DNA of 64,000 nucleotides from Chrysomallon squamiferum (taxonomy: Eukaryota; Animalia; Mollusca). The stretch spans positions 12,152,001 through 12,216,000 of the forward strand of contig CM022674.1 of assembly GCA_012295275.1 (NCBI GenBank), given 5' to 3'. Below are positions 1-64,000 of the stretch, piece after piece; within the stretch, counting starts at the first letter, position 1; every line of letters starts with the position of its first letter. The translations under genes and the position numbers were made by a program. Below the pieces are notes generated by a model that was not told the origin of the DNA, searched no databases, and saw nothing but the letters and a program-made list of their open reading frames with translations.

Positions 1-120
1 CATTTTGGCAAACTCTTGTCCTTGTTATGCTCATATAGCCTTTTCCGCATAGGACGTTACAGCTGCCTTGCTTTACTGACCAGGAAGTCCATGTTCTGTA
101 CACTGCAACATTATACACAC

Positions 121-175
<55 letters not shown>

Positions 176-1410
176 AAAGAAAAAAACTAAGCAGTATTAC
201 AATATATCATTTTTGTCCGATCTTAAAATGCCTTTTACGTTAAGTAAAATAATATCTAGAGAAAGAAAGAAAAGAGCAGAGAGTTAACATAAACTGACTC
301 TTTTTTTCTTCATGTAATTGCTGCTTATTGTTTTCTGTTATTAATGTACCTGATGTGCACGTTTCATTAAGAGAGTTAAACAGGAGAAAGAACTCATACA
401 CAATCTTTTCTATGTTCTTCTTGTTCTTTCGACACGTACTCAGATTTTCAATATATATTTTAGCACGATAGAAGCATTTCTTTATTGCATCTAAGTTGTT
501 TCCCCTAATTAATAAATGAATAAAAACATAAATTAATTAATTAAACCATACTTTAGGATTCACGCACACACATACAAATGTATAGACAAGTACACAGACA
601 TAAAAAGATGCGTACACAGTATACATACTCACACACAGATACATACACATAAACACAAACATACATATACATATACATACAAACATAAAACACACACACA
701 AACACACACCCCCACATATACACCCATATACACACATATACACACATACACACACACGTGATTAAGGCCGAAATCAAACGTACATATGACAGAAAATATT
801 TAAAATCCTAAAATACAATTTTGCCAGTGACAGGTTTCCCACTAAAAACAGACACACGGAAAAATGATGAAAGACAAAAGGTCGGAGTGCCTCGGAGGAC
901 GTGAAGGTTATCTTTGGTCACTGACCAACCTTGTTTAACGTCGTACGCCTTCGAAGTGACTGGAAACATCCTTACACACAGATACAAACACACATGTACA
1001 CACATATACACACATACTCACACAGAAACATAGAAACACACACAGATGTGTACATATATACATATATATGTATGTGTGTGTGTGTGTGTGTGGTTGTGTG
1101 TGCAAACATGAACACAGACAAATACTTCCCATATATGCATGAATACATACTTACTTACATACTGTTCGCACTTTCATACATACATACAAACATAAAAGCA
1201 CACTATACAAAGACACACAAAAATCCACTAACGTGCATATTAATAATCTTAATGTTTCAAAAGTTTCTCCTTCTGGAATAGAACCAATTTTTCCATGTGA
1301 GGCTAAATAGACAAGTGATTCAAAAGAAAACCCGATTCCAGCTAGGCATGTGTCTAATTTTTCTTTATAAGTTTTCTTGCATTTTTCCATAGAGAGATCC
1401 GATACCTCGA
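1..1410 (-). CDS. Gene 1 (partial): 6-Cys domain + TSR module; exons A 1410-1233, B 504-350, C 102-<1 (cut by window edge); 5' exons not resolved
   Basis: GT-AG bounded exons with phases 1-2, 2-1, 1-. A=EVSDLSMEKCKKTYKEKLDTCLAGIGFSFESLVYLASHGKIGSIPEGETFETLRLLICT; B=GNNLDAIKKCFYRAKIYIENLSTCRKNKKNIEKIVYEFFLLFNSLNETCTS; C=YRTWTSWSVKQGSCNVLCGKGYMSITRTRVCQN (WxxW and CxxxCG TSR motifs). Confidence 0.8.
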
Positions 1411-2176
1411 CTGTAGATAAAGAAACCGTAACTGTAAAAACAATAATAATAATAATATAATAAATAGCTTAAAATTAGCGTAAATAACTCGCTAAAGAAT
1501 CTGTTTCTAAACCTGAAAGAACTCTAAAGACACGTTTTAGTCACAATTTTTAAAGAACAACGAACACGTTTAAAATTTTATATTGTTCACCTGGTGATTT
1601 GACCTCAAAAATGCCTTAACTAGGACGAGAAAACAGTCAGCGTAAAGATCGAGCGGAAGACTATAATTCTCTTATGATGTAGGCAGATATGACGTAAAGC
1701 GGGTTATTACTGTAGTAGTAGTAGAAGTTGTTGTTTTGAACTTAATTTTTCGAGTATTCTCTTTTAATACTTTGTAATTTACTTGATAATAAATGTCACT
1801 GCTACTGACTTCTAAAGATTTTTCTATCAGAGTTTTAATAATTTAAAAAACGTATCTGCATTATGACCATTAGGAAAAAAAGTGTTAAGTAAATAAATGA
1901 AAAATGTATATAATCTGGTCTGTCAAACATTCTAGAGAGTACATCTAGGTGGTGATATACTGAAAATAAATGAATAAATATTTTTGAAAAGTAAACAAAT
2001 AAAACAACAATAAATAAATAAATAATAAATAAATTAAAAATTATATAAAGCAAACAAATAAAACAACAATAAATGAATAAATAAATAAACAAAATGTTAA
2101 TGTAGAAATGCTAACACATTTGCTTTATTATTATTGTTCTCCAGTAAAGATGTTTTCAACAGATCTTTAATCGCAG

Positions 2177-2231
<55 letters not shown>

Positions 2232-4387
2232 TTGTAAAATACCTGAAAAATTGACAAAGTTATTGCATCAGAAATCCACAGTTCGAATATAGAAATATTT
2301 AAGTTTCTGTAAAAAGGTCAACCTTATTTCAAACGAAACATCTACGGCTTTATAAAAACATATCATCAAACAATGATTTGACATTTTCAAAATAAATTTT
2401 AAAAAATAAAACAAAATGAAATAAAATAATGATAAAACAATTTTTATATATAAAAGAATGATCTAGAGGAATATTGTTTAAATATGTGTAATAAAAGTGA
2501 GTTGTAATATAAACATAATTTAACATACACGCCAAAAAATATAAAATCACCATTTTCTGCTTCCTACTCTGATGACGTCATCAGTTTTTCGTGAAAACAC
2601 CTCGAACAAATTCGGAACCTTTCGTTCGAATGACATCATTACGTTCCAGCATATAATAATAAAAAGTTTTAAATTTGTACGTCACATTAAACAAAAAAAT
2701 AAATAAAATAAAATAGGTTAATGTTTTAAATCATTATCTTTGGGATAATATTCACGACCCTTATCAGATTTTATAATTCATAATTCTTATCATCAATATC
2801 GTCGTTATTATTGCAGTCATTAACATCTTTGATATTATCAATACCATCATCAACGTCCATCATTATAACTATTACTATCGTCATCATCAACATTATTAAT
2901 TTGATGTTTGATATGAATCAGTTGGTTAGAGAAGATGGTACAAATGAGTTGACTAGGATAGTAAACATCATGTCCCAGAGCAGATTCGGAGAAACGTGTT
3001 CATGTGAAAGACCCATGATCTGTTTGTCTACCGGAATCATTGTTCTTGTTTCATTTCAGAATAACTTAGCCGCCGAAATATTTTTGGTCAGTGCTATAAA
3101 ATATAGAAATGTATCTAGTTATCACATCTTTGCACTACGTGTTGTGATTGGAGGAGATATATATGTACATATATCTATGTTTGTAAATGTGTTTTTATTT
3201 TCGGTTTCACTTTGTTTTCTCTTGCATATAATTTTTCTTTAGGTCATTATTGTTTTATGAATTATTTATTTATTTGTTTCCTTGAGTTCATTTCGATTTT
3301 TTTATTATTATTATTATTTTTATTTTTATTATTTTTATTATTGTTGTTGTTGTTATTGTTGTTGTTGTTGTTACTGTTGTTGTTATTTATTTATTTATTT
3401 ATTTATTTATTTTGTTGTAAGATATCTCATTCATTAAGACGAATCATCGTGTCAACCTTTTCATTCTTTTTCTTTTCTTCGGGTATTCATAAATTTCTTA
3501 TAGAATTCTTCCATAATTCTTTAGCTGAAAGTAGAATATTAACAAAATGCTTATTGATCTTAGCAACACTACTTCTATTTTTATCACTATTATTACTACA
3601 ACTACTACTACTACTATTATTATTATTACTACTACTACTATGACTTTATAAACTCCTACAGCTATTATCACTATTACTGCTAGTGCTATTACTATTATTA
3701 CTATACTACTTCTATTACTGCTACGGTCACTTGTCCACGAATAATAATAATAATAATAATAATACAAGTACCTGACCAATTATCCGGCGTCCTGAAATCC
3801 AGAAAGACCAGAAAACCGGATGTGTTGTCCTCACCAGACCGGAACTACTCTTTCAAGCCGCGTGGTGCTCATTCACTCGCCGCATTGTTTACGTGTCGAG
3901 TCGCCAGTATTGCGTATCGCCAATTTTCTTTGTTTTTAATTTTAAAATGTTTATGCCTAATTATTTACGTATTTAGATGCCTTGGTACCAGAAAATCGGA
4001 AAATCCAGAAATTAATAACAGCAATACCAATAATAATAATAATAACAATGACGTCGATGAATACAATAACAACAACAATGATATTGATGATGATATTATC
4101 ATGAAGAATAAGATATTAAAATTAATAATATTTCATCTTTTCATTTTTTTTTTAAAGTTTAAATATCCGTAATAGTTCACCTTCGACGTCACTAAGACAA
4201 TTCGATTCGTACAATGATGACGTCACTCAAACAACTCAATTCGTATAATGATGATGTACTAAAGGTTTGTATAAAGGTGATGTATCTAAAACAAATCAGT
4301 TTGTCTAATGACGAAGTCATCTAAGACAATTCAGTTTTTGTAATGATGATTTGACTAAAACATATTACTTATTACTATTATTTATGG

Positions 4388-4434
<47 letters not shown>

Positions 4435-4437
4435 TAC

Positions 4438-5324
4438 CTTCTCATTTTCTGTGAATACGTATGAGTTTCTCTGGAAAAATAAAAATATCACAATGTCAGA
4501 GAGAATTCAGATTATCAGCGACATACTATAAATAAATTTATACACAGATATAAACACGAACGAAAATTCACTCATCCATCCATCCATATATGTGTATGTC
4601 TGGGTCTGAATGTATATGTGTACTATCTATTCAATTATTTGTATATATCTGTTACTGACCTTCTTCTTTCTTCTGTTTCTGTCTGTTTCTTCCCTCAGTA
4701 GTGTCTGACATTACACTGTAAAAAGAATGAAGTAAAGATCTTCACAAATAAAAATGATAATATAAAATAAAATAAATAAACCTAAAAGAATTCCCGAAAT
4801 CGTAAATAAAGTTATTAATGTTGTTAAAAATATGATAAATGGTACAAAAAGATAATGAAACTCTAATGAAGAATATCGACTGAATTGAAATCTGCAAATA
4901 TACATAGAAGAATACATTATTTTTATGACTGTTGTTGTTGTTGTCGTCGTCGTTTTTTAAAGTAAAAATTACCTTCTTTCCTTCTGTTGCTGTGTACGTG
5001 TATGTGTACTTCTGAAAATGTCATCACATAATGTATGTATTTTTATCAAAGATTAATTATCATATTTTTCAAGTGATAAATAAGAAATATTTCTAAGGTT
5101 TTAATTACCTTCTTTCGGGCGGTTCTGATATATGCTTACGTTTACTTCTGAAAATGTTATCAAATAATATTAGTATTTTTTTTTTTAAATATTATTATTA
5201 TTTTTGGTTTTCACTTTATTAGTATTTTTTATTTTATATTTATTTTTTAATTGAAAAGCAAAAATATTTCTAAATTTTTTATTACGTTTTTTCTGGCTGT
5301 TCCGATATAAATTCATCTGTAGTT
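4438..5324 (-). CDS. Cluster of candidate micro-exons (5324-5286, 5147-5109, 5011-4973, 4704-4660, 4470-4438); parent gene and frame uncertain
   Basis: Five 33-45 nt purine-rich segments, all multiples of 3, each between a pyrimidine-rich ...ag acceptor and a gt(a/c)a donor on the minus strand. The three 39-nt ones share similar flanks. Confidence 0.45.
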
Positions 5325-8108
5325 CTCAAAATATTATCACATTGTGTTGGTATTTTTTAAGATTGATTATCATATTTTTCAGTACATATACTTTAACAAA
5401 AGGCTTTTCATGAAATTACATAAAAAATACTGTTCAGCTTTTCAATTCCTTTTTCTTTTTCTTTTTCATTCTTTTTTCTCGTTTTTTTTTTTCTTCATGA
5501 AGTATATATATGCATACATACAGACAGACAGACATAGTACACACAAACATAAACACACAAATTCAAACATCAATATAAACATTTTCAGTTTCTGTTTGAT
5601 TACGTATAAAAAAATACAGAAATGTTTTAATATGAAGTCAAAACTGCTATTTGGCGACCATATCTGCATTAGGCATTACTAAAGTTATATTACAACAACT
5701 ACTTCCATATAAAGGTACGTTCGTGATTTAGAGTAATTCAATATATTAGGCAAAAGTTAAATTATTTCTGAGTATAATATTTTGCGAAGAACTTGGAATT
5801 ATGCAAATTAGGATGGATACATACATTTTGTTCCACTAGGCATCCTATATACAAAACTATTTAATAATTGTTTTTATTAAACCATAAAATGCTAATTTAG
5901 TTCTCTCTTCCAGAAATGAAACATTTCTGTCATAAAAATTATCTGACCTGTAATTATCCATTTATACAACATAATCCGAATATATTCTAAGTTTTTGAAA
6001 AAGGTCAAACGTTAGTCATATGAAACATATTTCAAGAAGTATCTTTACCAAATGTGGAGGATCTGTTCAATAAAGTGTTCACTTTATAAAGACCTTACAT
6101 ATTTATATGAAACTCCCCTAACAAAATAAACTGACACATGATTTCATTCTGCTTTCTGTGGCCGTAGTAGCCGTTACCATTGCTAATTAGAGATATTTTT
6201 TGTATTTTATTTGATAAACTGACATTGTTTTATTTGTGATTGATATTTACTGCATTTACTTAATTTTGTTCATTATTATTACGTGAATTCGAATAAATAA
6301 TATGGGAAATGTTTGGCTGATGATCTGTTTCATCCATCTATGGCTTTATAAATACAGATTATCGAATAATACTTTAAAAAAATACAATAAAATAATAATA
6401 AAATAAATGTTATATACAAAAGAACAACGTAGAGGAATATCCTTTAAAAATGTGTAACATACTCGTCAAAAGATGCAAAATCGTCATCTTCTCCTGCCGT
6501 ATCTGTAATTACATCATCACTTTTTGCGTGCAAACACTTCGATAAAAAAAAGTTAATTTGTTGCTCACATTAAAAAATAATACTACTACTAATAAAATAA
6601 AACATAATAGTAAAAAAAGGATTACTCTTGCTGGACAGTCGATAATAATAAATCATTTAAATTCTACTTATGCACACGTTGTCGCTTGCACACTATTTTT
6701 CGATTGGAAAATGTTTTCGCGTAAAGGGAGTCTATAAATATTAATATTTTACCTAAAATAAATAAACGAATAAATAAATAAAATTTCTTAATGTTTTAAA
6801 TCATTAAATTTGAGGCAATTCACGACCCGTATAAGATTTTGTAATTTATAATTCTCCATTATCATCGCTATCATCATTATGATCATTAACATCTTTGATA
6901 TTATCAACATCATCATCATCGTCGTCGTCCATCATTATAACTGTTACTATCGTCTTTATCAGTATTATTAATTGTGTATATTTGTGGTTGTACGCATTTA
7001 TGTGACTTATAAAATAACATAAAATAATTAAATAAATACTGAAAAAACGAAAATAAAGTAACACTGTTTTTTTTTTTTAATAATTAACATTTATTTATTA
7101 ATTGAAAATTAACATTGAATTTTTTACTCAAAATATTAATTACATTTAATAAGGTATTGAAATTTTCTGCCAGAAAGATTCACGCAAATAATGTTTCCAG
7201 ACAGACGAAAATCCGTCACGATTTCCCTGAGAGTCTGATACGAGATTCATCATGGCATAGATTGGTTGTTTGTCAACAAAACTTTTTAAGCTGATAGTAA
7301 CAAAAGCTATAATAGGAGAAAAGTTAAATAGTCTCAGATATTTGATATGAATAAGCTGGTTACAGGAGATGGTAGAAATGACTAGTCTAGAATAATAAAC
7401 ATCATGTCCCAGAGGAGACATGGTAAATGTATTCGTATGAAAGACCCATGACTTGTTTGCCTATCTGAATTATCTTTCTTGTTTAATTTCAGAATTCGAT
7501 GTTTAAACATTCCACATGCTTTACACTAGCTGATTAATGCATTATGTTTCAGACGTGAAAAAGGTGTTTTAATAGCTATACCAACAATTAAACATTTAAC
7601 TTATAACTAAATAACTATTATCGAAGTTCCGTCCCAAAGAGAAATAGTGTTGGTCAGTCTCAGAACCCTGCATCATGTGAACCCTTTCTTCAACTTTTCC
7701 TTCGTTTTTTCCTTCTTTTCTTCGATCGATCATCGATTTCTTCTGAATATTCTTCCACAATTTCTTTGCTGAAAGTAGAATATTTTAACAAAATGCATAT
7801 AGATCTTATCAACAATACTACTTCTGTAATTACTATCATTACTACAACTACTACTATTACTGCTGCTGCTACTAATACCGTGACGTCTACTACTACTGCT
7901 GCTTCTTTTAACACTCCTATTGCTACTACTATTACTACTACTACTACTACTACTGTTACTACTTCTACAACTACTGCCACTGTTACTACCACTATTACTA
8001 TTGCTATTACTAGTGCTTTAGTATTACTATTACTATCACCATTAGCTCTTCTACTACTACTGCCACCACTACTACTACTAATATTACTATTGCTGCTACT
8101 ACTGTTAC

Positions 8109-8142
<34 letters not shown>

Positions 8143-9184
8143 GTTATTGTTGTTGTTGTTGTTTTGTGGTTTGCTCTTGTTAATTAAATTTTAATTTAAT
8201 TGTAATAATTTATTTAATTGTATATCATTAATATTCGATAATATAATTATACATCTACATATGCCTATCGATCTAGCTATCCATCTATCTCCCTACCTAC
8301 CTACCTACCTACCTACGTATCCATATATCTGTATGCGTGTGTGTATGTATATATTTATATATGTGTGTATGTGTATATATAAATGATTTGAGGATTTACT
8401 TACAACTGAAAGTGATCATCCATTGAATTACTGTCTGAGCTATACATAAAAAAGAAAATAATAATAATAATAACAACAGCAACAGCAAAAACAAACAACA
8501 ACAATAAAAATAATAATAACAGTAACAACAATAATAACAACAACAACAACAACAATAACAATAATAATAATTAAATGAGAGAGAGAGAGAGAGAAATAAT
8601 CTGAATTAATATTATCTATGATATTTTGCTGTCCAAAGATTTGGAAAAGTTGTATGCACAACCCTTTATTTCAATTTATTTTACTTCACCTATTTATTAA
8701 TTCACTTATTATTTTTATTATATTTCGATCACAATACTTTTAAAAATTGCATTATAATGTAATAAAGTGAAATCATATTTTTGTTATGTCACAAGGAGCC
8801 TTGTAATGGTATTTGTTTGTTACGTCACCTTGTACATATACAATAATTTAATCGATAATACTAAATAATAATAATAATAAACAATAATAAATAATAATAA
8901 AATAATAATTCAAAAATTAACAAACAAAATAAATATATAAATATATGTTATCTATGTACGTGTGTATGTATGTATGTGTGTGAATCTGTTTGGATCTGTG
9001 TATGGATGTATGTATGTATGTGTATGTGTATATATATACATATATATATATATGTGTGTGTGTATGTATAGATATATATATATATAAGTATGTATGTATA
9101 TATGTATCTCTGTGTATATTTACTTATGTGTTTTTGAATGTGTGTATGTGCATGTATTAATATTAAAAGTATTGTTATTATTAC

Positions 9185-12100
9185 CTTTTCGCCACAACTT
9201 TTCTGAAAATGTTATCACATAATATTAATCCGAATTGAGCTTATTTGTCATATTTTGGAATATAAATAGTTACTTCTGTGACAGCAAGGAAAAAAATTGT
9301 CGACGAACATTATACTGAATATGCACATATACATACATACATACATATGTTCATCATACGCCCATACACACAAACAAACACTGTACATACACAAATACGT
9401 TCTTAAATACATGCATACATACATCATTAATATTATTATTAAGATTTTATTTTTATTTTATTTTATTTTATTTTATTTTATTTTATTTTATTTTATTTTA
9501 ATTTATTTCGATACTGTTGTTCCTTCAACGTTTTCTGTATGAAAAAACAACAAAGAAGCAAAATCTCAAGAAACAAAAAAAATTTTAAAAATTAAATAAA
9601 TGATTAAGACCTCTCCAAAATCTAACAATAAAACCAGCTATCAGTGAGTAAGAAGAATACATTTTTGTTTACCTTTCATTCTTTACTTTCATTAAATTTG
9701 CTTCTTTACATCTGAAAATATTATCATATAATGTTAGTCTGAATAAAATTGTATCTCTCTTATATGTATAGATAGATAGATAGATAGATAGATAGATCTT
9801 AATTGTTTCTTTCTTTATTTTTAAATTTTATTTATTTCACATTTTCCGGTTGTCTCCTCTGAAAATAATGAAGTAATAGTTTTAAAGAATCACTAAATAC
9901 GATAATTTTCAATAATTTACAAGTATTTTACAAACTGATACTTGTGAGGAATAACTAATTATTAAATATATTTACTATACATACATATTTACAGACACAA
10001 ACACACACACACACACATACACACATAAGCGAGTGTATGTGTATGTATATTATAAATTATTTCGTTTATTTATTTATTTATTTATTTATATAATTAAATG
10101 TATTTATTTTCTTCTTTCTTTCTTTCAGTCTTTGTTGTTCTTTTTTTTTTTCTTATTTATTCAGGGAAAAGTAAGTAGAAGGTTAAATAGAAGTGCTTAC
10201 ATCTGATATAATACACAGCCGACACAGAGTGTAGCCAGAATGAAGACAGCAAGCGAAGACAGAGCAACATCAGACTCCGTCATTGCTTGAACATCTAAAG
10301 AGAAGAAATAATAAAAATAAGTCAGGAAATGAATAAAAACATCAATTAATTAGCGATTAAATAACTAAATAAATAAATGAGCTAGCGAAACAGAAGTTGG
10401 TATACATAATAATTTTAAACAAACTGAATGGAGCAATAAAACTGAAATCGTCATTACAAAAATGTATCATTATACAAACTAATATTTTAATGACTTTATC
10501 ATCATAAATACGTAGTCACTGTAATCGTTTTATCATTGTACAAGCTATTTTAATTTTTTAATGATTTTATAATTGTAAATTATTAATGACTTTGTTATTA
10601 TACGAATAGAACTGTTTTACTAACATCATCATCATGCTGATACCAACTAAATTGTTTTAGTGACGTCATCATTATATAAAATGAATTGTGTGACGTCATC
10701 ACTAAATAAACTGAACTGTATTAATGACGTCATCATTCGACAAACAGAGATGTCATAATGACATCATCATGATACAAATGGAACTGTGATTTTACCATTC
10801 ACAATTATAAAAGCTGAAATAGTAACAACTATAACGATAATAGTAATATTAGCACGTTTATTTTTATACCTATACAGTGGATAAAAGTGTCACAAACTTC
10901 TGTTCTGATCCTATTATTTTTCAAAACAACTCTTCTGATTCCCACTCCGCATGTGACGCTGCATCCGTGAATTAGCGCAGCATCTTGGTTCTCTACTATA
11001 CCTGCAATATCTTCGTCTGCTATATTAAAGTAATTTTAAATACACTAACCCTCATACATGTCAACACACAACGGTGTATTCACTAAGTACAATTTCTCTT
11101 TACGTTAATGATTGTAACTTGACTAAAAACTATTTCTGTTTACATTAAAAACTGTATCTTTACTAAGAAATATTCCTATTTAGATTAATAACTGCACCTT
11201 TACTAAGAAATATTTCTATGTACATTAATGACTTTCTTTATTAAGAATTATTACTCTTTACGTTAATAACATTACGTTTAATAAGAGTTATTACTCCTCA
11301 CATTAATAACAGTAACTTTACCAAAAATTATTACTTTACATTAATAAAAGTGTGTTTACTAAGAATTATTACTCTTTACATTAATAACGGTACGTTTAGT
11401 AAGAATTACTACTCTTTACTTTAGTAACAGTACGTTTAATAATAATTATTACTCTTTACTTTAATAACAGTACGTTTAATAAGAATTATAGCTCTTTACG
11501 TTAATGACATTACCTTTACAAAACACTATTACTCTTTACATTAACGATACTACGTTCATTAAGAATTTTTACTCTTTACATTAATGGTACTAAATTTAAT
11601 AAGAATTATTACTTTTGCATTAATAACAGTACCTTTACTAATATTTATTACTCTTTATATTAAAGACACTAAGTTTAATAAGAACTGTTGCTCTTTACAT
11701 CAATGATGTTACGATTACTAAACAGTATTCTTTTTAGACATTTACATTAATACGTATACTAAACATACTTTCACTTACATTAATGATGGAACGTTTGCTG
11801 AGAATTATTACTCTTTACAATAACACCAGTAAGGTCACTAAGAATTACTGCTCCGTGCATTAATAAAAGTTACCTTATTATAAAATATCCCTTTACAATA
11901 GTATGTTTGACAGAAATTTTTTTTTTTTAATAACATTAATAACACTACATTTACTAAGAATTACTATTATTTACACTAATATCGGAATCTGAATTATTCC
12001 TGTATCCAGTAATGGTCGTACGTTTACTAAGCATTATTATATATTCACATTAATGAAGGATACGTTTGTTAAAAATAGTTTCACTTCAATTAATGATGGA

Positions 12101-14017
12101 ATGTTTGCTAAGAATGATTGCGCTTTACTCTAATGTCAGTACGTTTGCTACGAATTATTCTTATTAGCATTAATGGGGTATTAAGAATTACTCCTGTTTG
12201 TATAAATGAAGTGACGTTTATTCATATTTAAATTACAGATGTATTAATACATAGTATTTTTGAATCTAAAACAGCGTGCTCTCTTCCTCTCTGTTGATGA
12301 GTACTTACGTTCATAATCGTAGTTTGTTTTATCAGAATCTCCTATGCAGAGTTTTAGTTCGGTTCCTGTCTGCGGTAATGTCTCACACGTTCGACTTTTG
12401 TACACAGAAGAGGACAACGGCGTGATTGACCACTTGCTCCACTGACCAACCTCTTTAAAAAAATAAAAATAAAAGAAAGAAAGAGGTAATAAACAAAGAA
12501 AGAAAGAAATATTATAATTAGTATTATTATTATTATTAATCACTAAGTCACTTATCCTTATCTCGGTTTCATAACGAATTAAAGTTTTTGGTAATCGGAA
12601 ACCAAATTTTATGACAGAAGTTTATTATAAAATTCTTAATGAAGTCGATGATTAATTATTAAAGTATATTATGACTCTTTTGAGCAGATAATATCAACAT
12701 TAACTGAAAACAAGAATCTTCAGATCCGCTTCTCTAATGCTATATTTTGAATCTAGTATTCATTTATATCATACATTATCCTATTATCTTATGCGCAGCC
12801 CATCTTTGCATAGAAAAATAAAATTATTGCATGCTCCTCATAATTATCCTTTATTAATTTCTGTTCATTCTGTTCGTTTCATAATTGTTAAGTAACTTTG
12901 TTGACTTACCAGCAAAACAGGTTAATTTATATTCAGTTATTTTATCGTCGATTTCTGCCATCAGTTTATCTATGCTCAAGTTTTGACATGCGTCAGACTC
13001 AGCTAAATCATCAGCAGCAAGTATGTAACAGTTTCTAAATAAATCAATCTTAGTGTCTCTGAAAACAAAAATACATACACAAGCAAAATCATAATAAAAA
13101 TGTGAGCTAATGTGATATTGATACTAAAATATTAAAACAAAAGAATACTGTTAAAACCGTGCATAATAATAAAATCGGCTAAATGTAAATACTGATAAAT
13201 TCAAACACAGATAAATCTGAACAGTCCAATGTAGACTCACAAATTTAAACATATAAAATATAAACGCTGATAAAATTAATCACTGAATCAAACACTTTAC
13301 ACATTGTCAGAAGCAGATGTCTGAGACTGTCTGATTCTGTCTGATTCTGTATCATGTATATGGATGCACACCCAAAGACTTACGAGCAGTACTGGCTTCT
13401 GAAGGTTTCAATAGACTGCCCTTTCGAAATAGAGCCTGACTGACCATGGGACAGAACAAAGGTTAAAGTGTCTGGAGTGTGACCAGTAAGTCTTCCACAT
13501 TGTGCTAACTTCTTATCATGAAACTCAACGCACGACTGCTGACCTTTGACCGCCAGCAAAAGGACACCGACTGAAGAATAAAAGAGAAAAACGACACAGT
13601 TGTTATTTCTGAGGTAATTTAATTTATAACTGAAATGTCTTTGTCCGATGTATAAATATTTATTTCCTGTACAGTAAACTATATACTTTGTTGATACACA
13701 CATACACACATATATATACACATGCATACCAACACACACATACACACAACACACATACACATACACACAACACACATTCACATACACATACACACACACA
13801 CACATACACACAACACACATTCACATACACACATATATACATAGATGTAACGGTAACATCGTCCTCCTTCGGAGTGCGGGCGAATGGGTGTCATACGTTC
13901 GAGTCTCGTCAGCGGCATCTAACGGGTTTGTGAGGTCGTGATTTGACTTTGTCCTCCTGCGTCACTGCGTTCCCGAATATTGTCTATGTGATGAATATTC
14001 AAAATCCTAAACTACAA

Positions 14018-14048
<31 letters not shown>

Positions 14049-14384
14049 TACATAGATACATACATACATGCATACATACATACATACATACGTACATACA
14101 TACATACATAAATATATCTACTTGCCAGTGCCAGTAAAAATAGATGCACGCAAAAATTACGAAAGAGAAAGAACGGCGTGCTTCGTGGAGGCGATGATTA
14201 CCCTCGGTTACTGAGCAACTTTTTTAGGGTTGTCTCGATGGGCGAACGGTAAAGTTGACCCACTTCTAATCAGACGTACATAATATTCAAATTCTAAAAA
14301 CACACACACACACACACGCATACATACATACATACATACATACATACATAGACATACAGACAAATAAACATAGACAACTCTGTG

Positions 14385-14421
<37 letters not shown>

Positions 14422-14642
14422 ACATACACAGACATATACATACGTTCGACAGACAGACATGCACTCGTATTTGAAAAATGGTGATCGTTTGATTAAGTTA
14501 AGCAGGATAAGTATGTCCAATAATCATTTAAGTGCTTAAAAAGTGTTTACTTATATCTACCAACACTTCCTGCTAACATAAATTTACGTTAATAATTATA
14601 TTTATACATACCGTTTAAAAGGAACAAAACAATCGCCTTCAT
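9185..14642 (-). CDS. Gene 2: single-module type I membrane protein; exons SP 14642-14612, A 13570-13384, B 13058-12910, C 12452-12309, D 11001-10870, TM 10294-10201, candidate tail micro-exons 9858-9841, 9711-9673, 9202-9185; 3' end unresolved
   Basis: Spliced frame is continuous: MKAIVLFLLNVGVLLLAVKG/QQSCVEFHDKKLAQC...QYCS/DTKIDLFRNCYILAADDLAESDACQNLSIDKLMAEIDDKITEYKLTCFA/EVGQWSKW...KLCIGDSDKTNYDYE/RIVENQDAALIHGCSVTCGVGIRRVVLKNNRIRTEVCDTFIHCI/DVQAMTESDVALSSLAVFILATLCVGCVLYQ. Exon B is 149 nt as in the other paralogs; tail exons are less certain. Confidence 0.85.
11080..12200. repeat. Degenerate 40-bp tandem minisatellite (roughly 28 units) in the gene 2 C-D intron
   Basis: Unit like aagaattattactctttacattaataacagtacgtttaat recurs at 11361, 11401, 11441, 11481, 11521, 11561 and 11601. 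Confidence 0.85.
13845..13985 (+). mobile_element. Possible tRNA-derived SINE head fragment
   Basis: GC-richer island within microsatellite containing a B-box-like GTTCGAGTC near 13897; family not recognised. Confidence 0.25.
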
Positions 14643-20130
<5,488 letters not shown>

Positions 20131-21847
20131 AAATGTAAAAGTTTCCAAGTCTCACAAAAATAAATCCCAAATTCGAGGAGGGAAGAAAACAACAACAAAC
20201 AAAACAAAATAAGAAAAATAATAATAAAAGTAAAATTTAAAAAAAAATAAAATAAAATACAAATATAAGGGTGGGGTCTTTAATAAAGCGTTTAATTCAC
20301 AATCTTCATTAATAAAAACAAAGCTGTGAATTAAATGCTTTGTTTTCATTATTAAATAAAATGTTGAAATATATATTTGTTTGTTTATTTCTCTGATTGT
20401 TCTTTCCTTTATTGATTCATATATCACTTATATGCTTATCTTATAACTGTTTATTTTGTTTTACTTAGATAAAAGTTCTAGTCGTGGAAAAGTTGCTACA
20501 AAAAGCTGAAGGAAATCTCTAGAAACTGAAAACACATTGAAATCTAAAGAATCGGAAAATACTCGACTACAGAGACTTCCACAAGAACATTAAAATGTAA
20601 AAATGTTTCCAAGCCTCATAAACATAGATACCAAATTTGACGGAGGGGGATAGAAGGAATAAGCACAAAACAAAAACAAAAACAAAGAAAAGGAAAAAAA
20701 AAGACTAAAAAAAAAACAAAAAGAAAATTATTAACTAAAAGAAGATTGTGAATTAAATGCTTTATTGTTATTATTAAATAAAAAATTTAAAGATATGTTT
20801 GCTTCTTTGTTTATCTGTTTGTTCCATTATTGATTAATCTGCGTATATATTCATCTTAATATTGTTTTTGTTTCGTTTAATACAATGAACTGTTTTGAGG
20901 TAAGAAAAAAACAAGTTTGTTCAGTGTTCCCTCGACAGAGAAATAAGTAGAATCTATAATTGATGAAATGTATATAATTATCTTTGTGTTCAAAATAACT
21001 TTGCAGAGACACAAATATTAGCCCTAATCTTATTATTAATTACTAGTATCAAGATCATCATCATCATCATCTGTATTGTCTGCGTTTATTATTATTATTA
21101 GGTGTCCAAGTACAAAATGACTTTATTGAAAAGGAGAAACTTTAAAATGCACAAGTTTATTTTTTATTATTATTTTATTTTAATTATTTTATTATTATAC
21201 GCAGGTATAAATTCGTGATATTTTTATGTATGGTGTACTGAAATGGATCAGTTGCTGTGTATACGGTATAATAAAATTACATAAAAGTGCAGTAATTTTT
21301 AGTTATATTACAGCTAATAGTATCATGCATAAACTTAAAGTTTGTTTTGTGTTAACACCATTATTATTGTACACTGGTCATTTCAGAATTATCGGATGTA
21401 TGTGTATGTCTGTGTTCAGTATCAATAAAAAACAAAACCAAACAAGAATTTAAATGAATATCTACAAAATGTTTGCGTAATAATAAAAACATATTTTGAA
21501 CTGTATTCTGAATATACACAGCCCATTTAAAAATTATAAATTGTTTTTATTGTATGTTTTTGTTATATTTGTTGTTTTGTACGTTATTTACTAAACCAGT
21601 AGGAACTTTTTAAAAAAACGAAAGAAAAAAAAAACAATAAAAAACGACGGCTATCTTTAATAATGGCTCTTAATTCATCAGTGATTTCGGATATTTCAAA
21701 CACCACACCAGTTAAAACATCACATTGGATATATTCACCAGTTTCGCTTACGAACTACTGTAACATAACGTCCTCTTGATGACGTCATCTGACGTAGGTA
21801 TTTCAGTTAGCAGAAATGGAAAGATAACATTCGTGGCTTCACCATAG

Positions 21848-22260
21848 ATGCTGATGCAGACGTTAATTGTGTTTGTGTTAACAGGTATGTATTTAAATAA
21901 TACCTAATGGACGAGCACTTATTAATGTTTTATTTTTTCGCATATAAATGGCAGTAATATAGTCAAATAAATACTGTAATATCGTTTTCAAGGGTGGAAG
22001 GTCTTAGGACGCAGAAACCAGAGATAAAAACAAAGGCAAAGCAATAAAAAAATCATGTTCAAAACACTTTTAAAATACTTTAAAATTCTCAAATTTGATG
22101 AAATGGCCAGCTCCTCAAAAAACATAAGTTAAATAACATTAAATTATTTGAATATATATTTATATTTATTGTGGTTTTATTTCATAATATTTTTGTAGAA
22201 ACTGCTGTATGAGAAAACTATTATTATAATCTTCTTTTTTCATTATTTTCTTTCCTTTCC

Positions 22261-22291
<31 letters not shown>

Positions 22292-22296
22292 CATAC

Positions 22297-22353
<57 letters not shown>

Positions 22354-23470
22354 ATTACATACATACATACATATTACTGTAAATTTATTTAAATGTAATT
22401 TCAAATATGTTTAATTTATTTGTAAAATAAAAACATACATACATATTACTGTAAATTTATTTAAATGTAATTTCAAATATGTTTTAATTTATTTGTAAAA
22501 TAAAAACATACATACATATATACATGCAGATATACTTATATACACACATATTCGTAATATATACGCCAGGAACAGCACTTGAACGAAAATAAGTATAAAT
22601 AAAACAAGTCTCGTTTTTATTTATTTATTTGTTATATTTAATTTATTATTATTATCTTCATCATCATCTTCATCGTATGATGAGGTAAGTACGCATGCAC
22701 CAAGAGCCCATACAATTACTAATGGCGATTAAATATATCTGAGTGTACATTTACGTCATAGTTAACATTCTGATGACGTAATGTTTTGCTCTCTATAAGT
22801 TCACTTACATTTCTGTTATTATCATATTTGATCCATAAATAGTTATTTCATGATCGTGGTAACTATATACATTTGTATTTAGATTTTTTCTCTCTATATA
22901 ACGAATTTTGTTAATATTATAATTTTTTTGTTTTTGTTTTCTGATGTCGCTGTTTTATATCTATTTGAAAAGTTCGGACGTAAAACAAGGATGTCGCTGT
23001 TTTATATCTATTTGAAAAGTTCGGACGTAAAACAAGGATATAAGCTATTTCCGTATTTATTATTCTTTTTTTTTTTTTTTTTTTTTTTGTTGTTGTTGTT
23101 GTTGTTGTTTGTTTGTTTGTTTGTTTTACTCCACGTCATTATCTTATATACAGGCCAGTTAGAGCTATGAACATATATGTTGTTTTACACGGCAGACCGT
23201 ACAATTATATCAAGCTTTGCAGGAAATAAATATTTATACATTATTGTTTTTGTTTTGTTTTATTCTTCAGTTAACATTTTCATCGCTGTAGTTAAAGGTG
23301 AAGATTGTCAAAAGAAGTACACAGAGGAAGAAGAAAAATGTACTAAAGCTACTGGTCACACTGAGCAGTCCCTGCTCTATCTGACAACTGGTGGTAAAGC
23401 AGGGTCCATTCCGAAAGGAGAATCTGTTCAAAGTTTTAAAACGAAATACTGCACGTAAGACTATGTGTAT

Positions 23471-23552
<82 letters not shown>

Positions 23553-24077
23553 TTATTCCTGTGTTAGTATGCATATGTGTATCTTTGTAAATATGTTTCT
23601 GGATGTATGTCTGTGTGTGAGTATTTATGTGTGTATCTATCTTTCATTCAATCTACCTAATCTCTCTCTCCAAATATGGAGAAATAGACAGATAGAAAAA
23701 AGACAGATACATTCTTGCATACATACATACAGATAGACCGACAAAGAGACAGACATACACACATCCACGGCCAAAAGAAACCATATTTTAAATCATTCTA
23801 GTTGACAAACAACAAAAGATATGCATAAATAACCTACGCTGAAAAAATCAATACGTCAGCGTACTAAAAACACACAAAAAATGACAACATCCGACAGTAA
23901 CGTCAGCTACAAAAATCAAATGTTTTACTTCGTGGACAAAATGTTGAGTATGCGCTGAAACACTCAAGTTGAAAACCAAGTCAGACTGGTAGAGTGTGTA
24001 ACTACCCCTTAATACACGTAACAACTCTCCTTGCGTAGATGACAGTGGTTTGATTAGGTCACGTATATATATATCTA

Positions 24078-24112
<35 letters not shown>

Positions 24113-25627
24113 GTCTGTATGTATTTTGGAAGCTACGTAAATTTATGTTAAAGTATTTATGTTTTAGTTTTCTGAGCATAATAATGTTTGTGTATGAATC
24201 TATTTTTGTACTTCCGTGTAGAGCTCTTTTAATTTTAATTTTTATTTATATACAAATTTTTTACAGTTATTTACTTATCAGCAAAGCCAACTAATACTGA
24301 GATAATCTATTTTCGCCATCTTTCTTTGAACAAAAGGGTTAAATTCGTCATTATTTTGTTCACCAGCACGTCTGAAGCAGTTTTTGAATTGATCACAAAA
24401 TTGATTTTCTACAAAATTACAATACATCTAAGCACACGGAAGAACAAAATATAGATTCTTACACAAAGAAATGGTTTGTATGTTCGTCTGTACAGCTTCT
24501 GACTGTATGTATGTGTGTAAGTCTGTTCACATATACCTTCGTATTACATACTACTACATCATCCGATCTACTTCTATTAATGTATGTATCTACGAATGCA
24601 CGTACATCCTTATTAAACTATCTGTATATGTAAATATGTATGCATGTGTGTATGTATGTGTGTGTATGTGTATGTATGTATGCATGTATTTATGTATGTT
24701 GCTCTTTTGTACACATTTATGTAGGTATATGTTTCTATAAATGTGCATTTGCTATATATATGTTCTTTCTTCTTTTATTTGGAGCTGGTTTGTGCCTTAA
24801 TCTGTTGTTGTTGCTGTTGTTGTTGTTTGTTTGTTTTTGTTTTGTTTTTTACTTTTTATAGAAAAGCTATGATCAATTTATCATCAAACTGCATTAGACG
24901 TGCTGGTGAAGTTATAGAAAATGATGACGAATGTAAACGTTTTATCGGAGATAAAATCAAGAAAGATGTCGAAGACAAATTATCTGAATATAAATTGGCA
25001 TGCACTGCTGGTAAGTAAATAACTGTTACAGTTTATTATATAATTACATATTAAAATTAAATACCTTGATAATATAAAGCAAATGTTTCCCATCTATTCA
25101 TTTTTTTAATTTATACGTTCTTACAAATTTAAAATCAAGCTTCGGTTTGGACGAAAACAAAATTCTTTTAAGCACTGGATAGAACATTCTTATTGCATAA
25201 TATTGTCAGATAAATTTGATCATAAACCGTACATTTAACGCATTTCTTGTCCCTATTGCATTAAATTTGATCCATGTTTCTTTCAAATCAGTCTGGAAGC
25301 TTTAGTGGATGTATTTTCTATTAGTGATTTTGTTTTTCTTCTTTTCTTGACGTATTCTGACTTTCACCATTCGCATAGCTACTCGAACACATAACCGCCT
25401 TCACATCTTTTCTTTCTTTTTATTTTTCAAAGTTTATGGTGAATGGACTGAATGGACAGAACAACGTGGTGAGTGTAATAACACATGTGGTGTTGGTACG
25501 GCTGTTGTCTCGACAACTCGAACATGTAAGAAACTTCCACAGACGGGAATAAAACTAAAACTGTGCCTGGGAAATTCAAACGAAACAAAATATGAATCCT
25601 GTAACACAACAACACAATCTTGTAGAC
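21848..25627 (+). CDS. Gene 4 signal exon 21848-21884 and module 1: A 23271-23454, B 24862-25010, C 25433-25627
   Basis: EDCQKKYTEEEEKC...KYCT/KAMINLSSNC...KLACTA/VYGEWTEWTEQRGECNNTCGVG; intact. Confidence 0.9.
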
Positions 25628-27343
25628 GTAAGTAAAAATTAGCGAATATAGTGATACCTCGAGTTACGAGTGCCCTAACTTACGAGCAGTCGCTTGGTCG
25701 ATTTTTTGCTCTGAGTTGCGAGCAAAAATCCGAGTTACGGGCGAACTTCATCCCATATCTCACTCGTTTACTTCACGTGGTTACCTGGCCGTGGAAGCAT
25801 CTCTGTTGTGTTGTGTTCGCGTTTTTTGCAGTATTTTGCCAATTTCTTTTTTCTAACCATGGATCATAAGAAGGTGGGTGCACAGGACAGTGCTGAGAAG
25901 AAGAAGTGGATGATGTCCATTGAATTAAAAAATGAAATGATTGAAAAATATGAGTGGAGTGAGGTGTGCATGTAGTCGACTTGGGTAGGCAGCACGAGCC
26001 TAGTATCATACTGAAGCACAAGAAGTCGATTAAGACTATAAGTTCAGCTAAAGGCGTTACAATATTTTGTCTGTTCTCCAAGATAAATACACTTCACAAA
26101 AACAATTTATTTCTTTACATTCTCTTTTATTTTTTTATATAATATTTGTTATTTATAAATACATTTTTCTTATTTAAAAATATGTTGTGACGTTACAAAA
26201 AAATGGGGTGGTTTTGGAGGAGTGAGAATGTATTAATGGTATTACAGTTAATTTCAGTTAAGAAAGTTGATTTGATATACGAGCAAATTGAGTTACGAGC
26301 TTGGTCACGGAACTAATTAACCTCGTAAGTCAAGGTACCACTGTATTAGTTTGTCACAAATCATAGAATGTACAATAAAGCAGAGCAAATATACCTTCGT
26401 GATATGAGAACAAACGTAGAAAATGTTCGTTTTTGCCAAAAACAGTTAAAATACGATTTCACACATGCTGAACATGTAGAAAGCAATACTACCTATTCAT
26501 GTCGCTTTGTTACATAGACAGGAATATGGCAGAGTAAACGTATTATATAAAAAGTATAACATGCAGTGATTATTTGAAAGTTTATTGCACAGATTAAAGT
26601 ATCGTAATTATTTCAATAGGAATAATGGAATGCAAACGTAGTATACTTATACCAACATAAATAAGGCACTATAAACCTACCATAACAACTAACATTATAT
26701 TTCAGTCAAAAGTGAATGGTGCAATGCAATTTACACTTCGAAGTTAGACAAATGTATTAAAAGCACTGGCCACACAAAAGAATCAATGGACTTTATGCTC
26801 TCTCGAGGACAAACAGGGTCTATTCCGAAAGAAGAATCAGTTTTAACTTTCAGACAAACATTCTGCACGTAAATATATTTTTGGGTACTTAATACGTTTG
26901 TATGTCTGGATCTATCAGTATATGTAGGCATGCCTGCTTCTGCCTATGCAGTACGTATGTCTCTCTGTATGTGTGTGTGAATGTTTATGTATATACACAC
27001 GTACGTCTTTACCAACCTGTCAAGGTATGCTTGTATGTATATATGTTTTCTTGTAAGTATGTATATATGTTTTATTTATTAGTACTAATTGCTAAGTGCA
27101 TATAATTTCAGGTTGTCTATTATATTGCATAGAGAAGAGATATGTCAACGACAAATATATTAAATAAATTTGTGTTAATAATTATGAATCTGTCTTTATT
27201 ACTATTATTATTATTATTAGTTGTAGTAGTAGTAGTAGTGGTATTTATTTATTATTGATTTATTTATTTATATATGTATTTGTTTGTTTATTTCATTATT
27301 ATTTTTTTATTATATGTTATTTCTTCAGACCCGACGCTTCCTT

Positions 27344-27432
<89 letters not shown>

Positions 27433-30400
27433 TATCATATTCCCGTGGACTTCAAAGAAAACAGCGGAATCTGTGAGTCTGACATATTTTGGCCGCTTGA
27501 TGTAAAATTATCTTAAGCAAATATGCCGTTAATGACATAGATTCCACAACATAACAGTTGAGAAAAGTATCTTTACAAATGCAGCTGCCAAACTCATTAT
27601 AGCATGGTCAAAGTTTCAAGGTCCTCATTCGTGACCTTCGCTCGTTTGTTTTTCTTCAGACCCCACGTTTCTTATTTTTTGTCTGTATATACCAAATTCA
27701 CGCGGACGTGAAAGAAAATTGCGCAAGTTTAAAAACTGTCTTTAGATTATATTCATATGAAAATTATTACTTTAATAAGATTATCAGTAATTAGTATAAA
27801 TAAATGTTTCATATACATCCCAACTTCCTAAATTATCTAACAAAACCTTTGTTGTCATGTTTGTAGTCAAGCTAAGATCAGTTTATCATCAAAGTGTTTT
27901 CGGTATGCTGCTGATGCTATAGAAGCTAATAACAAATGTAATAATTTCATCGGAGATAAAATCAAGAAGGATGTCGAAAATAAATTATCTGAATATAAAC
28001 TGGCATGCTTTGCTGGTAAGTAAAATAAGTGTAAAACTTCCTAATGTAAATAAATATTAAAACTAAAATGTTTCTTTGAGAAGAAAATATACGATCAGAA
28101 ATGTTTCTTATGTATTGATTTGTATTGACGAGCAGCCGTTAAATATTAGATAATAAAATAGTAATGGAAAAAAAAGTTGAATCGAACTGTCTTAGAACCA
28201 TATATTTCACAGTATCGAAACAAACGAAATGAATACGAAATATAACTGTTTCCAAATTCGTTTTGAAGTTAAAATGTATTTGTTAGATGTTTCGAGTTCT
28301 CCTGTGATGTCTGATAGCATAATTACTTTTCCCAGGAGATAGCAAATGTTTCTCATTAGCGTCTGCCCCTCAGTGATTAGTACTAGTCAGCGTGTCACTG
28401 TGGGGAAACAAACAAATATGGTAACTCTGTTTACATTTGTGTCCGACCATGTGTTTCCTTCTTCGCACCATTTAAAGTTTCATTCTTTTTTTTTTCTGAC
28501 AGTTTATGGTGAATGGACTGAATGGACAGAACAACGTGGTGAATGTAATAACACATGTGGTTTTGGTACAGCTGTTGTCTCGACAACTCGAACATGCAAG
28601 AAACTTCCACAGACGCGAAGAATACTAAAACTATGCGTGGGAAATTCAAACAAAACAAAATATGAATCTTGTAACACAGAAACAGAATCTTGTAAACGTA
28701 AGTAATAATCAGCGAAGATTATTTAGCCACAAACCATAGAAACTAGAAGTAAAACTACCTACATCCTATAAAAAGGAATAACATGTAGAAAAAAGTGTTG
28801 TTTTTGTGTTGGAAACGTATATGTACTAATGCACATTCACATACCTATATTAAATAGAAATAAGGCAAAATAATTGATTAAATAAAGAGGTGTAAAACAT
28901 AAAAAACAATCCATCATTATTTCCACAGATTAAACTAGTGTAATTATGTTAACAGAAATAACGGAATCCAAAGGAAGCATTCATATAAAATAGCAATAAC
29001 AAACAATAAACCTAACCTAACTGTGTAAACAGCAACCAAATGTAATCGTACCTTTATTATGTTTCAGTTAAAATTGTGTCGTGTAATTCAATGTACGCTT
29101 CGAAATTAGACAAATGTATTAATAATATTGGCCATACAAAAGAATCAATTGCGTTTATTCTATCACGTGGAGAAAAAGGATCTATTCCAAAAGAAGAATC
29201 TGTTCTAAGTTTCAGACAGAAGTACTGCACGTAAGTTTATATCCGAGTACTTCAACTACATCCGTAGTTATGTATTTATTTGTGTTCTTATATGTTTATC
29301 TATCCTTGTATTTGTGCATGTTTGTTTTTATTTATGCAACCTTATGCAACCTTATAGTTATATCAGGTATTGAGTTAATTTATTTATATTGGTTTCTGTT
29401 TTCTTTTTCTGATTTTCTTTTAATTATTTTATTCTTTTTTTTTTTTTTTTTGGTGGGGGATTTCTTTGTTGTTGTTCGTTTTTTTTTTTTTTTTTTTTTT
29501 CTTTTTCTTTTTTTTTTCTTTTTCTTTTGTTTGTTTCTTTTTCTTTCTTTTCTTCTGAGTATAAGCTGTGTAGGAACGATTGTTTTTCTTACTTCTTTAA
29601 ACCTGTGTAATAAATTTTATAGAAAAGCTAAGATCAATTCATCATCAAACTGTTTTCGGTCGGCTGGTAATGATATAGAAAGTAATGACGAATGTAAACG
29701 TTTCATCGGAGATAAAATCAAGAAAGATGTTGAAAATAAATTATCTGAATATAAATTGGCATGCTTAGCTGGTAAGTAAATAAGTGTAAAACTTTCTGAT
29801 GTAAATAAATATTAGAATTAAAAGTCTCATTGAGATGAAAATATACGATCAAAAACGTTTCTTATCTATTGATTTTGTACCTAATTGACAATGCCATTCA
29901 AATGAACAGCCGATAAATATTTGATAATCACATAGTAATGGAAGAACAGACGATTAGAACAAAGTTGAATGGAACTGTCTTAGAACCATATTTTTCACAA
30001 TATCGAAAGATACGAAACGAATACGAAAGATAACTGTTTACAAGTCGTTTGGAAGTTAAAATGTACGTGTTAGACGTTTCGATTTTTTCTATGATGTCTG
30101 CTAGTGTAATTACGTTTCCCAGGATACACCAAACCGTTTCTCATTAGCATCTGCCCCTCAGTGATAAGTACTAGCAGGCGTGGGGAAACACACATGGTAA
30201 CTCTGTTTACATTTGTGTCCGATCATTTTCCTTCTTCGCTCCATTTAATGTTTCATTCCAGTGACGCAATGCGTTTTGCATAGTGTAGGATTTAGACTTG
30301 AACTTATAATAACTAAATATGTACGACGGATCCTTCTCAATAACAATGAACTGATTTTCATGCATGATAATTTCCACTACTAAAGGTAACTGAAACTAAA

Positions 30401-33284
30401 TGACATATTTTTCATCAAACATATATTTTTTATGCATTGTAAATGACTAGTTCATTAGATTCGATCTACTTTCCTTTTGATGTCTGTCCAGTCGCTTTTT
30501 CGTATGGGTTTTTGTGTATTAAGAAACAAACAAAAACAAAAACAACATCAACCTTCATGACAAAAACAAAAGAGTATTTTCGCAGTATCCTTTGCCATAT
30601 GTTCTAAGTTCATTTGGATTCCCGTTTCTACAATCATCACTTTTACAAACAATCAGTTTTGTTTTCTTCTGCCTTGACTTCGTTAGTAACGAATTTAGCT
30701 TTCATACAATATTTGATTTTCTCTTTTTTTTCTCTGAAAGTTTACGGTGAATGGACTGAATGGACAGAACACCACGGTAAGTGTAATAATACATGTGGAG
30801 CTGGTATCGCTGTTGTATCGACAAGTCGAACATGTAACAAACTTCCACAGACTGGAAGAAAATTAAAACTATGTGTGGGAAATTCAAACGAAACAAAATA
30901 TGAATCCTGTAACACAGAAACGGAATCTTGTAAATGTAAGTAATAATTAGCGAAGATTATTTAGCCACAAACCATAGAAACTAGAGCAAAACTACCTACA
31001 TCCTATAAAAAGGAATAACATGTAGAAAAAAGTGTTGTTATTGTGTTGGAAACGTATATGTACTAATGCACATTCACATACCTATATTAAATAGAAATAA
31101 GGCAAAATAACTGATTAAATAAAGAGGTGTAAAACATAGTAAACATTCCATCGTTATTTCCAGAGATTAAACTAGTGCAATTATGTTAACAGAAATAACG
31201 GAATCCAAAGGTAGCATTCATATAAAATAGCAATAACAAACAATAAACCTAACCTAACTGTGTAAACAGCAACCAAATGTAATCGTACCTTTATTATGTT
31301 TCAGTTAAAATTGTGTCGTGTAATGCAATGTACGCTACGAAATTAGACAAATGTATTAATAATACTGGCCATACAAAAGAATCAATTGCGTTTATTCTAT
31401 CACGTGGACAAAAAGGATCTATTCCAACAGAAGAATCTGTTTTAAGTTTCAGACAGAAGTACTGCACGTAAGTTTATATCCAAGTACTTCAACTACGTCC
31501 ATAGTAATGTATTCATTTTGTGTTCGTATATGTTTATATGTCCGTCTATTTATGTATGTTTATAAGTGTGCAAATATGTATATATTCATATATTTTGTAT
31601 CTTGGTATCTACGAAACTATATACGTCGTTATATGAGGTAGTGAGTGAGTTTATTTATATTGGTTTGTTTTCATCTTTTTTATTTTCCTTCTGTGTATAA
31701 GTCATGTATGAACCCTTTTTATTCTATGTTGTGAAAACCTGTATTATAATTTTTTTAGTAAAGATAAAATCAGTTTATCATCAAATTGTTTTCGGTCTGC
31801 TGCTGACGTTATAGAAGGTAATGACGAATGTAAACGTTTAATCGGAGATAAAATCAAGAAGGATGTCGGAAAAAATGTATCTGAATATAAACTTGCATGC
31901 TTTACAGGTAAGTAAATAAGTGTAACAATTTATTATGTAAATTAATATTTCAATTAAAACAGTTCGTTGAGAGGAAGTTAAACGATCACAAATGTTCTTT
32001 ACTGATTGATTGTGTACTTAGTTGATAAGACCGGGCAAACAACCGGTAAATATAATCATTTAAGAAAAAAATACTGCAACAGAGTAGAATCCAGCTGTAT
32101 TAGAATATTCGACAACAAACCGAATTCCAAAGAAAACTGTTTTCGGATTCCTTTCTAAGACAAAATGTACACAATGTAAAGAACAGTCACCAGCTTTGCT
32201 TTCTTACCAGATGTGATGGAACCAAATCTTCCTTGTTATATCACCACTTCGTGGGGATTTTGCAGTGTGGTCCATCTGTGTTATAGAAAAACGTTCTTGT
32301 CCATGACAGTAGTAAGACTGTCGCAGAATTGGTTAGTGACAGGTCAGTTTAAAGTGAAAGCTCACGCAAAAGATGTTTCTAGAGTTTTCGAGTGACCAGG
32401 TGAAGACTCGATATAAACACAGACACTACAAGATTTTCCATTCCTCACCCAGTGTCCTGGTATTTCAAGCTTATATCCTGATGTTAATGCAACAGTTCGC
32501 TTTTTGCTTCCTCGTCCTACCTCTACAGAGTACACTTTAACACATCCTCGGGGGTTCTTTCTGTGGTAGTCTTGCGTTTGTAGTGCCGCATTTTGACATA
32601 AAGGTATGAATGAATTTATTATATTAGAGTCATATAACCAATAAAACTCAACTTACGTTTTTTTGGAGTACCTTACCTTTTTCCAAAGTATACAGTGATA
32701 ACACATTAGTATAGGGTATAAACACTGATGCATTGGGGTCCAGTTTAATAAGCAATTATTTTAGCTTTTCCAGTAGGATTCACTCTACTTAAAAAAAATA
32801 TATAAAAAAAAAAATTACTTTTCTTCTCAGCAATTTCTATCTGTATAAAAATGATACATAACAAAAAAAAATAATAATATAATAAAATAAAATAAAGTTT
32901 ACCCCACTCTCCCCCAAAGTGAGCTTTTCAATGAGACGATTCATATTTTCCATTCAGCAAACAAAATGTATTCTTATAGGCACAGGATTAAATATCCTTA
33001 CTAAAACTATTGCTGTTCTACTGCACCAAACGTTTGTCGTTAAGCATATATTTTAAACATCTCATTAGAATTGATCTATGTTCCATCGAAGCCAGTATTT
33101 TCGCTTTTTATATGTAATTGCTATTAATAAATATGCTTCGATGTCTTCTTCATATTTTCTCAATGAGTCCTATCTTTAACCATTCGCTTAGCTACCTCGA
33201 AGTGTATTTTTAAATTTATTTTAGTTTTTTTATTATTTCTTTCTTTGATTTATGATTATTATTGTTGTTGCTATTGTTGTTGTT

Positions 33285-33359
<75 letters not shown>

Positions 33360-34769
33360 TTGATGGTTTTGTTTCTCCTTGGCTTCTTTAGTAAAGAATA
33401 GTTTCCATTCAACATCAGAAATAAATTATCTTATTTCATTTTTTTTCTCTCTTTTCTTTTTCTTCCAAGTTTATGGTGAATGGACTACATGGACAGAACA
33501 ACGTGGTGAGTGTAATAATACATGTGGTGTTGGCATCGCTGTTGTTACGACAACTCGAACATGCAAGAAACTTCCACAGACCGGAAGGAAACTACAACTA
33601 TGTGTGGGAAATTCACTCGAAACAGAATATGAATCCTGTAACACAACAACACAATCTTGTAAATGTAAGTAATAATTAGAGAACATTAGTTAGCCATAAA
33701 CCATAGAAAATAGAATAAAGCAGAGTAATTAAACCTTATGATACAAAGAGGAATCAAATCGTTATTGAAAGATACAGTAAAAATATAACGGGGTGGTGCA
33801 TGCTTAAGGTGCAGGAAGTGATATTATATAAACAAGAATAAGGCAAAGTAAATGTATTATATAAAGACAAATAATATGCAGCAAATGTTCCATCATTATT
33901 TCATACTTAATTCCATAGATTTATTACCATCTTTATGATAATAGGAATAAAGGAATGCAAACATTGCATTATTATAAAAACAACACAAATAAACCTACCA
34001 TAACTTTCTAAGCAAAATCCAGTCGTAAACGTATCATTACTATGTTTCAGTTAAAACTGACTGGTGTAATGCAATGTACCATTCGAACTCACTAAAATGT
34101 GTGAATGGTACAGGCCACACCATAAAAACAATTACCTTTATGGTATCTCGTGGCCAAAAAGGACATATACCGAAAGAAGAATCTATTGCAACGTTTAGAG
34201 AAAAGTACTGCACGTAAATATATTTCTGATTGTTACCTCCTATATGTATATATACATTTATTTATTTAAATATGCACTCTACGTTTTTATCAACCTATTA
34301 ATGTTTGGAGATATGTATGGATTCCTGTAAATATGTATGTGCGTAATAATGTCTTTATCTGTGTGCATCCGTATGTAGATCTCTGTGTATGAATGTAGAA
34401 AGTATGTGTGTGTGTGTGTGTGTGGGGTGCGCGCGTGCTAGACTTTCCGTGTCAAATCACCGAAAACATTCAGAATGTTAAACGACCGATTTTGTTGAAA
34501 ATTTATATTTAAGGTAATTTATCACTATAGATATTCAATTTTCCACTGTTAGCATGATCGGACAAGGGGTTTCTGAGATACGACGAAATTTGTATAATGG
34601 TCCAAAGCAAAGACAATTTTGGGCACTGGAGTCTCACCGACTACATCAATCCGAGTGACGAATTAATCGATGTCGAGTACGTTTGGTGACCATCCCTGAA
34701 TCGAAGGAAGATTTCATAGAAAACAAATGTTCATAATGATCTAACATAGGTGCACAGCCAAATCCCAAA

Positions 34770-34804
<35 letters not shown>

Positions 34805-35699
34805 GAATGAACTAAAAACTTCATGACGCCAGTCGAAGAAAATCAAATTACAGAGAGATTTTACTGAAAACGATTCCACATATTTCAAGATAAAATTTAA
34901 AGATTTCATTAAGACAATAAACAGGCGACCTTTCTCCCACTATATATTCTACAAACGACGGAACTATCACAAACCTCATTATCAGAATACGTGTTTTGTT
35001 TGACTGCAAAGATCATTCCACAATAACAGTTTCTGACATAATGAGAAAGATTTAGGACTAACAGCCAAATGGAACTTCTTTGCCACTTCCAGGTAGAAAA
35101 AAAAAAAGAAAAAAAAGAACGAAACATAATGAACAAACATTCCTTAATCTGTTGTCTTTCTGAGGTGATGAAAGTTCAGATGTTGGTATGCATTTAACTT
35201 CATGCATCCAGAGGATCAGAAAGACAGTTTCACTGACCACCTAGAAGAGATATGTTTTGGATTCCTAAAGTTGATATCCTGTGCAGTCTAGGAAAACCAT
35301 AAGAACATTATTCTCATCAAGGAATTACTGCATCACCAAAAATGATGTATCAAGGATTTGTGATTCTGCCAAAACTGGGTCATTGAAACATTTATAGAAC
35401 ACTGGTCTAACTGAAGAGTGACCACCACTGGACGTAAGGTCACATAATTTCTAGGTGAAATATATAATTTCACTTTTGGAATCCGTGATGAATGATCTTT
35501 TAGTCAGTCAAACTTTCCAAACCGCTTGTCCGATCATTCCAAAAACACAATTAACAGATCGGTTTCCCTAAATACTAATTCAAATTCATAGCCAAATCAG
35601 AAGCGATGACGTTTTATCCATTGGGTGATTTCACGTGAAATGACCCATGTATGTAGGTATTCATTTAGTTATATTCGTATACATGTAAACCAATACGTT

Positions 35700-35740
<41 letters not shown>

Positions 35741-38700
35741 CTTCATGTAAGATTGCATGTGTTAATGTATTTTGATTGAACTGTTTTCTTTTTGAGCACA
35801 TACCTGCTAGGAATTAAAAATTATTTTCTTTCGTGTAAACCTGTTCAGTAATTTTCAACGTGCTGCTGATGCTAAAGAAAACAATGACGAATGAAGTTGC
35901 TTCAACCTTATATGTTATATACGCATACATATATCTTCGTACGCACTTACGTCTTTATCAAACTATTAACGAGTCTAAGTTTGTTTTGTATGTATTGTTC
36001 TAACTATAAAAATATATAGTGATGTATTTTGTTACCGTGCATGTGTATGTATATATGTATGTATGTATGTAAGTATGTCTTTATCTATCTTGGTATTTAA
36101 GAAAATAATATATATATAGTTATGCATGTATCTTTTATATAAGTGTACATGCATTTGTTTATGTCTATATTGTTTATGCTAGGTATGAATCTATCTTTTT
36201 TCTCTCATACTTGTAATTTTTATAGAAATTCTAAGATCAGTTTAGTATCAAACTGTTTTCGAGCTGCTGGTGAGACTATAGAAAAAAACGAAGAATGCAA
36301 ACGTTTTGTCGGAGATAAAATCAAGAAAGATATCGAAAATAAATTATCTGAATATAAATTGGCATGCTTTGGTGGTAAGTAAATAATTGTGACAATTTAT
36401 TACATAAATAAACATTAACATTAATGTAGATCGTTGAGATCAAGTTAAATGATTACAAAACTGTGCAATATTTGAACCTGTTTATTATTTTGTATTTCGC
36501 TTCGAGGTCACAAACAAAAAAAATAATTATTATTTACTTTTGATTAGATTCGAAGCTATAAAAACAATTTTGCTTTTTTCCCAAACGGGACGATAAGGAG
36601 TATAAAATAAATTTATTTATGCGAATGCACAGCTGTCGTATTTAGCAAATGATTTTGTCATCAAACATATTTTTACGCATTTCGAGTCACTCGTTCATTA
36701 GTTTCGATCTATGTTCCTTTGAAATCCATTTTGTAGCGTTTTTTTATCTATTTTGAATTAATGACTTTGTTTCCACCTTTTTTCTTTTTCTTCTTTTTAA
36801 CTTCTTGTCTTCGTTAGTAAAACATTTTTCATTCAGCGTTAATAAAATATAATGTCTGTTTTTCTTTCTTATTTTCTTCAAAGTTTATGGTGAATGGACT
36901 GATTGGACAGAACAACGTGGTAAGTGTAATAATACATGTGGAATTGGTACAGCTTTTGTATCAACAACTCGAACATGTAAGATACTTCCAAAGACGAGAA
37001 GAACACTAAAACTGTGCGTGGGAAATTCAAACGAAACAAAAGACATGAATCCTGTAACACAGAAACAGAATCTTGTAAACGTAAGTAATAATCAAAGATT
37101 AGTTAGCTACATACCATAGAAAGTAGAATAAAGCAGAGTAAACGTATCTATGTCAAATAAGGAGGAATAACATGTAAAATAAATTTTGTTATTGAAAGAA
37201 ACAGTTAAATACAACATTCAGATATGCCGGTAGTGTAGGTAGCCTATTCAAGTCGCTTTGTTATATAAACATGAAAAAAGCAGAGTAAAGATATTGTGTA
37301 AAGAGGAAGAACATTGCATCGTTATTTGAAAGTTAATTCCAGAGATTAACATACGATCTTTACGATAACAGAAACAAACGTAGCATTATTATCCAAACAA
37401 CAACTCATATTAAATTATACAACAATTGTGTAAGCAACATCCAATTATAATCGTAAAATTATTATGTTTCAGTTAAAATTATATCGTGCTATGCACTGTA
37501 CGCTTCAAACGTAGCTAAATGTAATAATCTTACTGGCCACACCAACGAATCGATGGACTTTATGCTATCTCGTGGACAAACAGGGTCTATTCCTAAAGAA
37601 GAATCTGTTTTAACGTTCAGAGAAAAGTACTGCACGTAAGTATATTTCTGCATTCTTCCACCTTTCGTATACGAGGTGTTCATTCAGTTTTAAAGACTCA
37701 TCGAGTAATTATTTCCGTACATTCAAATAGATTAGAACCATTCAAAAGATCCTAGAATATTTGAATATCCCCTTCTAGCAACAAACCTACGAAAGGTGTC
37801 TTTATACAGGAGTCAGCATCGGAAGAACGTGGACCCTCCAGATAGAAAGCACGAATGGCTAAACTTGTAAATAAAAGATCTCAGCAGTTTACTGCACTGT
37901 GTTCTCGTTTCGTTCTTTCTCCATGTTGATATCTACGAAAATACGTACATAATTATATACCTAAATTTTTATATAACCGTGTTGTCTATTTCTCTCTCAC
38001 ATGTCCAAACTTGTATTGTCATTTTGTAGAAAAGCGAAGATCAATTTATCTTCAAACTGTTTTCGACATGCTGGTATGGCTATAGAAAATAATGACGAAT
38101 GTAAACATTTTATCGGAGATAAAATCAAGAAAGACGTCGAAAATAAAATATCTGAATATAAATTGGTATGCTTTGCTGGTAAGTAAATAACTAACTATTT
38201 ATTACATTAATTAAATATTAAATTTTAAATAGTTCATTGAGATGAAGTTATACGACAGCTAATGTTATTTACCTATTGATTTTAGTTGATTAGACATAAC
38301 AAAACCTAATTAACAGCCAACTAATATAAAATAATCACATAGTAGCTAAAGACAAGAATCGAACGATATTTTTCCACAATATCGGAATTAGGGATATGCA
38401 AACTAAAATCTACCGAAATTAATTCCTAAAAGAATTCCTTCGAAATCGTAATACTACCTCATTCGAAATTTCGAAATTTCTAATTTTCGTGTATTTTCAA
38501 ACATGAGTTGCCAATAATAAACTGTTCAGCATCAGCATATCAGCGATTAGTGCTAATCAGTGTGATCGAAACGAACATGATAAATGTGTTTACATTCTAG
38601 GACAAAGTCGAATAGAAATGGCTTAGAACCAGCACAGTTCCACAATGTAGAAAAAGTGCAATATTTGAAGCTTGTTTCCTGTTTCGCTTCGAACTCTTAA

Positions 38701-41700
38701 AATAAATTCTAACTGGAACCATAAGGAGCATACAGTAACATTATTTATGTACCTATTTGGCTTTTGGATATTCGTGAACATTTTAAATTCAAGATTTTTA
38801 TGGGACTATTTATACTTTCCTTTTAGCAAATAAAATTAATCGATTCAGGCACAGGATTGAAACTTTTTACAGTAAAACACTGGAGTTTCACTATATTGCC
38901 TTGACTTCATCAGTAAAGAATACAGTTTCTGCTCAGCTTGAAAATTTGTTTTCATTGTTATTATTATTCTTTTCTGCCTTCTTCTTAATATTTTATTTTT
39001 CTTCAAAGTTTATGGTGAATGGACTGAATGGACAAAACACCATGGTAAGTGTAATAACACATGTGGTGTTGGCACTGCTGTTGCATCGACAACTCGAACA
39101 TGTAAGAAACTTCCACAGACAGGCAGATTACTAAAGCTATGCTTGGGACATTCAAAGGAAACAGAATATGAATCCTGCAACACAGAAACAGGTTCTTGTA
39201 AATGTAAGTAATAATTGGCGAAGATTAGTTAGTCACATACCACACAGAGTAGTATAAAACATGAGAAAATGTAAAAAAGAATAGCATGTAGAAAACGTTT
39301 CACTATTAAAAGAAAGAGTAAAAATGCAAAGGTCACAACAGAAAGTAGAATAGAAAACAGTAATACGTATTCACATCACTATATTATATAGACAGTAATA
39401 TGGCAGAGTAAATGTATTATATAAAGAGGAATAACACTCATTGGTATTTGTAACCTAATTATGCATATTAAAATGCCGTCTTTATGGTAACAGGAATAAG
39501 ATAAGGCAGCCATAAAGTTATCATATACAAACAATAATACTCAGTAAGCCAGTCATACCTCTGTAAACAACAACCAGTGGTAATCGTATCTTTACTCTGT
39601 TTCAGTTAAAACTAATTTGTGCAATGCAATGTACGTTTCGAAATTAACCAAATGTATTAACGATGCTGGCCACACCAAAAGGACAATTGACTTTATGGTA
39701 TCTCGTGGCCAAGCAGGCTCTATTCCGGAAGGAGAATCTATTTTAACTTTCAGAAAGAAGTTCTGTACGTAAGTATATTCTCGGGAACTACAGCTACCGC
39801 GTGTGTATATCTGTGCTTTCTATTTATCTATCTTTCTATTTATCTATCTTTCTATTTATCTATCTATCTATCTATATGTATGTATGTATGTATGTATTTG
39901 TCTGTATGTGCATATGTCTGTACTTATGCATCTACGGAGGCACGAACTACTATAATATGAATATTTCTATCTATGATTGCACGAACGTCTTTATGAACCT
40001 ATTAATATATGTGTGTCGACATATCTGCATGTGCAAGTATGTATGTGCTTAGTAATATATTTATTTTGGTGCATGGATGTGTATCTCTCTATATGTGTGT
40101 ATCAGTGTATGTCTGTGTATACCTTTGTCTATATGTTGATATCTTAGTAAATATTTATATATAATTGAGCATTATAAACAGAGCAAGTTTTATTATTGTT
40201 ACTCTTTTTAAAATTTTGTTTTTGAGCTAATTCTGGGGAATGTAACTAAGGAGGAAAGTAGTAGTCGACCTTAAACAAGAGCAGACGACATGCTGGTATT
40301 ATTCTTCAGTGGGGACTGCCTTATTCACAGAAAATAGTTACATTAAAATATTACAATAATGTTATACTAAATAACTCATTTTATCTAGAATAACAGTAGC
40401 AAGCACGATGTCTGACAAAGACGTTTTTTACAACAGCTTGCTGTGATTGGCACGTTACTGTTTTTCTGACTGACTGATGGTGCTATTATTCTAGATAACG
40501 TGTCCAAGTTATGTAATGTAAGATTGTTTATAATGTTTATATGATGTGCAGTTCTATCAATTAATATGTGTAAACAATATCGAATACCAAACGATAGGCA
40601 CATTGCAATATGCAAATACACACTATTACTTACATGTTCCAGCACGAATAATATGCTACTGTTATTCTAGATAAAACGAGTTATTTAGTGTAACATTATT
40701 GTATTATTTTAATGTAACTATTTTCTGGGTATAAAGGCAGTCCCCACTGAAGAATAATACCAGGATGTCGTCTGCCTAGTTACATTCCCCAGAATTAGCT
40801 CAAAAACAAAAATAAAAAAAGTAACAGTAATAAAACTTTCTCTGTTTATAATGCAGAAGTATATATAAATATTTACTAAGATACCAACACAGAGACAAAG
40901 GTATACACAGACATACACATACACACTTGCATTAGCAGATATGTACACATACATATATTAATAGGTTTATAAAGGTCGTCAATCAACAAAATCAAACAAT
41001 TTACAATCCGATCTATCGAAAATACAGTAATCAATGTTAATATGCAATAAACATGCCAGAAGCTTCATAAACTATTTCGCAGCAAAGGAATTGCAATAGT
41101 TAAACTATTTAACCAACAAATATCTACTTAGATGTTTATGTAACCGATAAACATCAGCTTTAATAAAAACAAATGGAGACAGACAGCCGCATTGATGAAT
41201 AATTCAAGGATGTCGTTTGTCCTTTGTGTCTGTCGCAGACTGTAGTAGCTCAGTGGTTGCTAGAATCTGTACGTAATAATCTGCTCGCCATTAAGGTATG
41301 CATTTATTTGCATATTGTAAAGTACTTGTCGTTTTCTGTTTGACATTGTTTACACAGGTAATATTAAGTATTTGGTTCATATACTAAATTATAGCACTGC
41401 ACAATAATCAATATTCACATACATTATAAACCAATCTTAAACTAAATAACTCAGACACATAATCTAGAACAACATTAATAAATCATAAGTCCAGTCTCCC
41501 TAAATACTGCATTGTCATATATTAAATGCTGACATCATATACATAGTTGTTTCGTTATTATTTGTATTTTATAACTGTTGTTCATCCTTCATGTTTCTTA
41601 CAAGAATATGTGGTTTTAAATAAATATTAGATTAATTAAGCAGTCTAATATTAGAAAATATCGAAACAAACACATACTCAAATGAAATAAAAGTAGTTAA

Positions 41701-44700
41701 ATGGCATACCTAAGACAAGAACAAACGACTGTCTGGAATTATTCAATGCCAACTATCTGCTCATCTGGTCGCTTTCTATTTTTATTAAAGCTGATGTCTA
41801 TCGGTTACATAAACATCTAAGTAGATATTTGTTGGTTAAATAGTTTAACTGTTGCTATTCCTTTGCTGCGAAATAGTTTATGAAGCTTCTGGCATGTTTA
41901 TTGCATTTTAACATTGATTGCTGTGTTTTCGATAGATCGGATTGTAAATTGTTTGAATTTTACTGATTGAGACCTTGGCAGGTTTTAACCCATGTTTGAT
42001 TTTATCTGAAGCAAGGTTTGTTGTTTAAAGTGTAATTAGTGTCGATCATGCTTGAGGGTTTTATTACGTTTCTTGTTTAACTTAATATATTAAATTTGCC
42101 ATTATTACAATATATACATTTTTGTGTCAAAGTGCGTGTGTTAATTTATTTAAGTTTCTTGTCTTGCTCTGAATATATACATGATGTAAAGTAACTAAAC
42201 TAATATTGTAATTTTTGTAGAAAAGATAAAATCAGTTTGATATCAAGCTGTTTTCGACATGCTGGTGAGTCTTCAGAAAATAATGACGAGTGTGAATCGC
42301 TTGTCGGAGATAAACTCAAGAAAGATGTCAAAATAAATCAGCTGAATATAAACTGGCATGCGTTGCTGGTACGTAAATAACTTCAATCATGTATTATGTA
42401 AATATATTTTAAAACTAAAATTTCTTGTTCAGATGTAAATATATAATCATAAATGTTACCTGGTTTTGTACTTAGTTGATAAGAACGCAGAAACTTAACA
42501 ATAGTAGGTAAATGAGAGATAATCACATAGTACATGAAGCAAAGATGATTAGAACAGAGTAGAACTGAACTGTCTTAGATCTCGGATGTTCACACAATAT
42601 AGGGATGAAGGGTGTGTGAAAATTGCAGCAAACGAACCGAATTCCAAAGAAAACTCTTTTCGAATTCGTTGGGAAGATGTAATACACTCTGAAGTTTCGA
42701 CTTTTCACATATCTACCAGCGTTTTTGTTTTATTATTTTTTTATTTCATGAGATCTCCGGATACAAAATTTATCTCATTAGCATCAGCCATCAGTGATCG
42801 GATACGATTCAACGTGGTCGACATGCAAGTGGTAACTTTATATTTCTTCCCGACCATGTGTTTTCTTTTTCACGCCATTAAAGTTTTATGCTAGTGATGC
42901 GAAGCGCCATATTTAGCGTACAGTTTAGACTTTAACAAATAGTATTTGTAACGAAAAAATTTAATATTTCGTGTTTGGCTTCGAACTCGCAAAAATAAAT
43001 TCTATTCATGCAAATCTCAAAGGGATGATGAAGAGCATGCAGTGACGTTCTTTGAGTACCTGTACGGCTGCTGTATATACATGAATATCTAAATTCAAGA
43101 TTTGGATGAGACGATTCATATTTTCATATTTTCTTGATCAGTCCTAATTTCACCATTCATTAAGCAACCCAGTTAACCTTTATGAAAAAATTATTATGAG
43201 AAAAATAAAATAAATATTTATGGAATATCATCTCTGATGGAGAATTTTGTTTCTATACTCATCATTTTAACAAATGATCAATTTTTTATATTTTTCAAAG
43301 TTGATGGTGAATGTAGTTGTCAGATGTTGCGAGTTCTCCCATGATGTCTGATAGCATGATTACTCAGTGATTAGTACTAGTCAGCGTGTCACTGTAGGGA
43401 AACAAACATGATAACTCTGTTTACATTTGTAATCCACCATGTGTTTCCTTCTTCGCAGCATTTAAAGTTTCATTCTTTTTTCTGACAGTTTATGGTGAAT
43501 GGACTGAATGGACAGAACGTCGTGGTGAGTGTAATAACACGTGTGGTCTTGGGACCTGTCTTGTATCGAAAACTCGGACGTGTAAGAAACTTCCACAGAC
43601 GGGAAGACAACTAAAACTATGCATGGGAAATTCAAACGAAACAAGACATGAATCCTGTAATACAGAAACAGAATCTTGTAAACGTAAGTAATAATATTTG
43701 AAGATTAGTTAGCCACATACCACACAGAGTAGTATAAAGCTGAGAAAATGTAAAACGGAATAACATGTAGAAAACGTTTCACTAATAAAAGAAAGAGTAA
43801 AAATCCCACGGTCACAACAGAAAGTAGAATAAAGGAGAATAAATGAGAATAAATGTACCCACATCACATGACAAGGAATAACATGTAGAAAAATAGTGTA
43901 GAAAGCAGTAATACCCATTCACATCACTATATTATGTAGACAATAATATGGCAGAGTGAATGTATTATATAAAGAGGAATAATACGTAGTAAACGTTACA
44001 TAGTTATTTGAAAGTTAATTCCACACATTAACGTAGCAATGAATAGCGGAATGTAGACTTTCCATTATTATAGAAACATTATTAACATACAGTAAACCTA
44101 CTGTAACTGTGTAAACAACATGTAATTGCAATCGTACCTTTATTATGTTTCAGTCAAAATGATGTCGTGCAATGCAATGTACGCTTCGAACTTAGATAAA
44201 TGTATTACTAGTATTGGCCAAACGAAAGAATCGATGGACTTTATGCTCTCTCGTGGACAAACAGGGTCTATTCCGATAGAAGAATCTGTTCTAACTTTCA
44301 GAAAAAGATATTGCACGTAAGTTTATGTTCGCATACTTTAACCAGTATGTGTATGTATCTCTGGTTCTAAACCTGTTCTATCTACCTATCTATCTATATA
44401 AACATATGCATATCTCTGGGTATGCATTTGTGCCAGTACGTAATGTTATCTCTATGTGTACCCGTATGTATGTATGTATGTATGTATGTATGTATGTATG
44501 TATGTATGTGTGTATGTATGTATGTATGTATGTATGTATGTATGTGTGTGTGTGTGTGTATGTATGTGTGTATGTATGTATGTATGTATGTGTGTATGTA
44601 TGTGTGTATGTGTGTATGTATGTATGTATGTGTGTATGTGTGCGTGTGTATGTATGTATGTATGTATGTATGTATGTGTGTGTGTATGTGTGCGTGTGTA

Positions 44701-45639
44701 TGTATGTATGTATGCATGTTATTTCACAAATATCACTATATCAATTATAACAACTATGCATATATCTTTATATATTCATGTAAGTATGTAAGCACATAGT
44801 TCTGTATTTAATTGGGTACGTTTGTTTGTGTTTATGTTATGCATTGTTGTATATAGGTTTATACATAAGTTATGTTTCGACTTATGACTATTTAGACGTA
44901 TGTAATCAAACATGTATGTATTATGTATGTATCTATGCTCGTATCTACGTAGATGTGTACGTGCTCGTGTATTATCTTTAAGAATACGTTTCCTAATGTT
45001 AATCTATTTATATTTTTCCTTCTTGCGTGTCCAAACTTTTTTTGTAATTTAATGGGGGGATTGTTTTTTTGTGGTTGTTGTTGTTGTTTTTGTTGTTTGT
45101 TTTGTTTTGTAGAAAAGCTAAGATTAATTTATCATCAAACTGTTTTCGGCGTGCTGCTGATGTTATAGAAAATAATGAGGAATGCAAACGTTTCGCTGAG
45201 AAGAAAATTAAGAAAGATATCGAAAGAAAATTATCTGAATATAAATTGGCATGCTTAGCTAGTAAGTACATAACTGTAATAATGTATTACAATAAATAAA
45301 ATTAAAATTAAAAATAGTTTATTGAGATGAAGTTCTTCTATCACAGTGTTTCTAACCTACTGATTTTGTACTTAGTTAACATATTTCCATTCGAACTTGC
45401 AGACTAAATTCTATTTACTTTTGCTTCGTTTTCAAACATTAAAGATTTATTCCGTGCATCCCTAAACGGGACGTCGAGGACCGAGCAATAACTTTCTTTA
45501 TGCGAAACTGTATATCTTGAATGGAACTATATTTACATATTTCGACTGATTCGTTCTATGTTCCCTTCAAATCAACCTAGTAGCTCTTTTTTATATTTTC
45601 TGTTAATTATTTTATTTCCTTTTTCTCTTCATTTTGTTT

Positions 45640-45674
<35 letters not shown>

Positions 45675-48600
45675 TTTTGACAGATCCTGTCTGTTACCAT
45701 GCATTCGCTTAGCTGCAAGTTCACCATAACCGCTTTTACCAAAAACTAATTAAATATTTTCGAAATGTCATCTCTGGCTGGCCATTAGATCGTCACTTTT
45801 GCAAATTATCCATTATTGGTTCTCTTTCGATTGATTTCATAGATAACGAATGCAATTTCCTTTCAACTTTTAGGGGAAAAAAACGTTTGTTTTCATTCTT
45901 TTTTCTTCTTAGTTTATGGAGAATGGACTGAATGGACAGAACAACGTGGTGAGTGTAATAACACGTGTGGTGTTGGCACGGCTGTTGTATCGACAACTCG
46001 AACATGTAAAAACTTCCACAGACAGGAAATAAATTAAAATTGTGCGTGGGAAATTCAAACGAAACAAAATATGAATACTGCAACACAGAAACAGAATATT
46101 GTAAACGTAAGTAATAATTAGCAAAGATTAGTTAGCGATGAACCACACAAGTTAGAATAAAGCAGAGTAAATGTACCTACATCACATACAAAAGAATAAC
46201 ATGTAGAAAAACGTTTCACTATTAAAGGAAACAGTAAAAATACGACTGTCACACATGCTGATTCTGTAGGATGCAATAATACCTATTCACGTAGCTATAT
46301 TATATAGAGAGTAACAAGGCAAAGTAATTGTTTTATATAAAGTAGCTTCATTATGTTAACAGAAATAACGGAATGTAGATGTTGCGTTAGTATAGAAACA
46401 TTATTAACACACAATAAAGCTACTATAAACTGTGTAAACAACAACCAATTGTAAACGTACAATTATTGTGTTTCAGTAAAAACTGAGTTGTGCAATGCAA
46501 TGTACGCTTCGAACTTAGACAAATGTATTAATAGTACTGGTCACACCAAAGAATCAATCGACTTTATGCTATCGCGTGGCCAAGCAGGCTCTATTCCTCA
46601 CACAGAATCTATTGTGACTTTGAGAAAGATGTACTGCACGTAAGCATATTGTCGGGTACTTCCACCTACGTTTGTGTGTATGTGTGTATGTGTGTTTCTA
46701 AATACGCACTGGTCAATACGTGAGGCATTCGTGCGTCTCTGTGTATGTATGTATATTTGTACGTAGTTCAGACTGGATGTATGTGTGTATATCACAATAT
46801 ATGTATCTACATGAACAACATGGTTACATATCTATGTACGCATATATGTATATCTATGTATCTACTTACACAGTATGTCTTTGTTAGTTTATTAATGTAT
46901 ATGTACGCATTGATGTATGTATGTATTCATTTGTGTATGTTGTTATCTTGATAAAGATGTGTATTCATAAATATGTGTATTTTTTATTTCGTGTCCAAAC
47001 CTATAATTTTGGTAGAAAAGCTATGATCAATTTATCATCAAACTGCATTAGACGTGCTGGTGAAGTTATAGAAAATGATGACGAATGTAAACGTTTTATC
47101 GGAGATAAAATCAAGAAGGATGTCGAAAATAAGTTATCTGAATATAAATTGGCATGCTTTGCTGGTAAGTATATAACTGTTACAATTTATTATAAAAATA
47201 CATATTAAAATTAAGATAGCTCATTGAGACGAAATTAAACGATCACAAATGTTATTTACTCATTGTTTTTGTAATTAGTTTATAAGACCTAACAAACGAT
47301 AAAAGATAATCATATAGTAACTGAAGAATGGATGATTAAAACAGAGCAGAATTGAACTGTCTTAAAATTCGGGGTGTTTACACAATATCGGGATTAGGAA
47401 TGTTATTTTCAAACATGAGTTGCCTGTAACCATCTTGTTAGCATCAGCACATCAATGGTCAGTGTTAATCACTGTGGTTGAAACGAACACGGTAACTTTG
47501 TGTACATTTGTCTCTGACAATGTCTTTAGTTTTTCGTGTGATTTACAGTTTTATGCTAGTGCTGCTACTATTCACTTAGCTAGTCCTATTACCAACAATT
47601 CTTCATACAGGAAAATAAAATAAAGATGTTACCAGTGTCCTTACCACTTACCATTTTTACAGTATTAGGATTTTTGATTTCGTTACTAATGAATGCATGT
47701 TGTATTCAACGGTTAAAAAAAAAATGTGTTTCAGTTATTTATCTTTTCTTTTTCTTCAAAGTTTATGGTGAATGGTCTGAATGGACACAACAACGTGGTG
47801 AGTGTAATAACACGTGTGGCGTTGGCATCGCTGTTGTATCGACAACTCGAACATGCGAGATACTTCCACAGACGGGAAGAAAACTAAAGCTGTGTGTTGG
47901 AAATTCAAACGAAACAAAATATGAATCCTGTAACACAGAAACAGAAGTCTGTAAACGTAAGTAACAAACAGCAACGACTAACCACACACCACAAAAGAGT
48001 AGAATAAAGAAGGTACATGTACCTACATCACATAAAGAGAAAAGATTCGTTTATTGAAAGAAACAGTAAAAATACGATGGTAACACGTGCTGAGTGTGTA
48101 GGACGCAGTGATGCCTAATCATATCACAATATTATATAAAGAAGAATAACATGCAGTAAGCATTCAGTTAGTATCTGCAACCACTGAATAAAGTGCCATT
48201 TTTATATTAACAGAAAACGGAATGCAAACGTTGCGTTTTTTATACAAACACCAAGGAATAATAAACTTACTATAAATGTGTATCAACAGCCAATTCCAAT
48301 CGTACGTTATTCTGTTTCAGTTAAAACACAGCTCTGTAATGCACTGTACCTTTCGAGCGTAGCTAAATGTATTAATAGTACTGGACACACCAACGAAACA
48401 ATTACCTTTTTGCTATCTCGTGGACAGGCAGGGTCTATTCCTAAAGAAGAATCTGTTCTAACATTCAGAACAAAGTACTGCACGTAAGTATATGTCTGGG
48501 TGTTTTAATCCAGGTGCGTATACATCTGTGTTGTTTTTGTTTTTTACATGCCGTTAAGTATGTCTAATATTCAGCTCCTAAAACAACTTTTAAAAGATGT

Positions 48601-51600
48601 TGTATAACTCATGCTTCCTACGAAGCACGGCGCTTTTTGTCTTTCGTCATTTTTGCATGCATTTATTTTTGTGGGAAACCTAGCACTGGTATTCTTGTAT
48701 GTGTATATATGTATTTATGTATGTTTGCAAGGATGTGTGTATGTGCGTGCGTGCGTGTATGCATATATGTATGCATGCAAGTATCTAAAAATATCTGTAT
48801 TAATGTTTATTGGTATTTATATAAATATATACATACTTATGTATGTATCTTTTTATATAAGTGTTTGTATTAATGCATAAGTCCTTGTTCTGAGTGTATG
48901 CTACTCGTTCACACTTGTTTTATTTTTACTTTTTGGTGTTTTTTTTTTTTTATTTTTTTTTTTTTTTTATTTATTATTTTTTTTTTTTTGTAGAAAAGCG
49001 AAGGTCAGTTCAATATCTAGCTGTTTTGGACATGCTCTTGATACTTTAGACAATACCAAACACTGTAATGTTTACGTCGGAGATAAACTCGAGAAAGATG
49101 TCGAAAATAAGTTATCTGAATATAAACTGGCATGCTTTGCTGGTAAGTAAATAAGTGTAACACTTTCTTGTGTAAATGAATATTAAAATTACAATAGTTC
49201 GCTGAGATGAAAACATTCGATCACAAAAGTTTCTTACCTGTAGATTACTTAGTTGAAAAGACCTGATAGTATATATGTTAAACATTTCGTGACTAGTTCA
49301 CTAGGTTAGCTTTTTCTTTGTTTGTATTACAAGTTTTATTAATGGTTTTATTTCAGTTTTCTCTTCATCTGTCCTTGCTTTCACAGTCCAGCAACAGTTT
49401 CTATCAAAATTCTTCATGACACAAACTGAAATAAATATTTCCGCAATGGCCTCTCTGGCTGGCTGTTAGATCATTCTAATTCTGCGTTTTACGCTCACCG
49501 ATTTTGCCGCTTTTCGGGTTTCTTTCGTTCTTGTTTTCATTTTTATTATATATCTCTCTCTGCATGTTGTATTCAATGTTTCAAAAAAACATGTTTTCAA
49601 TTCTTCATTTCGTTTTGTGTTTTTTTCTTTCAAAGTATATGGTGAATGGACCGAATGGACAGAACAACGTGGTGAGTGTAATAACACGTGTGGCGTTGGC
49701 ACCGCTGTTGTATCGACAACTCGAACCTGTAAGAAACTTCCACAGACGGGAAGAACACTAAAACTATGCGTGGGAAATTCAAACGAAACAAGACATGAAT
49801 CCTGTAACACAGAAACAGAATCTTGTAAACGTAAGTAATAATTAGCAAAGATTAGTTAACCACAAACTACAGACAGTAGAATAAAGAAGATAAATGTATC
49901 TACATCAAATAAAAAGGAGTAAAATGTAGAAAAAATGTCTGTTATACATGATGATTATATCGGAATGAAGAATGCGTATTTACGTCAGAACATTATATAT
50001 ACAAGAATGAAGCAGATTGTATGCATTTAAATCAAATAAAGAAGAATAAGATGTAGACAAAATTTTTGTTGTAAAAAGAAACTGCAAAAATATATATGCT
50101 GATAGTTTAGGAAGTAATAATACCTATTCACGATATAATATTATACACACAAGAATAAGGCAAAGTAAAGATATTGTATAAATAAGCATAACACTCAGTA
50201 AAGATTCCATTGTCATTTGAAAGTTAATTCCACAGAATATGTTAACAGAAATAACGGATTGCAAACGTAGCAATAACACACAACAAACTACGTAACTTCG
50301 AACAAATACACTGACATGACTACGCAGCAGAAGAGGAATGACATAGAGTTAATTCCAGACTAAATTAACAACATCATTGTAACACGAATAACGGAATGCA
50401 AACGTACCATTAATATACAAACAATAACATACAAAAACCTACCATGACAACCAATTGTAATCGTATCATTATAAATTTCAGTTAAAATTGAATGGTGCAA
50501 TGCAATGTACGCTTCCAACGTTACCAACTGTATTAATAATCTTGGCCATACCAAAGAATCGATGGCCTTTATGCTATCTCGTGGGCAAGCAGGGTATATT
50601 CCGCAAGAACACTCTATTCTAACTTTCAGACAAAAATACTGCACGTAAGTCTATTTCTGGGTACTTCAACTAGCGTGTGTATGTATCTGTGCTTATAAGT
50701 ATTCAACTATCTATGCATGTACGTGCATGTAGGCGCGTGCTTTTGTCTGTATCTATATATTTTCGGAGAGATCTACCACTGCATACACGTCTATATACGT
50801 ATGTATCACTGAGGTATGTAGATATTTTTTATGTTTGTTGGAATCTACGTAAATTTGAACATACTTATGTATGTACATTTTTATATAAAACTGTGCATGT
50901 TAATATATTTCTGTCTGTGTTGTTGTTCTGAGCAACGTTTGGTATGAATAAATATATTGTTCTTACATAACCAAACCTGAGTTGTAATTTTTGTAGAAAA
51001 GCTAAGATCAATTTATCTTCAAACTGTTTTCGAGATGCTGGAGATTCCATAGAAAATGATGACGAATGTAAACGTTTTATCAGAGATAAAATCAAGAAAG
51101 ATGTCGAAAATAAATTATCTGAATATAAATTGGCATGCTTTGGTGGTAAGTAAATAACTTAATAATCTATTATGTAAAAAATATTAAAACTAAAATAGCT
51201 CGTTGAGATGAAGTCATAATATATTCGCTCGAAATTTCGAATATTCGAATAATTTCTGTTTCGTATTTCTTTTTCAAGTTTTTTTTGTTCTTCTTTCTTT
51301 CTTTTTTTTTTTTATTTTTATGTTAGGTTTATTTTATTTTTTCACACAATAATTCTGAGTACCAAAAATATCTCAGTAGCATCAATCGCTACGGCATTGC
51401 TGTTATTTTACTGAAACAAAAACTTATCATCATATATACATTTTACAAACTTCCAGTGATACTGGTAGTTTGTTTTTATGTATTTTCCGTTATTGATTCT
51501 CATTCAATCCATTCGACTCTATTACGGCTTTTACAAAAAACTGTTCACGAGAAAGTCTGAAATGTGTTATTTCGCAGTATCCTCTCCATCTGCCTCTTAG

Positions 51601-54600
51601 CTCATTCAGGATCCGGATTCTGCACTCATGACATTTTGCACTTTTTCTTTCTTTGTTGTTGTTTTTTACCTTCGTTAGTTTCGGATAAAAAAAAAAAGTG
51701 TTTTCAATTCTCTATATTATTTTTTATTTAAAGGCTACGGTGAATGGACTGAATGGACAGAACAACGTGGTGAGTGTAATAACACATGTGGTGTTGGTAC
51801 TGCTGTTGTATCGACAACTCGAACATGTAACAAACTTCCACAGACTGGAAGACAACTAAAACTATGTGTGGGAAATTCCAACGAAACAAAATATGAATCC
51901 TGTAACACAGAAACGGAATCTTGTAAATGTAAGTAATAATTAGCGAAGATTATTTAGCCACACATCAGAGAATGGGAGAATAAAGCAGAATAAATGTACC
52001 CATATCACATAAAGAGGAGTAACATCTACAAAACTATTTTCATTACTGAAAGCAACAGCATTATTATAAAGTGGAATAAAAACCAGCAAATATTCGTCGT
52101 TAGCTGAAAGTTAATTTCACAGATTAAAGTATCATAATTATTACAACAGGAATAAAGGAATGCAAACGTAGCATTATTTTACAAATAACAATATCGCACA
52201 ATAAACGTACCATAACAACCAATTGTAATCGTACCACTATTACTTTTCAGTTAAAACTGAGTTGTGCAGTGCAGTGTATGCTTCGAAGTTAGACAAATGT
52301 ATTAATAGTACTGGCCACACCAAAGAATCAATTGAGTTTCTTGTATCTAGCGGCCTGGCAGGGTCTATTCCTAAAGAAGAATCTGTTCTAACATTCAAAG
52401 AAAAGTACTGCACGTTAGTATAATTCCGAGTATTTCAACCTAAGTCTGTGTTTTTTATGTGCATAGTTACGTATTTATTTGTGTGCATTTGTATGTATTC
52501 CTCTGGTTATGTATATATGTTTGTATTTCTGTATATATACTGGTATTTACATAAAACTGCACATACTTGTGCATGTCGTTTTCATATTTTCTTTTTTGTT
52601 TTTTTTCTTCGTTTGCTTTTTGTTTGTATTTTTGTTTTTCTTTTTTTCTTTCCATTTTGTTGTTATTTGTTCTGTTTGCTTTTCTTTTTGTGGGGTTTGT
52701 TGTTTGTAGTTTGTTTTGTTTTTGTTGTTTTTTGTATGAACGTGCATGTGTTATATGCTTCGTATTTTAATTTCTTTAGGGAAGCTAAGATCAATTCATC
52801 ATCAAACTGTTTTCGACTTGCTGTTGAAGCTATAGAAAATAATGAGGAATGTAAACGTTTCATCGGAGATAAAATCAAGAAAGGACGTCGAAAATAAAAT
52901 ATCTGAGTATAAATTGGCATGCACTGCTGGTAAGTAAATAACTGTTAAATTTTATTACACGAATGAAACTGACACGTCTTGCTCAGCTTTCTGACCCGAT
53001 GTTTTCAAATCAAGAAAAAACGAAATTTATTTTGTTTTGTTGTTGTTATTCCTGTTTTCTTATTTTTTTTCGTGCAGCGGATTAAACTAGAGCATAACAA
53101 TGGTATGTTGTGGCATTGTATTAGAACTTTGTCACTCAAGTTCATGTCTTATTCATTTTCTATTGTTTTATTTATACTGAGTGTCTTCGACTATTTCTCC
53201 AGAATGGTACTATCATTTCAGAAACAAGACAGATAACTCAGTGTATTATAACACAATAATTGCTCGTCTCGATTCAGTTTGATCATATATCGCTCTTCAT
53301 TTTGTTTTTGTCCTTGACTTTGTTATGGCCTGTTATTGAATGCAAGTTGTACTGAATATTTAATTTTTTAATATTAATTTTTTTTTTTTTTTTTTTCCAA
53401 GTTCATCTCGAGTGGACTGAATGGACAAAACAACGCGGTAATTGTAATAGCACGTGTGGAGCTGGTGTCATTGCTGTGTCCAAAACCAGAACGTGCGAAA
53501 TATTTCTGCAGACGGGAAAGAGAGAAAAGCTGTGCGTGGGAAAGTCAAACGAAACAGAATATGAATACTGTTACACATCAACAGAATACTGCAAATGTAA
53601 GTAATAATTAGAAAAAATTAATAGTCGCATTCAAGTAGTACAAATATTCATACATCACATAAACAGACATAACACATTGAAACTATTAGTTATTAAAGGG
53701 AAGAAGAATAACTCCATGCACAAACATACTGCTTTAGCACTGATTCATGCAGCTACTTAATTTAAACAGCCACTAGACAGATTAAATGAATTATAACGAT
53801 ATCAACAGGAATAAAAGATTATATGAATTATAATTATTTAAACTAACAACAGGCCTTCCATTATTTATTTTCATTATGTTAATAAGCCTGATTGGTGCGG
53901 TGAAATAAAATAAATAGTAGCCCTTCCATTACCTTTCAGCTAAGCCTGATTGGTGCGGTGAAATATACGCTTCGAACTTAGCCAACTGTATTAATGGCAT
54001 AGGCCATTCCACAGAATCAATGGCCTTCATATTATCTCGTGGCCAAAATGGATCTATTCCAGAAGGAGAATCTATTCTAACGTTCAGACAAAAGTATTGC
54101 ACGTAAGTACATTTCCAGATACTTCCACCTAGGTGTTTCTTGACATGTATGTCTATATCCCTCTGTATGCATGTATCTGCATAAATACAAACGTCATATA
54201 TATATATATAACCTATAATTTACTAAAGCATTAAACTTTAATATACATAATAGCTATATACTAAATGATATAATAATGTATGAACCCTATACTGACATAA
54301 AAACCATGTAAACAAATGTAAACACTATATGCAAAGAAAAATGTACAGTAGGAAAATTTAGGCTAGGTTGGTTAATTTAGGATGGTTATGAGTACAAATG
54401 GAAACTTACTCTTGCCTTGATAGAAAGTAGGTTGAGAAAGGGTTTTAAACTGGGGACTCAGAATTACTTAAAAGGTAAGGTTTCAAGTGGGAAATGGAGA
54501 TAAGTTCAAATGTAGTGATCTGGAAAACTGATGTCAGTGAAATTGATGGTCAGCAATATTATATCAAAAGTCTAATTTTTGTAGGGAAGCTAAGATCAAT

Positions 54601-54971
54601 TTAGCATCAAACTGTTTCCAAACAGCTGGGGAGGATAAAAAAAAGGATGTGTGTAAACGTTTTACAGCCGAAAAAATCAGGAAAGATGTCGAAAAGAAAT
54701 TATCGGAATACAGATTGGCATGTTTAGCTGGTAAGTAATATCTGTTACAGTTTACTGTATAAATCACGTATTGATTTTGTTCATAGCTGAAGACACCAAA
54801 GAAACGTAATCAACAGCTAAATATAAGATAATTACCTTGTAAGAAAAGGAATGCCGTTTAAAACGGAATAGATTCGAAGAAACGCTAAGTTCACAGCATC
54901 AGGGTGATGATGAACATGAATAACTTTCTTTATCTACATAAAATTATACAGCTTTTGTATGTCGTTAAAAA

Positions 54972-55004
<33 letters not shown>

Positions 55005-56353
55005 TAAATTCAACTTGGGACATTTTTTATTAGCTTTTCAATAAATAAAACTGATCTAATTAAAAATATTAAATTCTTTAGGCACTGGATCGAACACTAC
55101 ATGCAACAAAATATTGTTATTCAACCCCCGTAATCTTTATATCATCAGCCTTATATTTGATACATTTCTAGTAATTCGTTCATCAGATATCATTTATTTT
55201 CCTTCGACATTGTAACCTAGTTGCTTTTTACATTAAATGAATTTGTTTCCGTTTCCCGTGACCTTGTGTTGAAGCATTCACTTAGCTATTCCAACACCTT
55301 AATTAACAGCAGTTGCCAAAATAAAGATAACCGCTACCTTCTTTTCGACTTGCACTCATTTATACTAATTCTATCCGTAATCAACTTTTTTAAGCGAAAT
55401 TTCTAAATGCATTTGCAAAAAAATAGATTTTTTTCTTCAAAGTTTATGGTGAATGGACTGAATGGACAGAACGTCGTGGTGAGTGTAATGACACATGTGG
55501 TCTTGGGACCTGTCTTGTATCGAAAACTCGGACGTGTAAGAAACTTCCACAGACTGGAAGACAACTAAAACTATGTGTTGGAAATTCAAACGAATCAAAA
55601 TATGACACCTGTAAGACAGAAACAGAATCTTGTAAACGTAAGTAATAATGAGCCAAAAAAAGCCATTGAAATTAGAATAAAGCGAAGATTAGTCAGTCAC
55701 ACACCATAACAAGTAGAATAAAGCAGAGTAAATGTTCCGGTATCATATAAAGAGGAATAAAATGTAGAAATGCTTTTGTTATTAAAGGAAAAAGGATAAT
55801 AAATCCCAAACACAATCGTTGAATGTGCAGGGAGCAATAACTATTGATGTAGTTACGTTATACACATAGAAAGAGAAGGAAGACGAAATGCAGTAAATGT
55901 TAACAGGAGTAAAGGAATGCAAACGTAACATTTTTATGTAAACCGCAATAACATACAATAAACCTACCGTAGCAGCCGATAGTAAACCACCATTATTATG
56001 TTTCAGTCAAAATTGAGACGTGCAATGCAATGTACGCTTCGCACTTAGCCAAATGTATTACTAGTACTGGCCATACCAAAGAATCGATGGACTTTATGCT
56101 ATCTCGTGGACAGGCAGGGTCTATTCCTAAAGACGAATCTGTTCTAACATTCAGAACAAAGTACTGCACGTAAGTATATTTCCAGCTTCTTCTTACTGCT
56201 GCTTATTGCTTGTGGTGTATGTAGGTATCAGTGGCTGTCAGTTTATACGTCCGTCTCTGATTTCATTTGGGATATCTGTGTGAACGTACCTGCTTATTCG
56301 CAAACATGTACGTGGACCTATATATATTTTGTATCTAATTATTCAAATACGTC

Positions 56354-56431
<78 letters not shown>

Positions 56432-59400
56432 CAGTTTGTGTGTATATGCATAGTTTCTCAAGTTTATATCGGTTTATAGGAGTGCATGTGCTTTAAAATC
56501 TGTGTCTGTATTGTTTTTCTGAACATACCTCTATGAGTCAATCTATTTTATTTTAATTTTGTAGAAATTCTAAGATTAGTCTAATAACAGCGTGTTTCCG
56601 GGATGCTGGCGATGCTATGGAAAAAACTGATGTATGTAAACGTCTTGTTGGAGATAAAAGCAAGAAAGATGTTGAAAATAAATTATCGGAATATAAATTG
56701 GCATGTTTTGCTGGTAAGCAAATAACTGTAACAATTTTATTACATCAGTACATTTTGAAACTAAAATACCGGATAGTTTCACAAGATAGGGGTCATGAGG
56801 AACATGCAATAGCTCTCTTCTTGTGTGTGTATGTTTTGTGTGTGTGTTTGGATGGGTATGGGTGTGAGTGTGTGTGTCTGTGAATCCAGTCATTCGCGTA
56901 ATGTTTAAATAAATCAGCCATTTCGCGAACTTCCTGAGACTACCAGGACTACGAAATGACTGAACATCATGGCCAGCCATTATCCAAAATGACTAAAGTG
57001 ATTCAAGTTTTATTGTTGACACTTGCTTACAGGTTCTTGGTCTTAAATACTGATAAACACACCGTATCCAAACTGATTACGACAGGATTACTTTTAGTAC
57101 TCTTAGTACAAACCTGTGATTGCAGCATCCTGTAACTTTCATCTCTGTAAAACTTAACGTTTCTGGGGTTTACTCACAAAATTCTTCTTTCTTTCTTTTT
57201 CTTTTTCCTTTTTTTTTTTTTTTTTTTCTTATTCTTCTTTGGTCTTTGTACTTAGTGCATCATGTCAGAGTTCTTTTAAGAGTAAATTCAAGATGTGGGT
57301 TGGATAATTAATATTTGCTTTTGGTCCCTTAAAAAATTTGTTCATTTTACACATTAATTGAACGTCCTCTCTTCAAAATATTCCTGTTTTATAGTCATCA
57401 TGCACATTTCAAGTAGCTCGTTCATTACATTTTATCTGTTCCTTTAACATATCATAGGTTTTTCATATTTATTTTCTACGTAATGAGTTAATTTCCGTGA
57501 TTTTTTTTTTTTTTTTGATTTTTTTGATTTTTTAATCACCATTCCCAAATCTCCTTTAACACCATTATTATAACTGCCATTATCAAAATTTTCTTCATAA
57601 CTAAATATTAACATAAAGACATTTCCAACTTTCTCTCCGGCAGCCTCTTAGCTCATTCTGATACCGCTTTCTGTACTTATCTCTTGTATGGTATATCGGG
57701 TTTCCTTGACTTCATCAGTAATGAATGCATATTGTATTCAATGTTTCCAAAAAAAATTGCTTTAAAGTCTTCCTTTTTTTTTTAATTTTTTTTTTTTTCT
57801 TTAAAGAATATGGTGAATGGACTGAATGGACAAAACAACGTGGTAAGTGTAATAATACATGTGGCGTTGGCACCGCTGTTATATCGACAACTCGAACATG
57901 CAACAAACTTCCACAGACAGGAAGGAAATTAAAACTCTGCCTGGGAGAATCAAACGAAACAAAATATGAATCCTGTAACACTGAAACAGAATCTTGTAAA
58001 CGTAAGTAACAATTAACTAACACAAACTAATTAAATCACAAACCGTAGAAATTAGAGTAAAGAAGTACACGCAGCTGTATCACATAACGAGGAATAACAG
58101 GTAAAAACAAAACTGTGTTAATTAGAGGAAACAAGAATAATACCACTGACACAGATGCTGATTATGCAGGGAGCGATAATACCTATTCTAAAAAAGCAAC
58201 ATTATACAGACAGGAAAAATACGCTGTAATAATACCGTCGTTGTTTAGAAATTAATTTCACAGAATAAAGTACTACTGTTATGTTAATGTGAGTAAAAGA
58301 ATGCAAATGTAGCATTATTACGTAAACTGCAGTAATACTGAATTAACATACGACAACTGTGTAAACAACAACCAATAGTAACCGTACAGTTATTGTGTTT
58401 CAGTTGAAATCAATGTGTGCAAAGCAGCATACACCAATAACTTTGCCAAATGTATTCCTAGTACTGGCCACACCAAAGAATCGATGGCCTTTGTGCTATC
58501 TAGTGGTCAAGCAGGTTCCATTCCGAAAGGAGAATCTGTTCTATCTTTCAGAAAAAAGTACTGCACGTAAGTTTATTGCCGGTTCCTTTCACCTACGTAT
58601 GTACATGTACACCTCTACATGCCTCTCCATATACGCATTTGTGCATGTTTGTGTGCGTATCTACGTTTTCACAAATGTATCTACATGTCACATTATTCAA
58701 CGTGTATGTGCATATATCAGAGTGTTTACATCTGTATTTGTTTACATCTGTATTTGTTGTATGAATCTGTTTTATGTTTCTTGTTCCCTCGGCAAACTGT
58801 ATTCTAATTTTTGTAGAAAAACTAAGATCAATTTAACATCAAACTGCTTCCGACGAGCTACTGATGCTATAGACAGAACCGATGTATGCAAAAGTCTTAT
58901 CGGAGATACAATCAAGAAAGATGTGAACAACAAATTATTTGAATATGAACTGAAATGTTTTGCTGGTAAGTTAATAACTGTAACAATACTGAAATTAAAA
59001 TAACTAATTGAGATGAAGCTATTTTATAAGAAATGTTTCATAGAACCGTACAAACGTACAACAGCCGGTGAATATGAGATATTCTCATTCTAAGTAAAGA
59101 ATAGACGGTTATAACAGAGTAGAACTGAAACGTTATACAACTCACTTTGTTTCACAGGTGCGGCATGTCGAGGAACGTGATAAAAGTATATCTACTGTGT
59201 TATGTGTCGTTAAAACTGTAAATTCAACATATAGGCGGGACGATTCGTTTTTTCTTCTTAACAAATGAAATTCATCTGCTTACACAAATTAGTGCTTTTA
59301 GCACCAGAATCGAAGATTCATTATTACTGCAAAATAATTCTGTTCTACTGCACCAGAAATATTCTTATATTTTATGCATTTCGAGTATCTCTTTCAGTAG

Positions 59401-62400
59401 GTTTGATTTATGTTGTTTTGACATCTGATAGCTTTCTCATAAATAGTTAGTATTTAATGACTTTGTTTTTGTGTTTTCGTGAACGTTTTCGACCCTGCCT
59501 TTTTCCATTCATTTAGCTACTAAACACCAAACTGCCATTACCTAAAACGTCATCATTACGAAATCCAAAATAAAGACCTTCGCAACTTCCTGTCCGGATA
59601 GATAACATTTTTCCCAGTATCCTCTGCGGCTGGCTCCTAGTTCATTCTAATTCCGGTTTCTCATCTTTACGACTGATTGAGTTTCCTTGACTTCGTTACT
59701 AATGAATGCGTTTTGTATTCAATTCTTACAAAAGAAATTGTTTTCAATTTTCTGTAATATTTGTTCTTAAAAGTATACGGTGAATGGACTGAATGGACAG
59801 AAGAACGTGGTGAATGTAATAATCACATGTGGCGTTGGTATCGCTATTATATCGACAACTCGAACATGTAAGATACTTCCACAAACTGGAACAACACTAA
59901 AACTCTGCCTGGGAAAATCAAGCGAAACAGAATATGAACATTGTGACTCAACAACAGAATCTTGTAAACGTAAGTAATAATTAGCGAAGATTAGTTAGAT
60001 ACAAACTACATAAAGTAGAATAAAGGAAGGTAAATGGACCTTCATCATATAAAAATGTGTGTTAATAAAGGAAACAGTAATAACACCAGGGACACAAACG
60101 TTGACTGTGCAGGGAACAGAAATACTTATTCACTAACAGAGCAAGGAAAGCTGGGTAAACGTATTATTGTTCTAATATTAGTACACACTAAACATACATA
60201 CGTTATTTTGAGTAAACGTATTATTGTTCTATTATTAGTACACACTAAACATACATACGTTATTTTGAGTAAACGTATTATTGTTCTATTATTAGTACAC
60301 ACTAAACATACATACGTTATTTTGAGTAAACGTATTATTGTTCTATTATTAGTACACACTAAACATACATACGTTATTTTGAGTAAACGTATTATTGTTC
60401 TATTATTAGTACACACTAAACATACATACGTTATTTTGAGTAAACGTATTATTGTTCTATTATTAGTACACACTAAACATACATACGTTATTTTGAGTAA
60501 ACGTATTATTGTTCTATTATTAGTACACACTAAACATACATACGTTATTTTGAGTAAACGTATTATTGTTCTATTATTAGTACACACTAAACATACATAC
60601 GTTATTTTGAGTAAACGTATTATTGTTCTATTATTAGTACACACTAAACATACATACGTTATTTTGAGTAAACGTATTATTGTTCTATTATTAGTACACA
60701 CTAAACATACATACGTTATTTTGAGTAAACGTATTATTGTTCTATTATTAGTACACACTAAACATACATACGTTATTTTGAGTAAACGTATTATTGTTCT
60801 ATTATTAGTACACACTAAACATACATACGTTATTTTGAGTAAACGTATTATTGTTCTATTATTAGTACACACTAAACATACATACGATATTTTAAAAAGT
60901 AATTAATTACAATATGCTATTAGGAACAAAGGAATGCAAACGTTACATTATCGTATTAACAGTATTACCACAATATAACATACACAATTGTTTAAACAAA
61001 AACCAGTCATAACCGAACAGTTATCGTGTTTCAGTTGGAATTGAATCCTGCAATGCACAGTACGCTTCGAGCTTAGCCGCATGTATTGACAGTACTGGTC
61101 ACACCAAGGAATCGATGGACTTTATGCTTTCTCGTGGAGAAACGGGATCTATTCCAAAAAACGAATCTGTTCTAACTTTCAGAGAAAAGTACTGCACGTA
61201 AGTGTATTTCCAAGTACTTCACACATCAGTGTGTGAATACATATATCTGTATTAATAACTATGCATCTAAGTATGTAGATGTGAATGCCTATATGTATGT
61301 ATCTCTGTTTGTATTTGCGCATGTCTATATATTTATATATTTGCGTATTCGCAAACGTATACATAGAACCGTATACGTTTTTATGAATATATCTACATAT
61401 CGTATCGGCGTGCGTTTTTATCAGCCTATGTACGTATATAAATATGAGTGTGCATATGTATGCCTGCAGGTATGCATGTATGTATGTGTATGCGCATGTG
61501 TTTATTCTAATATCTATATTCACATTTTTGCGTAACTCTGCGTCCATCATTGTATTTACGTGTGTTTGAGTTGTTTTTCTGAAAATGTATATTGTTTTTG
61601 TTTGTTTTCTTCTTCCGTGTGCTAAACTGACTTCTGACGTTTATAGAAAAGCTAAGATCACATTAACATCAAACTGTTTCCGAGGTAGTGGAGATGCTAT
61701 AGAAGAAAACGATGAATGCAAACTCCTTATCGGAGACAAAATCAAGAAAGACGTCGAAAATAAATTATCTGAATATAAACTGGCATGTTCTGCTGGTAAG
61801 TAAATGCCTTAACAATTTGTTATATCAATAACTTTTAAAGTTAAATATCTCGTTGAGATAAAGTTATATAAATGTTCTTTACCCACTGATTTTATACTAA
61901 GTGTGTAACACCGAGCAAACTTAACAAACAACATTTAAACATGTGCTAATCACTTAGTATCAAATTAGTATCCAACTGTCTTACAACATGGATAGCATCA
62001 GAACATCAGGGTGGTGAGGAACAGGCAATTACTTTCTTTATGTATATGTTCGGTTGTTATATATTATCAAAAATGAACGATCAAAATTTGAGTGGGACAA
62101 ATAATGTTTCCTTTTAAAAAAAAAAAAAAATTAAAAATTAAATTAATCTTTAGCAGCTAGATTTAACATCTACTCATACTACAAAATATCATTGTTATAT
62201 AGCACCAAAATGTATCATCAACCTTATATTACATGCATTTCGAGTTATTCGTTCGTTTGATTTCATTTATGTTTCTCTGACATCGCACAGCTTTCTCGCA
62301 GCCATTTTCTATATAATGTGTTTGTTTCCGTCTTCTCTTCATGTTTTTATCTAACACCATTCGTTTAGCAGCTACAACGCTAAATCTGCCATCGACAAAA

Positions 62401-63821
62401 ACATCTTCATAAGGAAATCTAATATATTATCTTCTTTTTTCAAAGTTTATGGTGAATGGACTACATGGACAGAACAACGTGGTGAGTGTAATAACACGTG
62501 TGGTGTTGGTACCGCTGTTGTATCGACAACTCGAACATGTAAGAAACCTAAACAGACAGGAAAGAAATTAAAACTGTGCGTGGGAAGTTCAATGGAAACA
62601 AAATATGAATCGTGTAACACAGAAACAGAATCTTGTAAATGTAAGTAATAATTAGTGATGATTAGTTCTTCACAAACCGTGGAAATTACACGAGTAAATT
62701 AACCTTCATCATAAAAGATGAATAATACGTAGAAAAAGTTGTGTTAATAAAGGAAACAAGAATACTAATACAGACACAAATGCTGACTGTGCAGTAACAT
62801 AGCTACATTCCAAAGGCAGAGTACACGTATTATTATTATATAAACAGAACAATGCGCTCTAAACATATTTAAAAAGGAATTACATAGATTAATTACCATC
62901 ATTGTCTTAACAGGAATAATATGCATGTACTGCATTATTATATAAACTTCAATAACACAGAATAAACATATCATGACTGTGTAAAAAAACAACTAACAGT
63001 AGCCAAACAAATATTGTCTTTTAGTTAAAATTCAGTCGTGCACTTCAATCTACGAATCGAACTTAGCCAAATGTATTAATAGCACTGGCCAGTCCAAAGA
63101 ATCACTGGACTTTATGATATCTCGTGGCCAAGCAGGGTCTATACCAGAAGGAGAAACTATTCAAACTTTCAGACAAAAATCCTGCACGTAAGTATATTTT
63201 CGGTTGTTCCTAAGCATGTATCTCACTATGTATCCGTTTGTATGTATGTATTCATTTACATAACTCTCTGTGTATACCTACCTCTTTATACGTATATGTA
63301 TATATATCTATACTTATTTGTATGTTTATGTACATATTTCTGTTTGTATTTGCACACATTTGTATATACGTATCTGCGTGTTAATGAACGTCCGTACGGA
63401 TGTTCATATATTTGTATCTCCGTGTCTTTAATCAGCCTGTTTACGTATGCATGAATTTATGTGTGAATTTTATATATGTGCATTTATATGTGTATCCGCT
63501 TGCACGTAGGTATGTATACATGTATATATGTTTGTATGAATATATGTTTGTGTATTTGTTTTTCAGTAATGTTCATGTTTATATGTTGGTATATACATTA
63601 ATGTATTTATGTGTACCATGTTGTCTATCAGAATATTTGTACGTCTGCAAACTTGTATCCTTATGTCTGTAGATTGACTAAAACCAGTTTATCGTCAAAC
63701 TGTTTCCGACGTGTTGGTGATGCTATAGATAAAAATGATATATGTAAGCGTCTTATCGGAGATAAAATCAAGAAAGATGTCAAAAACAAATTATCGGAAT
63801 ATAAATTGGCATGCACTGCTG
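21848..63821 (+). CDS. Gene 4: giant secreted or membrane protein with at least 17 tandem [6-Cys domain + TSR] modules; continues beyond the window
   Basis: Signal exon 21848-21884 (MLMQTLIVFVLT) joins A1 to give MLMQTLIVFVLTVNIFIAVVKG/EDCQ. It is followed by strictly ordered A(163 nt)-B(149 nt)-C(195 nt) exons with canonical GT-AG sites and compatible phases. Only A1 carries a signal-peptide half. Confidence 0.9.
22943..23036. repeat. Direct tandem duplication of about 47 bp; a separate ~73-bp duplication lies at 22361-22510
   Basis: gatgtcgctgttttatatctatttgaaaagttcggacgtaaaacaag present twice. Confidence 0.85.
25649..26343 (+). mobile_element. Tigger/pogo-like (Tc1-mariner) non-autonomous DNA transposon
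   Basis: TIRs tagtgatacctcgagttacgag and rc cagtggtaccttgacttacgag, with TA on both sides. Internal relic MDHKKVGAQDSAEKKKWMMSIELKNEMIEKYE resembles the Tigger/TIGD1 N-terminal HTH. It interrupts the attagcgaa..ttagtt intron motif that is intact in other modules. Confidence 0.85.
26706..28697 (+). CDS. Gene 4 module 2: A 26706-26868, B 27867-28015, C 28503-28697
   Basis: Exon lengths 163/149/195, canonical splice sites, open frame. Confidence 0.9.
29068..30935 (+). CDS. Gene 4 module 3: A 29068-29230, B 29623-29771, C 30741-30935
   Basis: 163/149/195, canonical splice sites, open frame. Confidence 0.9.
31305..33664 (+). CDS. Gene 4 module 4: A 31305-31467, B 31759-31907, C 33470-33664
   Basis: 163/149/195, canonical splice sites. 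Confidence 0.9.
34051..37080 (+). CDS. Gene 4 module 5: A 34051-34213, B 36226-36374, C 36884-37080 (C has +2 frameshift)
   Basis: C is 197 nt; extra AA in the A-run at 37038-37041. Confidence 0.8.
34440..35646 (+). mobile_element. Decayed DNA transposon with DDE transposase relic, probably Sola2-like
   Basis: Frameshifted fragments DFTEN..FQDKI*RFH*DNKQATFLPLYI (about 34858-34950) and HNEKDLGLTAKWNFFATS (about 35037-35091) match motifs recalled from Sola2-type transposases (DFxENY..QDEIQSFHW..QATLHP; WHFFATSHGK). The right end rc begins GGGTCA and loosely matches ..gtcaaatcacc near 34450. Confidence 0.55.
35852..35895 (+). pseudogene. Orphan fragment of a B exon in the A5-B5 intron
   Basis: Reads FQRAADAKENNDE*, compared with FRRAADVIENNEEC in intact B exons; the 5' part of the exon is missing. 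Confidence 0.6.
37473..39203 (+). CDS. Gene 4 module 6: A 37473-37635, B 38030-38178, C 39009-39203
   Basis: 163/149/195, canonical splice sites. Confidence 0.9.
39606..43683 (+). CDS. Gene 4 module 7: A 39606-39768, B 42221-42368 (-1 frameshift), C 43489-43683
   Basis: B is 148 nt, one base missing at about 42330-42333; C carries an extra Cys (GLGTCLV). Confidence 0.8.
39989..40974. repeat. Long inverted repeat 1: arms about 39989-40401 and 40654-40974
   Basis: For example gagctaattctggggaatgtaacta against tagttacattccccagaattagctc, and ttatctagaataacagtagca against tgctactgttattctagataa. Confidence 0.85.
40972..41976. mobile_element. Foldback/MITE-like element with ~250-bp inverted arms (about 40972-41230 and 41712-41976)
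   Basis: aaacaatttacaatccgatctatcgaaaa...catgccagaagcttcataaactatttcgcagcaaaggaa is mirrored by its reverse complement at about 41855-41955; no clear TSD. Confidence 0.7.
44154..46106 (+). CDS. Gene 4 module 8: A 44154-44316, B 45113-45261, C 45913-46106 (-1 frameshift)
   Basis: C is 194 nt; one base missing at the A-run 46008-46012. Confidence 0.8.
44464..44716. repeat. (TATG)n/(TG)n compound microsatellite
   Basis: Seen directly; source of the MYVC/HTYI pseudo-ORFs. Confidence 0.95.
46477..47956 (+). CDS. Gene 4 module 9: A 46477-46639, B 47016-47164, C 47762-47956
   Basis: 163/149/195, canonical splice sites. Confidence 0.9.
48321..49830 (+). CDS. Gene 4 module 10: A 48321-48483, B 48994-49142, C 49636-49830
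   Basis: 163/149/195, canonical splice sites. Confidence 0.9.
50482..51928 (+). CDS. Gene 4 module 11: A 50482-50644, B 50997-51145, C 51734-51928
   Basis: 163/149/195, canonical splice sites. Confidence 0.9.
52251..53596 (+). CDS. Gene 4 module 12: A 52251-52413, B 52780-52929 (+1 frameshift), C 53402-53596
   Basis: B is 150 nt (aagaaaggacgtc at about 52877-52889); C is divergent (VHLEWTEWTKQRGNCNSTCGAG). Confidence 0.8.
53940..55637 (+). CDS. Gene 4 module 13: A 53940-54102, B 54585-54730 (in-frame 1-codon deletion), C 55443-55637
   Basis: 163/146/195, open frame; C carries an extra Cys (GLGTCLV). Confidence 0.88.
56007..58001 (+). CDS. Gene 4 module 14: A 56007-56169, B 56565-56713, C 57807-58001
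   Basis: 163/149/195, canonical splice sites. Confidence 0.9.
58404..59969 (+). CDS. Gene 4 module 15: A 58404-58566, B 58817-58965, C 59774-59969 (+1 frameshift)
   Basis: C is 196 nt; aataatcacatgt at about 59818-59830 against aataacacatgt or aataatacatgt in other modules. Confidence 0.8.
60155..60893. repeat. 57-bp minisatellite, 13 near-identical copies, in the C15-A16 intron
   Basis: Unit gtaaacgtattattgttctattattagtacacactaaacatacatacgttattttga starts at 60155, 60212 ... 60839. Confidence 0.95.
61035..62640 (+). CDS. Gene 4 module 16: A 61035-61197, B 61647-61795, C 62446-62640
   Basis: 163/149/195, canonical splice sites. Confidence 0.9.
63025..63821 (+). CDS. Gene 4 module 17 (partial): A 63025-63187, B 63673-63821; C expected beyond the window
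   Basis: 163/149, canonical splice sites. Confidence 0.9.
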
Positions 63822-63830
63822 GTAAGTAAA

Positions 63831-63890
63831 TAACAGTAAGAGTTCAGTATAACAGTAAGAGTTCAATATAACAGTAAGAGTTCAATATAA
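63831..63890. repeat. 19-bp unit repeated three times
   Basis: taacagtaagagttca(g/a)ta x3. Confidence 0.85.
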
Positions 63891-64000
63891 CAATAATTTG
63901 TAAAATTATGCTGTCTCGTTGATATGATGTCATATGATAATAAAAGTTTGTTGTCTACTGATTTTGTACTTAGTGAATAACATCGAACAAAAGAAATTAG

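Follow-up and report, generated by a model that had tools for sequence, protein, structure and literature searches.

The animal DNA analysed here, a stretch of 64 kb referred to as the window, contains a long run of small exons that recur in a fixed order. The question raised by this locus is whether the run forms one gene or many, whether such a gene is intact, and which kind of protein it would encode.

The array spans positions 21848-63821 of the forward strand and comprises 51 exons (one S, 17 A, 17 B and 16 C) in strict A-B-C succession (Table 1). The splice sites are canonical throughout (acceptor AG in 50 of 50 and donor GT in 51 of 51), and the exons total 8,481 nt. The standard lengths of exons A, B and C are 163, 149 and 195 nt, which sum to a unit of 507 nt with phase 1-1. 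This map bears out the earlier note, which had described a signal exon followed by 50 exons in A-B-C order and a 507-nt unit. The same note had counted at least 17 modules; 17 A and 17 B exons are present, but only 16 modules are complete and the last one lacks its C exon within the window. The junction of S with A1 encodes a predicted signal peptide (19-residue hydropathy of 2.46), whose remaining part lies in A1, an exon of 184 nt and the most divergent of the A exons. Searches of the array with nucleotide profiles revealed two decayed B pieces and no additional intact exon; these pieces show that copies in this locus are subject to decay. The array introns also contain a transposon-like insertion. 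A 57-nt minisatellite in the array has 12 full copies with no indel among them.

Table 1. Positions of the array exons, the neighbouring paralogues and the decayed copies in the window.
Feature	Positions	Strand	Details
Paralogue g1, partial	1..1431	-	A 1431-1233, B-like ~490-350, C cut by window start
Paralogue g2	7690..14642	-	11 predicted exons, 313 aa; open frame
Paralogue g3	15543..20130	+	334 aa from 8 predicted exons; frame open, splice sites canonical
Exon S, first half of predicted signal peptide	21848..21884	+	37 nt, phase-1 donor
Module 1	23271..25627	+	A1 23271-23454, B 24862-25010, C 25433-25627
Inverted decayed B copy, first A-B intron	24280..24394	-	~70% identical, indels and stops
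Module 2	26706..28697	+	A 26706-26868, B 27867-28015, C 28503-28697
Module 3	29068..30935	+	A 29068-29230, B 29623-29771, C 30741-30935
Module 4	31305..33664	+	A 31305-31467, B 31759-31907, C 33470-33664
Module 5	34051..37080	+	A 34051-34213, B 36226-36374, C 36884-37080 (197 nt, +2 frameshift)
Decayed B fragment, intron A5-B5	35852..35902	+	
Module 6	37473..39203	+	A 37473-37635, B 38030-38178, C 39009-39203
Module 7	39606..43683	+	A 39606-39768, B 42221-42368 (148 nt, -1 frameshift), C 43489-43683
Module 8	44154..46106	+	A 44154-44316, B 45113-45261, C 45913-46106 (194 nt, -1 frameshift)
Module 9	46477..47956	+	A 46477-46639, B 47016-47164, C 47762-47956
Module 10	48321..49830	+	A 48321-48483, B 48994-49142, C 49636-49830
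Module 11	50482..51928	+	A 50482-50644, B 50997-51145, C 51734-51928
Module 12	52251..53596	+	A 52251-52413, B 52780-52929 (150 nt, +1 frameshift), C 53402-53596
Module 13	53940..55637	+	A 53940-54102, B 54585-54730 (146 nt, one codon lost in frame), C 55443-55637
Module 14	56007..58001	+	A 56007-56169, B 56565-56713, C 57807-58001
Module 15	58404..59969	+	A 58404-58566, B 58817-58965, C 59774-59969 (196 nt, +1 frameshift)
Module 16	61035..62640	+	A 61035-61197, B 61647-61795, C 62446-62640
Module 17, incomplete at window edge	63025..63821	+	A 63025-63187, B 63673-63821

By its cysteines and motifs, exon C encodes a divergent thrombospondin type-1 repeat (TSR). The TSR is a motif of 50-60 residues with six conserved cysteines, and group 1 carries C-x-x-S/T-C and W-x-x-W (PMC9198472). 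The six cysteines are found in all 13 standard-length C exons, and all six are also recovered from the three frameshifted ones by reading across frames. W-x-x-W is present in 16 of 16 C exons and C-x-x-S/T-C, at the first two cysteines, in 15; the insertion of C15 falls inside this motif. TSR typically have R-x-R before the third cysteine. None of the 16 C exons has it at this place, where a single arginine is found and the first position is T, S or K. The Pfam TSP_1 model weakly matches 11 of 13 C exons (best E 0.023, the first scoring 11.6 bits), and the PF00090 gathering score of 21.6 bits is not reached by the C exons. The best PDB sequence match of the C profile is the BAI1 fragment 7r84_A (E 0.22). 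One extra cysteine occurs in each of C7 and C13, and the other 14 C exons have no spare one. The nine modules scored all contain two to four N-glycosylation sequons and are all net basic, a charge that suggests an anionic glycan or an acidic protein as partner.

Exons A and B are predicted to form an all-helical region with six cysteines, which matched nothing in single-exon searches. The AlphaFold2 models show three helices for A (pLDDT 88.5) and two for B (pLDDT 82.9), without any beta strand. Each exon contributes three cysteines and therefore at least one disulfide should cross from A to B. Pfam gave only single-member, unrelated matches to 19 A and 16 B exons, with no CUB and no ZP, and the PDB searched by sequence with A, B and C exons gave nothing below E 0.2. 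In the fold search, the exon A model reached a best Z of 3.4, with no Foldseek match at E <= 0.001 and none above background. Known helical cysteine-rich extracellular domains include the odorant-binding protein, saposin, DUF19 and the Izumo bundle. These are absent among the single-exon profile matches, in which half-domains of 49-53 aa lose sensitivity. The exon alignments of A, B and C found no homologues among the longer proteins (96-2000 aa) of a 5.8-billion set in a weak, word-based search, and the ESM Atlas returned no usable match to exons A1 and B3. An internal duplication relating A to B was rejected (probability 0.2%). The two matches to viral, bacterial or metagenome contigs were discarded as short chance alignments in GC-rich sequence (7-8 bits). 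The cysteines, TSR motifs, Pfam results and models thus support the earlier reading of a lineage-specific extracellular repeat protein that combines an unrecognised six-cysteine domain with a TSR.

Three paralogues lie to the left of the array. As predicted from splicing, g2 and g3 are complete single-module type I membrane proteins. The order in g3 is signal, A, B, C (TSR), D (short TSR), transmembrane (TM) helix with hydropathy of 3.45 and charged tail; the choice of its signal and tail exons is the authors' reading of the genomic sequence. In g2 the order is signal, A, B, a shortened C, D, TM helix (hydropathy 2.47) and a tail made of phase-2 micro-exons that ends with a polybasic run. The TM helix and tail in both complete paralogues predict the missing 3' end of the giant gene, which lies outside the window. 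By paralogy, the array gene is probably membrane-anchored as well.

The mean nucleotide identity among copies is 76% for A, 79% for B and 85% for C, and the top pair reaches 96%. Since the copies have diverged, assembly duplication is rejected as the source of the array. The dN/dS among modules, a calculation proposed by the earlier note, is 0.51 for A, 0.46 for B and 0.32 for C, a range of 0.3-0.5 that denotes purifying selection. The 43 standard-length exons contain no stop and no cysteine loss: the cysteines are retained in 16/16 internal A, 14/14 standard-length B and 13/13 standard-length C exons. Their fixed positions, claimed earlier, also hold in the frameshifted exons read across frames. 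About 40% of the codons fit a neutral class; the residues that vary between modules, which the earlier note had placed at the surface, may be exposed there. The M1a-M2a comparison is not significant in any exon type (P 0.07, 0.35, 1). M8a-M8 gives P 0.01 for A at two N-terminal positions, the sole one of six tests and of a kind that conversion inflates, hence strong diversifying selection is unsupported. The A, B and C identity matrices are uncorrelated over nine modules (Mantel rho 0.07, -0.33, -0.17), and the closest copy of a module differs from exon to exon. In the exon trees, which are poorly resolved (no starred branches), A1 forms a long branch and the internal A copies a shallow star, and B1 and C1 do not stand out from the internal copies.

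The reading frame requires separate consideration. Five of the 50 exons after S are frameshifted, near positions 37041, 42330, 46010, 52883 and 59823, and B13 lost 3 nt in frame (Table 1), such that a straight splice of the assembled exons terminates at residue 879. The single frame of about 2,800 aa, still open, that the earlier note had described is therefore absent from the assembly. On the other hand, the frameshifted exons and B13 retain their cysteines across frames, and the array has acquired no nonsense codon and lost no cysteine or splice site, even in the 12 modules that follow the first frameshift. The introns show 691 substitutions and 87 frameshifting indels, about eight per indel, and such losses would thus be expected under decay; the probability of no stop, splice or cysteine loss under neutral decay is 0.004-0.085. 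In a 'first hit per module' model, all five hits being frameshifts has P 0.024-0.135, which is not decisive. Each of the two 1-nt insertions spells out the two alleles of a copy-variable column, and each of the two 1-nt deletions takes out such a column. The joint chance is about 0.008 by simulation, in a test that was devised after the pattern was seen and that omits the 2-nt event in C5; mutable columns or gene-conversion slips could equally yield this signal. The clean minisatellite copies and the paralogues g2 and g3, with no frameshift in 1,947 coding nt (about 1.1 expected at the rate of the array), indicate that the assembly is not obviously error-rich. Given the missing nonsense, cysteine and splice-site losses and the indels on copy-variable columns, the sequence favours the view that the frameshifts are mostly assembly consensus errors.

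Tandem-TSR membrane proteins include THSD7A/B, the adhesion GPCR BAI and the apicomplexan TRAP/CTRP. They share with exon C the group-1-type TSR, the six cysteines and the fucosylation and mannosylation motifs, and the TM helix and charged tail of the paralogues resemble theirs. In contrast, an unrecognised helical domain sits between the TSR of the array, which have one arginine at the R-x-R site and score below the Pfam cut-off.

The earlier note had compared the array with egg receptors. The sea urchin egg bindin receptor EBR1 is ADAMTS-like with tandem CUB-TSP1 repeats (PMC13672419). It shares with the array gene a signal peptide, a very large multi-exon gene, hard-to-assemble repeats and a second domain alternating with the TSR. 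This partner is CUB in EBR1 and predicted all-helical in the array gene, where neither Pfam nor the models of the A and B exons reveal any CUB. N-terminal ADAMTS-like domains are also missing, since the signal peptide leads straight into module 1. The species-specific repeats of EBR1 are 97-100% identical (PMC13672419), well above the identity of the array copies, and the paralogues of the array gene are, unlike EBR1, predicted to be membrane-anchored. Abalone VERL (PMC3567151) resembles the array gene in a unit of about 150-170 aa, some 20 copies and a divergent first unit, and its single-domain paralogue VEZP14 parallels the one-unit paralogues found here in the same genome. However, VERL repeats are negatively charged ZP-N beta-sandwiches, whereas the array modules combine a predicted helical part with a TSR and carry a net basic charge; Pfam gave no ZP match to A, B or C exons, and both complete paralogues lack a C-terminal ZP module. 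The comparison with egg receptors is therefore an analogy only, in view of the lack of CUB and ZP-N, the basic charge, copies far less homogenised than in EBR1 and weak positive selection. Judged by the domains within the window, the array gene belongs to neither the VERL nor the EBR1 family, and no observation is specific to gametes. In Pacific oyster bindin (PMC5712786), tandem domains are split by an internal intron and shuffled by recombination, and the repeat number could vary by splicing, three features that recall the array. Oyster bindin differs in its F-type lectin fold, its 1-5 repeats and its strong positive selection, none of which is seen in the array gene.

Taken tentatively, at somewhat below an even chance, the locus holds one gene of at least 16 2/3 units with a single predicted signal peptide, likely intact, whose glycoprotein product would exceed 2,800 residues, would probably be anchored in the membrane and would act as a long multivalent adhesion or recognition rod. 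That every module is a separate small gene is extremely improbable. Reading through the donor meets an in-frame stop after most exons and makes short products conceivable, but there is no second copy of exon S within the 64-kb window, no signal-peptide extension on A2-A17 and no D or TM exon within the array, and the introns between C and A, for the most part 320-470 nt long, are homologous to one another. It is unlikely that the frameshifts are real and that the locus is a young pseudogene, or that its output is limited to a secreted protein of 878 residues, about five modules long. The frameshifts themselves and the early stop, together with the decayed B copies and the transposon-like insertion in the introns, fit such a fate; the lack of the other losses expected and the placing of the indels on copy-variable columns do not.

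A gene that is intact and secreted, having lost its TM end and serving as a disulfide-rich structural or mucus/egg-coat matrix protein, has a low probability too. Its C-terminus falls outside the window, the sequons are many and the extra cysteine of C7 and C13 could cross-link chains, but both complete paralogues bear a TM helix and tail and most C exons have no cysteine to spare. Comparably doubtful is a cassette system, in which any three consecutive exons are skippable in frame, broken modules are skipped, and alternative splicing with exon-level conversion yields many receptors that differ in length and sequence, as in oyster bindin. The unit phase, the open frame of 1,981 aa without stops obtained by dropping the five broken modules, the mosaic relationships among exons, the weak positive selection at two A positions and the splicing-dependent repeat number of oyster bindin (PMC5712786) agree with it. 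Nevertheless, any internal repeat needs this phase symmetry, which is hence no evidence of regulated skipping, the exons are interleaved A-B-C and not in mutually exclusive groups, and the selection signal is the single one among six tests. Quite improbable is a gamete-recognition receptor of the VERL or EBR1 type, with each repeat binding a ligand of the other gamete, which would be a special case of the rod outlined above. The unit and array size approach the roughly 22 repeats of about 150 aa, the first ones distinct, given for VERL (PMC3567151); a second domain takes turns with the TSR, which is also the case in EBR1 (PMC13672419), and A1 stands apart from the shallow internal copies. This reading is at odds with the absence of ZP-N and CUB, the basic modules and the ordinary B1 and C1.

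The array gene is thus best described as a likely lineage-specific multivalent surface protein, grown by amplification of the ectodomain of a small receptor. The ancestor would have consisted of signal, A-B, TSR, short TSR, TM and tail. An AG within the signal-peptide codons of exon A may have turned into a splice acceptor. The resulting A exon of 163 nt would lack the hydrophobic stretch and would complete an internally repeatable 507-nt unit of phase 1-1. A1 carries an AG exactly 163 nt before its donor, which is the acceptor position in 16/16 internal A exons, and none of these 16 has an AG at the upstream acceptor position of A1. Subsequently, the unit would have been amplified by unequal crossing-over and shuffled by exon-scale conversion. 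Each A+B pair may form one disulfide-bonded five-helix domain bearing a variable binding surface and each TSR a stiff glycosylated spacer, with repetition providing reach and avidity. The five frameshifts would be mostly consensus errors, and the D, TM and tail exons would follow beyond the right edge of the window.

Searches of open-access text turned up no description of the A-B-TSR repeat architecture, although supplements may contain such genes without a name. Annotation tends to overlook or fragment giant repeat genes, and the five probable consensus errors would make pipelines split this gene or call it a pseudogene. The 64 kb show both ancestral-type small receptors and the giant repeat derivative, with the candidate splice-site change enabling internal repetition visible in the sequence, and A+B may represent an extracellular fold that no annotation covers so far. 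It is a rather remote prospect that the locus reveals an undescribed family of single-pass recognition receptors with a new disulfide-bonded helical domain, in which one member converted some of its signal-peptide codons into a splice acceptor, underwent an at least 17-fold ectodomain amplification and has a repertoire that is combinatorial via module skipping and exon-level conversion; if true, this would be a separately evolved means, comparable to Dscam or bindin, of diversifying the recognition of self, gametes or symbionts. If expressed on gametes, skin or symbiotic organs, the protein would be a testable candidate for species-specific recognition in this lineage.

The exon array is real, under selection and lineage-specific. 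Tblastn searches with one exon per kind, with exon boundaries set manually, place 51 exons in it: a 37-nt signal exon, 17 A (standard length 163 nt), 17 B (149 nt) and 16 C (195 nt), with phases 1-2, 2-1 and 1-1, respectively. All splice sites of the array are canonical (AG acceptors 50/50, GT donors 51/51), and the spliceosomal introns are rich in microsatellites (G+C of the sequence ~31%). In general character the sequence resembles invertebrate, mollusc-like DNA. The earlier note had counted at least 17 tandem modules; the single signal exon, the strict A-B-C order and the repeat unit of 507 nt (169 residues, mean spacing 2.4 kb) stand, but only 16 modules are complete, with A17-B17 at the window edge. 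Nucleotide profiles detect no further intact exons within the array. Mean nucleotide identity between copies is 76% in A, 79% in B and 85% in C, with a maximum of 96%, which rules out a duplication made by the assembler.

Features of the array and of the neighbouring single-module genes g2 and g3 (window positions)
Feature	Position	Strand	Remarks
Exon array	21848-63821	plus	signal exon and A-B-C modules
Decayed B	24280-24394	inverted	nucleotide profiles of array
B fragment	35852-35902		nucleotide profiles of array
Element with inverted ends	25650-26345		~700 nt, intron C1-A2; codes for short lysine-rich pieces, presumably resembling the pogo/Tigger transposase DNA-binding region; two fragments without Pfam match
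C7	43489-43683		seventh cysteine in common with C13; the two 94% identical
C13	55443-55637		see C7
Minisatellite	60155-60893		57 nt, 13 copies, 99% identical, intron C15-A16
g2	14642-7690	minus	313 aa, predicted
g2 exon C	12309-12452	minus	lacks first two and last TSR cysteines; D exon has CSVTCG
Degenerate tandem repeat	11070-11880		period ~40 nt, g2 intron C-D
Micro-exon-like pieces	3500-5147	minus	39, 39, 56, 33 and 15 nt, with second terminal-exon-like region; downstream of g2 tail
g3	15543-20130	plus	334 aa, predicted
g3 predicted tail	19974-20130		one ITIM-like S-x-Y-x-x-V motif (~10% chance in such a tail, authors' estimate)
Diverged copy of g3 terminal exon	20469-20620		after the tail

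Judged by its sequence, exon C is classed as a divergent group-1-type thrombospondin type-1 repeat (TSR). TSRs usually carry two arginines; exon C has one. Pfam TSP_1 matches 11 of 13 copies (best E 0.023), with scores under the Pfam cut-off. Exon C contains six cysteines, W-x-x-W (16/16) and C-x-x-S/T-C (15/16), which the available text of PMC9198472 describes as C-mannose and O-fucose motifs. The A+B region has the pattern C-x10-C-x36-C-x10-C-x13-C-x22-C, and AlphaFold2 predicts three helices for exon A alone (pLDDT 88.5) and two for exon B alone (pLDDT 82.9). Because there are three cysteines per exon, at least one disulfide bond presumably must link A to B. No family, structure or homologue matched A or B, in agreement with the earlier note; the queries were half-domains of ~50 residues, and therefore A+B is termed an unrecognised domain and not a new fold.

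The dN/dS between copies, proposed earlier as a check, is 0.51 in A, 0.46 in B and 0.32 in C, with ~55-60% of codons under constraint and ~40% evolving near neutrality. The selection tests (n = 6), which are biased by gene conversion, give a weak signal of positive selection in exon A (at positions 3-4, which directly follow the TSR; M8a-M8, P 0.01; M1a-M2a, P 0.07) and none in B or C. In the nine modules scored, the net charge is always basic (+1 to +8) and N-glycosylation sequons number 2-4 per module.

The reading frame, described earlier as ~2,800 residues open to the edge, is broken as assembled: a straight splice stops at residue 879, versus ~2,826 if the frame continued. Five exons are frameshifted (C5 197 nt, B7 148, C8 194, B12 150, C15 196) and B13 is one codon short. 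The fixed cysteines hold, as the 43 standard-length internal exons contain no stop or cysteine loss and the frameshifted exons retain theirs when read across the shift. In aligned C-to-A introns, 691 substitutions occur versus 87 frame-changing indels; by this ratio, a gene that acquired five frameshifts under neutrality should also carry 2.5-5.5 other defects (stops, or lost splice sites or cysteines; probability of none 0.004-0.085). The probability of all five first hits being frameshifts is 0.024-0.135. Both single-base insertions write out both alleles of a copy-variable column (B12, A in 11 copies and G in 3; C15, C in 10 and T in 3); the two single-base deletions each take out a column of this kind (B7, G 12, A 2; C8, G 9, C 3, A 1). 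In simulations with the same placement rule, the joint chance of these four 1-nt events is 0.008, for a test conceived after the pattern was noticed; the 2-nt event of C5, also among variable columns, is excluded from this figure. Mutable columns could also generate the pattern. The decayed B copy differs clearly, with many indels and stops. Consensus error is thus favoured over decay, and most of the five frameshifts are probably artefacts. Long-read assemblies that are unpolished or unphased commonly contain indel-error frameshifts, according to the available text of PMC7466960 and PMC5632298. On the other hand, the 12 full copies of the 57-nt minisatellite are free of indels and g2 and g3 are free of frameshifts, both of which count against consensus error.

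The leading reading, held tentatively at somewhat under even chances, is an intact, heavily glycosylated rod anchored in the membrane, whose conserved TSR spacers would hold the variable helical domains apart. These domains would bind, with avidity, a ligand that is repeated and probably anionic. A pseudogene or an 878-residue truncation, which the frameshifts as assembled would produce, is unlikely. Equally unlikely is a spliced cassette array yielding many isoforms, for which oyster bindin is the model (PMC5712786, available text). Leaving out the five broken modules gives an open frame of 1,981 aa. No second signal exon, D exon (a short second TSR-like exon) or transmembrane (TM) exon lies inside the array, which consequently reads as one gene with an amplified ectodomain unit; separate genes per module are highly improbable. 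D, TM and tail of this gene are predicted beyond the window, and a secreted matrix protein is as unlikely as the pseudogene.

A gamete role, a special case of the rod, is slightly less likely still. The egg-receptor comparison drawn earlier holds for the build, a familiar class of architecture: in the available texts, sea urchin EBR1 alternates TSR with a second domain (PMC13672419) and abalone VERL has ~20 units, a distinct first unit and a single-unit paralogue (PMC3567151). It fails for the defining domains of both, which the array lacks. TSP-1 domains also occur in cephalopod venom proteins, whose domain set differs (bioRxiv 10.64898/2026.04.09.716377, available text). The open-access literature searched contains no description of the architecture seen in the array.

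By tblastn, A, B and C exons are also present upstream in three single-module genes (g1-g3). Read from their splice signals, g2 and g3 splice through canonical sites into complete predicted type I membrane proteins with signal peptide, A, B, C, D, TM helix (19-residue hydropathy 2.47 in g2, 3.45 in g3) and charged tail. The g2 exons C and D may form one rearranged TSR, and the pieces downstream of its tail suggest that the cytoplasmic tail has an alternative form or that a remnant gene lies there. In g1, g2, g3 and A1, the start of exon A codes for the second half of the signal peptide. Within these codons, A1 contains an AG that lies exactly 163 nt upstream of the donor; all internal A exons begin there (16/16) and none has an AG at the position of A1's upstream acceptor (0/16). 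Use of this inner acceptor would have removed the hydrophobic stretch and kept phase 1. In poorly supported trees A1 lies on a long branch and B1 and C1 fall among internal copies, which makes B-C-short A the best reading of the amplified unit. The closest pairs vary by exon (B1-B9 96%, A3-A4 96%, C7-C13 94%) and the identity matrices of A, B and C are uncorrelated (9 modules); such differing relationships point to exon-scale conversion. The origin of the array from neighbouring small receptors is readable at the locus, and its gene is a variant of the tandem-TSR surface proteins in which the helical domain is unrecognised.

Follow-up and report, generated by a model that had tools for sequence, protein, structure and literature searches.

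The window analysed here is a stretch of 64,000 nucleotides of Chrysomallon squamiferum DNA, and it holds four genes that carry the same two-exon, six-cysteine domain. Searching all six frames by tblastn and with HMMs, we located three exon types, A, B and C, repeated in A-B-C order. The genes, together with the exons of gene-4 module 3, lie at the following window positions:

1..2553, minus strand: gene 1, with signal exon 2553-2529, exon A 1431-1233, exon B 504-350 and TSP1 from 102; extends off the window start
9837..14642, minus strand: gene 2, an open frame with signal exon 14642-14612, exon A 13570-13384, exon B 13058-12910, shortened TSP1 12452-12309, half-TSP1 11019-10870 and TM exon 10294-10201; tail exons uncertain
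15543..20130, plus strand: gene 3, a 334-aa model with signal exon 15543-15564, exon A 16313-16508, exon B 16970-17118, TSP1 17711-17905, half-TSP1 18342-18497, TM exon 18825-18921 and tail exons 19540-19572 and from 19974
21848..63821, plus strand: gene 4, whose signal-peptide exon (21848-21884) is followed by 17 A+B units and 16 TSP1 exons; extends beyond the window end
23271, 26706, 29068, 31305, 34051, 37473, 39606, 44154, 46477, plus strand: A exon starts of gene-4 modules 1-9
48321, 50482, 52251, 53940, 56007, 58404, 61035, 63025, plus strand: A exon starts of gene-4 modules 10-17
29068..29230, plus strand: exon A of gene-4 module 3, the first domain half with Cys 1-3 and the GxxGSIP loop; 163 nt, AG/GT borders
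29231..29622, plus strand: phase-2 intron inside the module-3 domain; 392 nt, T-rich
29623..29771, plus strand: exon B of gene-4 module 3, the second domain half with Cys 4-6; 149 nt, AG/GT borders
30741..30935, plus strand: exon C of gene-4 module 3, a TSP1-like repeat 3' of the domain; 195 nt, phase 1-1, with WxxW and CxxTC motifs
37038, 42329, 46010, 52880, 59823: indels of 1-2 nt, by which five exons of gene 4 are disrupted

The original prediction had marked 29068-29771 as an unrecognised domain encoded by two exons, and these limits are exact: 29068 is the first base of module-3 exon A (after AG), and 29771 is the last base of exon B (before GT). Exon A runs from phase 1 to 2 and exon B from phase 2 to 1; the pair is therefore frame-neutral, as 163 + 149 nt give 312 nt, or 104 codons. 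When the exons were spliced by script, module 3 showed the expected six cysteines at a spacing of 10-36-10-13-22. The domain is present in all four genes, as had been proposed, with 20 copies in the window (17 in gene 4 and one each in genes 1-3). An HMM of the four first-module A exons gave 20 six-frame matches at E<1e-3 in the window, four of them its own training sequences, and none in each of five shuffled windows used as a chance control. The spacing is exact in 16 of the 20 copies, including genes 2 and 3 and 14 of the 17 gene-4 modules, and six in-frame cysteines occur in 18. Gene 1 has 10-36-10-13-24 and gene-4 module 13 has 10-36-10-12-22; modules 7 and 12 carry a 1-nt frameshift in exon B. 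The LSxGxxGSIPxxES/TxxxFRxKYC motif quoted earlier holds only approximately: C5, C16, G34, G37 and C53 are the only invariant residues of the 20 A exons, and S32, S38, I39, P40, E43 and F48 are conserved at ≥90%. The invariant residues of 17 B exons (gene 1, module 7 and module 12 left out) are C10, C24, Y43 and C47. At the protein level, copies are 64% identical in A, 67% in B and 79% in the TSP1 exon C.

Gene 4 contains at least 17 domain+TSP1 repeats, each a cassette of about 169 aa. Its exons of type A (17), B (17) and C (16) have AG/GT borders and phases 1-2, 2-1 and 1-1, and their lengths are nearly fixed: 163 nt in each of the 16 internal A exons, 149 nt in 14 of the 17 B exons and 195 nt in 13 of the 16 C exons. 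The end of the signal peptide is found in the first A exon only. Five exons (C5, B7, C8, B12 and C15) are frameshifted by 1-2 nt in this assembly, and three of the five indels lie at A-runs. The 2-nt deletion at 37038 was seen in both X1 (an RNA run) and X2, at 88% likeness, where paralogous copies may be the source. The window as a whole is AT-rich (GC 23-37%), with microsatellite-rich introns. We also observed in gene-4 introns two degenerate exon-B-like fragments, at 24279-24427 (minus strand, inverted) and 35811-35891 (plus strand), and a 57-nt minisatellite at 60038-61021, ahead of exon A16. Another gene-4 intron holds a high-copy interspersed repeat at 25670-26350, where DNA-run depth exceeds 60,000 in one bin; the ORF of this repeat had no Pfam match.

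By its motifs, exon C is a divergent TSP1 repeat. WxxW is present in 16/16 and CxxTC in 15/16 of the C exons, and the exon follows the TSP1 pattern of WxxW, CxxS/TCG, RxC and six cysteines. Module-3 exon C scored E 0.03 against Pfam TSP_1 (14.9 bits, below the curated cut-off of 21.6), and exon C had weak matches among PDB TSR chains (E 0.01 and 0.024) to BAI1 (vasculostatin-120) and thrombospondin-1. The likeness to BAI1-like TSP1 cell-surface proteins thus consists of the exon C motifs, these weak TSR matches and a type I layout; it covers exon C only, whereas A+B had no counterpart in the searches run. In gene 2 the TSP1 exon (12309-12452, minus strand) is 144 nt long, has lost the CxxTCG segment and keeps two cysteines.

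In all four genes, the domain directly follows the signal peptide, and a short signal-peptide exon is split from exon A; the domain is therefore N-terminal and extracellular. We modelled gene 3 as an open frame via canonical splice sites, in the order signal peptide, A+B, TSP1, half-TSP1, TM helix, basic micro-exon and a tail with SDYLLV. On these gene models, hydropathy alone was used to assign signal and TM segments: the 19-residue peak is 3.45 at residue 253 for gene 3, and the gene 2 peak is 2.47 at residue 230. Genes 2 and 3 are accordingly predicted to encode type I single-pass membrane proteins, each with a signal peptide and one TM helix. The earlier comparison with secreted domains was right about the extracellular location, but the carriers encoded by genes 2 and 3 are predicted to be single-pass membrane proteins in which the domain is membrane-distal.

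Several features of the modelled tails deserve mention. SDYLLV, in the gene 3 tail (19974-20130, plus strand), is an ITIM-like motif seen in one gene and one modelled last exon, and a GTGAG donor immediately 3' of it could alter that tail. The ITIM consensus as worded in the pertinent part of PMC11507803 is I/L/VxYxxI/L/V. With its S at -2, SDYLLV agrees only with a broader form of the consensus or with the YxxI/L/V core. A similar SNYL stretch occurs in a candidate tail exon of gene 2 near 9278 (minus strand). Downstream of the gene 2 TM exon, at 3480-9860 (minus strand), there are two sets of AG..GT micro-exons of 18-39 nt, several of phase 2-2; by eye, the exons that close the two sets (near 7770 and 3525) are related. 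These sets are possibly alternative cytoplasmic tails.

We predicted the structure of the two halves separately with AlphaFold2, on alignments. The exon A half gave helices at 5-20, 24-31 and 45-52 (pLDDT 85.6, pTM 0.59), and the exon B half gave a helical hairpin at 2-20 and 22-48 (pLDDT 79.5, pTM 0.43). Each half is thus predicted to be helical, in line with the original prediction of a helical domain. The C-terminal end, described there as amphipathic, is only moderately so, with a moment at 100 degrees of 0.15 for B22-48 and 0.30 for B31-47. Cys1/Cys2 and Cys3/Cys4 each lie 11 residues apart on predicted helices, so the cysteines probably pair across helices. Fold comparison relied on these half-domain models, and short helical models give it little power.

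Pairwise Nei-Gojobori dN/dS is 0.45 for exon A (95% CI 0.29-0.65; 16 copies, module 1 dropped), 0.43 for exon B (0.24-0.67; 14 copies, modules 7, 12 and 13 dropped) and 0.34 for exon C (0.21-0.54; 13 copies, three frameshifted ones dropped), with intervals that are approximate because the pairs are not independent. The corresponding dS values are 0.50, 0.48 and 0.36, and intron divergence is 0.52. The domain copies are under purifying selection. When variation was broken down by predicted element, helix 1 and B10-24 showed more variation than the GSIP loop and the last helix: dN/dS is 0.56 for helix 1 and 0.67 for the Cys4-Cys5 stretch (B10-24), as against 0.32 for the GxxGSIP loop and 0.22 for the last helix. 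Among paralogous modules no segment has dN/dS >1 save a 4-residue linker (1.04). This speaks against a strong arms race, in which a receptor would be expected to show diversifying selection; none was seen among the modules.

Half of the eight pieces listed for RNA run X1 fall on A exons, and the other four are low-depth and intronic. Three A-exon pieces end exactly at both splice sites (31305-31467, 34051-34213 and 39606-39768) and the fourth lies within 2 bases of them; module 3 is absent among the pieces listed. X1 pieces differ from the window by 1, 4, 1 and 1 letters, and the extra letters of the A-exon contigs do not fit the adjoining introns. In a 395-letter contig, 33 letters precede and 199 follow exon A5; the leading letters would fit the end of a C exon, and the trailing ones exon B plus the beginning of the following C exon. 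We conclude that A+B is a conserved two-exon extracellular unit, transcribed in at least four copies other than module 3. Nearest neighbours vary with exon type (A3-A4 96%, B1-B9 96%, C7-C13 94%), and at three positions the A4 contig of X1 has the letter that is typical of other modules. Both observations fit mosaic evolution, although the A4 contig may be an unseen copy.

We compared the domain with known families using sequence searches of 49-64-residue halves. Neither half matched Pfam, and none of the 20 A or 17 B copies reached a Pfam family in more than one member, which agrees with the domain having been called unrecognised. Neither half had a sequence match in the PDB, and neither had a credible relative in Atlas or in 1.84 billion protein representatives; all these searches, Pfam included, had no positive control for this animal group. 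The profile search of those representatives returned no cysteine-bearing relative of the halves. DUF19 (PF01579) domains are extracellular, Cys-rich and invertebrate, with about 130-155 residues and 12 conserved cysteines. The domain shares the first three traits, but the DUF19-like resemblance proposed earlier found no support: the 20 A and 17 B halves gave no PF01579 match at E≤10, and 18 of 20 copies have six cysteines in 104 residues rather than 12. The nsLTP/prolamin fold has eight cysteines with CC and CxC; here there are six, none adjacent or in CxC, and the smallest spacing is 10. Insect odorant-binding proteins are six-Cys helical proteins with C2-x3-C3 and C5-x8-C6, a spacing different from 10-36-10-13-22. 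That pattern also differs from the ten cysteines of the Achatina snail protein CRASP, for which the relevant portion of PMC4596865 gives spacings of 9-6-28 and 11-8-10. Plant LTPs and CRASP are disulfide proteins made up of helices (PMC4596865), a type to which the predicted domain would also belong. The nested pair of barley LTP, at 9-13-22 in the S5 legend of PMC4596865, is close to the 10-13-22 of Cys3-6 in the domain, a lead on geometry only.

Taken together, we regard A+B as an unassigned extracellular domain of a clustered family of putative receptors that is probably restricted to one lineage. We lean, by a little, towards a recognition role for it, as a helical domain held together by disulfides and placed at the outer end of type I membrane proteins with TSP1 repeats. 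On this model, the A+B unit would fold as a helical domain tied by three disulfides and serve as the outermost recognition module of clustered single-pass membrane proteins, held out on TSP1 repeats. It would bind a ligand on another cell or microbe, probably through its more variable parts, namely helix 1 and the hairpin between Cys4 and Cys5, while the last helix and the GxxGSIP loop would act as scaffold. The short tails would signal, that of gene 3 through its tyrosine motif. Gene 4 may gain avidity or breadth through its phase 1-1 domain+TSP1 cassette, repeated at least 17 times, and its copies may be mixed by unequal crossing-over or gene conversion. A bolder version, which we consider unlikely, is an undescribed family of recognition receptors with a novel six-cysteine helical fold at its core. 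Its short paralogues would signal by tyrosine-motif tails, and the giant paralogue would display at least 17 copies, distinct in sequence and spaced by TSP1, which gene conversion or the splicing of cassettes would reshuffle; the whole would be the lineage's own system of self/non-self or cell-cell identity.

Two other readings, compatible with each other, concern the fold and the role. The domain could belong, as a remote member, to a cysteine-rich helical fold that is already described (DUF19-like, or that of some other family of secreted helical proteins in invertebrates) and have been missed by half-domain searches, which we hold as a tentative possibility: only halves were searched and folded, and the 10-13-22 spacing resembles that of barley LTP (PMC4596865, S5 legend), yet no Pfam family recurred among the copies, no cysteine-bearing relative emerged by profile search of the halves, and the cysteine count and the CC/CxC, Cx3C and CRASP patterns all differ. 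Alternatively, these could be adhesion or matrix-anchoring proteins, with a structural or homophilic helical unit, and gene 4 would then provide an extended rod or scaffold, not a diversified sensor. Purifying selection throughout would suit such a role, as would the strong conservation, across the copies in gene 4, of the charged residues of the last helix, and the TSP1 repeats, which many adhesion proteins contain. However, the domain diverges faster than the TSP1 unit, the first-module A exons are only 30-34% identical to that of gene 3, and the gene 3 tail bears a tyrosine motif, and we find the adhesive role doubtful.

Two further readings concern the make-up of gene 4 and the function of the family. 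Gene 4 may not be one long polyprotein, its phase 1-1 cassettes being alternatively spliced (skipped or chosen) or the array partly decayed. Every A+B+C cassette and every C exon is frame-neutral, five exons are frameshifted and stray B-like fragments lie in introns; but the copies have dN/dS values well under 1, and the breaks, indels of 1-2 nt of which three fall at A-runs, are what assembly errors would give. In addition, the RNA pieces on A5 and A7 extend upstream by 33 and 119 letters, which a preceding C exon could supply, so that we judge this reading distinctly improbable. Gamete recognition, by analogy with sea-urchin EBR1, seems to us very improbable indeed. The EBR1 architecture, tandem CUB/TSP1 repeats in a species-specific region, resembles gene 4 as a long array of a two-domain cassette with TSP1; however, its repeats are 97-100% identical, against 64-79% here, and its CUB (beta) partner and ADAMTS-like N-terminus have no equivalent in our genes (PMC13672419, in the part describing the repeats).

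The cluster may work like the clustered invertebrate surface-receptor families PTC2 and fester/FcoR and, in its architecture, like EBR1, with no membership implied. The fester/FcoR ectodomain is of sushi/EGF type and in this differs from A+B. Botryllus fester/FcoR are otherwise similar as clustered membrane proteins with tail tyrosine motifs (gene 3 here), and are diversified by recombination, according to the section of PMC11507803 devoted to them. Biomphalaria PTC2/GRC are clustered, lineage-restricted single-pass genes whose ectodomains have no known domains and whose paralogues show low identity; the four-gene cluster resembles them in layout, with no homology claimed, but has TSP1, whereas PTC2 comes with hyper-polymorphism and a resistance phenotype (PMC7494358, in its account of the locus). 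Squid gene arrays with no known similarity are also on record (PMC9068888, in the passage concerned). When an unnamed extracellular domain recurs in a cluster of membrane genes, it is a prime candidate for recognition peculiar to a lineage, whether in immunity, adhesion or between gametes. An automatic pipeline would probably give these genes a weak-TSP1 or uncharacterised label and overlook the helical unit. With their fixed exon borders, the 20 natural variants delimit a new domain family, ready to express, solve and screen, and a recognition role, if true, would offer a handle on how this lineage distinguishes cells or microbes.

We note two features of the upstream regions. Genes 2 and 3 are arranged head to head, and 900 nt separate their start codons (14642 and 15543). 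The sequence TGACGTCA, which we take to be a CRE-type palindrome, has eight sites in the window; three of them, at 2573, 15514 and 21780, precede the start codons of genes 1, 3 and 4 by 20-70 nt.
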